Assembly (NCBI GenBank): GCA_964016885.1
Contig: OZ024749.1
Coordinates: 23,312,001 to 23,376,000 of the forward strand
Length of the DNA: 64,000 nt
From: Eledone cirrhosa
Lineage: Eukaryota
Direction: 5' to 3'
Shown: piece after piece, positions 1 through 64,000 of the stretch
How the letters are laid out: each line of letters starts with the position of its first letter
How positions within the stretch are numbered: the first letter of the stretch is position 1
The notes under the pieces: generated by a model
What the model was told of the DNA's origin: nothing
What the model saw: the letters and a program-made list of their open reading frames with translations, nothing else
Databases searched by the model: none
Translations under genes and position numbers: made by a program

Positions 1-1853
1 ACCTCTTTGCTAGCACCTTGGCCAAAATCTGTAACTCTGTATTTAGCAGAGTTATGGGCCTGAAGTTACTTATTTCGTCCCCCTTGTTCTCGTCCTTCCT
101 CACTAGCGTGACTACGCCCTTGGTCACAGTACAGGGAATTCTCCCGTTCTGTTGCCAGTTGCAGTAGACCGCCTCGAGGAGATCGGGGAACAAGTCCGGC
201 ATAGCTAGATATAATTCGTAAGGAAGACCATCGAGACCCGGGGATTTGCGTTTGCCGCATTGACTCAGCACGTCCTCTATCTCAGCGGCCGAAATCGGCT
301 CCTCGCAGGACTTCTCCTCCCTGTCCGAGAGGCGCGGCAGGCCGTCGAGGTATGGACCGAAGTCCACGTTCCCAACCGGCTCCCCGCCCCTCCCGAACAG
401 TCGGGCAAAGTGCCTTTGAAAGGCCTCACACATCTGCTTAGGCTCAAGAATCGCCCGTCCATCCAGGTCTCGCAAAGACCGGATGGTGGATTTAGTTCCA
501 CTGTTGGCCTCTGTCACGCGGGCCCAGCTAACAGCTTTGGTCCCCTCGTTCCCTAGAGCACGTATTTTACTTCGGACAACGCAGCCTTCGTGCTTCGCGT
601 CGAAAAACTGGCTCAAAGCCGTTCTCGACGCTAGCACTCTGGCCACGTCGCCGCTTCTAATTGCCTCTTCTACTCTATCTATTAGCTCCCTTTCCTTCCT
701 ATTCCTATCCGCAGCTAGAACCTTACTAAATTCTATCGAGACTACTCTAATCTCTCTCTTTAGAGATACCCACCACCTGCTGTTGACGATCGCTCCAGTC
801 AACCGTTCCTTAACTAACGTACTAATCCGATTCCTGTAGGCTCTACTTGCCGGCAAAGACAAGTTGAGCTTCCAGTAACCGGGGCCCTGTCTATGAGTTC
901 TGTCAAGGTTGACCATGCAGGTCACTAATTTGTGGTCTGAATAGCCAACCATGCGCATTTTTGGACAACTTAAAAAGTCCTTATCCTTAATTCTAACTAA
1001 GAACCTATCTAGGTACGACCTAGATGATCCGCTACGATTTGCCCAAGTCCAGGTTGGCGCAGTCGGAAAATCTAGTCGATATCTATCGGCCAGGTCAAAT
1101 CGACCGATTAACCCTTTGAGGCTATTACACCCCTCTCTATCGGGGCAGGCCCCTACGTAGTCCCAGCGTGCATCTAGGATACCATTCCAGTCCCCCACTA
1201 ATAGCAAGGAGCGGGACGTCCCTAGAAAAGTCTCCAGACGATGGAAGAAGTCCGGCCGCATTGACCCGAAAGGGCCGTAGGCGGCTACCAACCTAAACGC
1301 TCCGCCTTTACCACTGCCAAGGTCCAGAACCACTAGTCGACCCTCCGGGTCCAAATGTACCATCTGTGTTGCGAGACCCAGATGTTTTTGCAGCAGAACG
1401 ACAACTCCACCCCCACCTCCGGGCTGACAGAGAGATGCGTGCATCTCAAAGTCATCAAAGGTGGGGGCCAGCTGTCGCACGTTGCTGATCCGGGCCTCGC
1501 AAATAACCATCACATCTATACGTTGTGACCTGAGGTCATTTAGAAGCATTGCTTGCTTCCAAGTTGAGCCCAGGCCACGCGCATTTAAACAGCCTACTCT
1601 TAGCATAGCCATGTTGGTGGTGAAGAGAAAAGGCACTTACCTCTCTGCGTCCCGGGTATCGGGCTGCACAATTTCCATTAGGGTGGGGGATGGGTTGTTG
1701 GGTGGGGTGGTGGTTTGTGGAAGTGTGGGGGCATCAGTGTGTTGTGTGGTTGGGGAGCTTGGAGTTGTGAGGGTGTTTGGGGAGGGGGTGGGATAGTTTT
1801 TTAGGAGGACGCGGTTAATGGGCCCGACGCAGGGGGGACCCACGTCCTCTTTT
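1..1853 (-). mobile_element. Tx1-clade (L1 group) non-LTR retrotransposon, 5'-truncated within ORF1, runs off the left edge; 5' junction in (TATC)n
   Basis: Minus strand reads an ORF1 C-terminus (KEDVGPPCVGPINRVLLK, like EKDVGNSCVKPLNRVLLK at ~4580), then an ORF2 homologous to 4878.. and 45145..; abuts (GATA)n at 1854-1876. Confidence 0.93.
2..1612 (-). CDS. Tx1 ORF2 N-terminal half: APE endonuclease plus start of RT (partial, open to the window edge)
   Basis: ATG at 1612; MAMLRVGCLNARGLG..ICEARI..GDWNGILD..SYLDRF..YSDHK..PGYWKLN..KSPGLDGLP..NFRPITLLNTE..ILAKVLAKR, same frame at both ends; missing from the ORF track because it has no stop inside the window. Confidence 0.9.
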   Translation of the reverse strand, partial: MAMLRVGCLNARGLGSTWKQAMLLNDLRSQRIDVMVICEARISNVRQLAPTFDDFEMHASLCQPGGGGGVVVLLQKHLGLATQMVHLDPEGRLVVLDLGSGKGGAFRLVAAYGPFGSMRPDFFHRLETFLGTSRSLLLVGDWNGILDARWDYVGACPDREGCNSLKGLIGRFDLADRYRLDFPTAPTWTWANRSGSSRSYLDRFLVRIKDKDFLSCPKMRMVGYSDHKLVTCMVNLDRTHRQGPGYWKLNLSLPASRAYRNRISTLVKERLTGAIVNSRWWVSLKREIRVVSIEFSKVLAADRNRKERELIDRVEEAIRSGDVARVLASRTALSQFFDAKHEGCVVRSKIRALGNEGTKAVSWARVTEANSGTKSTIRSLRDLDGRAILEPKQMCEAFQRHFARLFGRGGEPVGNVDFGPYLDGLPRLSDREEKSCEEPISAAEIEDVLSQCGKRKSPGLDGLPYELYLAMPDLFPDLLEAVYCNWQQNGRIPCTVTKGVVTLVRKDENKGDEISNFRPITLLNTELQILAKVLAKR

Positions 1854-1898
1854 ATAGATAGATAGATAGATAGATATATATATATATATATATATATA

Positions 1899-2117
1899 AG
1901 AGGAATTCCAACTTTGTCTGATTTACTCGTTTTATTTTCGATACTTTAAAATTTATAATGGTATTATCATGAAATAGTATGATAGAATATTAAATGTTAA
2001 GTGTTAATTGAACAAGTACTTTCATGCTTTCGCAATCTTCAGGTTCATAATTTGTGGTGACAGTCAAGTTTGCAAATTCAACTGCAGTTGAAAATTGCAA
2101 ACTTGACTGTCACCACA
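1899..2117 (-). mobile_element. Penelope-like element pLTR fragment with hammerhead motif and 5' fold-back
   Basis: Minimal hammerhead at 2009-2047, near-perfect palindrome at 2053-2117, AT-rich tail ending in (TA)n at ~1898. Confidence 0.6.
2009..2047 (-). ncRNA. Minimal type-I hammerhead ribozyme (copy 1)
   Basis: Minus: UGAAC CUGAAGA UUGC-GAAA-GCAU GAAA GUAC UU GUUCA; 5-bp stem I, GNRA-capped stem II, palindromic stem III. Confidence 0.8.
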
Positions 2118-2121
2118 CCTT

Positions 2122-2630
2122 GAGAATGGCCCGAGTGAATGGGCCTTCTCTCTATATCAGCCTGTATGTTGAGGAAAAGGAGGAGGAGAGGAAAGGAGTA
2201 CAAAGAGTTTGTACTCCTTTCCTCTTCTCCTCCTTGTTAATTGAACAAGTACTTTCATGCTTTCGCAATCTTCAGGTTCATAATGTGTGGTGACAGTCAA
2301 GTTTGCAAATTCAACTGTAGTTGAAAATTGCAAACTTGACTGTCACCACACCTTGAGAATGGCCCAAATGAATGGGCCTTCTCTCTATATCAGCCTGTAG
2401 GTTGAGGAAATGGAGGAGGAGAGGAAAGGAGTACAAACTCTTTGTACTCCTGGAGATGTGGGTTGCACATTTTTTTTTCGGCGGTATGTGTTACCCATAT
2501 GAACTGTCTCCCTCTATTGGGGAAAATCGACTAACTTTTTAAATTCCATTTGTGATAACATTTTACACGTTTTTATTGTATGTAAACTTCCCCCTTTGTA
2601 TTTGTCCCCTTCTGTTGTGCCCTGTAGAAA
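2122..2630 (+). mobile_element. Tx1 3'-end fragments (2122-2235 and 2355-2630) interleaved with a duplicated pLTR piece
   Basis: GAGAATGGCCCGAGTGAATGGGCC.. (RMARVNGPSLYISL) and 3' UTR match 7520-7790; ends in (TATC)n at 2633-2664. Confidence 0.88.
2242..2280 (-). ncRNA. Minimal type-I hammerhead ribozyme (copy 2, identical, 233 bp away)
   Basis: Same sequence as 2009-2047, inside a tandem duplication. Confidence 0.8.
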
Positions 2631-2881
2631 TATATCTATCTATCTATCTATCTATCTCTCTATCAGACGTGTGTAACTTCGCGGAGAAGTTTCCGTTAAT
2701 TTATGTAAGAAAAAAACGTGAGATTTTAGTTAAATTTTATATCATTGTGTAACATGACGCCCCGTCTGAACCTTCAGGTGCTGGGTCAACTCATTTTCGC
2801 CCCTACAAGGGCGGAATATCCATTTGAAATTTTTTTCTCCATCGAATCTTGGAAAAAATATTGTAAAATTTTGATTACGTT

Positions 2882-4844
2882 ATGAATGCTGCGGCCAACG
2901 ATAATGGTGGTGGAGAGGCGGTAAGACTACAAAGCTCGCAGTCCACAACGTCTTCTTCACTAGATACTATAGAGATGGAAAGACGAAATGAAAATGTAAA
3001 AACGAATTCATATTCAAACAACACAAATGACTCCAAACAATTCAAATACAATAAAAATAACAGCAACACCAATAATGATGATAAAAGCAACAATGATAAC
3101 AACAACAAAGAAAAAAATAAAGACAACACCAATAACACCAGCATCAAAGACAACAACACCACCAAGGAAAATACGGATAATACCAACATCCGTGACAACA
3201 AGATTAACAACAAGAATAACAACAATAATGACAACACCACCAATACAGATTTCACAAAGAAACCAAAAATCTCCTTTGCAGAGAAAGTTAAAAAGGAAGA
3301 ATTGATATATCTCGACATAACAAATGCTGAACAACTTTTAAAGGACGCTAGGAGATATGTCAGTTTCGAAAGAAATGGTGCTTTCAGCATCAATTCTCCG
3401 GTAGAAATTCGCAAGGAAACTGCTCTCAAAACGATAGTTTTTAGGACAGTTTCCAATTCTTCCCGAAAACCAGTCCAATTGTCACAGAAAGAAATTGAAC
3501 TGGTTTTCAAAACTTCAATGAATGATATTGCATTCATTCAAAGAAGCAAACTTTTTGGGAGTATTTCGGTACTCATGAAGGATCAATTGACGGCCCAAAA
3601 TTACTCTGTGTCGCCAATTGTATCCAACCTGTACACCTTTTTCCCTACATACATGGGAAAAAGGACACAAAAGATCAGAATCACGAGTGTCACACCAAAG
3701 GTGAACATATGGTGGATACTGTGCGGCTTCATCAATTTTGAAGACAGAATACTGTCAGTAGGAATGTCCCCCAGAGATGTATTCAATGGGACTAGCATTG
3801 AAGTTCTGGTGCAAATGAGCCCAGAGCGAATAGCTATGATCACACAACGTGTACTCCTGGACGGACTCACCTACATAAACTTTTCGGTTGAGGGTAGGCG
3901 GCCTTCATGTTACCATTGCTTTAGCAGGGGTCACCTGAGGGCTTCCCGTCCTAAATTAATGAATAAAAAAAGGCTCTTCTGCCGACACCCATTAAAACAA
4001 CACAACCACCAACACCACCACAACAACAACAACACCAACTCACAAAAATAACCACAACAAACACAATCCCACCCAACCCCACTCCACCTAAAACCACTGC
4101 AAAATCACATACAGGCAGAACAGCTCCCCAAGACATACCCCTCCCCAATCACACAGACGATACAACAGATGAGGCTATCTCGCCATCACCCAGGGAAGAC
4201 GAGGGAGAACCCCATCGCTCGAAAAGAAAGAAAAGACATCACAAAAGCAAAAAACCAGCAAACACTACCACACACATACAACCACCAACACAAATAACAA
4301 AAACATCACAAACAAAACCCCCACCTCCTGAAAACAAATTACCTACAACAAAACGAAAGCACACATAAGAACTACAGACAAAAACAAACACAACACAAGA
4401 AAACTACACTTACACTTACATAAACACTGAAAACAAAACACTAATGGAGACCATCACGAACGACCCTTCGGGGAAAACCGAATGGAAAATTTCGCCCTCT
4501 CTATTAAAAATAGCAAAAAACTGAACCTAAAACTGATTAGGGTCCCTATACAAACTTATAGGTCCCTAAAAGAAACATTTGAGAAGGATGTGGGGAATTC
4601 CTGCGTGAAACCACTCAACCGCGTCCTTCTCAAATGTCTCCCCACTCCAGACACCCCCATCCCACCAGACACCACCCCACCAAACATCTGCGTCCCCACC
4701 CCAAACACCCCCATCCCACCAGACCCCACCCCACCAAACATATGCGTCCCCACCCCGCCGGAAACCACCACCCATCCAGACAACCCCTCCAACACCCCCA
4801 TGGAAATCGTGCGGCCTGGTCCCCAGGAGACGAAGGGTGAGTGA
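2882..4844 (+). pseudogene. Tx1 ORF1 (gag-like, CCHC knuckle), frameshifted
   Basis: ORFs 2882-4051 and 4482-4844; SVEGRRPSCYHCFSRGHLRASR (last Cys changed to Arg) aligns with SVEGKRPKCFRCGSKTHLRAFC of 45181-47280. Confidence 0.88.
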
Positions 4845-4877
4845 TCTCTTTTCCTCTTTTAACTTTTCAGCACCAAC

Positions 4878-7565
4878 ATGGCCAATATAAGAGTTGGATA
4901 TGTGAACGTACGCGGCCTGGGGATGCCCTGGAAACAGGGCAATCTCTTAAACGACCTCAGGTCGCACAGTATGGATGTGGTAGCCATTTGCGAGTCCAGG
5001 ATCCACAGCGAGCGACAGCTGGCCCCCATCTTCGATGACTTTGAGATCTACGCATCTCTCTGTCAACCGGGGGGTGGGGGCGGAGTTGCCGTTTTGCTGC
5101 GGAAACACCTGGGCCTCGTAACACAGACGGTACATCTGGACTCGGAGGGTCGACTGGTGGTACTAAACGTTGACGGTAGTGAAGGTGGAGCCTTCAGGCT
5201 GGTGGCCGCATATGCCCCATCCGGGACACCGCGGCCAGACTTCTTCAAACGTCTAGAGACTTTTCTGGGAACGTCCCGCTCCTTGCTTTTAGTGGGGGAC
5301 TGGAATGGAATCCTAGATGCACGTTGGGACTATGTGGGAGCATGTCCCGATAAAGGGGGGTGTAACAGCCTCAAACAGTTAATCGACCGATTTGACCTGG
5401 CCGATAGATATCGACTAGATTTTCCGACTGCGCCACTGTGGACGTGGAGTAATAGTAGCGGAACATCTAGATCGTACCTAGATAGGGTTCTAGTTAGAAA
5501 TAAGGAAAGGGACATGTTAAGCTGTCCACAAATGTTCATGGTTGCCTATTCAGATCACAAACTAGTGACCTGCATGGCCAACCTTGATAGAACCCATAGA
5601 CAAGGACCCGGCTACTGGAAGCTGAAATTGTCGTTACCGACAAGCAAAGCCTACAGTAGATGGTTTAGCACTTTAGTAAAACAGCACTTGACAGGGGCCA
5701 TTGTCAACAACAGATGGTGGTACTCTCTCAAGAGGGCAGTTAGATTAGACTCGATAGTTTTTAGTAAAGAATTAGCGTTAGATAGAAATAGAACCGAGAA
5801 GGAACTGGTAGATAAAGTAGAAGAGGCAATTAGAAGTGGTAACGTAGCCAGCGTGCTAGCAACGAGAACGGCCTTGGACCAGTTCTTCGACGCAAAGCAC
5901 GAGGGCTGCGTTGTCAGAAGCAAAATACGTGCTCTGGGAAATGAGGGAGCCAAAGCTGTTAGCTGGGCCCGAATGACGGAGGCAAAAAGTGGCAACAAGT
6001 CAACGATTCGGTCTTTGAAGGACCAAAACGGACGCGTGATACGTGAGCCGAAGCAGATGTGTGCGGCTTTTCAGCGGCACTTTGCTCAACTGTTCGGGGG
6101 GGGGGGGCTATGGATTTCGGTCCATACCTCGACGGTCTACCGCGACTCTCGGGCAGCGAGGCAAAGTTCTGCGAAAAGCCGATTTCAGCCACTGAGATAG
6201 GGGACGCGCTGAGACAATGCGGCAAACGCAAATCTCCAGGTCTCGACGGTCTACCCTACGTATTTTACGTAGCAATGCCGGACTTATTTTCCGGTCTCCT
6301 GGAAGCCGTCTACTGCAACTGGCAAGTCCATCGGTTTGCAACTCGGATCGTGGAGAGGCAAACCGATGCCTTTCGATGGCGTCGTCGGACGCTGGACGGA
6401 AGGAGCGGTAAAGCTGCTTGGGGTCTGGTTTGGTCCGGATCTCCAGGTGGAGAAGAACTGGAACGAAGTGACGGCCAAGGTGTTTGCACTCACCCAGAAG
6501 TGGGCCGAGTGCAAACTATCCTTGAAAGGTCGAGCGGAGGTGGAGAACACTTTTATAGCGTCCGCCATCTACTACCGCTTCACCGTCGTGCCTTGTCCAG
6601 CCAAAACGCTCGCCAAAATGGAGCGCGCGCTCTTCCGATTCCTTTGGAAGAGGCGGGCTCCTTTAGTGAGAAGATCCATCTGCTGCCAACACCCTTCTAA
6701 CGGAAGGTTGGGGATGCCGTGGTTAACGATGCGCAAACACGCGCTCAGGCTGCGGCATCTCTACGTATTCCTCACCGGACAACCGGTGTGGGCCCCGTTC
6801 GTGAGGCGAGCCTTCCCACGACTCGTCTCGCTGACCGAGCTGCAGTCCTGGGTCATCGAATGTGCTCAGGCGCTCACAGCCCTCTGGTAGGCGGACCCGG
6901 CGATCAGTGGAGACTCCACTTCGTCATTCTATAGAGGGTTGATCCGCAGCAAGTGAGACGACGCGCTCGGTGAAACTCTAGGCGTAGAGGAAGATGAACT
7001 GGCCAGTCTGTTCGGTAGGACCTTCCACCCGGAACCGATGGACAACTTCCAAAAGTCCCTGGCCTGGCAGTGCTACCGAGGAGCTCTACCAGTTCGAGAC
7101 AAGCTCTACAGACATGGGCGCCCGGGAAGGGACCCTGCAAAAAAGATCTGTCCGAGGTGCGTGTGAGACGAAGAAACCGTCGCGCACGCATTCATACACT
7201 GCTCGGGCGTCACTGACCTGTGGGGCTATGTAGAACGACTATTGTCGCGGGTGGGACCAATCCGGTTGACCACCGAGTCCATTGTCATGATCAAACCGCC
7301 ACCCTCCTTCAAAAACGAAGGAGAGGCGGTTTTCCTTTGTGTGATAGCTATGGCGAAAGAGGTTGTTTGGTGGACAAGGTTGAAAGGGCTGAGGTCAGAC
7401 ACATTTCTCTCCGGCCAACAACTGATTCTTTTTTTCAAATACCACTTTGGAAGGAGAATCAGGATGGAGAGAGAGGTGCTGTACCCCAGCAAGTTTTATG
7501 AATGGTGGGTGAAAGTGGCGAGAATGGCCCGAGTGAATGGGCCTTCTCTCTATATCAGCCTGTAG
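4878..7565 (+). pseudogene. Tx1 ORF2: APE intact, RT core deleted, frameshifts and stops
   Basis: APE motifs NVRGL, CESR, GDWN, YLDR, SDH; frameshift at the G-run ~6096; YCNWQ joined directly to SIGLQLGSW at ~6326; stops at ~6888 and ~6955; C-terminal CPRC..H...C. Confidence 0.92.
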
Positions 7566-8319
7566 GTTGAGGAAAAGGAGGAGGAGAGGAAGAGAGTACA
7601 AACTCTTCGTACTCCTGGAGATAAGGGTTGCACATTTCTTCGGGGGTATGTATTACCCATATAAACTGTCTCCCCCTATTGGGGAAAATCGACTAACTTT
7701 TTAAGTGGCATTTGTGATAACATTTTACACGTTTTTATTGTATGTAAACTTCCCCCTTTGTATTTGTCCCCTTCTTTTGTGCCCCTGTGGCTAATAAAGA
7801 AATCTATCTATCTATCTACCTATCTATCTATCTATATATATATATATGCATATCAATGTTTGTGTATTTAGCAGCTCTGTGTACGTGTATACTATAAATC
7901 AATAGACAACATGACTTTTAAGCACTTTCCTGTTTTTTCCATTTATATTTCCTTAGTCAAAATATATATATTTAATAGTTGGAATAAAATGTTCACTAAC
8001 GTATCTCGCCTTTCCCTCACCAGCTATCTGGTATGGTTTTCTTTTCTAAGAAACATTTACCAGAATATTCTTCTAGAAAGACACGATCCCATGAGCTACC
8101 TGCCACGTATTGGCCAATTATCGTTAACCTTATATTTATTTATTAACCACAGAGTATGATGGTATGTAAAGTCACTTTTCATATCAGAAGACGTGATAAT
8201 ATAATATTTGGCTTTATTTCAATTTGATATTTCACTGCAGTCGTAATTGCAGTGACATTTATCAAATTTATAATTGTGTTTGTTAAGGGAAACAGGTTTC
8301 CCAGCCAGTCATTACCATT

Positions 8320-9360
8320 TTTGTTGTTGTTGCTGTTGTTATTTTGATGTTGTTGTTGTTGTTGTTGTTGTTATGGTTGTTGCTGTTGTTGCTGTTGTTG
8401 CTGTTGGTGCTGTTGTTGTAGCTGTTGTTGCTGTTGTTGTAGCTGTTGTTGCTGTTGTTGCTGTTGTTGTTGACGTTGTTGTTGCTGTTGTCGTTGCTGT
8501 TGCTGTTGTTGCTGTTGCTGTTATTGTTGCTGTTGTTGTTGCTGTTGTTGCTGTTGTTGTTGATGTTGCTGTTTTTGTTGTTGTTGCTGTTGTTGTTGAT
8601 GTTGTTGTTGTTGATGTTGCTGTTGTGCTGTTGTCGTTGCTGTTTTTGTTGTTGCTGTTCTTGTTGATGTTGTTGTTGCTGTTATTGTTGTTGATGTTGT
8701 CGTTGCTGTTGTTGTTGTTGATGTTGTTGCTGTTCGTGTTGATGTTGTTGTTGTTGATGTTGTTGCTGTTCGTGTTGTTGCTGTTGTTGTTGCTGTTGCT
8801 GTTGTTGTTGCTGTTGCTGTTGTTGCTGTTGTTGCTGCTGTTGTTGTTGTTGTAGTTGTTATTGTTGTTGCTATTTAGCTGTTGTTGTGGTTGTTGCTGT
8901 TTTGTTGTTGCTGTTGTTGTTGTTGCTGTTGTTGTTGTTGCTGTTGTTGTTGTTGGTGTTGTTGTTGCTGTTGTTGTTGTTGCTGTTGTTGCTGTTGATG
9001 TTGTTGCTGTTGTTGTTGTTGTTGCTGTTGTTATTGCTGTTGTTGTCGTTGATGTTGTTGCTGCTGCTGTTGCTGTTGTTGTTGTTGATGTTGTTGTTGC
9101 TGTTGTTGTTGTTGATGTTGTTGCTGTTGTTGTTGCTGTTGTTGCTGCTGTTGTTGTTGCTGTTGTTGCTGCTGTTGTTGTTGCTGTTGATGTTGTTGCT
9201 GTTGTTGTTGCTGTTGCTGTTGTTGCTGTTGTTGTTGCTGTTGTTGTTGCTGTTGCTGTTGTTGCTGTTGTTGCTGCTGTTGCTGTTGTTGCTGTTGTTG
9301 CTGCTGCTCTTGCTGTTTTTGTTGTTGATGTTGTTGCTGTTGTTATTGCTCTTGTTGTTC
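8320..9360. repeat. Imperfect (GTT/GCT/GAT)n trinucleotide tract
   Basis: Direct reading. Confidence 0.95.
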
Positions 9361-9485
9361 CTGTCTGTGCGGTCGTTGCTGTCTTTTTCCTGCGGTTGCT
9401 GCTCTTGTGTTGATGTTGATAGGTCGATATTATGCTGCTGTTGTTCTTATTTATTTGCTGCTGTTGTGCTGTTGTTGTTCTAGAT

Positions 9486-9871
9486 CAGTGGTGTGCAACA
9501 TATTCCATTGGCGGGCCACTTTTGAACATTGGAACAACTATTAGGGACATTAATATTTATTAAGCACTAAAATAAAGTACCAGTAATGCACTGTGTAATT
9601 GCAGGGCTTGTGTGAAAAGTAGAAACCATTAATATTTATTAAGCACTATTCCAAAGATTCACCACAACTTCTTTCCATAACATGGAACTGGGAAATTATA
9701 ACACTTAACCCTATCAGTGAAGGCCTTTAGTGTAGGTCAACTAACAGAAAATTGTATTAAGGTTACGAAACAAATTCTATATAAGCCTACAGGGTAAAAA
9801 TAAAAAAAAAACGGTCATCGCAAGACACTCTGACTGGTCTGGAGGGCCGGATCGCCTGTTGCACGCCCTCG
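9486..9871. mobile_element. Non-autonomous hAT (Charlie/Buster-like) MITE
   Basis: Imperfect TIRs CAGTGGTGTGCAAC / GTTGCACGCCCTCG; perfect 8-bp TSD TTCTAGAT (9478-9485, 9872-9879); subterminal GCGGGCC/GAGGGCCG motifs; SINE-like fragment at ~9570-9630. Confidence 0.85.
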
Positions 9872-10654
9872 TTCTAGATGTGTTATCTGCTGTTGAGAAT
9901 TTAGCTTCTGCTGTTCTTGCTGATGTTGGCCTTGCTATCACATGCTTATTCTTGTTATATTTTGTTGTTTTTGTTGTTTTTGTTGTTGTTGTTCTGGCCT
10001 CTTTTAATGTGGGTCTGAAGCTTTTATTGTTGTTGTTGTTGTTGTTGTTGTCGTAAAAGTCAACTCTCAATTTTATATATTATTCTTACTACGCAATGCA
10101 ATGGGTACCCTACATAAATTGTGGTTCTTTGTCGGAGAAACATCCACACACTCTCACTCTCATTTGCACACCCATACATATATACACACAGACTAAAGCA
10201 CACACACTTGCCCTTATATACATACACACACACACATACACACACATAAACGTAGATACAAACATGCATACAATTTTATTAAAAATATGAAGTAGATCGC
10301 TTTCCCCACATCAATTGGTTGTGGTACAGCCATCATTCGTCTTCAATTACCCTGCTAGAAAGAGCAGCCAAATTAATATCAAATTGGTCCACCCAACTCA
10401 TTACCGTTCTAAGACAGAAGGGCACAATGTATGGTTTGGCTCTGATGCATTTTATTAGGCAAAATGCTGTGGAATGGTCATGTCTGGAAGGTCTTCAAGA
10501 CGAAGATGACTTCACTCAGGTTTAAACTATTGGTAGGTAAAGTAAACAACTTTTAACTCCTGGTAGAATCGTCGGTGAAATACAGCGTACTGGGTGTCAT
10601 TATAATCCTGGCAGTTTGTACCCCTTTCTTAGTCGGCTCACAGCTTATATCTAC

Positions 10655-10801
<147 letters not shown>

Positions 10802-10957
10802 GGTAAATTCATTATCAAACTCGATACCTCGAATAGATGAAAGGCAAATGTTCATAACAACAGGATTTCGAAAGCAGTCCTGTAATCCGGAGCAAATACT
10901 GAAGCATCTTTAAACCGAAGCTCTACCGACTCCGACACACCGCCACTCTGCTTCATG

Positions 10958-11305
10958 TGCTACGTTTAGACAGCAACAAAAATAAGTTGAGGCTGCACCA
11001 CTCTTAAACCCCTTCGTCTAAGTTAAAGTTAGACATCAACAAATCAATTCAAAACTCCGTAACTCCGAAACGTCCCTCTTCCCGGTAATCTACAGTTACA
11101 CATCAATATAGATAATCTACAAATTCCACCTCCTAAGTTACGGTTAGACATCAACAAAAACAAACCACAACTCCACAACTCACCATTCCACTCTCTAAGC
11201 TACTGTTAGACAGCAACATTATAATCCAATACTTCGCCCCTCCACGAAACTACCACTCCGTCACACCACTACTCGTTCTCATCCAGTACGAATAGACAAT
11301 AACAA
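10958..11305. repeat. Degenerate minisatellite, core CTAAGTTACNGTTAGACATCAAC, ~6 units
   Basis: Core recurs at ~10958, 11018, 11086, 11134, 11195 and 11285 with variable linkers. Confidence 0.65.
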
Positions 11306-11767
11306 GAAAAGCAACAACGACGATTGATTAGTTAGTGTATCTCAACTGATAAACGATGGCTAAAAAAGAAATTATTTAGTTCTCAGTTAACTGGCCAACG
11401 TTTCGGATTTAGGTGTGTGTCCGTTTATTTTCTCATTATTTAGAGTTCCTTTCAGAAAATGTCTTCTTCATACAAAGTTGATAATCCGTAAATAATTTTA
11501 GCCATAACAACAACTTCTCCATATCGATTTTCTTCGACTGCCAAAATATTATATATTTCTTTTTGCAGGAGATGTCTGGTTTCTCTGACAATGAGAGATG
11601 ATATGAAGAATTTGGAATATTATAGCGAGACTCTGTAAATATGAGGTCATTAATGTATTTATGCCTTGCTTTGGCAGACGTTTCTATTTTTTCTCTTCGT
11701 TTTTGCTTTTTTATTTTATTTTACCTTTAACCACGAACACGGTGTGATATTTATACATGTGTCTTTG

Positions 11768-11958
11768 TATATATATATATATATTTATGTATATATGTAT
11801 GAATATATATGTATGAATATATATATACATGTATGTACATATATATATACATGTATATGTATGTATATATATATATATATGTTTATGTATGAATATATAT
11901 ATATATGTATGTATATATAAATATACATGTATATATATGTATATATATATGTATATGA

Positions 11959-12000
<42 letters not shown>

Positions 12001-12013
12001 ATGTATATATGTA

Positions 12014-12068
<55 letters not shown>
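11768..12068. repeat. (TA)n/(TG)n compound microsatellite
   Basis: Direct reading. Confidence 0.95.
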
Positions 12069-12071
<3 letters not shown>

Positions 12072-12076
12072 TGAAG

Positions 12077-12195
12077 GCGCGTGGCTGAGTAGTTACAGAA
12101 TTGGATTCACAATATTGAGGCTGTTAGTTCGATTCCTGGACAGGGTGATGCCTTATGTCCTTGAGCAAGACACTTTATTTCAGGTTGCTCCTTCT
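12077..12195 (+). mobile_element. tRNA-derived SINE head
   Basis: GGCGCGTGGCTGAGTAGTTA (A box), GTTCGATTCC (B box), then TGTCCTTGAGCAAGACACTTT core. Confidence 0.75.
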
Positions 12196-12291
12196 ACTTG
12201 GAGTTACGACCGATAGATAGTACTAGCAACTGGAAAGACTAACGGAAACATTATTTTCCTCGGTCCGATTTGACGAAAGTCGATCGATCCT

Positions 12292-12335
<44 letters not shown>

Positions 12336-12564
12336 TAGATAGATATGTGTAAATATATATATATATATTATTATATATTATTTATATATATATATAGATA
12401 TAAATAGATATATATAAATAGATAAGAATATTCCAGGACTTACAGCATGTTTTTAAAATATATTTGAATACTGCTGTGCAAAGTTATATATGGTGGAGTT
12501 TATTTAGAGTATTTGCTCTAATGAGTTCAGATACGGTCAGATCAACATTATATTTTAACTTTGA

Positions 12565-13115
12565 CGCATAGAGTTACGGCCCTTGCCATTCTGAGTTCAA
12601 ATCCCGCTGAGGTTAAGAGGTTAAATTTGCCTTTCATCCTTACAGGGTCGATAAAATAAAGTACCAGTAATTTAGGGGTAATTGCTGTAGAAAAAATTAT
12701 AATTTAAAGTCGCGAGGTCGATGAAATAATTATTTCTATTATAGGCATAAGACCAGCAATTTTGAGGGAGGGGAAAGTCGATTAAATTGAGCCAAGTGCA
12801 TACTGGTGCTTTAAATTATCGACCCCTTATGGATGAAAGGCAAAGCTAACTACGGCGGGATTTCAACTCAGATCATAAAGGACCATAACTCTATGCTACA
12901 AAGCATAGTGTCGGAAGCTCTACCAATACGGCCAATCCACCGGCCTCAGGTGGTTGAAATGATGCTTTCTGATTCAGGTAAAAGTCTAATAATTTAATGG
13001 GAATGGAAAGTCAATTAAATCGATCCCAGTGCATTACTGGTACTTTATTTGATCCCCCCACCCCCACACACACATATAAGTATGAAAGCTAACTTCGCCA
13101 GGATTTGAACTCAAT
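12565..13115. mobile_element. Cluster of three copies of an abundant SINE (+ at ~12565-12670; - at ~12745-12945 and ~12975-13115)
   Basis: Recurrent GAGTTCAAATCCCGCCGAGGT..TTTGCCTTTCATCCTT..GGGGTCGATAAAATAAAGTACCAGT motif, also found elsewhere in the window. Confidence 0.8.
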
Positions 13116-14050
13116 CCAAAGGAACAGCTGATTCATTTGTATATTTTTTACTTCATCTCTTCTTCTCTCTATCACTCTTTCTCATTCTTTCTTTCTTTCT
13201 TTCGTTCTTTCTTTCTCTCTCTCTCTCTCTCTTTCTCTTATTCTCTCTCTCTCTTTCTCTCGCTCTATCTATCGATCTCTCTCATTATCTGTCTGTCTGT
13301 CAGTCTGTCTGTCAGTCTGTCTCGCTGTCTCTCACTCTGTTTCTGTCTCTCTCACTGTCTCTCCCCCTCACACACATCACACTCTATCTCTCTCTCCCTC
13401 TTTCTAACTTTTACACTCTGACTGTTTCCATCTGAGAAATCAGCGGTGTCCAAACCTGCCGATGGCTTGAGATCTATCAGGTTTAAGTTCTCTAGAACAT
13501 AATGCGTACACCACAGGGACTTCCCTTACAACTCCAACAGGACATAATACTTTCATGAAATGACATGTACATATTTGTAATTCCTGTCGTTTCGGCTGTG
13601 TTATATATACACACAGACACACATGCCACGCATGCGCACAATTATAGCTTTTCATACAAACGTTTTTTTGTTCATTTCATGTAGGCGTGCCCATCAAATA
13701 AATCATACACAAAACGCCAGCATCAACAGTTTTCCAAGAGATGTCATCATGAATGGACCTGTTATTTTTATCTAAAGATATTTTTTCCAATTCCACCAGG
13801 CCCATCCTTTCAATCTATCTTATTTCTCATTCTTTCTTCTGATAAATGATTAGTGTCCAAAACGATAAGACACTCTTCCTGCTATTTCAAGCGTTAACCT
13901 AATATATTTCTTCCATATACTATACCGATTGTGTTGTTATTTCTGTTTACCTTTTACATCCATCCATATATATATATATATTGAAAAACACGTGGTGATA
14001 TTATTTCTGGAAGGTGGTAGAGGGCGGCGAGATGAGAATCAGAATAGACC

Positions 14051-14373
14051 TACGAAGGTCAGTTGACAAGTTCATAGGCTGACCACGTTACTCGCATGAA
14101 ATGCCCAAATAAGGTTTAATGTTGAACACAGTCCTTTGAAAGAAACATTGCAATTATTAATAAGAAGAGATGAAATTAATGCATTCAAGATTTCACAGCT
14201 CTAATACCACTCCTTCATAGGCTGACCAACATACTCACATGTAATGCTTAAATGGGGTTTAATTCTCAACACTATTGGAAAGAAACAACGCTATTATTTA
14301 TAAGAAGAGTTGAAATTAATGCATTCAAGATTTCACAACGCTAATATCATTATTTCCTAGTCAGCCTATGAAC
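14051..14373. mobile_element. Mariner-like MITE remnant with internal ~142-bp tandem duplication
   Basis: Starts TACGAAGGTCAGTTGACAAGTTC; GTTCATAGGCTGAC (14070-14083) is inverted as GTCAGCCTATGAAC (14360-14373); unit repeats at ~14071 and ~14213. Confidence 0.6.
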
Positions 14374-14962
14374 ATATCAGCACACGATCCTACATTTACT
14401 AATCTTTACTATGTGTGAGGGATGAGACAGAGTGAAGGCACATTCCGGGAAGTGTCCTAAAACGCAGCCCACGTCTTTAAGGGAACTGTTTCTTGATGTC
14501 GTTGGATTCTGTTTTGTAATATATTTGCTATTTATTACCAATAGTGTTAATGTTACTTCAGAAAAACCACCCTCCGAGTGGTTTTCTGCTAGCATATGTA
14601 GTGTGCATATTGATATTATACGCAAATATATATGCATGGAGATATGATACATCAAATAAAATCGTAATTGACAATATGCACAGAAATTGAACGAAGTCTG
14701 CATTACACTCTCTTATTTAATCAGTAACGTAATCCATGATACATTAAATATATATATATATATTATATATAAACTGCATTAAGAGAAAAATTAGTGACGG
14801 CAACATATGAATGTTTATATAAGCTATCGCTAACCGGAAGTGTTGACATTTGACAATTTTAAAGAAGTTAATCTTTAAATAAGCAATAAAATATATTTAA
14901 TCAAGGGTTACGAAATTTAGTAGATGAATTATGTTATATTCATTCATTATTTATTCAAAGAA

Positions 14963-15131
14963 AGGGCGGTGGAGGGTCGGTCGCCATGCTTTCCAGCATA
15001 GTTACGTCCCTTTACGATCTGAGTTCAAATCCCGCCGAGGTTGACTTTGCTTTTCATCCTTACGGGGTCGATAAAATAAAGTACCAGTAATGCACTGGGT
15101 AATTGCTGGCCTTGTGCCTAAAGTAGAAACA
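14963..15131 (+). mobile_element. SINE copy
   Basis: Same GAGTTCAAATCCCGCCGAGG...GTACCAGT...GGCCTTGTGCCTAAAGTAGAAAC body. Confidence 0.8.
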
Positions 15132-15360
15132 ATTATTTATTCAAAGTAATCCAACTTATTTTACAAACGCGATAAAAAAATATATTCTGAACGCTGTCCC
15201 GCACTCCTTTCTTTAGTATAGTTAAGATATCTACGTGGCTCGGCTCAAAGGCAGACTGATATGTTTTTGTAAGTCTTACGGTTTTGGTTATATATCTGTC
15301 TGTGTGTTTTTTATCATTCCCAGAGCACCTATTATTATAGGTATTGATTTTTGTCTTCAG

Positions 15361-15604
15361 GATTGAGGAAGAAAGGGGTGATGACATCACATACTAGAGA
15401 TGGGTGAGGAAGAAAAGGGCGATGACGTCATACGCTAGATATGAGTGAGGAAAGAAAGGGTGGTGAAGTCACGCATTAGAAATGATTGTGGATAGCACGG
15501 GTAATGACGTCACGCATCAGAGATGATTGATGAATGAAAGGCTGATGACGTCATGCACTAGAGACGAGTGAGGATGGAAGGGGTAATAACAAACTACAGA
15601 AAAC
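15361..15604 (+). repeat. 41-bp-unit minisatellite (~6 units) with TGACGTCA-like core
   Basis: GATTGAGGAAGAAAGGGGTGATGACGTCACGCACTAGAGAT-like units; inverted homolog at 20522-20803. Confidence 0.85.
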
Positions 15605-15754
15605 ATTCTGGTTATTTATATCTCTAGATCTTTATATTTGGATAGATTCTCCATTTCTTTGGTGGATATATTGTCGTTGTGGGGATTGATATATCAATTA
15701 GTAGACGTTTGTTGCATTGTAGTCTTTCACTATATATTATTATTATTATGCCAA

Positions 15755-15925
15755 TATCGGTAGAGGGTTGGACGCCATGCTTCGTAACATAGAGTTAGAG
15801 CCCTTTATGATCTGAGTTCAAATCCCGCCATGGTTAACTTTGCCTTTCCACCATACGAGGTCGATAAAATGAAGCACCAGTAATGCACTAGGATAATTGC
15901 AGGCCTCGTGCCAAAGGTAGAAACA
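15755..15925 (+). mobile_element. SINE copy
   Basis: Same body as 14963-15131. Confidence 0.8.
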
Positions 15926-16096
15926 ATTATTATTGTTGTTGTCGTTGTTGTTGCTGTTGTTGTTGTTATTGTCGTCAGTACTGATGCTGTTGCTGATAAT
16001 TTTGTTATTGCATCCATTATGCTTTACAATCGAACCAAATTCAAACTAAATGAACTGAAATTGATTCATAACACAATGCCAAAAGGTATGTTTACA

Positions 16097-16099
<3 letters not shown>

Positions 16100-16185
<86 letters not shown>

Positions 16186-16238
16186 TACACATATATATAA
16201 TATATGTAAATGTAAATTTGTGTGTGTTTACGTATATG

Positions 16239-16306
<68 letters not shown>

Positions 16307-16327
16307 CATATATATACATATATATAT

Positions 16328-16401
<74 letters not shown>

Positions 16402-16514
16402 ATGTAAACGGTAAACAGAAATAACAACACAATCGGTACAGTATATGGAAGGGATAAACATATATATATACATATGGATGTGTGAATACATAAATACACA
16501 CATATAAGTATTAT

Positions 16515-16548
<34 letters not shown>

Positions 16549-16550
16549 GA
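16100..16550. repeat. (TC)n followed by (TA)n compound microsatellite
   Basis: Direct reading. Confidence 0.95.
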
Positions 16551-17189
16551 CGCTAAATATATATAGAGAGATAGAGTGAGATAGATAGATAGTGAGTTAG
16601 ATTACCACCACACATTTATTACATTTATATAACGTTCTTATAAATGCTACTCTACGAAAGAGTCACGTATGCTATTCTAATGTCAATAATTATTAGAAGA
16701 TACAAAAGCCTGTTTCGTTTCATATCATTTGAAATATCATGTACCGAGAATAATGCGACAATTCTCCAGGTATTCTTTGAATCGCAGAGAAGATCTATTC
16801 CAGAACAGAAAAGATATTACCGTGTCATTCCTTAAAAATGGTGAACATATTTTCAATGGCGTCTTTTTCAAAGATGTCAACGTGTTTTTGTTTTCTTCTG
16901 CTGTAAGAGGTTTATGAGAAAAAAAAATGTCGTCGTCATCGTCTTCTTCTTCTTCTTCTTCTTCTTCTTCTTCTTCTTCTTCTTCTTCTTCTTCTTCTTC
17001 TTCTTCTTCTCCTCCTCCCCTTCACATTTCCTCCTTATTCATCATAAGTATACTATTGTTTTTTGTTTTTTTTAAATAAAATTATCTTTTACTACGCTTT
17101 GTATATTATACTCTTTCTAACCAGTGTGTATGTCTGTCTGTGTGTGCTTCTAACAGAAACACACATACATACACACAATCACACGCATA

Positions 17190-19165
<1,976 letters not shown>

Positions 19166-19804
19166 GACTCCTCCATTTCCACATCTTACATAAACTTCTA
19201 TTTACCGATTTCAGCCTTTATATACTCCACTGAATACTAAAACGCATTTTGATGAATTTTAATTTATGAAAATATGTAAATTATATTTTCGAATAATATT
19301 TTGAATACTAATGATTGTCTGAATACTAATGAGGTTATCTAGTTCCGGTAGTGATTACAACAGAGACATTACAAGAAGGATACGTGATTGGTATTCGATA
19401 TCTGCTTGGAAACAATTTCTTTTAGTGTAAGCCATCATCATTCATAAAGCCATGTCTATTTTATGTCTTAGTAAAACATTCATTTCTTTGTATCTTGACA
19501 TTAGTTACGTACGTACTAAAAAATTGCTTTGTTCACACTTAGAAAGAAAAACATTGAATCATACCTGAATATTTGGCTCGTACCTCGGTTTCAAAGATAA
19601 GCATGCATTCGACCAATCATTACGTAACCGTTTTACCATTCCACAATCCCATGAACCGTCACGTAATACTCAAGACCAATTAGTGCGATATAAACTGTGA
19701 AGAGGCTGGACCATCGATTTACTGGTAAAATCTACATTGTATTGTAGTTATAGAAGATTTGAATATCCCACAGGAATGTGGAGGAATATCTCAGAGGCTC
19801 ATAT

Positions 19805-20000
19805 GGCAAGAGATTATCCCGGTTTCCTGGCATTAAGTGACTGAGAGCACAAAATACTAGTCCACCACAGAGTTAAATCACCATCAACTACTGGCACTCA
19901 TTTTCAGTTGAGTATAGTTGAGCAACATGAAATGAAGTGTTTTGGTCAAGAAGACTAAACAAAACCCACGATATTAAAAACAGAAGTTCAGCAGCCTTAC
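19805..20000 (-). mobile_element. Degenerate tRNA-SINE body
   Basis: Minus strand TCTTGACCAAAACACTTCATTTCATGTTGCTC resembles CCTTGAGCAAGACACTTTATTTCAGGTTGCTC at ~12160. Confidence 0.55.
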
Positions 20001-20521
20001 CACCACTAATCTAAGGATTTGTCTGTTCCACAGGAATGTGTACCCTTAATGTAATTCTCAAGACGAACCTGTGTTACATGAATTATAATGAGGATGGACC
20101 ACTGAACTACAGAAGGTTTGAGCGGTGGATTGATAATATCAGGAGAGCATCGGACAATATGTTTTGTGATTTATTGTTACGTTCTGAGTTCAAATAACGC
20201 TGAGGTTAGCTTTAAATTCCCGACAAAATAAAGCACCACCAACGCACTGCGGTCGATTCAATCGACTCACCACATCTCTTGTTCCTACACCAGAAAGCTT
20301 TATAGTGTAATTGGTTGAATATCCCACAGACACGAGTACCTTTAACGTAATTCTTAATCTCAATATTTGTAATATAATTGTTTCTACTTTTGGCACAAGG
20401 CCAGCAATATTTGTAATATAATATACTCGTATTGTTTATCAACACGCTCACGTGTATCTGTATATGTTTGTGCGTATACGTATGTAGATTGTATAAAAAA
20501 GTGTAGTAAATGTTAGATGTG

Positions 20522-20803
20522 GTTTTCTGTAGTTTGTCATCACCACTCTATCGTCACTCATCTCTAGTACATGACGTCATCACCCCTTCCTGCCTCAATC
20601 ATCTCTCGTGTGTGACATCATCACCCCGTCCCTTCTCAATCATCTCTGATGCGTGACTTCATTACCCCTTCTACCTTCAGTAATTTCTAATGCGTGACAT
20701 CATCACCCGTCCTTCCTCAATCATCTCTAGGGCGTGACGTTATCACCCCTTCCTTCATCAATCATCTCGAGTGTGTGACAACAACACCCATTCCTTCTTC
20801 AGT
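20522..20803 (-). repeat. Inverted homolog of the 41-bp minisatellite element (~7 units)
   Basis: Begins GTTTTCTGTAGTTTG, the reverse complement of CAAACTACAGAAAAC at 15590-15604. Confidence 0.85.
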
Positions 20804-21098
20804 CTACTCCCATATGTGTCGGAAGAACAAACGGAAATCGCGCAAATTTATATATAGCTGACAAATATGGATATGGATGGTTGAGTTAAGTGTTCAATTT
20901 ATGGGACGGGTTTCAACACTGTTTCTCTCTACACATTTTCAGTCTGAAGAAACCTGAGGCTGTTGATAATCAAAGAAGTGTATTTGGTAAGGTCTGTATA
21001 CTGATAAAAGTAGAGTAGCGGAGTTACTAAGTGCAACGGACCAGACTGTTCGATACTGCTAGTGAATCTCGATGGAAAGTAAGAAAAAAAATAACATA

Positions 21099-21605
<507 letters not shown>

Positions 21606-21750
21606 AATTGAATCATGCAGTCGACAAAGTCTTTTATGGGAGATATTTGTTATGATAAAGCCATTATAACGTTGTCACGTTTAATCACAAAGGATTCATA
21701 TTTTAATATGGCGTACTTTTTGATTTTTAATTCATTCAATACAACTATAC

Positions 21751-21828
<78 letters not shown>

Positions 21829-22318
21829 TGTGGTCGGAGATGGCAGTAGTAGTATCGGTAGTAGTAGTACTAGTAATTGTAACAGTTGTAGTAGAAGTTG
21901 TAGTGGTGGTTGGAGATGGCATTAGTAGTAGTAGTAGTAGCAGCAGAGGTTGTAGTAGTGGTGGTGTTGGTTATAGTAGTATTTAATTCAACTCAAAGTC
22001 GAAGTAGCACCATCACAACCACCACCACCAATAACAGCACCACCTTCACCATTACCACCACCACCACCACCACTGCCACCACCACCACAACCACCACCAC
22101 CAATAACAACACCACCTCCATCATTACCACCACCGCCATCACCATAAACACCACCACCACCAATAACAGCACCGCCTCCACCATTAACACCACCACCACC
22201 ACCAATAACAGCACCACCTCCATCGTTACCACCACCACCATAACCACCACCACCACCAATAACAGCTGCACCTCCACCATTACCACCACCATCGCCACCA
22301 CCGCCACTACCATCATCA
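21751..22318. repeat. (TAG)n then (CAC)n trinucleotide tracts
   Basis: Direct reading. Confidence 0.93.
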
Positions 22319-22510
22319 TAAATGAATTGAAAGAAAAAAAGAGAAAAGAAAAAAATGGGAAAAAAAAATAGAAAATAAAATTCTTCTACCAACAACATTT
22401 TTACAACATTACATAAAGTAGAGAGAATTAAACATTTGTCATCAACATCATACATAGTGGAAACGGAACAATAGTCGATAATAGAATATTTAGCATACTA
22501 AGTCACGGTT

Positions 22511-22949
22511 AACGTGTTTAGCGTTAGAATTGTGCAAAGAACAAAAATACCTCTTTTTCCCCAAGTCACGAAATTCTAGTGTGGATATCAGAATTTGAAA
22601 TTGTGTTGTGATATATTTAGCTGATGACCAAGTATATGTTTTGTTATATTTATATTATTGCCACACATCTGATTTTTTATCAGCCGAGCTCCATATAACT
22701 ATGATATGCACCATTCCCTAAATATGTTTCAACGTGTTTAGCGTTAGAATTGTGCAAAGAACAAAAATACCTCTTTTTCCCAAGTCACGAAATTCGAGTG
22801 TGGATATCAGAATTTGAAATTTTGTTGTGATATATTTACCTGACGACCAAGTATATGTTTTGTTTTATTTATATTATTGCCACACATCTGATTTTTTATC
22901 AGCCGAGCTCCATATAACTATGATATGCACCATTCCCTAAATATGTTTC
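22511..22949. repeat. ~220-bp head-to-tail tandem duplication
   Basis: AACGTGTTTAGCGTTAGAATTG..CCCTAAATATGTTTC at 22511-22730 and 22731-22949, few substitutions. Confidence 0.92.
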
Positions 22950-23086
22950 AGTCAGTTTTCATCTTACCATTCATATATCCTCGTCCCAGTCTGATAGAAA
23001 GTTCGAGGCATTCATATATTTTTTTCTTTTTCTCTTCATACCCTATTTCAATGAAGAGGTTAATACATTTATTAACCTCTTCATCG

Positions 23087-23119
<33 letters not shown>

Positions 23120-23120
23120 G

Positions 23121-23189
<69 letters not shown>

Positions 23190-23465
23190 GTAGAAGTTCT
23201 ATTTAAATTGTTGGGATACAATAAGCAAATATTTTTATAACTGATATAAAGCACTCAACAAATTATTGGAGTAAAAATACGATATATTAACAAATGGAAA
23301 CTATATTTATAAAACCATATTTATTTCATTATACATATTTCAAGGACACCAAGTTAAATGATGGTGTACTTTCATCAGATAACATATAATATAGATCAGT
23401 TTTATAAATAAATATTGACATACCCTTAAAAAATGCGACCATTTCTGTTGGAAGCTCCCGGATAG

Positions 23466-23468
<3 letters not shown>
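23190..23468 (-). mobile_element. Penelope-like pLTR fragment (homologous to 62121-62394)
   Basis: Shared ATTTAAATTGTTGGG..CTATATTTATAAAACCATATTTATTTCATTATA..TTCATCAGA; flanked by (TG)n/(TA)n; contains a hammerhead. Confidence 0.7.
23322..23386 (-). ncRNA. Type-I hammerhead ribozyme motif
   Basis: Minus: UAUGUUAU CUGAUGA AAGUACACCA-loop-UGGUGUCCUU GAAA UAUGUA UA AUGAAAUA. Confidence 0.75.
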
Positions 23469-23512
<44 letters not shown>

Positions 23513-23622
23513 GCAGCGTGTGATTTAAACATAAATATAATTATAACATTATCTAAATGACCAGCTGAGTGCGACGAGACTGCGGCATACATATATATAT
23601 TTAAACACAGACACAATCAACC

Positions 23623-23676
<54 letters not shown>

Positions 23677-24300
23677 GGTTGATTGTCTGTACGTATTTGT
23701 GTGTATAAATATTTTTATAGATATATGTTATTTATAGATATATGTGTATGTACGTGCGTCCCTATGTTTGTTTTCTTTTCTCTAGTGTTAATTGATTACT
23801 TTCTCTTTCATTTCAAAATTGTTTTCATTATCATATACTGTTTCATTTTTATACATTTATTGAGAATGCCACTTCTTTTCACTATTTCACTCCCTTCCCT
23901 CTTTATCTTCCGCATATAAGTGACCACCGTGTGTGTGTGTTTATACGCGTGCTTTCATACTCGTATGTATATTTAATACCTGTATCTCGATGCGTGTCAA
24001 CTATATCATCATCTTCTCTTTCAACTCATATTATATCCGTATGTGTGGTAACATATACACAAATATACTTGCCCTCATATATGTACTTACGCACACATTT
24101 TCACCATACACATGCATATGTACATACACACATATGTACATTTGTGAGTGTATATACATACATATACACATACCTAACTATATTTCCTTATATTTTTTGT
24201 ATATTTTTCTATATGTTTTTATATATCTCTTGCATTACCTTTGTTTATGTATTTTTTGCATTTCTTGAGGAGACTTTCCAAATATTTGACTATGTTTTAT

Positions 24301-24378
24301 ATTACCTTGTCCGACGAACGAATGAGGACATTTTTTTCGTATTCGTCTTATTCGGGAAACCTCTGGTAATGAGGTAAT
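24301..24378 (+). ncRNA. Degenerate type-I hammerhead (core U4 changed to C)
   Basis: AUUACCUUGU CCGACGA ACGAAUGAGGAC..GUCUUAUUCGG GAAA CCUCUGG UA AUGAGGUAAU; 10-bp stem I. Confidence 0.7.
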
Positions 24379-24392
24379 TATATTGTATTGTT

Positions 24393-24483
<91 letters not shown>

Positions 24484-24647
24484 AAGAGAGGGAGAGAAAG
24501 AGAGATAGCTTTCCTTTTTATTTATTTATTTTTTTTTTAGATAGATAGATAGATATATATAGATGTCATAACAGTAGCGGCTAAACTTCTATATCAGTAC
24601 CAGTGATTCTCGTAGGCTCTGTAAGACAATATAACTATAAATGTATT

Positions 24648-24693
24648 TTATCTGCTGATGAAGTCCATCCGACCCAAATACGTATACAATTGG
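24648..24693 (+). ncRNA. Decayed hammerhead motif
   Basis: CUGAUGA AGUC-CAUCC-GACC CAAA (GAAA mutated) UACGUA (palindrome) UA; stem I poor. Confidence 0.45.
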
Positions 24694-24771
24694 TGTAAAG
24701 GTGCCACTAGTATTTATTTATATATAAAGTCAGTTGAAGCAGAAACCTGCGAGGGTTACATTTTTTTTCCT

Positions 24772-24960
24772 GGGTCGAGCACCATGCTTTGCAGCATAGA
24801 GTTACGGTCCTTTACGGTTTGAGTTCAAATCCCGCCGAGGTCAACTTTGCCTCATCCTTATGGGTCGATAAAATAAAGTACCAGTCACGCACTGGGGTCG
24901 ATTTAATCGACTTTCCCCTCCCCCAAAATTACTGGCCTTGTGCCTATATAAGAAACCATT
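24772..24960 (+). mobile_element. SINE copy
   Basis: GAGTTCAAATCCCGCCGAGGTCAACTTTGCC..GGTCGATAAAATAAAGTACCAGT..GGCCTTGTGCC. Confidence 0.82.
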
Positions 24961-25163
24961 ATTTTTTTCATGGGTATTTATTGTTATTCTGCGTTTGATA
25001 TCTATACCTTATCTATGCTTTTTGTATAGACATTTCAGAAGCTTATTAATTGGTGCCACTCTGAGAAAATGGATTTATGATACATTTGGGCCGTGTTGAT
25101 GACGATGAGTCCCTACTCACTCTGTGTCTATCTACTTATCTCTCTCTCCCCCTCTTTCTTTGC

Positions 25164-25231
<68 letters not shown>

Positions 25232-27975
25232 GTATGTACGTGAGAGTGTATAACCACATGACCCCTAAAACAATTTATAAATATACCTTTCGCGTGTAAG
25301 TAATTAGGCACTTTGAAATATAGGCATTACAATATATCCCAAGTGTAACTTGTGGACGGTGATGAAGTATAGTTAATAGCTGTCTACCCTCCTTAATCTT
25401 GTACCAAAATTAATGTTAAATTAATTAAAATGATAACTGTACCGTGAGAAAAAGTCATTAGTGCTAATGAAAATTGATATCAAATGTGACAAGGGAGATA
25501 ACAATTTCCTCCACATAACATATCTCCATTTTGATTTTTGATAATTGAAATTTTGGTAGTTTACTCCCTTGTCCATTTGTCGCTAATTGTCATTGTCGCT
25601 AATGGATTTTCTTCTCATTAACCTTATTGACTAAATTGACTTATTTCATTTGACTACAATTATTAGACTTGTCTCATGATGGCCGTGATTGTAGCAACAC
25701 GATGAACGGCTTGTCACAATGGCGGCGACACGTACTATAACATCATATAAACACGCCGTAAATTATTTTTAAACACGAAAGTAACATTGAATGAAAAATG
25801 TCAAAAACAAAGAAAAAAAAAGAGATAACTCGTGTTGAGCTTCAAGCTTTACCACTAAAAAATCTGGGAAATATTAATTTAAATCGAAAAACATAAAAAC
25901 ATAGAATCTCCATAAACAACAACAGCTGCAACAATATCATCGAGTTTTTGCAAACATTTTGAGTTGAAAGAAGTAAGAGTTAAACAATGGGGAATGGAGG
26001 AGGAATGTCGAGAATGTTAGTCCTTCCTTTCACGAGGAATTTACAAAAGAAAGGGTTTTATTCGTGTTGACAAATATGTGTTTTAACAATTTGTGACCCA
26101 CTAACGTGCATCAGCATGATTGCTCTGTCTGGTGATGCAGAACATATAGACTAATAATGGAGTAAATCGATTGGATAAGCTGGTTTACACAACACCCACC
26201 CACAGTGAGGTTCCGGATTAATAGATATTAGTGATATTAGTTTTTATTAGTAGATATAAGTAGATATTAGTAGATATTAGTGGATTTCAGGACTAGTAGA
26301 TATTGCTTCGCACGATAATCTTTGGCTGCCATGACTAGCAACTCAAATGTTTACGTAGATTATCTCGTGAAGGTGAAACGACGTAGCTAAATGTTGGATA
26401 CTACAGCAGATCTTTTAAAACATATGTATCTTGAAAGCAGAGTTGTGTAACAACAACGTCTTAGTATAATTCGCGATGTCCTCTACAAAAGTAGAGCTTT
26501 ATATCGACTACAACAACAGAGATTATAATTAGATGTACTTTATATCACCTTTCTTCTGAAATAGAAGATCTACCATTTAAAAAACAACCATTTTGTTTAC
26601 CACCAGTGGTCTACATGTTGGTATATATGTCACTAAGTAGAGCCCTCGAATGTGGTATAACAACAGCGATAAAAATAACAGCAACTACAACAACAACAAG
26701 GGCACCAAAGAAATACATGAAGTTGACGAAACACAAGAGTACCCAAAACAAAACCAATGCTAACTGCTCTGTTCTGTAATATCCACAATTATCAATGACC
26801 TGGAATAACGAGAGAATGGTCAGTAAATTACTTCTACTAACTACGAGAACAAAACGAAAATATCACCATTTCTATATCCTTTCACACAAGGATTATTAAA
26901 AAATAATTGTTTCTACTTTTGGCACAAGGCCAGCCATAAGCCAGTGTATTACTGGTACTTTATTAAAAAATAATATAGAAAGAATGTTGATATGAAGCAC
27001 GATGTGCTCATGCGCAGAGATGCTATAAAATAGCTTATAAAATAGAGTGAAAGGCCCGCAAAACGAAAAAAAAAGATGTCGCCATTAGTCACTTCTGTTT
27101 TCATGTGCGGAGATATTATAATATGGCTTACAAGATAGAGTGAAGACTCTCTATTGAGAGTCTTCACTCTTCTACGGAAAAGAGATGTCGCCAGAGGCCA
27201 CTACAGTGCTCTTGCGTGGAGATGCTATAACATAGCTTATGTAATACTTGGGAGGCCCCCTCAACCTACTATGGCAAATTTATAAGCTTATTTCATCGCA
27301 CCCCAGCACACGAATACAGAAGCGATCGATGGCCGCTTTCTTTTTCCATTTTACTTTGTTCTTGGTAGAGCAGGTTGCCACTTTATTTTATGAGCTATTT
27401 TGCAGCATCTCAAGGCATGTGTAAATGAGCACACCCTTTTTTTTTATATTAACCTTATATTGTCAGTATTTCATTAAACTCCGAGAGATTGACTACTTAT
27501 GTTCTTCATAGAAAGAATAATTAAAACTGAACAATATAATAAATAGATACCTGAAATGAATGAAATGAATAGATTCAAAGCAAATATCTCGGGCTATATT
27601 TATAAGTTATTAGGATTAAATAAAGATTATATTAGATTCTACTTCTTCCCTAAGTATGTGAAAAATGAGATGTACAAGAAGACCTGCAATACTTAAATCA
27701 ATTCATTCATTTAGATAGCAGTCTTTTTATATCCTCACATTGAGAAAAAAAATATATTATAGCATATGCACATTTAGGAGCTCAACTAACGAATCTTTTT
27801 CATGTTCACCACTCTCATATATATATATATATATATGTGTATGTGTGTGTGTGTGTGTATGTATATAGATGCATATGTATATATATAGATGTATATGTGT
27901 ATATATATATATGTATATATATATGTATGTGTGTGTGTATGTATGTATATAGATGCATATGCATATATATAGTTG

Positions 27976-28007
<32 letters not shown>

Positions 28008-28199
28008 CATACGTTTATCTCTCACTCTCTCTTCTCTCTCTATCTCTCTCCCCCTCACACTCCCCTATCTATCTTTCCGTTTATCTCTCATTCTTCATCC
28101 TTATTAGGACCCCCCCCCCCCTCACGCCTCTACCTTGCTTTGAAAACAGATTCTTTCTCTTTCAGGTTTTTTCCTTCTTAATGTAATGTTTTATGTGAT

Positions 28200-28395
28200 C
28201 GCTGTTGTTGTTATTATTGTTGTTGTTATTGATTTTTTTGTTGCGGTCGTTGTTGTTGGTGTTGTCACCGTTGTTGTCGCCGTTGTTTTTGTTGTTGTTG
28301 CCATCGTTGTTGTTGTTGTCATCGTTGATGTTGTTGTTGTTATTGTTGTTTTTGTCGTTGTTGTTGTTGTTGTTGTTGTTATTGTGTTCGTCGTC

Positions 28396-28427
<32 letters not shown>

Positions 28428-29056
28428 ATTTGATGAGAATGTTTAACTCATTTGTTCATTCATCCACTTATTCATTAGTTAAGAAGTTTTACAGCTTCGA
28501 TAATGATAATAGAACAATTACAACAGCAGCAGCAACACCAACACCAACAGCAACAACAAGAAAAACAGCAGCAAAAACAACAACAACAGTAACAGCAACA
28601 GCGAAAACAACAACAACAGCAACAACAACGGCAACAACAAACACAAAACAACTACAACAACAACAACAAAAACAACAACAACGACAACAACAGCAGCATC
28701 AACAACATCAACAACAACAACAACAGTAGCAGCAATAATAGCAGTAACAACAATAACAACAATAACAACAATAACCTGAACAGTAGCAGTGACGAGGCAA
28801 CACATCAGTAACAACAACAACATTAGCAGCAGTAACAGTAACAGCAACAACAACAACAGTAGCAGAAAAACAGCAACAGCAACAACAACAACAATAGCAA
28901 CAGTGGCAGAAAAACAGCAGAAACAACAACAACAACAACAACAACAGCAACAACGACAACAACAACGAACAGCAACAGCAACATAAACAGCAACAACAAC
29001 AATATTAGCAGCAATAACAACATTAACAACAACAACAGTAGGAGAAAAACAGCAGC

Positions 29057-29090
<34 letters not shown>

Positions 29091-29470
29091 GCAACAACAA
29101 CAACAACAGTAGCAGGAACAACAACAGCAGCACAAGTTGCAGCAACACTGGTGATTATTTCTAAAGGAAAACAGCAGCAACAACAACAAAAACAACAACA
29201 ACAACAACAGCAACAACATAACCAACAACAACAGCTGAGACAGCAACCACAACAGCAGCAACATAGCAGCGGCAGCCGCAGCAGCAGCCGCAGTAGTAGC
29301 AATAGTTGCGGCTACAACAGCTGTAATTCTCATAATAAGTTCTAATGGAAGAGAGAGAACAACAATAACAACAACAGCAACAGTAGCAACAGCGAAAGCA
29401 GCAGCACCAACAGCAACAGCAGCAAGAATATCAACAACAACAGCAGCAACCACAAAAACGACAAGACCAA
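28200..29470. repeat. (GTT)n tract followed by oppositely oriented (CAA/CAG)n tract
   Basis: Direct reading. Confidence 0.93.
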
Positions 29471-29474
29471 CATC

Positions 29475-31817
29475 ACGGACATTGGACAAGTGCGTGCAGA
29501 ACGGTTTCGTCGTTCTGTGCGCATCTTGGGCAGGTCCGTCTGACAGCACTTCCGTGCCTGTAGAGTTTATCCCGAACCGGCAGTGCCTCCCTGTAGCACT
29601 GCCAAGCGAGGGATTTCTGGAAATTGTCCATCGTCCCCGGCTCAAAAGTCCTCCGGTACAGACTGGTCAGTTCGACTTCGTCCAGGCCCAAAGCTTCTCC
29701 GAGTGCGTCATTGCACTTGCCCACCACTAATCCTCTATAGAACTCGAGAGTGGAAGTTCCACTGATCGCATTGCCCGCTTCGTAGAGGGCAGTGAGTGCC
29801 TGGCAACATTCCAGGTGCCAGTCACCCAGTCTCGGTCTCTTCTTGACCCAGGATTGCAGCTCAGTCAAATAAATGAGCTGCGGAAAGCCCATCTGATAAA
29901 CGGCGACCACACCTGTTCACCGTTGAGGCAGAATATCTGGAGATGTCGCAGCCTCAACGCATGTCTGCTCATCATTAGCGACGGCATGCCCAGCCCTCCG
30001 CGTAGAGGGTGCTGGCAGCAGATGGACCGCCTCACCAACGGAACTTCTCCTCTCCACAATAATTTGAAGAGGAGCCGTTCCAACTTGATGAGGCGCGGAC
30101 GGGGCCAAGGCACGACGGTCAGGCGGTAGTAGATGACGCATGCGATGTAAGCATTCGCCACCTCCGCTCGACTTTTCAGTGATAGCTTCCTCCAAGCCCA
30201 TTTTTGGGTGAGACTGGCTACTCTGCTCGTTACCTTGTCCCAATTCTTTTCCACCTGGAGGTCTGGTCCGAACCAAACCCCAAGCAACTTTACCGGTCCG
30301 TCCGTCCAGCGCCCACGACGCTGTTGGACGGCATGGGTTTACCTCTCCAGGTTCCGAGCTGCAAGCCCACCGACTTTTCCGGCTTAAGTTTGGCTCCTGT
30401 CAACCTTTCATATTCCTTCAATAAGGTGCCGACCACCTCGATTTCTGAGGTGTTCGACACCATCACGGTGATGTCGTACGCATAAGTCGACACCGCCTTT
30501 CCACGTCCCGGTTCAAGAGGAATGGCCTGCTACATTTCCAGCTTCCGCAGTAAAGGCTCGAGAGTCAATACGTACAGAAGGGAGGAGAGAGGGCACCCTT
30601 GACGGACCGATCGGGAGAGCCGAAATGGTTCCGAGAGGTGGCCATTAACCTTGACCACCGAGCGTGTGCCGCTGTGCATTGCAACGATCCAGCTTCTAAA
30701 GACAGGGCCGAAGCCAGCAGCTTTAAGGACAAATTCCAGATACCGATGGTCGACCCTATCGAATGCTTTCGATTGATCTAAATTGATCAGTGCCCCACCG
30801 AAGCCAGGTTTACACCCTACCCTCTCTATGACGTATCGCATGAGCTGGAGATTGTCGTGTATGGACCTGGCTCTGGGATTGCGCAAGTTTGCGCCTCCCC
30901 AACCAAATCCTCGACGACAAGCGCCAATCTCTTTGCTAACACCTTGGCCAAAATCTTAAACTCTGTTTTGAGCAGAGTTATGGGCCTGAAGTTGTCTAAT
31001 GTATCCCTCTTGTTCTCGTCTTTCCTTATCAGCGTCACCATTCCCCTGCTCACAGAAGTGGGAATACTCCCATTCTGCTGCCAGTTGCAGTAAAGTGCTT
31101 CGAGGGGTTCGGAGAACAATTCTGGCATATTTACGTAAAGCTCGTAGGGCAGGCCATCCAGACCGGGTGACTTGCGCCTTATGCAGCCGACAAAGGCGTC
31201 CTGAATTTCGGCTGAAATAATCCGCCTTTCGCAACGCTCAGAGTCGACCGTCGAGATGCGCGGCAAGCCATCAAGATAGGGACTGAAATCCGCAACTCTC
31301 TCTGACTCGCCACTCTCCCCGAACAACCGAGCAAAGTGCTGACGAAAGACCTCACACATCCGCTTGGAATCGCTTATCTCGTGTCCGTCTCGGTCCGCCA
31401 AAGACCGAATTGTGGTTTTATTACCACGCTTCGCCTCCGCCACGCGGGCCCATCGAACAGCTTTGGTTTCCTGATTTCTCAGCGCACGCGCCTTAGCTCT
31501 GACAATGCAACTTCGTTTTTCGCATTGAAGAAATGGTCTAATGCCATTCTCGCCGCTAGCACGTCAGTTGCAATGCCACTACAAATAGCCTCGTCTAACT
31601 TATCTACCAGCTCCCCCTCCTTTCTATGTTTCTCTAACGCTAGTTCTTTGCTGAACTCTATCGAAGTTACTCTAATCTCTCTTTTGAGAGCCCCCCCCCC
31701 CATCTATTGTTGATGATCCCTCCTGTCAACTTTTGCTTAACTAAATTGTTGACTCGGTCCCTGCAAGCCTTACGTGCCGGAAATGACATGTTCAGCTTCC
31801 AGTAACCCGGTCTTAAC
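29475..31817 (-). pseudogene. Decayed Tx1-clade ORF2 fragment (distinct family), truncated at both ends
   Basis: Frameshifted pieces PGYWKLN..KSPGLDGLP..NFRPITLL..LDQSKAFDRV..QGCPLS..YAYD (YADD mutated)..CPRC..HALVQCP; 5' junction at (CTA)n 31818-31867. Confidence 0.92.
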
Positions 31818-31868
<51 letters not shown>

Positions 31869-31917
31869 ATAATAATAATAATAATAATAATAATTATAAT
31901 AATAATAATAATAATAA
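31818..31917. repeat. (CTA)n then (TAA)n; left edge of the TAA array
   Basis: Direct reading. Confidence 0.95.
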
Positions 31918-34900
31918 GGGAAGAAGACGCACGAGGTGACGGAGGTCATGAAATCGCTCCCGTAAGTTTTGAATTTTTAACATATTTAAATCATTTGTGA
32001 AATAACAACTCTTAGTACAAATGCTACGTAAAGCACCCGGCTTGAGCCCCAAAAAATTCGGACCCAAAATATATTGTTATAAGGCTCAAATATTCAAATA
32101 TTCAACTTTGTATTGTACACTGTATATCCAAAAAAAAATGGCTATAAATGGAAGAAGAAGAACCCCCCCCCTCCTCTCCTCTGGCTACACTATATAGGAC
32201 AGCTAAACTCACCAACACCAGAAACTAGATACACCGCCCACCCCATCATCTGTGTACACTAAACACAACAGCATTTTCACCTTCACCGCCACCGCTCACT
32301 ACGGCCATCATTACCACCACTATCCCATCACCGCCGCCACCACCCCTTGACTCCTTCACTGCTGCTGCCACCGCTACAGCACCATCACTACAGTAATACG
32401 GCTCAAATATTCAAATATTCAACTTTGTATTGTACACTGTATATCCAAAAGAAAAAAAAAAAATAAATAAAATAAAATGGCTATAAATGGAAGAAGAAGA
32501 ACCCCCCCCTCCTCTCCTCTGGCTACACTATATAGGACAGCGAAACTCACCAACACCAGAAACCAGATACACCACCCACCCCATCATCTGTGTACACTAA
32601 ACACAACAGCATTTTCACCTTCACCGCCACCGCTCACTACGGCCATCATTACCACCACTATCCCATCACCGCCGCCACCACCCCCTGACTCCTTCACTGC
32701 TGCTGCCACCGCTACAGCACCATCACTACAGTAATACGGTCGCATCACCGCCACCACTGCCTCGGTATCGACATCACCGCCACCACTGTCTCAGTATCGC
32801 CAACGCCGCTAGTCTCTGCTGGCTACCACTTCCACATTATAGAATTCCTACTACCAACAAAGAGGAAGGCATCAAAATATATAGATAGACTCAAAAGAAA
32901 AAAGAAAAAACAAACAACAAAAGCAGCACAGCAACAACAGTAAAAAACGAGAAAAACAGAGAAAAACAAAAACAAAAAAAGAAACCCCAAAAACGTAAAG
33001 AAAATAAGAATGAAGAGAGAAGCAGGCGGACGGACAGAGAAGAGGGGGGAAAAAGTAAAACTTAAAAAACAAAAACTAAGTCAGACATTCGAATACTACA
33101 TTACAATGAAACTTATGCTTATTCATTTTTGGGGCCCTTTCTGCCCGTGTGTTTGTTTGTTTATGTGTGTCCGTATACAGCGTGGTGATAATGCCACACA
33201 AGGGCCAAGTGGGATGGCGGATCCACAGATGGCTATGTAAACATACATTCGCCAATCCTCGATAAGAGTGTTTAAATATCGAACATAAACAGTTCGAATA
33301 ACGGTGAAATGGAGACTAGAACGTCATGTGACAGACTCTCACCCAACAGGTGCCCCCTGGCTCAGCAGCAGGAACCTGACTGTCAACGAAATACTGCTGA
33401 TGTTTGAGGAAGAAGAAGAAGGAAAGGGGCCAGAACCAACTGGACGAAAGAATTGAATAGAACTGTTATGCAATGCTACCTGAAAAGTAACCCCAAGGAG
33501 AGGGGCTACAGGAGACGGATGCATAACATCTGGAACGAGATTGGTTTATTTAAATTAGATGAACAAAAATTGGCCGGGCAGGCTCGGGTAATAAGAACTA
33601 ATGGGTGGATAAGCGAGCTGGAACTGGAGGAACTGAGCAGAGAGAATGGCTTGGAGATGGCGGGTGTAGTATGCCAGACAAGCGAGCCGGCGGGAAATGA
33701 AGGTGAGGAGGTCCTGAGAGCGGAGGAACCACCCGAAGCAGACAATGATCTGAATACTGAGATAAATAATACCTGGAACAGAGATACGGCCACTGAGGAG
33801 ATGAATGCTGACGGGCTAGGACAAGATTCGATTGACATCCTAAATTTAGTGGTAGATGAGTTGAACAATGATAGTGGGAGACCTATGAACCTAAGATTTG
33901 TAGACAGGAAAAAGTTAAAAGAAACAACAGCTAAGGTAAACAAAGTCATCCCATACCTTGAGGCGAGGAGTCTTCACCAGTGCAACAATATCCTCAAAGC
34001 AACAGCAAATACGGTGAGGAAACTACTTGGTATAAAAGCGAGAGGAAACAACAGACAAGAAAGAGCAGAGCCGTGGTGGAAGAAGCGACTGAGTGGGCAA
34101 ATCGGGGAAATGAGAAATGACATAGCAAAGCTTGAGTCACTACTGAATGGGACACTAAAAAACATAGGCACTAAAAATAGACTGGAAATAAAATACAAAA
34201 CTAGGAGTAAAAAGCTAAATATTATCATAGAGGAATTGAAGCAACGCATTGTAGCAAAGAGTGCCAAAATCAGGCGATACGAGAACAGAGTCAGTCAGTA
34301 TAAACAGAACCGCATGTTCGACAACAACCAGAAGATGCTGTTTGGACAGCTTGAGGGGAAAGAAAGAGGCACCGACTTGATCCCTGGGGCGGAACAAGCT
34401 AAAACATTCTGGAGAGGAATATGGGAGCAGGATGTTAGACACAATGCCCAGGCAGGGTGGATTGAGACAGTACAGAGGGAGATCGGTGAGCAGGCACAGC
34501 AACAGACTGATTTGAGTATCACAGTTGAAACTCTTAAGGGGCAAGCCGAAAAACTAACCAACTGGACATCACCAGGCCCAGATGGTGTGCAGGGGTATTG
34601 GATTAAACATGTAACATCCCTCCACCCGAAGCTGACGGCCATGTTCAATGACTGCTTGGTGTCGGGTGAGGTGCCAGAGTGGTTGACAAAAGGTACCACA
34701 GTTCTGATAATGAAAGACCGAATCAAGGGTAATGATGTTACCAACTATAGACCTATCACATGTCTGCCCGTAATGTGGAAACTGTTGACGAGCATTGTGT
34801 CTGAGGAAATCTACCATCACCTCCACACAAACAACTTGTTGCCGGACGAACAGAAAGGATGCCGAAAGAAGTCACGTGGTACAAAGGACCAGTTGCTTAT

Positions 34901-36775
34901 TGATAAGATGGTAATGGGGAATTGCAGGAGGAGACACACTGATCTTGCCATGGGATGGATAGACTACAGAAAGGCATTTGACATGGTGCCTCATTCCTGG
35001 ATCACCAAAAGCCTGGAGATCTTCAGGGTGGCAGATAACATCAGACAGTTGCTGGGCAGGAGTATGGGGTCCTGGGAGACAGAGTTGACATCAACTGGAG
35101 TATCCTTGGGAAGCGTGAAGATCAAGAGAGGTATCTTCCAGGGAGGTAGCCTGTCCCCTCTGTTGTTTGTCCTTGCCCTGATGCCCTTGACCATTATGCT
35201 GCGAAAAGTGAGAGCAGGATACAAGTTGGGAAGGGGAGAGCTTACCATCAATCACCTCCTCTTCATGGACGATCTTAAGCTCTTCGGGAAAAGTGAGAAG
35301 GAGTTGGATGTGCTTGTTGACACTGTCCGTATTTTCAGCAGTGATATATGTATGCAGTTTGGTATTGGTAAATGTGGAGTCATTGTGATGAGGAGGGGTA
35401 GGTTGAGCAGAAGTAACGGGATCCAGATACCAACAGGTGAGATGATAAAGGAAATTGACTCTGAGGAAGGATACAAGTATTTGGGCGTTCTGGAGGCTGA
35501 TGGCATAAAGAACAAAAAAATGAAGGAATTGTTAAGAACTGAATACATTCGGAGAGTAAGGAGCGTATTGAAGTCACATCTGAACAGCAGAAATGCCATA
35601 AGCGCAGTAAATTCCCGAGCTGTGTCTATTATTAGGTACAGTGCGGGAATTCTGAGATGGAATGTTGCTGAACAAAAAGAAATGGATAGGAAGACTAGGA
35701 AGCTATTGACTATCTACAACATGTTCCACAAGAGGAGTGATGTCGATAGACTCTACCTAAGGAGATCTGAGGGTGGAAGAGGTCTTATCAGCATAGAGGA
35801 CTGTGTTCAGATGGAGAAAAACAACCTATACAAATACGTGACCTATAGTAAGGAGCCAATGCTCAGAGCTGTACTGAAGGAGGGGACAGTAGGCCAGGGG
35901 ATACCCAAGGAGGAAATAACATCAAGGAGGAAGAGCAGCCTTAAGGGAAAATCCCTTCATAGTACCTTCTTTGAGAAAACTGAATTTAGAGATCCACAGA
36001 CATGGAACTGGTTGAGAAGAGGAGACCTCAAAAAGGCTACAGAAGGAATGCTAATGGCTGCGAAGGAGCAGGCCCTCAAAACGAAGTGGTTGAAGCACCA
36101 TATCTACAAGGAGGAGGCTAGCCCACTGTGCAGGATCTGTGGAGAGAGAGAGGAGACTGTGGCTCACATTGTGTCCGAGTGTAAACACCTAGCCCAGACC
36201 CACTATAAGGGCTGGAGACACGATGTGATGGGCAGGGTGATCCACTGGCACCTGTGCAAAGTAAACAATCTACCACATTCTGAGAAATGGTATGAGCATA
36301 GGCCAGAGGCGGTGATGGAGAACAGTCAGGTGAAGGTGCTGTGGGATTTTAGGATACAGACGGACAAAAAACTGGAACACAATAGACCTGACCTGGTGGT
36401 TGTGGACAAAGAAAAAAGATCGTGCCTGATTGTGGATGTGGCCTGCCCGTTCGACACGAGAGTGCAAGAGAAGGAGAGGGAGAAAATTAACCGATACCAG
36501 GACCTAAAGTGGGAGGTGAAAAGGATTTGGAACTGCCATGAAGTCAAAGTGATCCCGATTGTCATAGGCGCACTGGGGACTATCTCCAAAGGTTTCCAGG
36601 AATGGTTAAAGAAAATCGGCCCCTTCACGCTTTTTGGAACGCTTCAAAAGGCATGCTTGCTTGGAACGGCAAGAACCCTCCGATACGTCCTGAATATCTG
36701 AGGCTGCAGGTAGTGGCTTGATATTCAATCCAACGGACTTTCCAGTTAACCAACATCAATGACTGAGATTCAAGG
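31918..36775 (+). mobile_element. Full-length R4/Dong-clade RLE LINE (family a, copy 1) in (TAA)n
   Basis: TAA tracts on both sides; ~1.4-kb 5' UTR, single ORF, short 3' UTR ending GAGATTCAAGG then (AAT)n. Confidence 0.95.
33309..36701 (+). CDS. R4/Dong polyprotein: Myb-like N-terminus, RT, CCHC knuckle, PD-(D/E)xK restriction-like endonuclease; premature TGA at 33405
   Basis: WTKELNRTVMQCY..RGYRRRMH; NYRPITCL; WIDYRKAFD; LFMDDLKL; YKYLG; CRIC..ETVAH...C; RHD; RPDLVVVD..DVACP..K..KINRY. ATG 33309 is in frame with the 1082-aa ORF. Confidence 0.93.
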
Positions 36776-36812
36776 AATAACAATAACAATAATAATAATA
36801 ATAATCATAATC

Positions 36813-36852
<40 letters not shown>

Positions 36853-39800
36853 GGAAGAAGACGCACGAGGTGACGGAGGTCATGAAATCGCTCCCGTAAG
36901 TTTTGAATTTTTAACATATTTAAATCATTTGTGAAATAACAACTCTTAGTACAAATGCTACGTAAAGCACCCGGCTTGAGCCCCCAAAAATTCGGACCCA
37001 AAATATATTGTTATAAGGCTCAAATATTCAAATATTCAACTTTGTATTGTACACTGTATATCCAAAAAAGAAAATGGCTATAAATAGAAGAAGAACCCCC
37101 CCCCCCCCCCATCCTCTCCTCTGTCTACACTATATAGGACAGCCAAACTCACCAACACCAGAAACTAGATACACCACTCACCCCATCATCTGTGTACACT
37201 AAACACACCAGCCAGATAACGGCATTTTCACCTTCACCACCACCGCTCACTACGGCCATCATTACCACCACTATCCCATCACCGCCGCCACCACCCCTTA
37301 ACTCCTTCACTGCTGCCACCGCTACAGCACCATCACTACAGTAATACGGTCACATCACCGCCACCACTGCCTCGGTATCGACATCACCACCACCACTGTC
37401 TCAGTATCGCTACCGCCGCCAGTCTCCCACTTCTCCCTGCTGGCTGCTACTTCCACATTATAGAATTCCTACTACTAACAAAGAGGAAGGCATCAAAATA
37501 TATATATAGATAGACTCAAAAGAAAAAAGAAAAAACAAACAACAAAACCAAAGCAGCACAGCAACAACAGCAAAAACGAGAAAAACAAACAGAGAAAAAC
37601 AAAAACAAAAAAAGAAACCCCAAAAACGTAAAGAAAATAAGAATGAAGAGAGAAGCAGGCGGACGGACAGAAAAGAGGGGGGAAAAACTAAAACTTAAAA
37701 AACAAAAACTAAGTCAGACATTCGAACACTACATTACAATGAAGCTTATGCTTATTCATTTTTGGGGCCCTTTCTGCCTGTGTGTTTGTTTGTTTATGTG
37801 TGTTCGTATACAGCGTGGTGATAATGCCACACAAGGGCCAAGTGGGATGGCGGATCCACGGATGGCTATGTAGCCATACATTCGCCAATCCTCGATAAGA
37901 GTGTTTAAATATCGAACATAAACAGTTCGAATAACGGTGAAATGGAGACTAGAACGTCATGTGACAGACTCTCACCCAACAGGTGCCCCCTGGCTCAGCA
38001 GCAGGAACCTGACTGTCAACCAAATACTGCTGATGTTGGAGGAAGAAGAAGAAGGAAAGGGGCCAGAACCAACTGGACGAAATAATTGAATAGAACTGTT
38101 ATGCAATGCTACCTGAAAAGTAACCCCAAGGAGAGGGGCTACAGGAGACGGATGCATAACATCTGGAACGAGATTGGTTTATTTAAATTAGATGAACAAA
38201 AATTGGCCGGGCAGGCTCGGGTAATAAGAACTAATGGGTGGATAAGCGAGCTGGAACTGGAGGAACTGAGCAGAGAGAATGGCTTGGAGATGGCGGGTGT
38301 AGTATGCCAGACAAGCGAGCCAGTATGAAATGAAGGTGAAGAGGTCCTGAGAACGGAGGAACCACCCGAAACAGACAATGATCTGAATACTGAGATAAAT
38401 AATACCTGGAACAGAGATACGGCCACTGAGGAGATGAATGCTGACGGGCTAGGACAAGATTCGGTTGACATCCTAAATTTAGTGGTAGATGAATTGAACA
38501 ATGATAGTGGGAGACCTATGAACCTAAGATTTGTAGACAGGAAAAAGTTAAAAGAAACAACAGCTAAGGTAAACAAAGTCATCCCATACCTTGAGGCGAG
38601 GAGCCTTCACCAGTGCAACAATATCCTCAAACCAACAGCAAATAAGGTGAGGAAACTACTTGGTATAAAAGCGAGAGGAAACAACAGACAAGAAAGAGCA
38701 GAGCCGTGGTGGAAAAAGCGACTGAGTGGGCAAATCGGGGAAATGAGAAATGACATAGGAAAGCTTGAGTCACTACTGAATGGGACACTAAAAAACATAG
38801 GCACTAAAAATAGACTGGAAATAAAATACAAAACTAGGAGTAAAAAGCTAAATATTATCATAGAGGAATTGAAGCAACGCATTGTAGCAAGAGTGCAAAA
38901 ATCAGGCGATACGAGAACAGAGTCAGTCAGTATAAACAGAACCGCATGTTCGACAACAACCAGAAGATGCTGTTTGGACAGCTTGAGGGGAAAGAAAGAG
39001 GCAACGACTTGATCCCTGGGGCGGAACAAACTAAAACATTCTGGAGAGGAATATGGGAGCAGGATGTCAGACATAATGCCCAGGCAGGGTGGATTGAGAC
39101 AGTACAGAGGGAGATCGGTGAGCAGGCACAACAACAAACTGATTTGAGTATCACAGTTGAAACTCTTAAGGGGCAGGCCAAAAAACTAACCAACTGGAAA
39201 TCACCAGGCCCAGATGGTGTGCAGGGGTATTGGATTAAACATTTAACATCCCTCCACCCGAAGCTGACGGCCATGTTCAATGACTGCTTGGTGTCGGGTG
39301 AGGTGCCAGAGTGGTTGACAAAAGGTACCACAGTTCTGATAATGAAAGACCGAATCAAGGGTAATGATGCTACCAACTATAGACCTATCACATGTCTGTC
39401 CGTAATGTGGAAACTGTTGACGAGCATTGTGTCTGAGGAAATCTACCATCACCTCCACACAAACAACTTGTTACCGGACGAACAGAAAGGATGCCGAAAG
39501 AAGTCACGTGGTACAAAGGACCAGTTACTTATTGATAAGATGGTAATGGGGAATTGCAGGAGGAGACACACTGATCTTGCCATGGGATGGATAGACTACA
39601 GAAAGGCATTTGACATGGTGCCTCATTCTTGGATCACCAAAAGCCTGGAGATCTTCAGGGTGGCAGATAACATCAGACAGTTAGTTGCTGGGCAGGAGTA
39701 TGGGATCCTGGGAGACAGAGTTGACATCAACTGGAGTATCCTTGGGAAGCGTGAAGATCAAGAGAGGTATCTTCCAGGGAGATAGCCTGTCCCCTCTGTT

Positions 39801-41410
39801 GTTTGTCCTTGCCCTAATGCCCTTGACCATTATGCTGCGAAAAGTGAGAGCAGGATACAAGTTGGGAAGGGGAGAGCTTACCATCAATCACCTCCTCTTC
39901 ATGGACGATCTTAAGCTCTTCGGGAAAAGTGAGAAGGAGTTGGATGTGCTTGTTGACACTGTCCGTATTTTCAGCAGTGATATATGTATGCAGTTTGGTA
40001 TTGGTAAATGTGGAGTCATTGTGATGAGGAGGGGTAGGTTGAGCAGAAGTAGCGGGATCCAGATACCAACAGGTGAGATGATAAAGGAAATTGATTCTGA
40101 GGAAGGATACAAGTATTTGGGCGTTCTGGAGGCTGATGGCATAAAGAACAAAAAAATGAAGGAATTGTTAAGAACTGAATACATTCGGAGAGTAAGGAGC
40201 GTATTGAAGTCACATCTGAACAGCAGAAATGCCATAAGCGCAGTAAATTCCCGAGCTGTGTCTATTATTAGGTACAGTGCGGGAATTCTGAGATGGAATG
40301 TTGCTGAACAGAAAGAAATGGATAGGAAGACTAGGAAGCTATTGACTATCTACAACATGTTCCACAAGAGGAGTGATGTCGATAGACTCTACCTAAGGAG
40401 ATCTGAGGGTGGAAGAGGTCTTATCAGCATAGAGGACTGTGTTCAGATGGAGAAAAACAACCTATACAAATACGTGACCTATAGTAAGGAGCCAATGCTC
40501 AAAACTGTATGAAGGAGGGGACAGTAGGCCAGGGGATGTCCAAGGAGGAAATAACATCAAGGAGGAAGAGCAGCCTTAAGGGAAAATCCCTTCATAGTAC
40601 CTTCTTTGAGAAAACTGAATTTAGAGATCCACAGACATGGAACTGGTTGAGAAGAGGAGACCTCAAAAAGGCTACAGAAGGAATGCTAATGGCTGCGCAG
40701 GAGCAGGCCCTCAAAACGAAGTGGTTGAAGCACCATATTTACAAGGAGGAGGCTAGCCCACTGTGCAGGATCTGTGGAGAGAGAGAGGAGACTGTGGCTC
40801 ACATTGTGTCCGAGTGTAAACACCTAGCCCAGACCCACTATAAGGGCTGGAGACACGATGTGATGGGCAGGGTGATCCACTGGCACCTGTGCAAAGTAAA
40901 CAATTTACCACATTCTGAGAAATGGTATGAGCATAGGCGGGAGGCGTTGATGGAGAACAATCAGGTGAAGGTGCTGTGGGATCTTAGGATACAGACGGAC
41001 AAAAAACTGGAACACAATAGACCTGACCTGGTGGTTGTGGACAAGGAAAAAAGATCGTGTCTGATTGTGGATGTGGCCTGCCCGTTCGACACGAGAGTGC
41101 AAGAGAAGGAGAGGGAGAAAATTAACCGATACCAGGACCTAAAGTGGGAGGTGAAAAGGATTTGGAACTGCCATGAAGTCAAAGTGATCCCGATTGTCAT
41201 AGGCGCACTAGGGACTATCTCCAAAAGTTTCCAGGGATGGTTAAAGAAAATCGGCCCCTTCACGCTTTTTGGAACGCTTCAAAAGGCATGCTTGCTTGGA
41301 ACAGCAAGAACCCTCCGATACGTCCTGAATATCTGAGGCTGCAGGTAGTGGCTTGATATTCATTCCAAAGGACTTTCCAGTTAACCAACATCAATGACTG
41401 AGATTCAAGG
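36853..41410 (+). mobile_element. Full-length R4/Dong family a, copy 2, head-to-tail with copy 1
   Basis: Same 5' start GGAAGAAGACGCACGAGG after TAA tract 36776-36852; same 3' end; TAA tract 41411-41461. Confidence 0.95.
37942..41336 (+). pseudogene. R4/Dong ORF, disrupted
   Basis: Stops at 38083 and 38326; frameshifts at ~38890, ~39682 (4-bp insertion) and ~40509 relative to copy 1. Confidence 0.93.
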
Positions 41411-41416
41411 AATAAC

Positions 41417-41463
<47 letters not shown>

Positions 41464-41725
41464 TTTCTTTATTAACCACAAGGGTTTACATAAAGTAGAC
41501 ATTAAGGACAGTGCAGGACAACGCAGGACGGTACAAATGGGCATTTCTGCGTGTAAAAAAAACAAAAACAGAGGATGTAACAAAAATAACAATGAAAATA
41601 ACAATGAAAAATTCCCCAATAGGGGGGGAGACTTCGGAGGGACATTTATGGAGAAAGCCCAGTAAAAAGCCACAATGACCCTGACCACCAAGGCAAGTGC
41701 CCTCTCCCAGTTTTCCACCTTTAAT

Positions 41726-44700
41726 TTACAGATATATGCTCAGAGTAGGCCCATTCACTCGGGCCATTCTTGCTTCTCTCACCCATCTTTCAACAAAATG
41801 CTGGGAAGAGAGCACTTCCCTCTCTACTCTGATTTTCCTTTTCAAATGAAATTTGAAAAAGTCAATCAGAGCATCACCGAAGAGGTAAGTGCTCGTCTTC
41901 GGCCCTTTCAAACGTGTCCACCATACTATCTCTTTCGCCATGGCCACCAGGCAGATAAAAACTGCCTGCCCTTCCCGGCTAAAGGAGGAGGGCGGGGCAA
42001 TCCTCACGATGGACTCAGATGATAGCCGGATCCGTCCTAAACGCGACAGCAGGTGTTCGACATAAACCCACAAGTCAGCAATTTTCGGACACTGATCGAG
42101 TGCGTGCAGGACGGTTTCGTCGCCCTGCGCGCATCTCGGACATGCCCGGCTGACGGCACCTCCATGCCTGTAGAGTTTATCCCGAACTGGCAAGGCTCCT
42201 CGGTAGCACTGCCAGGCCAGAGATTTCTGGAAGTTGTCCATAGGCCCTGGCCCGAAAGTTCTTCCGAAGAGATTGGCTAGTTGATTTTCGTCGACGCCTA
42301 GAGTTTCCCCAAGTACGTCGTCGCTCTTCCCCTCCACTAATCCTCTATAGAACGCCGAGGTGGAGTTTCCACCGATCACATTGCCCGATTGGTCGAGGGC
42401 TGTGTGCGCCTTAAGACATTCTAGTCTCCAGGCGCTCCCTCTCGGTCTTCGCTTGACCCAGGACTGCAGCTCCGTCAAGGAAACGAGCTGGGGAAACACG
42501 CGTCTAGCAAACGGCGACCACACCTGATCACCGTCGAGGAAGAGGTGGAGATGTCGTAGCCTGAGCGCGTGCCTGCGCATCATCAGCCACGGCATGCCCA
42601 GCCCTCCACGTAGCGGGTGTTGACAACAGATGGACCGCCTGACCATCGGAGCGCGTCCCTTCCACAAAAAGCGAAAGAGCAAACGCTCCAGCACAGTCAG
42701 GCGAGGCTTAGGACAAGGTACGACGGTCAGGCGGTAGCAGATGACGGACGCGATGTACGCGTTAGCCACCTCCGCTCGACCTTTCAGGGATAGCTTCCTC
42801 TCGGCCCATTTCTGGGTGAGAGAAGCCACCCTGCTCGTCACCTCGTCCCAGTTTTTGTCCGTCTGGAGGTCCGGACCGAACCAGACCCCTAGCAATTTAA
42901 CCGGTCCGTCCGTCCAGCGTCCGACGACGCTGTTGGACGGCATGGACTTGCCTCTCCAGGTGCCGAGCTGCAGGCCCACTGACTTTTCCTGGTTGATCAT
43001 TGCTCCTGTCACCGCTTCGTATTCTCTTAGTGTATTGCCGATCGCCTCGATGTGTTTGGCGTTCGACACCACTACGGTGACATCGTCCGCATATGCTGAT
43101 ACGGATCTTCCGCATCCTATTTCGCGCGGGACCCCCCTCAACGTCTCCAGTTTGTGCAGTAATGGCTCGAGAGTCAATACGTACAAGAGGGACGAGAGGG
43201 GACATCCTTGGCGGACCGAGCGCATGATGTTGAACGGTTCCGACAGGTGACCGTTCACTCTCACCACAGAGCAGATGTCGCTGTGCATGGCAGCGATCCA
43301 GCCTCTGAAGACGGGCCCAAAGCCAGCCGCCCTCAGGACTGCCGCTAGGTAACGATGGTCGACCCTATCGAAAGCTTTCGACTGATCTAAATTGATCAAG
43401 GACCCACCCGTGCCAGGTTCCCTAGCTACCCTCTCTACGATGTATCGCATGAGGTGGAGGTTGTCGTGGATGGATCTGTCGGGAATGGCGCAGGTCTGCG
43501 CCTCTCCCACCAGACCACCAACGACAAGCGCCAACCTCTTTGCTAGCACCTTGGCCAAAATCTTAAACTCTGTGTTTAGCAGAGTTATGGGCCGGAAATT
43601 TTCTATGTTATCCCCCTTGTTTGGATCCTTTCTCAGCAGTGCCACCGCTCCTCGGCTCACAGAACTGGGAATTCTCCCGTTCTGTTGCCAGTTGCAGTAG
43701 ACGTCCGCCAAGAGGCCTCCGAACAAGTCTGGAATCTGTACGTAAAGTTCATAGGGCAGACCATCCAAACCAGGCGATTTACCCCTTGTGCAGCCAGTCA
43801 TTGCCTCCCTTACTTCAGCGGCTGTTATCGGCTTTTCGCAACACTTCGCCTCAGTGGCCGAGAGCCGCGGCAGTCCGTCGAGGTAGACACTAAAGTCCAT
43901 CCCTCTACCCGGCCCACCGCTGCCCCCGAACAGCTGAGCGAAGTGTCGCTGAAAAGCTTCACACATTTGCCCGGGATCGAGTAGCATGCGCCCGTCGTGG
44001 TCCACCAAAGACCGGATCGTGGCTTTGTTGCCACGACGCGCCTCCGCCACTCGGGCCCATTGAACGGCTTTCGTCCCCTCGTGTCTGAGAGCACGCACCC
44101 TTGCTCTGACAACGCAGCCTTCGTGCTTTGCATTGAAGAATTGGTCAAGGGCCAATTTCGCCGCAAGCACGTCGGTCGCAATGCCTTTGCTAAGCGCCTC
44201 GTCTAATTTTCTAACTAGTTCTCCCTCTGCTCTATTTTTCTCTATTGCTAAAGCCTTACTAAATCTAATCGATTCTATTCTAATCGCTCTTTTCAGAGCA
44301 AACCACCACTTGTTGTTGACGATGGCCCCCGTCAACGCCCGCTTAACTAGTTCGCTAATCCGGTCTCTGTAGGCCTTGCGCGCTGGTAAGGACGCGTTTA
44401 GCTTCCAGTAGCCGGGTCCTCGTCTATGAAGCCTATCTAAGTCAAGCACACAGATCACGAATTTGTGGTCCGTGTAGCTGACTATCTTGAATTGTGGACA
44501 GCCTATGCTAGACCAATCTATTTCCCTACAAAATACTCTATCTAGATATGATCTGGATGACCCTATGCGGTTTGTCCAAGTCCACATTGGCACATTCGGG
44601 AAATCCAATCGGTACCTGTCAGACAGTTCAAAACGCCTGAGCAGGTTGGTGAGGCTCTTGCACCCGCCACCCCTATCTGCTAATCCCACACAGTCCCAGC

Positions 44701-45145
44701 GTGCATCTAAGATCCCGTTCCAGTCGCCCACTAACACTAAAGAGCGCGACGTTCCAAGAAAGGTCTCCAGACGCCGGAAGAAATCAGGCCGCCCTGCTCC
44801 TGTCGGGGCATAGACGGCCACTAGCCTGAAAGCTTGCCCGTCTCCGCTGGTCACGTCCAGCACCACCAGCTTACCCTCTGGGTCCAGGAAGATGGCCCGT
44901 ATGGCGAGATCCAAACCTCTCCGAAAAAGTACAGCAACTCCTCCACCGGATCCAGGATGGCTGGGAGATGCGTACACATCGTAGCCGCCGAAGATCGGTG
45001 CGAAGGCCCGTGCTTCGGAGATTCTGGTCTCGCTGATGGCCACTACATCTATGTTTAGTGACCTGAGGTCGTTGAGCAGGTGACCCTGCTTCCATGACGA
45101 CCCCAAGCCACGCGCATTTATGATGCCTATTCTGAGTGAGGTCAT
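41726..45145 (-). CDS. Tx1 ORF2p: APE endonuclease, RT, C-terminal Cys/His finger (1139 aa)
   Basis: NARGL, SETR, GDWN, YLDR, TDH; LDQSKAFD, QGCPLS, YADD; CPRC..H...C. Confidence 0.97.
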   Translation of the reverse strand: MTSLRIGIINARGLGSSWKQGHLLNDLRSLNIDVVAISETRISEARAFAPIFGGYDVYASPSHPGSGGGVAVLFRRGLDLAIRAIFLDPEGKLVVLDVTSGDGQAFRLVAVYAPTGAGRPDFFRRLETFLGTSRSLVLVGDWNGILDARWDCVGLADRGGGCKSLTNLLRRFELSDRYRLDFPNVPMWTWTNRIGSSRSYLDRVFCREIDWSSIGCPQFKIVSYTDHKFVICVLDLDRLHRRGPGYWKLNASLPARKAYRDRISELVKRALTGAIVNNKWWFALKRAIRIESIRFSKALAIEKNRAEGELVRKLDEALSKGIATDVLAAKLALDQFFNAKHEGCVVRARVRALRHEGTKAVQWARVAEARRGNKATIRSLVDHDGRMLLDPGQMCEAFQRHFAQLFGGSGGPGRGMDFSVYLDGLPRLSATEAKCCEKPITAAEVREAMTGCTRGKSPGLDGLPYELYVQIPDLFGGLLADVYCNWQQNGRIPSSVSRGAVALLRKDPNKGDNIENFRPITLLNTEFKILAKVLAKRLALVVGGLVGEAQTCAIPDRSIHDNLHLMRYIVERVAREPGTGGSLINLDQSKAFDRVDHRYLAAVLRAAGFGPVFRGWIAAMHSDICSVVRVNGHLSEPFNIMRSVRQGCPLSSLLYVLTLEPLLHKLETLRGVPREIGCGRSVSAYADDVTVVVSNAKHIEAIGNTLREYEAVTGAMINQEKSVGLQLGTWRGKSMPSNSVVGRWTDGPVKLLGVWFGPDLQTDKNWDEVTSRVASLTQKWAERKLSLKGRAEVANAYIASVICYRLTVVPCPKPRLTVLERLLFRFLWKGRAPMVRRSICCQHPLRGGLGMPWLMMRRHALRLRHLHLFLDGDQVWSPFARRVFPQLVSLTELQSWVKRRPRGSAWRLECLKAHTALDQSGNVIGGNSTSAFYRGLVEGKSDDVLGETLGVDENQLANLFGRTFGPGPMDNFQKSLAWQCYRGALPVRDKLYRHGGAVSRACPRCAQGDETVLHALDQCPKIADLWVYVEHLLSRLGRIRLSSESIVRIAPPSSFSREGQAVFICLVAMAKEIVWWTRLKGPKTSTYLFGDALIDFFKFHLKRKIRVEREVLSSQHFVERWVREARMARVNGPTLSIYL

Positions 45146-45180
45146 GTTTAAAATAGAGTGGAAATGATAGGAAAGACCAC

Positions 45181-47280
45181 TTACCGTACTTTTGGTAGAG
45201 GAGGGATGGTTTTTACATCCCTTTTCACTTGATCGTCTGGTGAAGGGACCGTTGAATCGTCCCTTCGGCTGGTCGTCGGCTCTTCTAAGAGAATGTCTGA
45301 GTATACTCTTCGATTGATGGTTCCTCCTAGGTCCCTGAAATCACCAACTGCGTTGGGGAATTTCGTTTTAATATTTGTGTATTGTTTCTGTGCTATTTTT
45401 AGCAGTCTTATGTTAGTTGGCGTTTTGATTGGTGCTGGTATTATGTAGTCCTGTTGTGAAATGTCTGTGTGTTCAATTATGTAAGTCATTAGTTTCTTGT
45501 TGTGTGTATTTATTGCCGTGCATTTATTTTTCTGGGGGTGGGATGTGGTTCTGCTATTTTCTTGTCGTTGTTGCTGGGTGTGTGTGTTTTGTTGTTGTGT
45601 TTGCGATGTTGGTGCTTGTGGTGGTGGTGTTGAAGGTGTTGTTGGCGGGGGGGGGGTTGTCGCCGGTGGTGATGGTGGCGCTAGTGTGGGTGGTGATGGT
45701 GTTGGTGTTGTTGCTGCTGTGGGTCTCTTTGCAGTAGACTTTACCCTTTTCTCATTTCTTTCCTCCCTTTTCAAAGGCGACGATGCGCTGCTTCTGCGTT
45801 TGTGCCTTCTTACGACCTTTTGCCATCTCTCTCCCACCTCACACTCCATGTCTGATTCTGTGAGGTCGGGGAGGGGTACCAACTCCACTCTTTCACTTGT
45901 TGTTGTTGGTGATGTTTGCACTGGAGTCTCTGTTGCAGCTGCATTTGGTATTGCTGTTGTTGTTGTTAGTATTTCCACTGCTGCTGCTGTTTTTGATTTC
46001 CGTGGAGTGGGTATGGGTGCCACGGGCCTATCGTTCCTGGTTGCCGCTTGTCCTGTTGCTGGTAGCCGTGGAGCCGGATTCGGAAGGAGGGGGGTTTTCT
46101 CCTTTCTCAGGGTCTTCTCGTTGCAGAAGGCCCTGAGGTGAGTCTTCGATCCACAGCGAAAGCATTTCGGGCGTTTGCCCTCAACACTTATGGGCAGTTG
46201 AGTGCCGTTATCGAAGTCTATCACATCCGGGATAGCTTCGATGCACTCCTGGTTGGTTTGGATTAGCATCTCAATGGAGGAGCCGACCCAATCTTCTCTT
46301 ACTTTTTTCTGTACTTGCAGTACAGTTGTTTTGTCCTCGATTCCGACGAGGACAGACGCGGCCAGCCAAGAAGGGGTCATTCCGGGGGGGACGTGGGTCA
46401 GTTTGACCCTCACAATTTTTTGCCCACAGTAGGAGGGCACCAACACCATTTCCTCGCTCCTTAGGGTCACTACTGATTGGGCCTTTGCCTCCTGGGGTGT
46501 GGCAAAAAGTACGTCTACGGTGGCATATGTTTTGCCTCGGGTGATGTGCGTTTTCCGCTGCCACACAGACCCCAAGGCTTTTTGTATTTGGGCCTCTGTG
46601 GCTCTTTCCACCCTACGGGATTTTGTACTTACTGTACGGTACGTGACCGTACAGTGCTCTTGGGTTTCGAAACATTTTTTCGCTGCCTTGCAGATTTCTC
46701 GGTGTCCACTCTTTGTCACCATCTTCTTCGCTTCCTCTAATTCCTCATTTGTTATGAGGATTGTTTCCAAGTTTTTCGCAATACCTGCAAATGAGATTGG
46801 TTTTTCTCTGCTGTTGTTGTTGTCGTCAGAGCTGCTGGTACTTTTGTTGTTGCTGCAGGTACTACGACTACTGCCTCCGCCGCTGTTGCTGTGGTTGTTG
46901 TTGGTGTTGCTGCTGCTAATGCTGTTGTTGTTTATGCTGCTGGTGATGCTGTTGCGGCTGCTACTGTTGTTTTCATTGTCACTGTTGCTGTTGTTATTAC
47001 GGCTGCTACTGCTATTATTCCTGACGTCAGACGAATGAACTGGGTTTTCGTATTTCCCGCACACCTGTTTCGTCGCTGTCGTGGTCGTCGTGGAGAAACC
47101 TTGCACGCTTTGCACGAGACTTTTCTTTTCTTTCGTCACTTGCGAAAGAGAAGGGAGGGAGAGAGACACATTTAAAGAAGGGAGGGAGAGAGACAATCTT
47201 CTCTCTGCTGTAGTGATGATTGAGGAAGAAGAAGACGGAATGAGTGGGAGTGACGTATGAAATTTCTTTTTCGTAGCCAT
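45181..47280 (-). CDS. Tx1 ORF1p with CCHC zinc knuckle (699 aa)
   Basis: CFRCGSKTHLRAFC; Ser/Asn-rich N-terminus, Pro/Thr-rich C-terminus; 35 nt upstream of ORF2. Confidence 0.93.
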   Translation of the reverse strand: MATKKKFHTSLPLIPSSSSSIITTAERRLSLSLPSLNVSLSLPSLSQVTKEKKSLVQSVQGFSTTTTTATKQVCGKYENPVHSSDVRNNSSSSRNNNSNSDNENNSSSRNSITSSINNNSISSSNTNNNHSNSGGGSSRSTCSNNKSTSSSDDNNNSREKPISFAGIAKNLETILITNEELEEAKKMVTKSGHREICKAAKKCFETQEHCTVTYRTVSTKSRRVERATEAQIQKALGSVWQRKTHITRGKTYATVDVLFATPQEAKAQSVVTLRSEEMVLVPSYCGQKIVRVKLTHVPPGMTPSWLAASVLVGIEDKTTVLQVQKKVREDWVGSSIEMLIQTNQECIEAIPDVIDFDNGTQLPISVEGKRPKCFRCGSKTHLRAFCNEKTLRKEKTPLLPNPAPRLPATGQAATRNDRPVAPIPTPRKSKTAAAVEILTTTTAIPNAAATETPVQTSPTTTSERVELVPLPDLTESDMECEVGERWQKVVRRHKRRSSASSPLKREERNEKRVKSTAKRPTAATTPTPSPPTLAPPSPPATTPPPPTTPSTPPPQAPTSQTQQQNTHTQQQRQENSRTTSHPQKNKCTAINTHNKKLMTYIIEHTDISQQDYIIPAPIKTPTNIRLLKIAQKQYTNIKTKFPNAVGDFRDLGGTINRRVYSDILLEEPTTSRRDDSTVPSPDDQVKRDVKTIPPLPKVR

Positions 47281-47514
47281 GTTGTTTTTTGTTTAAAATG
47301 AAATTTTGGGTACAAAACCCCAATAACTGATTATTTAACCCCGAAGGGCCAAATAACGGACAGAAAGACCCCTCTCACGAGGAGGGGGGTGTCTTTATCA
47401 ACAATTTGGTTCAAGTTTTAAACAATTTACAATTGTTTTAACGGTTAAAAATTACTATACCTTACAGAGCCGAGCCTCCGTCAACCATGGCATTCAATAA
47501 TAATAATAATAATA

Positions 47515-48560
47515 AAGAGGAGTGATGTCGATAGACTCTACCTAAGGAGATCTGAGGGTGGAAGAGGTCTTATCAGCATAGAGGACTGTGTTCAGATGGA
47601 GAAAAACAACCTATACAAATACGTGACCTATAGTAAGGAGCCAATGCTCAGAACTGTACTGAAGGAGGGGACAGTAGGCCAGGGGATGTCCAAGGAGGAA
47701 ATAACATCAAGGAGGAAGAGCAGCCTTAAGGGAAAATCCCTTCATAGTACCTTCTTTGAGAAAACTGAATTTAGAGATGCACAGACATGGAACTGGTTGA
47801 GAAGGGGAGACCTGAAAAAGGCTACAGAAGGAAGGCTAATGGCTGCGCAGGAGCAGGCCCTCAAAACGAAGTGGTTGAAGCACCATATTTACAAGGAGGA
47901 GGCTAGCCCACTGTGCAGGATCTGTGGAGAGAGAGAGGAGACTGTGGCTCACATTGTGTCCGAGTGTAAACAACTAGCCCAGACCCACTATAAGGGCTGG
48001 AGACACGATGTGATGGGCAGGGTGCTCCACTGGCACCTGTGCAAGGTAAACAATTTACCACATTCTGAGAAATGGTATGAGCATAGGCCAGAGGTGGTGA
48101 TGGAGAACAATCAGGTGAAGGTGTTGTGGGATTTTAGGATACAGACGGACAAAAAACTGGAACACGATAGACCTGACCTGGTGGTTGTGGACAAAGAAAA
48201 AAGATCGTGTCTGATTGTGGATGTGGCCTGCCCTTTCGACACGAGAGTGCAAGAGAAGGAGAGGGAGAAAATTAACCGATACCAGGACCTAAAGTGGGAG
48301 GTGAAAAGGATTTGGAATTGCCATGAAGTCAAAGTGATCCCGATTGTCATAGGCGCACTGGGGACTATCTCCAAAAGTTTCCAGGGATGGTTAAAGAAAA
48401 TCGGCCCCTTCACGCTTTTTGGAACGCTTCAAAAGGCATGCTTGCTTGGAACAGCAAGAACCCTCCGATACGTCCTGAATATCTGAGGCTGCAGGTAGTG
48501 GCTTGATATTCAATCCAACGGACTTTCCAGTTAACCAACATCAATGACTGAGATTCAAGG
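47515..48560 (+). mobile_element. 5'-truncated R4/Dong family a (copy 3)
   Basis: Starts at KRSDVDRLY directly after a TAA tract; 296-aa knuckle plus RLE ORF; same 3' end. Confidence 0.95.
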
Positions 48561-48593
48561 AATAACAACAATAATAATAATAACAATAATAAT

Positions 48594-49610
48594 GGACTAC
48601 AAATTTCAGAAGTCCCATTTACTGCTGAAATGGAAAACACAGAAAAAGCAAAGCAGGTAAAAGTAACTGCAAAGAAAGAACTGCTACAGAAACTGGCTAA
48701 GAAATGGCAAGAATAGCCTCTGTATGGAAAATACCCAGAGCGAGCTAACAATCCTGATGTTGACAAAACTTTAACCCATCAGTGGTTGGCATCCTCTGGA
48801 CTGAAATCGGAGACTGAAGGACTGATTATATCCGCACAAGATCAGTGTCTGCCAACAAAAAATTACCAAGCCAACATAATAAAAAATGGGTGCAGCCCAT
48901 TATGCCGTGTATGCAAAAAACAACCAGAGACCATTGATCATATAATTTCAATGTGCAGTCCTATAGCTCCAACCGAATACCTAAACAGGCATGACAGAGC
49001 TGCACAATACATACATTGGATAATGTGTAAGCATTTTGACCTGCCCCATATAAAAGAATTGGTGGGAGCATCAACCACCTCCCATACTTGAAAAAGATCA
49101 CATCTCAATCTTGTGGAACTTTAGCATCCAAACAGACCGAAAAATAGATGCAAATAGACCTGATATAATATTGAAGGACTTTCAAAGGAGGGTATGCCTG
49201 CTAATTGATATGTCTGTTCCAATAGACAAGAATGTATCTATAAAAACATTTGAAAAATTGAGCAAGTATAAGGACCTGGAGATAGAAATTGGAAAAATGT
49301 GGAAATTGAGAACTAAAACAATACCAGTGGTTGTAGGCGCTCTGGGAATGATACCTAAGGGGTCTAACGACTACTTATCGCAAATCCCAGGAAACCCGCG
49401 TATAGGAGAAATACATAAGATAGTACTAATGGGAACTGCCCATATACTAAGGAAGATCCTGTCAATATAAGTACATCACAAGTCTAAACACTAAGGATGC
49501 ATGTGTGAATATGTGTGTTCTCTCTTGAACATGGCGGACCTTGTTGTCTCTTGAGGTCACTGGTTGTGACTTGGTGATAACTCGTATAAACATAAAGCAA
49601 GATAAATGCA
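48594..49610 (+). mobile_element. 5'-truncated R4/Dong family b
   Basis: LKSETEGLIISAQDQ..CRVC..ETIDH...C..RHD..NRPDIILKD..IDMSVP..KLSKY; one stop and one frameshift; TAA on both sides. Confidence 0.92.
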
Positions 49611-49666
<56 letters not shown>

Positions 49667-49927
49667 TTTCTTTATTAACCACAAGGGTTTACATAAAGTA
49701 GACATTAAGGACAGTGCAGGACAATGCAGGACGGTACAAATGGGCATTTCTGCGTGTAAAAAAAACAAAAACAGAGGATGTAACAAAAATAACAATGAAA
49801 ATAACAATGAAAAATTCCCCAATAGGGGGGAGACTTCGGAGGGACATTTGTGGAGAAAGCCCAGTAAAAAGCCACAATGACCCTGACCACCAAGGCAAGT
49901 GTCCTCTCCCAGTTTTCCACCTTTAGT

Positions 49928-52900
49928 TTACAGATATATACTCAGAGTCGGCCCATTCACTCGGGCCATTCTTGCTTCTCTCACCCATCTTTCAACAAAA
50001 TGCTGGGAAGAGAGCACTTCCTTCTCTACTCTGATTTTCCTTTTCAAATGAAATTTGAAAAAGTCAATCAGAGCATCACCGAAGAGGTAAGTGCTCGTCT
50101 TCAGCCCTTTCAAACGTGTCCACCATACTATCTCTTTCGCCATGGCCACCAGACAGATAAAAACTGCCTGCCCTTCCCGGCTAAAGGAGGAGGGCGGGGC
50201 AATCCTCACGATAGACTCAGATGATAGCTGGATCCGTCCTAAACGCGACAGCAGGTGTTCGACATAAACCCACAAGTCAGCAATTTTCGGACACTGGACG
50301 AGTGCGTGCAGGACGGTTTCGTCGCCCTGCGCGCATCTCGGACATGCCCGGCTGACGGCACCTCCATGCCTGTAGAGTTTATCCCGAACTGGCAAGGCTC
50401 CTCGGTAGCACTGCCAGGCCAGAGATTTCTGGAAGTTGTCCATAGGCCCCGGCCCGAAAGTTCTTCCGAAGAGATTGGCTAGTTGATTTTCGTCGACGCC
50501 TAGAGTTTCCCCAAGTACGTCGTCGCTCTTCCCCTCCACTAATCCTCTATAGAACGCCGAGGTGGAGTTTCCACCGATCACATTGCCCGATTGGTCGAGG
50601 GCTGTGAGCGCCTGAAGACATTCCAGTCTCCAGGCGCTCCCTCTCGGTCTTCGCTTGACCCAGGACTGCAGCTCCGTCAAGGAAACGAGCTGGGGAAAAA
50701 CGCGTCTAGCAAACGGCGACCACACCTGATCACCGTCGAGGAAGAGGTGGAGATGTCGTAGCCTGAGCGCGTGCCTGCGCATCATCAGCCACGGCATGCC
50801 CAGCCCTCCACGTAGCGGGTGTTGACAACAGATGGACCGCCTGACCATTGGAGCACGTCCCTTCCACAAAAAGCGAAAGAGCAAACGCTCCAGCGCAGTC
50901 AGGCGAGGCTTAGGACAAGGTACGACGGTTAGGCGGTAGCAGATGACAGACGCGATGTACGCGTTAGCCACCTCCGCTCGACCTTTCAGGGATAGCTTCC
51001 TCTCCGCCCATTTCTGGGTGAGAGAAGCTACCCTGCTCGTCACCTCGTCCCAGTTTTTGTCCGTCTGGAGGTCCGGACCGAACCAGACCCCTAGCAATTT
51101 AACCGGTCCGTCCGTCCAGCGCCCGACGACGCTGTTGGACGGCATGGACCTGCCTCTCCAGGTGCCGAGCTGCAGGCCCACTGACTTTTCCTGGTTGATC
51201 ATTGCTCCTGTCACCGCTTCGTATTCTCTTAGTGTAGTGCCGATCGCCTCGATGTGTTTGGCGTTCGACACCACTACGGTGACATCGTCGGCATATGCTG
51301 ACACGGATCTTCCGCATCCTAGTTCGCGCGGGACTCCCCTCAACGTCTCCAGTTTGTGCAGTAATGGCTCGAGAGTCAATACGTACAAGAGGGACGAGAG
51401 GGGACATCCTTGGCGGACCGAGCGCATGATGTTGAACGGTTCCGACAGGTGACCGTTCACTCTCACCACAGAGCAGATGTCGCTGTGCATGGCAGCGATC
51501 CAGCCTCTGAAGACGGGCCCAAAGCCAGCCGCCCTCAGGACTGCCGCTAGGTAACGATGGTCGACCCTATCGAAAGCTTTCGACTGATCTAAATTGATCA
51601 AGGACCCACCCGTGCCAGGTTCCCTAGCTACCCTCTCTACGATGTATCGCATGAGGTGGAGGTTGTCGTGGATGGATCTGTCGGGAATGGCGCATGTCTG
51701 CGCCTCTCCCACCAGACCACCAACGACAAGCGCCAACCTCTTTGCTAGCACCTTGGCCAAAATCTTAAACTCTGTGTTTAGCAGAGTTATGGGCCGGAAA
51801 TTGTCTATGTTATCCCCCTTGTTCGGATCCTTTCTCAGCAGTGCCACCGCTCCTCGGCTCACAGAACTGGGAATTCTCCCGTTCTGTTGCCAGTTGCAGT
51901 AGACGTCCGCCAAGAGGCCCCCGAACAAGTCTGGCATCTGTACGTAAAGTTCATAGGGCAGACCATCCAAACCAGGCGATTTACCCCTTGTGCAGCCAGT
52001 CATTGCCTCCCTTACTTCAGCGGCTGTTATCGGCTTTTCGCAACACTTCGCCTCAGTGGCCGAGAGCCGCGGCAGTCCGTCGAGGTAGACACTAAAGTCC
52101 ATCCCTCTACCCGGCCCACCGCTGCCCCCGAACAGCTGAGCGAAGTGTCGCTGAAAAGCTTCACACATTTGCCCGGGATCGAGTAGCATGCGCCCGTCGT
52201 GGTCCACCAAAGACCGGATCGTGGCTTTGTTGCCACGTCGCGCCTCCGCCACTCGGGCCCATTGAACGGCTTTCGTCCCCTCGTGTCTGAGAGCACGCAC
52301 CCTAGCTCTGACAACGCAGCCTTCGTGCTTTGCATTGAAGAATTGGTCAAGGGCCAATTTCGCCGCAAGCACGTCGGTCGCAATGCCTTTGCTAAGCGCC
52401 TCGTCTAATTTTCTAACTAGTTCTCCCTCTGCTCTATTTTTCTCTATTGCTAAAGCCTTACTAAACCTAATCGATTCTATTCTAATCGCTCTTTTCAGAG
52501 CAAACCACCACTTGTTGTTGACGATGGCCCCCGTCAACGACCGCTTAACTAGTTCGCTAATCCGGTCTCTGTAGGCCTTGCGCGCTGGTAAGGACGCGTT
52601 TAGCTTCCAGTAGCCGGGTCCTCGTCTATGAAGCCTATCTAAGTCAAGCACACAGATCACGAATTTGTGGTCCGTGTAGCTGACTATCTTGAATTGTGGA
52701 CAGCCTATGCTAGACCTATCTATTTCCCTACAAAATACTCTATCTAGATATGATCTGGATGACCCTATGCGGTTTGTCCAAGTCCACATTGGCACATTCG
52801 GGAAATCCAATCGGTACCTGTCAGACAGTTCAAAACGCCTGAGCAGGTTGGTGAGGCTCTTGCACCCTCCACCCCTATCCGCTAATCCCACACAGTCCCA

Positions 52901-53347
52901 GCGTGCATCTAAGATCCCGTTCCAGTCGCCCACTAACACTAAAGAGCGGGACGTTCCAAGAAAGGTCTCCAGACGCCGGAAGAAATCAGGCCGCCCTGCT
53001 CCTGTCGGGGCATAGACGGCCACTAGCCTGAAAGCTTGCCCGTCTCCGCTGGTCACGTCCAGCACCACCAGCTTACCCTCTGGGTCCAGGAAGATGGCCC
53101 GTATGGCGAGATCCAAACCTCTCCGAAAAAGCACAGCAACTCCTCCACCCGATCCAGGACGGCTGGGAGATGCGTACACATCGTAGCCGCCGAAGATCGG
53201 TGCGAACGCCCGTGCTTCGGAGATTCTGGTCTCACTGATGGCCACTACATCTATGTTTAGTGACCTGAGGTCGTTGAGCAGGTGACCCTGCTTCCATGAC
53301 GACCCCAAGCCACGCGCATTTATGCTGCCTATTCTGAGTGAGGTCAT
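49928..53347 (-). CDS. Tx1 ORF2p (1139 aa)
   Basis: Same motifs as 41726-45145; about 16 aa differences by eye. Confidence 0.97.
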   Translation of the reverse strand: MTSLRIGSINARGLGSSWKQGHLLNDLRSLNIDVVAISETRISEARAFAPIFGGYDVYASPSRPGSGGGVAVLFRRGLDLAIRAIFLDPEGKLVVLDVTSGDGQAFRLVAVYAPTGAGRPDFFRRLETFLGTSRSLVLVGDWNGILDARWDCVGLADRGGGCKSLTNLLRRFELSDRYRLDFPNVPMWTWTNRIGSSRSYLDRVFCREIDRSSIGCPQFKIVSYTDHKFVICVLDLDRLHRRGPGYWKLNASLPARKAYRDRISELVKRSLTGAIVNNKWWFALKRAIRIESIRFSKALAIEKNRAEGELVRKLDEALSKGIATDVLAAKLALDQFFNAKHEGCVVRARVRALRHEGTKAVQWARVAEARRGNKATIRSLVDHDGRMLLDPGQMCEAFQRHFAQLFGGSGGPGRGMDFSVYLDGLPRLSATEAKCCEKPITAAEVREAMTGCTRGKSPGLDGLPYELYVQMPDLFGGLLADVYCNWQQNGRIPSSVSRGAVALLRKDPNKGDNIDNFRPITLLNTEFKILAKVLAKRLALVVGGLVGEAQTCAIPDRSIHDNLHLMRYIVERVAREPGTGGSLINLDQSKAFDRVDHRYLAAVLRAAGFGPVFRGWIAAMHSDICSVVRVNGHLSEPFNIMRSVRQGCPLSSLLYVLTLEPLLHKLETLRGVPRELGCGRSVSAYADDVTVVVSNAKHIEAIGTTLREYEAVTGAMINQEKSVGLQLGTWRGRSMPSNSVVGRWTDGPVKLLGVWFGPDLQTDKNWDEVTSRVASLTQKWAERKLSLKGRAEVANAYIASVICYRLTVVPCPKPRLTALERLLFRFLWKGRAPMVRRSICCQHPLRGGLGMPWLMMRRHALRLRHLHLFLDGDQVWSPFARRVFPQLVSLTELQSWVKRRPRGSAWRLECLQALTALDQSGNVIGGNSTSAFYRGLVEGKSDDVLGETLGVDENQLANLFGRTFGPGPMDNFQKSLAWQCYRGALPVRDKLYRHGGAVSRACPRCAQGDETVLHALVQCPKIADLWVYVEHLLSRLGRIQLSSESIVRIAPPSSFSREGQAVFICLVAMAKEIVWWTRLKGLKTSTYLFGDALIDFFKFHLKRKIRVEKEVLSSQHFVERWVREARMARVNGPTLSIYL

Positions 53348-53382
53348 GTTTAAAATAGAGTGGAAAAGATGGGAAAGACCAC

Positions 53383-55476
53383 TTACCGTACTTTTGGTAG
53401 AGGAGGGATGGTTTTTACATCCCTTTTCACTTGATCGTCTGGTGAAGGGACCGTTGAATCGTCCCTTCGGCTGGTCGTCGGCTCTTCTAAGAGAATGTCT
53501 GAATATACTCTTCGATTAATGGTTCCTCCTAGGTCCCTGAAATCACCAACTGCGTTGGGGAATTTCGTTTTAATGTTTGTGTATTGTTTCTGTGCTATTT
53601 TTAGCAGTCTTATGTTAGTTGGCGTTTTGATTGGTGCTGGTATTATGTAGTCCTGTTGTGAAATGTCTGTGTGTTCAATTATGTAAGTCATTAGTTTCTT
53701 GTTGTGTGTGTTTATTGCCGTGCATTTGTTTTTCTGGGGGTGGGGTGTGGTTCTGCTATTTTCTTGTCGTTGTTGCTGGGTGTGTGTGTTTTGTTGTTGT
53801 GTTTGCGATGTTGGTGCTTGTGGTGGTGGTGTTGAAGGTGTTGTTGGCGGTGGGGTTGTCGCCGGTGGTGATGGTGGCGCTAGTGTGGGTGGTGATGGTG
53901 TTGGTGTTGTTGCTGCTGTGGGTCTCTTTGCAGTAGACTTTACCCTTTTCTCATTTCTTTCCTCCCTTTTCAAAGGCGACGATGCGCTGCTTCTGCGTTT
54001 GTGCCTTCTTACGACCTTTTGCCATCTCTCTCCCACCTCACACTCCATGTCTGATTCTGTGAGGTCGGGGAGGGGTACCAACTCCACTCTTTCACTTGTT
54101 GTTGTTGGTGATGTTTGCACTGGAGTCTCTGTTGCAGCTGCATTTGGTATTGCTGTTGTTGTTGTTAGTATTTCCACTGCTGCTGCTGTTTTTGATTTCC
54201 GTGGAGTGGGTATGGGTGCCACGGGCCTATCGTTCCTGGTTGCCCCTTGTCCTGTTGCTGGTAGTCGTGGAGCCGGATTCGGAAGGAGGGGGGTTTTCTC
54301 CTTTCTCAGGGTCTTCTCGTTGCAGAAGGCCCTGAGGTGAGTCTTCGATCCACAGCGAAAGCATTTCGGGCGTTTGCCCTCAACACTTATGGGCAGTTGA
54401 GTGCCGTTATCGAAGTCTATCACATCCGGGATAGCTTCGATGCACTCCTGGTTGGTTTGGATTAGCATCTCAATGGAGGAGCCGACCCAATCTTCTCTTA
54501 CTTTTTTCTGTACTTGCAGTACAGTTGTTTTGTCCTCGATTCCGACGAGGACAGACGCGGCCAGCCAAGAAGGGGTCATTCCGGGGGGGACGTGGGTCAG
54601 TTTGACCCTCACAATTTTTTGCCCACAGTAGGAGGGCACCAACACCATTTCCTCGCTCCTTAGGGTCACTACTGATTGGGCCTTTGCCTCCTGGGGTGTG
54701 GCAAAAAGTACGTCTACGGTGGCATATTTTTTGCCTCGGGTGATGTGCGTTTTCCGCTGCCACACAGACCCTAAGGCTTTTTGTATTTGGGCCTCTGTGG
54801 CTCTTTCCACCCTACGGGATTTTGTACTTACTGTACGGTACGTGACCGTACAGTGCTCTTGGGTTTCGAAAAAATTTTTCGCTGCCTTGCAGATTGCTCG
54901 GTGCCCGTTCTTTGTCACCATCTTCTTCGCTTCCTCTAATTCCTCATTTGTTATGAGGATTGTTTCCAAGTTTTTCGCAATACCTGCAAATGAGATTGGT
55001 TTTTCTCTGCTGTTGTTGTTGTCGTCAGAGCTGCTGGTACTTTTGTTGCTGCAGGTACTACGACTACTGCCTCCGCCGCTGTTGCTGTGGTTGTTGTTGG
55101 TGTTGCTGCTGCTAATGCTGTTGTTGTTTATGCTGCTGGTGATGCTGTTGCGGCTGCTACTGTTGTTTTCATTGTCACTGTTGCTGTTGTTATTACGGCT
55201 GCTACTGCTATTATTCCTGACGTCAGACGAATGAACTGGGTTTTCGTATTTCCCGCACACCTGTTTCGTCGCTGTCGTCGTCGTCGTGGAGAAACCTTGC
55301 ACGCTTTGCACGAGACTTTTCTTTTCTTTCGTCACTTGCGAAAGAGAAGGGAGGGAGAGAGACACATTTAAAGAAGGGAGGGAGAGAGACAATCTTCTCT
55401 CTGCTGTAGTGATGATTGAGGAAGAAGAAGACGGAATGAGTGGGAGTGACGTATGAAATTTCTTTTTCGTAGCCAT
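53383..55476 (-). CDS. Tx1 ORF1p (697 aa)
   Basis: Same as 45181-47280 with two single-codon indels and several substitutions. Confidence 0.93.
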   Translation of the reverse strand: MATKKKFHTSLPLIPSSSSSIITTAERRLSLSLPSLNVSLSLPSLSQVTKEKKSLVQSVQGFSTTTTTATKQVCGKYENPVHSSDVRNNSSSSRNNNSNSDNENNSSSRNSITSSINNNSISSSNTNNNHSNSGGGSSRSTCSNKSTSSSDDNNNSREKPISFAGIAKNLETILITNEELEEAKKMVTKNGHRAICKAAKNFFETQEHCTVTYRTVSTKSRRVERATEAQIQKALGSVWQRKTHITRGKKYATVDVLFATPQEAKAQSVVTLRSEEMVLVPSYCGQKIVRVKLTHVPPGMTPSWLAASVLVGIEDKTTVLQVQKKVREDWVGSSIEMLIQTNQECIEAIPDVIDFDNGTQLPISVEGKRPKCFRCGSKTHLRAFCNEKTLRKEKTPLLPNPAPRLPATGQGATRNDRPVAPIPTPRKSKTAAAVEILTTTTAIPNAAATETPVQTSPTTTSERVELVPLPDLTESDMECEVGERWQKVVRRHKRRSSASSPLKREERNEKRVKSTAKRPTAATTPTPSPPTLAPPSPPATTPPPTTPSTPPPQAPTSQTQQQNTHTQQQRQENSRTTPHPQKNKCTAINTHNKKLMTYIIEHTDISQQDYIIPAPIKTPTNIRLLKIAQKQYTNIKTKFPNAVGDFRDLGGTINRRVYSDILLEEPTTSRRDDSTVPSPDDQVKRDVKTIPPLPKVR

Positions 55477-55710
55477 GTTGTTTTTTGTTTAAAATGAAAT
55501 TTTGGGTACAAAACCCCAATAACTGATTATTTAACCCCGAAGGGCCAAATAACGGACAGAAAGACCCCTCTCACGAGGAGGGGGGTGTCTTTATCAACAA
55601 TTTGGTTCAAGTTTTAAACAATTTACAATTGTTTTAACGGTTAAAAATTACTATACCTTACAGAGCCGAGCCTCCGTCAACCATGGCATTCAATAATAAT
55701 AATAATAATA

Positions 55711-56756
55711 AAGAGGAGTGATGTCGATAGACTCTACCTAAGGAGATCTGAGGGTGGAAGAGGTCTTATCAGCATAGAGGACTGTGTTCAGATGGAGAAA
55801 AACAACCTATACAAATACGTGACCTATAGTAAGGAGCCAATGCTCAGAACTGTACTGAAGGAGGGGACAGTAGGCCAGGGGATGTCCAAGGAGGAAATAA
55901 CATCAAGGAGGAAGAGCAGCCTTAAGGGAAAATCCCTTCATAGTACCTTCTTTGAGAAAACTGAATTTAGAGATGCACAGACATGGAACTGGTTGAGAAG
56001 GGGAGACCTGAAAAAGGCTACAGAAGGAAGGCTAATGGCTGCGCAGGAGCAGGCCCTCAAAACGAAGTGGTTGAAGCACCATATTTACAAGGAGGAGGCT
56101 AGCCCACTGTGCAGGATCTGTGGAGAGAGAGAGGAGACTGTGGCTCACATTGTGTCCGAGTGTAAACAACTAGCCCAGACCCACTATAAGGGCTGGAGAC
56201 ACGATGTGATGGGCAGGGTGCTCCACTGGCACCTGTGCAAGGTAAACAATTTACCACATTCTGAGAAATGGTATGAGCATAGGCCAGAGGTGGTGATGGA
56301 GAACAATCAGGTGAAGGTGTTGTGGGATTTTAGGATACAGACGGACAAAAAACTGGAACACGATAGACCTGACCTGGTGGTTGTGGACAAAGAAAAAAGA
56401 TCGTGTCTGATTGTGGATGTGGCCTGCCCTTTCGACACGAGAGTGCAAGAGAAGGAGAGGGAGAAAATTAACCGATACCAGGACCTAAAGTGGGAGGTGA
56501 AAAGGATTTGGAATTGCCATGAAGTCAAAGTGATCCCGATTGTCATAGGCGCACTGGGGACTATCTCCAAAAGTTTCCAGGGATGGTTAAAGAAAATCGG
56601 CCCCTTCACGCTTTTTGGAACGCTTCAAAAGGCATGCTTGCTTGGAACAGCAAGAACCCTCCGATACGTCCTGAATATCTGAGGCTGCAGGTAGTGGCTT
56701 GATATTCAATCCAACGGACTTTCCAGTTAACCAACATCAATGACTGAGATTCAAGG
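55711..56756 (+). mobile_element. 5'-truncated R4/Dong family a (copy 4; duplicate of 47515-48560)
   Basis: Same truncation point; identical translations; offset 8196. Confidence 0.95.
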
Positions 56757-56789
56757 AATAACAACAATAATAATAATAACAATAATAAT

Positions 56790-57806
56790 GGACTACAAAT
56801 TTCAGAAGTCCCATTTACTGCTGAAATGGAAAACACAGAAAAAGCAAAGCAGGTAAAAGTAACTGCAAAGAAAGAACTGCTACAGAAACTGGCTAAGAAA
56901 TGGCAAGAATAGCCTCTGTATGGAAAATACCCAGAGCGAGCTAACAATCCTGATGTTGACAAAACTTTAACCCATCAGTGGTTGGCATCCTCTGGACTGA
57001 AATCGGAGACTGAAGGACTGATTATATCCGCACAAGATCAGTGTCTGCCAACAAAAAATTACCAAGCCAACATAATAAAAAATGGGTGCAGCCCATTATG
57101 CCGTGTATGCAAAAAACAACCAGAGACCATTGATCATATAATTTCAATGTGCAGTCCTATAGCTCCAACCGAATACCTAAACAGGCATGACAGAGCTGCA
57201 CAATACATACATTGGATAATGTGTAAGCATTTTGACCTGCCCCATATAAAAGAATTGGTGGGAGCATCAACCACCTCCCATACTTGAAAAAGATCACATC
57301 TCAATCTTGTGGAACTTTAGCATCCAAACAGACCGAAAAATAGATGCAAATAGACCTGATATAATATTGAAGGACTTTCAAAGGAGGGTATGCCTGCTAA
57401 TTGATATGTCTGTTCCAATAGACAAGAATGTATCTATAAAAACATTTGAAAAATTGAGCAAGTATAAGGACCTGGAGATAGAAATTGGAAAAATGTGGAA
57501 ATTGAGAACTAAAACAATACCAGTGGTTGTAGGCGCTCTGGGAATGATACCTAAGGGGTCTAACGACTACTTATCGCAAATCCCAGGAAACCCGCGTATA
57601 GGAGAAATACATAAGATAGTACTAATGGGAACTGCCCATATACTAAGGAAGATCCTGTCAATATAAGTACATCACAAGTCTAAACACTAAGGATGCATGT
57701 GTGAATATGTGTGTTCTCTCTTGAACATGGCGGACCTTGTTGTCTCTTGAGGTCACTGGTTGTGACTTGGTGATAACTCGTATAAACATAAAGCAAGATA
57801 AATGCA
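56790..57806 (+). mobile_element. 5'-truncated R4/Dong family b (duplicate of 48594-49610)
   Basis: Same truncation and lesions; followed by TAA tract 57807-57901. Confidence 0.93.
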
Positions 57807-57878
<72 letters not shown>

Positions 57879-58207
57879 TATAATAATAATAATAATAATA
57901 AGAAGAAGAATAAGAAGAAGAAGAAGAATGAGGAGGAGGAAGAGTAAAAAGAGGTGGAGTAGGTGCAACATTAATATTAACAAGAGCAAACATTACAAAA
58001 GGCCATATAACAGCAACCACTTCTGCATCAATAACAATAAACAAACACGAAAGAAAGCAAAAAAAACACATTAACAACAACAACAACAACAACAGCAATG
58101 ACGGCAACGGAATTAACAGGAGCCGCCATGTTGAAAAACTTTAATGATTACAACAGCGAAATAATCAGCAGGTAGAGGAACAAAACAACTTCAGTAACAT
58201 TATCATT

Positions 58208-58773
58208 GGCAACAACAACAACAATGACGACAACAACGCCGACGACGACAACAACAGCAGCAGCAGCAGCAACAACAACAAAAACGATATCGACGAAGAC
58301 GACAGCAGCAGCAACAAAAACAACAACAACAACTACGACGACTACGACGACGACGACGACAACAACAACAGCAGCAGCAACAACAGTAACAGCAACAAGA
58401 GCAACAACAACAACAACGACGACGACGACAGCAGCAGCAGCAGCGACAACAACAACAACGACGACGACGACAACAACAGCAGCAGCAACAACAACAACAA
58501 CGACGACGGCAACGACAGCAGCAACAACAACAGCAACAACAACAACAGCAACAACACAACAGCAACAACAAATTCAACTACTAATACTACTACTTCTACT
58601 ACTACTATTGCTACTATTACTACTACTACTACTACAACAACGATTACTACTACTACTACTACTACTATTACTACTACTACTACTACTATTACTACTACTA
58701 CTACTAATGCTACTACTACTACTACTACTACTACCACTACTGCTGCTGCTCCTACTACTACTACTACAACAGT

Positions 58774-58836
<63 letters not shown>

Positions 58837-58862
58837 AGGCACAACAACATAACAACAACACA
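58208..58862. repeat. (CAA/CAG/CGA)n then (CTA)n tracts
   Basis: Direct reading. Confidence 0.95.
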
Positions 58863-58932
58863 AACAGTAACATCAAGTCAACTTCTGCAGCAGTTGATAA
58901 AAAATAACGGTCTGTTTAATGATGATGTTTAG

Positions 58933-59140
58933 GATAGGCACAAGGCTACTAATTTCGTGGGCGGTGCGGGGTCGATTAAATTGACTCCAGTGTATTACTG
59001 GTACTTTATTTTATCGACATCGTAAGGATGAAAGGCAAAGTTAACCTCGGCGGGATTTGAACTCAGACCGTAAAGGGCCGTAACTCTATGAGGCGAAGCA
59101 TAATGTCAGACGCTCTACCCAGACTGCCAATCAACCGCCC
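58933..59140 (-). mobile_element. SINE copy, near full length
   Basis: ACTGGTACTTTATTTTATCGAC..GGATGAAAGGCAAAGTTAACCTCGGCGGGATTTGAACTCAG..CGCTCTACC..CTGCCA. Confidence 0.85.
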
Positions 59141-59349
59141 TAACGGTCACTATAATGATAATAACAACAACAACAAAAATAATTCAGTAGCAACAACAAC
59201 AAATATAAATAAACAACACCTGTTACACCATTAGTATAATTAGCAACACATTCATAGCCAAAATAGTTAATTATGGAAACGATAGCAACAATAACACGAA
59301 TAGCATAACAACAATGATATAAATAGCAACAGCAATTATATAAATAGCA

Positions 59350-59715
59350 ACAGCAATAATACAAATAGCAGCAGCAGTAACACGAATAGCAACGGCAATA
59401 ACACGAGTAGCAACGACAATAACGCGAATAGCAACGACAATAACACGAATAGCAACGATAATAACGCGAATAGCAACGATAATAACGCGAATAGTAACGA
59501 CGATAACGCGAATAGCAACGACAATAACGCGAATAGCAACGACAATAACGCGAATAGCAACGGCAATAACGCGAATAGCAACGACAATAACACGAACAGC
59601 AACGACAATAACTGGAATAGCAACAATAACGCGAATAGCAACGACAATAACGCGAATAACAACGACAATAACGTGCATAGCAACGACAATAACGCGAATA
59701 GCAACGACAATAACA
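59350..59715. repeat. 21-bp minisatellite AATAGCAACGACAATAACGCG
   Basis: About 17 near-identical units. Confidence 0.92.
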
Positions 59716-59925
59716 TGAATAATAATCGTTTCTATTTTTAGCACAGTGCCAGCACTTTAAATAGAAGAGGAAACAGTGAGGAGGAGGAGATTGGGGAAGA
59801 GGTGGAGGATGACGAGGGGGAGGAGGGGGAGAGAGACAGAAATAGATAGAGATAGAGAAAGAGAGAGAGTGAGAAGGACGTATAGATAGATAGAGATAGA
59901 GAAAGAGAGAGAGTGAGAAGGATGG

Positions 59926-59964
<39 letters not shown>

Positions 59965-59985
59965 AAGAAAAAAGAGAGAGATAGA

Positions 59986-60033
<48 letters not shown>

Positions 60034-60269
60034 GAGAGAGAGAGAGATATGGATAGATAGATAGAGTGATAGATAGAGAAAGAGAGAAATATATAGAGAG
60101 AGAGACTTAGAGGAAAAATCAACGCCATAATTCGACTGGTAAATTGCTTTTATCGATTCTGGAGAGATGAAAGTTAAAGTTGATCACGGCAGGATTAGAA
60201 CTCAGAGCGATGAGGGAGTGTACGTTGTATCATCTCTTTCTGTAACAAACATTACAGGAAACATTCTTC

Positions 60270-61775
60270 AGCGGTAACAACTACAAGACAAACATCAATA
60301 GCAGCATTTGCAACAACAAGCACCTTAGCCACATTAGCAACAACAACAACAAAAACAACGGTGCCAATACCAGCAACAACAGAAACAAACATATCTGCGG
60401 TAGCAAGATTAGCAACTACACCAACGGAACCAACATTTGCAACTACAACAATAAAAACAGCATCTGTAGCCAAATTAACAACAACATCAGCAACAAAATA
60501 CAAATAAAAAAATAAAAAAAACATCAACATCATCGGTAACTAAATTAGGAAAACCAACAACAACAAAACCCGTAGCGAAATTAACAACAAACACATTGGA
60601 AGGGAAATTAGCAACGACGGCAACAAAATTAGTAGCAAATTTAGCAACAATATCAACAACAACAACAACAACAACATTATCACCACCACAAATTTGGTAG
60701 CAAAATTTGCAACAAGTACATCGGTAGCAAAATTAGCAACAGCAAGAACGGCAACATAATTAGCATCAACAACAGTGGTAATAAAATTAAAAATAACCAC
60801 TACTAAGACAACATTGGTATTTAAATTAACAAGCACAAGAAAAACAACACCAGTAACAGTAATAGCAACAAGAACGACAACAATGGCAGTCAAAATTAGC
60901 AACCACAACAAAAAGAACGGTAGCACCAAAATTAGCAACAGCAACGACAGCAGGAAAATTACCAAAACAGCATGTTTTATAAAACAACAACGGATAAGAT
61001 GACAGCATCGAGAGTCAAATGAGCAACAAAAACCAACGTCAGTAACAAAATTAGAAACACAACTACTATGGCAACAGCATCGGCAGTCAAATTAGCAACC
61101 TCAACAAAATCAACAGCAGTAAAATTAGCAACATCAACAATGGTAGTCGAATTAACAACCACAAAAAAAAACTGCAGCAGCAAAATTAGCAACACCGCAA
61201 ACTACTAAAACAACAACAACGGCAGTCAAATTAGCAACCACAACAACAACGTCAGTAACAAAATTAGAAACACAACTACTATGACAACAGCATCGGCAGT
61301 CAAATTAGCAACACCAACAACTACTAAAACAACGACAAAGCTAGTCAGATTAGCAACCACAATAACTACTAAAACAACAACAAACGTAGTGAGATTACCA
61401 ACCACAATATAAACAACGGCTGAAGCAAAATTAGCAACAGCAACAACTGCCGAAACCACAAAGGTAGTCAAATTAGCAACCACAATATTATCGGTAATTA
61501 GAATTAGCAAAAACAACAACAGTAACAAAATGAAAACAACAACATCGGCAGTCAAATTAGCAACAACAGCAGTAGCAAAATTAACAGCAACGTCGGTAGT
61601 CAAAGTAACAACATCAACAACAACAGTAGCAAAATCTAAAATAACAACTACTACTAACAATAACAGTAGCAAAGTGAAAACAATAACAACATCGGTACTG
61701 AAATTAACAACCACAACAGAAACAACGGCAGCAGCAAAATTAGCAACAGCAGCAAACAATAGCAACAAGAACAAC
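60270..61775. repeat. Degenerate CAA-rich minisatellite with recurrent AAATTAGCAAC core
   Basis: Core recurs many times at irregular ~25-35 bp spacing. Confidence 0.8.
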
Positions 61776-62082
61776 ACGTGAAAGAGGAATAAAAACACTA
61801 CTAACTTTATAACAAATGAACAATTTTAGAGATAAAAGTCTCGCTTCGTAACTAAGATCGTTTTGATAGTTAAGCTAATGACTCTAGAATTGATTGCTGT
61901 TTTATGTGCTAGGAATTGGTAATTTCTGCCAGGAATGTTTACCAATATGTCGTGTCTGACAGAACAGTGCTATCTAATTCCAGGAACTCATCAATTTTGG
62001 AATGACAGAAACCGAAATATTGAGTAGTTGTAGTAGAACGTTAGATAGATGTTGACGGAAAGCAAGGAATGTGATGCGGTGC

Positions 62083-62700
<618 letters not shown>

Positions 62701-62898
62701 TATACACCTCTCTCTCTCTCTTTCTATACATATATAGGGGTGTATATGGTCTATGTGAAGGATTATACATATATGCATGCATATATATTACATATACATC
62801 ACTCTATATATATATATAATAAAACAATAAACTAACTCTATCTACTCCTGACTGTTTTTATCAATCAAACACAGATATACAGTAAATATCTATCTATG

Positions 62899-62988
<90 letters not shown>

Positions 62989-62993
<5 letters not shown>

Positions 62994-63223
62994 GTGGTTA
63001 CACAACAGTTAGTTCAGCATACCGAGAACAATTATTTCACCTTAGCGGATCCCCAGCTCGTAATGGACCTGTATAACCATGTCCATTACGAGCTGAGGAT
63101 CCGCTAAGGTGAAACAATTGTTCTCTGTATGGTGATCTAACTGTTGTGTAACCACTTCTACCTAACTCGTCCCATGGACTGAGTGCTCTACCAGTACAGA
63201 TATTACCTCCCAGTGTTCTACCA

Positions 63224-63226
<3 letters not shown>
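62989..63226 (+). mobile_element. Second pLTR-like fold-back (80-bp arms) with 3' tail
   Basis: Arms 62989-63068 and 63081-63160 with a few mismatches, 12-nt loop; (TA)n on both sides. Confidence 0.7.
63087..63129 (+). ncRNA. Minimal type-I hammerhead (mutated mirror on - at 63020-63062)
   Basis: UACGAG CUGAGGA UCC-GCUAA-GGU GAAA CAAUUG UU CUCUGUA. Confidence 0.68.
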
Positions 63227-63307
<81 letters not shown>

Positions 63308-63551
63308 TAAAGTATAGAAGTTGTTGTGAGCGTGAAGCCAACAGTATTTCATAATATATAAAGGTCTATAACGTCGAAATGGAAAAATAGTTAACGTAAG
63401 ATGTGGGAAAATAATTCAAACTCAATTTTTAAAAAATCAAGACAGATTTATCCATAGAATTTTGTGAAATCTAGGGAAAAATCAATAGAGCCTTAACTCA
63501 GAATAAAATAAAGTTTAAATACTCACCCTTCAATTTGGAAAAACTACAAAT

Positions 63552-63619
63552 ACTCTGTATAGTCTTAAAAAGACTATTTCGCGAAACTTTCAGCGGTTGG
63601 AGTCGTTCATCAGCAGAGC
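63552..63619 (-). ncRNA. Type-I hammerhead with stable stem III
   Basis: Minus: GCUCUG CUGAUGA ACGACU..AGUUUCGC GAAA UAGUCUU-UUU-AAGACUA UA CAGAGU. Confidence 0.8.
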
Positions 63620-63775
63620 TCAAACACGATAACCCTAATGGTACTGTAGAATATGCCAAAAAGGGAATTTAAAGACAGGCTAGTTCACCTCGTACGTAAT
63701 TATGAAAAATAAACGCCCATGGAAATACATGTCTGGTGACGTCAGAATGAGAGCAATTTCTGTTTACATGAAACA

Positions 63776-63839
<64 letters not shown>

Positions 63840-64000
63840 ATATATAAATATGTATATATGGGAGGTCTGGTGTTTGTGAATGTGTGTGTACGTGTCACTA
63901 TGTGTGTATTTGTATATATATATACACATATATAAATATATATATATATTTCGTTTCTGAATTTGTTTAGCAAGATTCTTTATCTGAAATCGTGTGTTGA

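What the first reader, a model, noticed from the sequence alone, without database searches (positions are those of the whole stretch)
1..7835. Sister Tx1 families with switched microsatellite targets: (TATC)n here, (TTA)n at 41-56 kb
Seen: the element at 2665-7804 has TATC at both ends, the truncated element at 1-1853 has TATC at its 5' junction, and the fragment ending at 2630 has a TATC tail. Their ORF2s align colinearly with the TTA family. The 3' ends are nearly the same up to the tail: CCCTGTGGCTAATAAAGAAATC|TATCTATC versus CCTTGTGGTTAATAAAGAAATC|ATTATT. APE segments sort with target: ASLCQPGGGGGV and DYVGACPD in both TATC elements, versus ASPS(H/R)PGSGGGV and DCVGLADR in the TTA family. 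Inference: a radiation of microsatellite-specific Tx1 elements, giving a natural experiment on how endonuclease loops or the RNA tail set target choice.
Basis: partly seen in the sequence, partly recalled or inferred. Interest (0 to 1): 0.75.

Follow-up and report, generated by a model that had tools for sequence, protein, structure and literature searches.

The report
Octopod retrotransposons homing to different microsatellites
Related L1/Tx1-type retrotransposons in a likely octopod genome sit in different simple repeats (TATC, TTA, TAG) and likely target them, a behaviour known from fish, with two endonuclease loops as untested candidates for the switch.

Summary
The sequence observations hold. 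Elements A, B and C are TATC-flanked; D1 and D2 are TTA-flanked; B and D share the end TAATAAAGAAATC. A third, missed fragment (E) has a (TAG)17 5' junction. Support for targeting is real but thin. A's truncated 5' end abuts TATC (local background 0.2-0.5%), and D1 and D2 end in (AAT)n runs that exist without them. Relatives from another host make no tail of their own (0 of 47 contexts). Against: C's 5' junction lacks TATC, B's 5' TATC is C's tail, and D1/D2 share one 5' junction. The loop 'sorting' inside the window is mostly ancestry (A=B≠D at 51 of 237 endonuclease sites), and the classic L1 hairpin does not sort. These loops align to L1 K70 and R155. Target-switched microsatellite Tx1 families are known (Kibi, Koshi, crocodilian Tx1); these targets and this host were not found in print. 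Tx1 clade membership and genome-wide flanks were not tested.

The parts
1..1853 (-). Element A: 5'-truncated copy, begins about 240 nt before the ORF2 ATG (1612); ORF2 open for 527 aa to the window edge (endonuclease, linker, start of RT)
   Evidence: its first bases align to B about 4580; 78.8% nt to B, 70% to D
1854..1898 (-). (TA)n(TATC)5 run at A's truncated 5' junction
   Evidence: 23/24 TATC
2002..2451 (+). 233-bp tandem duplication with fold-back palindromes; holds a 97-nt piece of C (2122-2218); forms C's non-TATC 5' junction
2355..2632 (+). Fragment C: last ~280 nt of a B-family copy (92.5% to B)
2633..2664 (+). (TATC)8 run: tail of C and 5' flank of B (one run)
2665..7804 (+). Element B: near full-length, decayed; ORF1 remnant 2882-4051 (knuckle CYHCFSRGHLRASR, last Cys absent), ORF2 from 4878, ~700-bp RT gap at 6324, 3' end TAATAAAGAAATC, no poly(A)
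   Evidence: 5' UTR covered at ORF1-like depth in run X5
4878..5597 (+). B endonuclease domain; loops ASLCQPGGGGGV and DYVGACPD; hairpin WSNSSGTSR
7805..7847 (+). (TATC)7(TA)n 3' flank of B
29476..31817 (-). Element E: third family fragment (76% nt to D, 69-71% to A/B), 5'-truncated after the endonuclease, 3' end lost
31818..31917 (-). (TTA)n(TAG)17 run; TAG part abuts E's 5' junction, TAA part abuts F1
31918..41411 (+). F1 and F2: two RT + restriction-like-endonuclease retrotransposons with (AAT)n tails, 96% alike (Dong-R4-like by inference); F2's tail hosts D1
41462..47495 (-). Element D1: intact ORF1 (CX2CX4HX4C knuckle) + ORF2 (endonuclease-RT-zinc finger), TTA at both ends
47496..49664 (+). 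Block X, copy 1: (AAT)6 - truncated F - (AAT)n - truncated G - (AAT)18; the F and G parts are identical to copy 2
   Evidence: 0 differences in 2,060 nt
49665..55691 (-). Element D2: intact; differs from D1 at 71 substitutions and 7 gap columns, none of the substitutions in the first 412 nt
55692..57901 (+). Block X, copy 2, ending in an uninterrupted (AAT)n run (57807-57901): the empty equivalent of D2's 3' site

Best explanation
These are related L1-group (Tx1-like) retrotransposon families found in different microsatellites, TATC for A/B/C, TTA for D and TAG for E, and each family likely picks its repeat through two variable endonuclease loops, likely helped by pairing of its untailed RNA end with the nicked strand. 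Shown: the anatomy, the flanks, that the (AAT)n runs exist without D, and that relatives add no tail. Inferred: target-primed reverse transcription from a nick in the GATA-, AAT- or CTA-reading strand. Inferred: RNA ending at or reading through AAUAAAGAAAUC, whose last AUC is in register with both TATC and ATT. Inferred: retargeting by changes in the loops that align to L1-EN K70 and R155 rather than in the classic hairpin. Inferred: D2 as a second insertion whose 5' end was resolved by homology with D1, duplicating 2.1 kb.
For: A's 5' end is a truncation point and so cannot carry an element-encoded repeat, yet it abuts TATC on the tail's strand (23/24; background 0.0019-0.0048). E's truncated end abuts (TAG)17 (24/24; background 0.006-0.007). 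D1 and D2 3' ends lie in (AAT)n tails of other elements, and F1's tail and the empty site 57807-57901 have the same run without D. All 12 perfect TTA runs of 12 nt or more on the minus strand lie in this cluster, and only 1 TTA run (+ strand) lies elsewhere. In the sister lineage (ORF2 41% identical), 0 of 47 distinct 3'-end contexts have poly(A) or a simple repeat; AATAAA joins a subfamily-specific word, found at both outer ends of one array (L086) and shared by two array ends with different outer flanks (L090, L112). The loops align to L1-EN Q64-V74 (includes K70, a strand-2 phosphate contact, PMC8565326 section 14) and to R155 (PMC1950540 passages). The YVGACPD loop is kept in an Argonauta protein only 60-61% identical to A/B. 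Tree: A+B 100/95; E with D 84/99.
Against: C's 5' junction lacks TATC, so 1 of 2 truncated TATC-family junctions fails. Only one independent 5' junction exists for TTA, it is 6 units long and is also the 5' flank of a truncated F. E is a single junction at the edge of the AAT cluster. Within the window the loop sorting is one contrast: A=B≠D at 51 of 237 endonuclease and 32 of 168 linker sites; 109 of 399 12-aa windows sort as well as loop 1, while 10 of 403 8-aa windows sort as well as loop 2. In the sister lineage, states are counted rather than events, subfamilies are related, surface loops vary anyway, silent changes in the loops are also somewhat raised (7 against 4.6 expected), and several junction words rest on one contig. 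L1-EN reads mostly backbone and shape, and loop grafts did not transfer specificity (PMC1950540, PMC8565326). Both loops are poorly or moderately modelled (152-160 pLDDT under 50). None of the 24 loose ends shown of 5,502 was a TATC run, although that tool skips repeats.
Confidence: 0.5

Rival explanations
1. RNA pairing alone sets the target: all families carry a similar endonuclease that nicks flexible TA steps, and read-through of the RNA into the downstream repeat decides which nick can prime. A target switch would then be one chance mis-insertion that perpetuates itself.
For: No poly(A); the shared terminal ATC fits both repeats. All three repeats contain TA steps. Array copies carry drifting variants of one junction word, as if inherited with the RNA. 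PMC1950540 (passages) names RNA-DNA pairing as a possible added factor.
Against: It does not predict amino-acid changes concentrated in two DNA-facing loops among subfamilies with different words, nor the kept loop in Argonauta.
Confidence: 0.2
2. The whole group prefers TA-containing microsatellites in general; the apparent family-to-repeat match is small-number coincidence and there is no switch.
For: Only three families and five informative junctions; A+B form one lineage; TATC flanks are compound with (TA)n, and E's run is compound with TTA.
Against: A and B are 21% diverged and both have TATC; D landed twice in AAT on the same strand; (TA)n, by far the commonest repeat here, is not directly at any junction.
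Confidence: 0.2
3. The repeats are self-made 3' tails, as in simple-repeat-tailed LINEs (recalled), and the 5' repeats come from nesting in a repeat-rich genome; there is no targeting.
For: B's 5' run is C's tail; C's 5' junction has no TATC; the window is dense in microsatellites (216 TRF rows).
Against: A's and E's truncated 5' junctions; pre-existing (AAT)n at both D 3' sites; no self-made tail in relatives (0 of 47).
Confidence: 0.1

Closest known systems
Kibi ((TC)n) and Koshi ((TTC)n) Tx1 families of teleost fish (Kojima and Fujiwara 2004, seen only as cited in PMC4494074 and PMC3812793)
   Same: APE-type non-LTR families, close relatives with different microsatellite targets
   Different: Targets here are TA-containing (TATC, TTA, TAG), the host is likely an octopod, and kinship to Kibi/Koshi could not be tested
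Crocodilian Tx1 group in (TTCC)n/(TTTC)n (PMC4494074, section 15)
   Same: A radiation of eight families in tetranucleotide repeats; target called from flanks
   Different: Pyrimidine-only repeats; no endonuclease loop analysis in the passages read
Dong / Dong-R4 ((TAA)n; PMC3812793 passage; active in octopus, PMC13282606)
   Same: Same repeat as D; the F and G elements that share D's array look like this kind
   Different: F carries a restriction-like endonuclease motif after RT and lies on the opposite strand; D uses an N-terminal APE
Human L1 ORF2p and its endonuclease
   Same: Best solved relative by sequence (E=2e-52 against 1e-21 for R2) and by fold (TM 0.77)
   Different: No poly(A) tail, gag-type zinc knuckle in ORF1, repeat targets; variation sits in the K70 and R155 loops rather than the hairpin
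'L1-Tx1' repeat class of Octopus vulgaris (80 families, 13 recently active; PMC13282606)
   Same: Probably the annotation bin that holds these families (inferred)
   Different: No target or flank analysis in the passages or supplement searched

Membership tests
L1 group of non-LTR retrotransposons | ORF2 with N-terminal APE, RT and C-terminal zinc finger, closest to L1 ORF2p | tested here: met
   Pfam PF03372, PF00078, PF13966; L1 ORF2p E=2e-52 over residues 5-855; fold match to L1-EN
Tx1 clade | RT phylogeny groups it with Tx1L, Keno, Kibi, Koshi | not testable with these tools
   No homolog named Tx1 was returned; the tree has no named Tx1 reference; the supplement of PMC4494074 could not be read
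Tx1 clade | ORF1 with gag-type CCHC knuckle (feature recalled, not from a call) | tested here: met
   D2 CFRCGSKTHLRAFC at 372; B has the motif without the last Cys; no Pfam family in either ORF1
Tx1 clade | Target-sequence preference in many families (PMC4494074) | tested here: inconclusive
   5 informative junctions for, 1 against
Microsatellite-specific Tx1 (Kibi/Koshi kind) | The same repeat type in more than 20% of a family's flanks, both ends (criterion given for target-specific families in PMC4494074) | tested here: inconclusive
   Met on the few window copies (TATC at 2 of 3 5' ends and 2 of 2 visible 3' ends; TTA at all D ends) but not independent and not genome-wide
Microsatellite-specific Tx1 (Kibi/Koshi kind) | Target is (TC)n, (TTC)n, (TTCC)n or (TTTC)n | tested here: not met
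   Flanks are TATC, TTA, TAG; so it works like Kibi/Koshi but is not filed as either
Canonical L1 clade (mammalian type) | Poly(A) tail | tested here: not met
   No poly(A) at B, C, D1 or D2, nor in 47 contexts of relatives
Dong-R4 (elements F and G only) | RT followed by restriction-like endonuclease, in (TAA)n; RT phylogeny in R4 | tested here: inconclusive
   RT and a PD-x-D-like motif read in the translation, (AAT)n at all junctions; phylogeny not run

The most novel reading that the evidence does not exclude
A Tx1-like lineage retargets itself repeatedly by changing a few residues in two endonuclease loops (the L1 K70 and R155 positions), not the textbook hairpin. It gave TATC-, TTA- and TAG-specific families in octopods and at least eight non-repeat-word specificities in a sister host, so that the pairs of loop and target amount to a readable recognition code for APE retrotransposons.
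Probability: 0.25. Interest if true: 0.8.

Novelty: new variant of a known kind. Interest (0 to 1): 0.5.

Why it matters
How APE-type retrotransposons acquire and change sequence specificity is open: a review calls the mechanism of microsatellite targeting 'not well understood' (PMC3812793, passage), and grafting the Tx1L hairpin onto L1-EN did not transfer specificity (PMC1950540). Here an intact element (D2) and an intact endonuclease of a differently targeted relative (A, 61% identical) are at hand, and a sister set of 91-98% identical proteins with different junction words points to a few residues. That makes endonuclease against RNA-end control directly testable, which bears on site-specific gene insertion tools. 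It also shows two unrelated endonuclease classes filling one (AAT)n array from opposite strands, building a 28-kb cluster of nine insertions.

Tried and rejected
No genome was held, so no genome-wide flank test. Laying 4 runs on B showed a large family (20,312, 69,761 and 2,114 contigs; 186,913 reads) with summed depth rising from about 6,000-20,000 at the 5' end to 240,000-620,000 at the 3' end in X5, but repeats were skipped and only 24 of 5,502 loose ends were shown, none at an element end: no verdict. The shared 3'-end pattern gave 0 matches in metagenome and genome contigs. Viral contigs gave nothing. The 80 metagenome loci were distant (21-39%) and were not analysed. Rfam found nothing in the window or in 4 array loci, so no RNA-gene target. 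3' UTR folds were not better than shuffles (z -1.5 to +0.8, 4 of 4). The Atlas and NCBIfam gave no clade name. Five look-ups of earlier findings were empty. I first read D1/D2 as one insertion in a plain tandem duplication and dropped that: 0 differences in 2,060 nt of flank against 71 in 6,032 of D (P about 3e-11); old duplication with later conversion, unequal crossover or an assembly effect remain possible. The first loop test (13 of 201, p=0.0002) included one residue added after seeing the data; the strict version is reported. One of 9 array representatives was dropped because its ORF2 equals another's, and L114 was left out as a separate family. The hairpin as the sorting determinant was rejected (1 of 11 sites sorts; 2 join A with D).

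Full report
WHAT IS THERE. The window is microsatellite-rich eukaryotic DNA. The nearest named homologs are from Argonauta hians (58%) and Octopus bimaculoides, so an octopod host is inferred. It holds six pieces of one non-LTR group: A (1-1853, -), C (2355-2632, +), B (2665-7804, +), E (29476-31817, -), D1 (41462-47495, -) and D2 (49665-55691, -). D has ORF1 with a CX2CX4HX4C knuckle and ORF2 with APE, RT and zinc finger; the best solved relative is L1 ORF2p. A-B are 78.8% identical, D-E 76%, and the two pairs 69-71%. A tree of 31 rows over 243 columns gives A+B 100/95, E with D and two database proteins 84/99, and the octopod group 100/99 (five long outgroup branches, midpoint root). B is decayed; A is open for 527 aa; D1 and D2 are intact. 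Reads show a large family with a steep 5'-to-3' rise in depth, as expected from 5' truncation.

OBSERVATION CHECK. The quoted flanks, 3' ends and peptides are in the sequence. Three things weaken the count. B's 5' TATC and C's tail are one run. C's own 5' junction is not TATC; it lies in a 233-bp duplication with fold-back palindromes, so it may be secondary, but it counts as a miss. D1 and D2 share one 5' junction.

TARGET OR TAIL? A tail made by the element would explain 3' repeats but not 5' ones. A starts at the homolog of B about 4580, so it is truncated, and TATC abuts it on the same strand as the tails; the local chance is 0.0019 (106 of 56,216 24-mers) to 0.0048, about 0.01 for one hit in two tries. 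For D, both 3' ends lie in (AAT)n tails of unrelated restriction-like-endonuclease elements, and the same tails exist without D (F1's tail; 57807-57901). On D's sense strand the order is host-X-D2-X-D1. The F and G parts of X (2,060 nt) are identical in both copies and so are D's first 412 nt, while the D bodies differ at 71 sites. The simplest reading is a second insertion into (AAT)n whose 5' end joined by homology to D1, or an unequal crossover between two insertions. Either gives two independent 3' junctions and one 5' junction; conversion or an assembly effect is not excluded. Independent support comes from a sister lineage: 40 of 42 loci found in genome contigs are eukaryote-type contigs filed in an Arenicella MAG. 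They hold head-to-tail arrays of 6.4-6.85-kb units. In 47 distinct 3'-end contexts (overlapping loci, not 47 events) none has poly(A) or a simple repeat; AATAAA joins a 10-20-nt word that is specific to the subfamily, flanks both outer ends of one array (L086), precedes truncated copies (L089, L092, L112), and is shared by two array ends with different outer flanks (L090, L112). So this lineage adds no tail of its own, and what follows the AATAAA end is likely target.

THE LOOPS. Within the window, sorting is mainly ancestry: A=B≠D at 51 of 237 endonuclease sites and 32 of 168 linker sites. Loop 1 has 4 of 12 (109 of 399 windows as high) and loop 2 has 5 of 8 (10 of 403 as high). The hairpin equivalent to L1 T192-S202 does not sort (D WTNRIGSSR, A WANRSGSSR, B WSNSSGTSR). 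Among 8 subfamilies with 8 different words (91-98% aa), 11 of 201 extra residue states fall in these 21 of 1140 positions (p=0.0014); 11 of 47 within the endonuclease (p=0.002); 2.3% of 20,000 random window pairs reach it. Positions 64 and 65 are two of the four sites with four or five states; the hairpin has one change. By the alignments, read by eye, loop 1 spans L1 Q64-V74 with K70, which contacts strand 2 at -4 to -6 (PMC8565326, section 14 read), and the first varying residue of loop 2 sits at L1 R155 (PMC1950540, abstract and passages read). Limits: states are not events, subfamilies are related, silent changes are also mildly raised (7 against 4.6), several words rest on one contig, and L1-EN reads mostly DNA shape. 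Close homologs show further loop types (for example DYEGMADRR, DCVGLANNR, DAVGLTDRR; 42 of 394 proteins passed the identity filter), so the radiation is wider than the window; their targets are unknown.

MECHANISM. [quoted passage not shown] Nicking, RNA ends and the role of the loops are inferred, not shown. Rivals: RNA pairing alone (0.2), a shared taste for TA-containing repeats without a switch (0.2), self-made tails (0.1). That the elements target microsatellites at all is about 0.9 on these odds; that the target differs by family is about 0.7.

COMPARISON. Microsatellite-specific Tx1 families with different targets are published: Kibi (TC)n, Koshi (TTC)n, and eight crocodilian families in (TTCC)n/(TTTC)n (PMC4494074, passages and section 15 read, supplement not readable; PMC3812793, passages; PMC4640811, passages; Kojima and Fujiwara 2004 not read). 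(TAA)n is known as the Dong target (PMC3812793). Octopus L1-Tx1 is listed as abundant and active without target analysis (PMC13282606, passages and supplement search; PMC8967140, passages). Eight searches found no report of TATC, TTA or TAG targets for Tx1 or of target-specific octopus elements; Repbase, Dfam and subscription journals were not searched and may hold these families, and the unread supplement of PMC4494074 may list further targets. It works like Kibi/Koshi. Membership of the L1 group is met; membership of the Tx1 clade fits the anatomy but could not be tested without named references.

VERDICT. A real feature and a new variant of a known kind: new repeats, a new host group and a testable pair of candidate loops, on thin junction numbers. 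Interest 0.5. If the loop-to-target code holds (0.25), 0.8.

Noticed in passing
L081-L120, L123-L132 (contigs CAXXMW01, handle G001): Eukaryote-type contigs filed in a bacterial MAG carry long head-to-tail arrays (up to about 6 units seen) of a related element, with at least 8 subfamilies, each separated by its own 10-20-nt word and without tails; likely repeated insertion at the element's own target duplication. It also means the MAG is contaminated.
   Followed up: partly
window 29476-57901: A 28-kb cluster of nine retrotransposon insertions from four families and two endonuclease classes, with (AAT)n at every internal junction; APE elements on one strand, restriction-like ones on the other.
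   Followed up: partly
window 47496-49664 and 55692-57901: A 2.1-kb block is identical on both sides of D2 although D1 and D2 differ by 1.3%: looks like a very long target duplication made by homology-resolved 5' joining.
   Followed up: partly
window 53380-53390 (-), 1640-1650 (-), 4837-4845 (+); L088 about 14378: A splice-donor-like word GGTRAGT lies 30-45 nt before the ORF2 ATG in D, A and B (closer in the array relative), followed by a pyrimidine tract in the window elements; may bear on ORF2 expression.
   Followed up: no
window 2002-2451: 233-bp tandem duplication with two fold-back palindromes, one grown from the small 3' UTR hairpin of C; suggests template switching during repair.
   Followed up: partly
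window 32076-32739: F1 carries a ~320-bp internal duplication in its 5' untranslated region that F2 lacks.
   Followed up: no
window 8321-9477 and 28520-29475: Two related long TTG/CTG-rich repeats (72% over 966 columns, inverted); the second replaces E's 3' end.
   Followed up: no
window 15364-15587 and 20554-20801: Related 41-bp tandem repeats containing TGACGTCA-like words, in inverted orientation.
   Followed up: no
window 62357-62585 and 63010-63140: Near-perfect inverted duplications (fold-back structures) read directly in the sequence, about 200 and 60 bp per arm.
   Followed up: no
L114:3971-8600: A separate, more distant family in the same MAG contigs with a different hairpin loop and a longer 3' region; left out of the loop test.
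   Followed up: no

Follow-up and report, generated by a model that had tools for sequence, protein, structure and literature searches.

How do LINEs of the Dong/R4 and Tx1 types come to stand end to end in an octopod genome, facing in opposite directions and with a TAA tract at every junction? The window, i.e. the whole 64-kb stretch of Eledone cirrhosa DNA that was analysed (C9:23,312,001-23,376,000, in a genome of 3.0 Gb), contains nine (AAT)n tracts between 31867 and 57900, which bound eight intact-ended LINE segments (Table 1). Outside this array, the window has a single further AAT run of at least five units, at 15735. We consider it likely that the locus is one of many opposite-facing arrays produced by TPRT (model in PMC2881922) from opposite strands, and that part of it arose when a Tx1 element copied the 5′ end of its neighbour together with 2.1 kb of adjacent DNA.

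A LINE array bounded by TAA tracts

From left to right, the array consists of two full-length Dong-A elements, a Tx1 element on the minus strand, a Dong-A and a Dong-B 3′ piece, a second minus-strand Tx1, and again a Dong-A and a Dong-B 3′ piece, and none of the eight segments is nested within another. These coordinates bear out a previous sequence-only reading of the locus, which had described nine TAA junctions and eight uninterrupted LINE segments, as well as its polarity: six of six Dong segments carry TAA on their coding strand, and two of two Tx1 elements carry TTA. The eight segments of that description stand, but it overlooked the T3 fragment on the left, which is a ninth and older member of the array.

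Table 1. Positions of array members, tracts and neighbouring Tx1-like elements in the 64-kb window.
Feature	Position	Strand	Remarks
T4, relative of T2	1-1860	-	5′-truncated at a (TATC)n run; extends leftward beyond the window
Sister Tx1-like family T2	2665-7803	+	(TATC)n on both flanks; outside the array
Older Tx1-like fragment, family T3	29476-31817	-	Both ends cut; 76% identical in DNA to the Tx1 copies of the array
(CTA)17 run, then TAA tract 1	31818-31916		Tract 1 at 31867-31916
Dong/R4-like family A, full length	31917-36775	+	Frame 33408-36701, 1097 aa: RT, CCHC knuckle, PD..D..K RLE
TAA tract 2	36776-36851		Dong 3′ to Dong 5′; AAC-interrupted units at its start
Dong family A, full length, frameshifted	36852-41410	+	Split RT matches; 98.1% to the first copy over the ORF region
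TAA tract 3	41411-41461		Dong 3′ to Tx1 3′, tail to tail
Tx1-like T1 copy a, full length	41462-47495	-	ORF1 47280-45181 (CCHC knuckle); ORF2 45145-41726 (APE, RT, zf-RVT)
Spacer block	47496-49610	+	Tract 4, (AAT)6, 47496-47513; Dong-A 3′ piece 47514-48560; tract 5, 48561-48593; Dong-B 3′ piece 48594-49610
TAA tract 6	49611-49664		Dong-B 3′ to Tx1 3′
T1 copy b, full length	49665-55691	-	Both ORFs open; chimeric
Spacer block, second copy	55692-57806	+	100% identical to 47496-49610; tract 7, 55692-55709; tract 8, 56757-56789
TAA tract 9	57807-57900		Right edge of the array

Family A has the architecture of Dong, with one ORF of 1097 aa that features a central RT and, towards the C-terminus, a CCHC knuckle and a PD-(D/E)xK RLE motif, and no APE. 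Its RLE stretch aligns to R2, and R2 proteins are its best relatives of solved structure; among the 120 RT relatives listed of 652, none bears a clade name. Family B is represented by 3′ pieces with about 35-44% protein identity to family A. The Tx1-like family T1 has the architecture of the Tx1/L1 group, with a zinc knuckle in ORF1 and APE, RT and zf domains in ORF2. The best solved relative of its ORF2 is human L1 ORF2 (E 3e-52, vs 6e-21 for R2), and many T1 copies elsewhere retain ORFs of about 1200 codons. The closest named match to the Tx1 RT is a protein of Argonauta hians (73%). In a quick tree, whose 38 rows contain neither a named Tx1 nor a named L1, an Argonauta protein forms a group of support 99 with T1, T3 and T4. 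We use Dong/R4 and Tx1 as provisional labels, which fit the predicted structure and the target of these elements.

Target, polarity and strand choice

Both types of element follow a common target rule across the genome. All of the best 30 T1 5′ ends (from 40 scored of 764 candidates, window copies included) are preceded by (TTA)n, and all of the best 30 T1 3′ ends (of 1180 candidates, window copies again included) run into (ATT)n without poly(A). Sixty longer stretches yielded 57 measurable full-length copies, each of which begins ATT|G, with 6-21 TTA units upstream (median 9) and 1-35 units downstream (median 13), the 3′ runs being longer than the 5′ runs (paired p=0.0002). A Tx1 family is regarded as having a target preference if more than 20% of its flanks are of one sequence type (PMC4494074), a proportion that T1 exceeds. 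T1 is found at TTA, with one truncated copy at TTC, rather than at the (TC)n or (TTC)n of the Kibi/Koshi lineage. The head of a second Tx1 has a TTA junction of at least four units in 29 of 30 matches, and six truncated T3 copies elsewhere begin at TTA runs. As for Dong, 60 of 60 3′ ends of families A and B are in AAT, and 50 of 58 truncated 5′ ends have a repeat of their own polarity (four units within 40 bp upstream), so that a (TAA)n target with TAA on the coding strand is apparent from both kinds of end. Dong's TAA target is read on the coding strand, the review cited below naming TAA as such. Truncated T1-like copies pass the same 4-unit, 40-bp rule in 6 of 18 cases. When 17 distinct junctions of such copies were inspected by eye, about 11 had TTA units, one had TTC and five had no repeat, those without a repeat being mostly older or rearranged copies, and none of the truncated T1-like junctions was of opposite polarity.

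Taken together, 344 contacts between an element end and a tract (202 Dong ends with AAT and 142 Tx1 ends with ATT, over 268 distinct tracts) include no exception to polarity; the tract count leaves out 59 loci (the T2 set and redundant matches), and most of the loci counted were found via the elements themselves. The occupation of TAA repeats by Dong/R4-like and Tx1-like elements in opposite directions is real and genome-wide. The shared (TAA)n/(TTA)n target and the fixed opposite orientation, which the sequence-only reading had proposed from this one locus, thus hold when flanks and orientations of genomic copies are tabulated, and Tx1 copies elsewhere are neither mostly at other sequences nor randomly oriented (TTA in 30/30, ATT|G in 57/57).

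The sister family T2 has a different target. Its 3′ ends carry at least two (TATC) units in 19 of 30 cases, TA runs in 6, TC in 1 and short or other sequences in 4; of the 20 5′ breakpoints viewed, 11 are at TATC and none at TTA. APE identity reaches 73.9% between T1 and T3 and 77.5% between T2 and T4, against 60-62% between target classes, and RT identity among T1, T3 and T4 is 78-81%. The TATC-flanked sister family thus appears to differ from the TTA families mainly in its endonuclease. In the APE stretch matched to the hairpin of L1, which we take to govern specificity, the residues are RI/RM in the TTA families and SS/RS in the TATC families; that these residues are tied to the target may be taken as a lead only. 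The (CTA)17 flank of the array was also considered as the mark of a TAG-specific Tx1 family, a candidate excluded by the other T3 copies, which, among the repeat-bearing junctions viewed (not a systematic set), begin at TTA, and one of which breaks beside the same internal TAG.

Under TPRT, opposite coding polarity implies that Dong and Tx1 prime from complementary strands, and the primer would then be the (TTA)n strand for Dong and the (TAA)n strand for Tx1. Tx1 probably cuts at TpA steps, which are present on both strands of the repeat. TpA cuts, one on each strand, fit both phases of the Tx1 junction, C|ATT and ATT|G, so that the APE may cut both strands. Polarity may thus come from pairing of the repeat tail of the RNA with the primer instead of from strand choice by the endonuclease. 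An AATAAA motif lies 5 nt before the 3′ end of T1 copy a, which, given how 3′ ends are generally processed, suggests that the RNA probably includes AUU units. A T1 RNA running past AATAAA into such units could pair with the (AAT)n strand only, and pairing of an AUU tail with the primer would account for the missing poly(A) and help to set the polarity.

Each insertion would split one tract into two usable ones, and repeat units brought in with the RNA, short target duplications and slippage may all add to the tracts. One AAC-interrupted tail start is common to six Dong-A copies, which lie on four chromosomes; part of the tract would thus already be present in the RNA. Such Dong-A tail variants across chromosomes, and T1 3′ runs that exceed the 5′ runs, provide indirect support for regeneration of the target by each tail. 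In a plain comparison of medians, tracts measure 36 bp head to head, 33-39 bp head to tail and 51 bp tail to tail; since head-to-head tracts, which are tailless, equal one-tail tracts in length, regeneration by tails is not obviously needed. Tails of other elements likely seed new tracts as well. A 190-bp SINE terminates in ATT units in 60 of 78 cases, and several Tx1 heads follow a tail of this kind; many copies of this SINE have ordinary flanks, which excludes it as a strictly TTA-targeted element. The 3′ end of an element that we take to be CR1-like also terminates in ATT.

A stricter version, in which APE and RLE each nick one complementary strand only and the target is renewed by RNA tails and nothing else, is a possibility that we nevertheless find doubtful: the absolute polarity (0 of 344 exceptions) agrees with it, as does the APE identity that tracks target class where RT identity does not, and TRAS/SART endonuclease swaps do shift specificity (PMC7265360), but the Tx1 junction phases allow TpA cuts on both strands, the tailless head-to-head tracts are no shorter than those with one tail, and two of the nine tracts here were supplied by duplication, as follows.

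Chimeric Tx1 copies and a duplicated spacer

The 8.2-kb halves of the array match at 99.0%, but their differences are unevenly spread: identity is 100% in the Dong-A and Dong-B pieces, whereas 71 substitutions separate T1 copies a and b, against a median of 49 between T1 copies. The eight segments of the sequence-only reading therefore exist as segments, but not as eight independent insertions, which are ruled out by the 100% identity of the spacer blocks with their identical truncation points (47514-49610 and 55710-57806). A plain 8.2-kb tandem duplication is excluded by the 71 Tx1 substitutions, each copy being closer to dispersed copies. The private allele of copy a at position 110 is also present in copy b and in none of 40 other copies, while from position 413 on copy b is without at least 25 of copy a's rare alleles. 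Copy b is thus a chimera, in which the 5′ end of copy a and its upstream 2.1 kb are attached to a 3′ body of independent origin. With identical spacer blocks and a chimeric copy b, the eight segments represent six insertions and one duplication, an event tied to the chimeric Tx1 that was overlooked when the growth of the array was first accounted for.

Comparable chimeras are found among 19 adjacent pairs of full-length T1 copies (two further adjacent pairs, which lack a full-length member, are outside this set). In seven, the rare alleles of the downstream copy are shared on the 5′ side only, with a discordant allele in one of the seven; the other pairs include one mosaic and one near-whole duplicate (5 differences), and clean 3′-shared pairs are absent from the 19. 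A 5′ identical run of at least 1 kb occurs in 5 of the 19 adjacent pairs vs 0.5% of 1666 unlinked pairs. Wherever a chimeric pair has a non-repeat spacer (four pairs), the spacer is also present upstream of the chimera, the duplicated spacers measuring 2.1 kb, about 54 bp (twice) and 232 bp. The upstream chimera would be expected to be the younger copy, which is borne out in only 4 of 7 pairs. No long target-site duplications were seen by eye at the solo insertions inspected.

The simplest reading of the chimera is that cDNA primed upstream changes template to the downstream copy, along which synthesis returns to the nick. A stalled cDNA would pair with the downstream Tx1 and be extended as far as the nick, so that spacer, bystander elements and tracts would all be duplicated. 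The same structure, with the same 5′-shared polarity, would be obtained if the spacer duplications stemmed from ectopic recombination after insertion, between the filled chromosome and a homolog or sister without the new Tx1, and whole-copy near-duplicates and the mosaic pair also occur in arrays; yet this would require two steps per site at seven sites, and unequal crossover in fixed arrays predicts 3′-shared pairs in equal number, so that we regard such an origin as rather unlikely. Assembly error appears improbable. A switch between filled and empty haplotypes within near-identical Tx1 copies would indeed produce this sequence, but the divergence of about 1% between copies is enough for phasing long reads, and the switch points, spread over positions from 0.1-0.4 kb to 5 kb, are seen repeatedly, on five chromosomes. 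The result on target specificity would be left untouched in any case.

The preferred reading, a cDNA that switches template to its neighbour, has parallels in L1. Chimera-type rearrangements of L1 were reportedly described by Gilbert in 2005. In templated insertions and duplication-type rearrangements of L1, the cDNA dissociates from its RNA and anneals to homologous DNA close by (10.1101/2024.08.27.596794). The likeness lies in chimeric elements that duplicate a segment. The L1 events are somatic, rare and mostly shorter than 250 bp in the cohort reported (10.1101/2024.08.27.596794), whereas those described here are germline events, occur in 7 of 19 adjacent pairs, reach 2.1 kb and have one polarity. 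The 5′-chimera pattern points to insertion-linked duplication in the germline, a process for which L1 in cells and tumours has otherwise been the main source. The arrays likely grow by fresh insertions as well as by the copying of adjoining DNA, and counting the copies in them would overstate the number of insertions.

Precedents and other arrays

Dong (R4 clade) targets TAA, Kibi TC and Koshi TTC, and Dong is known in B. mori, A. gambiae and B. glabrata (PMC3812793). The elements described here resemble it in their single ORF, RT, C-terminal RLE and TAA target, and differ in that two families form multi-kb arrays and share tracts with an APE element, which is unmentioned in the available part of that review (PMC3812793). 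Kibi, Koshi and the crocodilian Tx1, which targets TTCC/TTTC (PMC4494074), are likewise two-ORF APE elements of the L1/Tx1 group with microsatellite targets, close families having different units. The mollusc elements, likened to these by mode of action, differ in targeting TTA, with TATC/TA in the sister family. TRAS1 and SART1 provide the precedent for two LINE families inserted in opposite directions in one simple repeat, the silkworm (TTAGG)n; the cut made by TRAS1 falls at TpA, and repeat-like bases in SART1 RNA may pair with the primer (PMC7265360). Both are APE elements of the R1 clade at telomeric TTAGG, whereas here an RLE-type and an APE-type partner meet at dispersed internal TAA tracts. 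Convergence of APE and RLE on one target is known from Keno (Tx1, APE) and Utopia (RLE), which reached one U2 snRNA site in parallel (PMC4640811), at the same site in a gene and with the same 3′ flank rather than on opposite strands of a microsatellite. In O. vulgaris, both Dong-R4 and L1-Tx1 figure among the elements with recent activity (PMC13282606); the word "target" is absent from the portion of that repeat paper available to us, and a Dong is mentioned without its target in the accessible text of PMC9115989.

Within the open literature outside Repbase/Dfam, along with few subscription papers and as far as their texts were available, we found neither a Tx1 of the TTA or TATC type nor a target shared by Dong and Tx1, and no natural array with such a chimera polarity. 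The TTA target, the Dong/Tx1 pairing and the duplication signature look unreported, each part having a precedent, and there is about one chance in three that the families are already annotated in Repbase with their targets. The novelty first claimed for the locus may be retained for the pairing of a TTA-type Tx1 with Dong, but not for the two concepts involved, which TRAS1/SART1 and Keno/Utopia anticipate.

It is tempting to speculate, with somewhat less than even confidence, that octopods harbour self-propagating landing pads of several families, in which RLE and APE LINEs divide (TAA)n between them by strand and occupy most long tracts, a Tx1 inserted beside an older copy regularly duplicates the DNA and tracts between the two in one step, and the Tx1 endonuclease switched between TTA and TATC with little change in RT. 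If this were true, the switch would offer a natural series for mapping APE specificity. The TTA and TATC families form a compact natural experiment on that specificity, and the presence of young, intact elements of both the APE and the RLE type in one simple duplex makes nicking preference separable from RNA-primer pairing. The polarity described here also provides a landing rule for two LINE classes that are among the most active in octopus, and may account for local TE hotspots.

A left-anchored tract of eight units has 26,354 matches in the genome. Among the first 100 such tracts on C1, a clustered sample from the start of one chromosome, 35 of 99 gaps measure at most 7 kb (random mean 2.6, maximum 14 in 5000), and 34 of the 35 close pairs are on the same strand vs 37 of 64 distant pairs. 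Of the first 30, alignment shows 19 to be in contact with a Dong or Tx1 end, or 20 if the second Tx1 head is included. Long TAA tracts are thus clustered and of one polarity within clusters, and some two-thirds of those sampled adjoin Dong or Tx1 elements. A second array, at C1:2.79-2.81 Mb, is composed of pieces of Tx1 and of both Dong families, A and B; together with the clustered same-strand tracts it upholds the co-occurrence of the families and the building of arrays that had been proposed. That the repeats simply belong to the elements' own ends, or that elements built up passively in AT-rich, gene-poor DNA, is most improbable, since, for all that some truncated T1 copies have no 5′ repeat and the exact ATT|G phase could reflect an RNA head carrying repeats, varied breakpoints with 5′ repeats are seen in truncated Dong (50/58) and in many truncated T1 and T3 copies, tracts of at least five units occur in just 3 of 13 arbitrary 10-kb stretches, and element-within-element insertions are absent from both the window array and that at C1:2.79-2.81 Mb. 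Arrays of T1 alone, arranged head to tail and with up to seven copies, are present on C3.

Signs of duplication and recent activity in T1

T1 is a Tx1-like family residing in (TTA)n. Two of its copies, on chromosome C4 (L219, 346.66 Mb, and L220, 120.62 Mb), are separated by only 2 substitutions and have different flanks, which points to very recent activity. Three further copies on C1 (L209, L210 and L211, 217.37-217.58 Mb), spaced at about 100 kb, share the same flanks and show 2-5 differences, representing either a recent segmental triplication or redundancy in the assembly. At L238 (C2, 156.07-156.08 Mb), two successive T1 copies are both truncated at position 44, as would be left by duplication inside an array.

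Repeats at element boundaries

The (CTA)17 run bordering T3, an older Tx1-like fragment, is in phase with a TAG internal to that element, and this microsatellite may have originated where the two meet. The 3' end of another LINE, CR1-like by its motif, has an (ATT)n tail and is likely a further source of tracts. The SINE ending in ATT units is flanked by ordinary target duplications at many copies; other copies lie in TTA tracts with the polarity of Tx1. By eye, its 3' end is similar to that of Tx1.

In the Dong/R4-like family Dong-A, the 5' UTR of the first copy in the window is about 1.5 kb long, and its internal duplication is also present in some copies elsewhere. Among loci L086, L090, L109 and L064, the Dong 5' ends are often separated from the TAA tract by (GAA)n runs; the complement, (TTC)n, is found at the start of one truncated T1.

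Coordinates of repeats and additional elements
Feature	Location	Strand	Remarks
(CTA)17 run	window 31818-31868		at T3 breakpoint
Arrays of 41-bp unit	window 15364-15587 and 20554-20801	opposite orientations	relatedness by eye
190-bp SINE, ATT units at end	L154:3000-3187	-	several window copies, e.g. one with end near 15926
LINE 3' end, (ATT)n tail	L271 and L287
270-bp duplication, 5' UTR of first Dong-A	window 32130-32401 and 32469-32739
Tx1-like, (TATC)n- or (TA)n-flanked	window 1-1860	-	also window 2665-7803 (+), loci L121-L150

The TATC-flanked relatives

A genome search with the 3' end of the (TATC)n- or (TA)n-flanked Tx1-like family returned 967 candidates. Its divergence from the TTA families is greater in the endonuclease than in the reverse transcriptase. 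This family also builds head-to-tail stacks.
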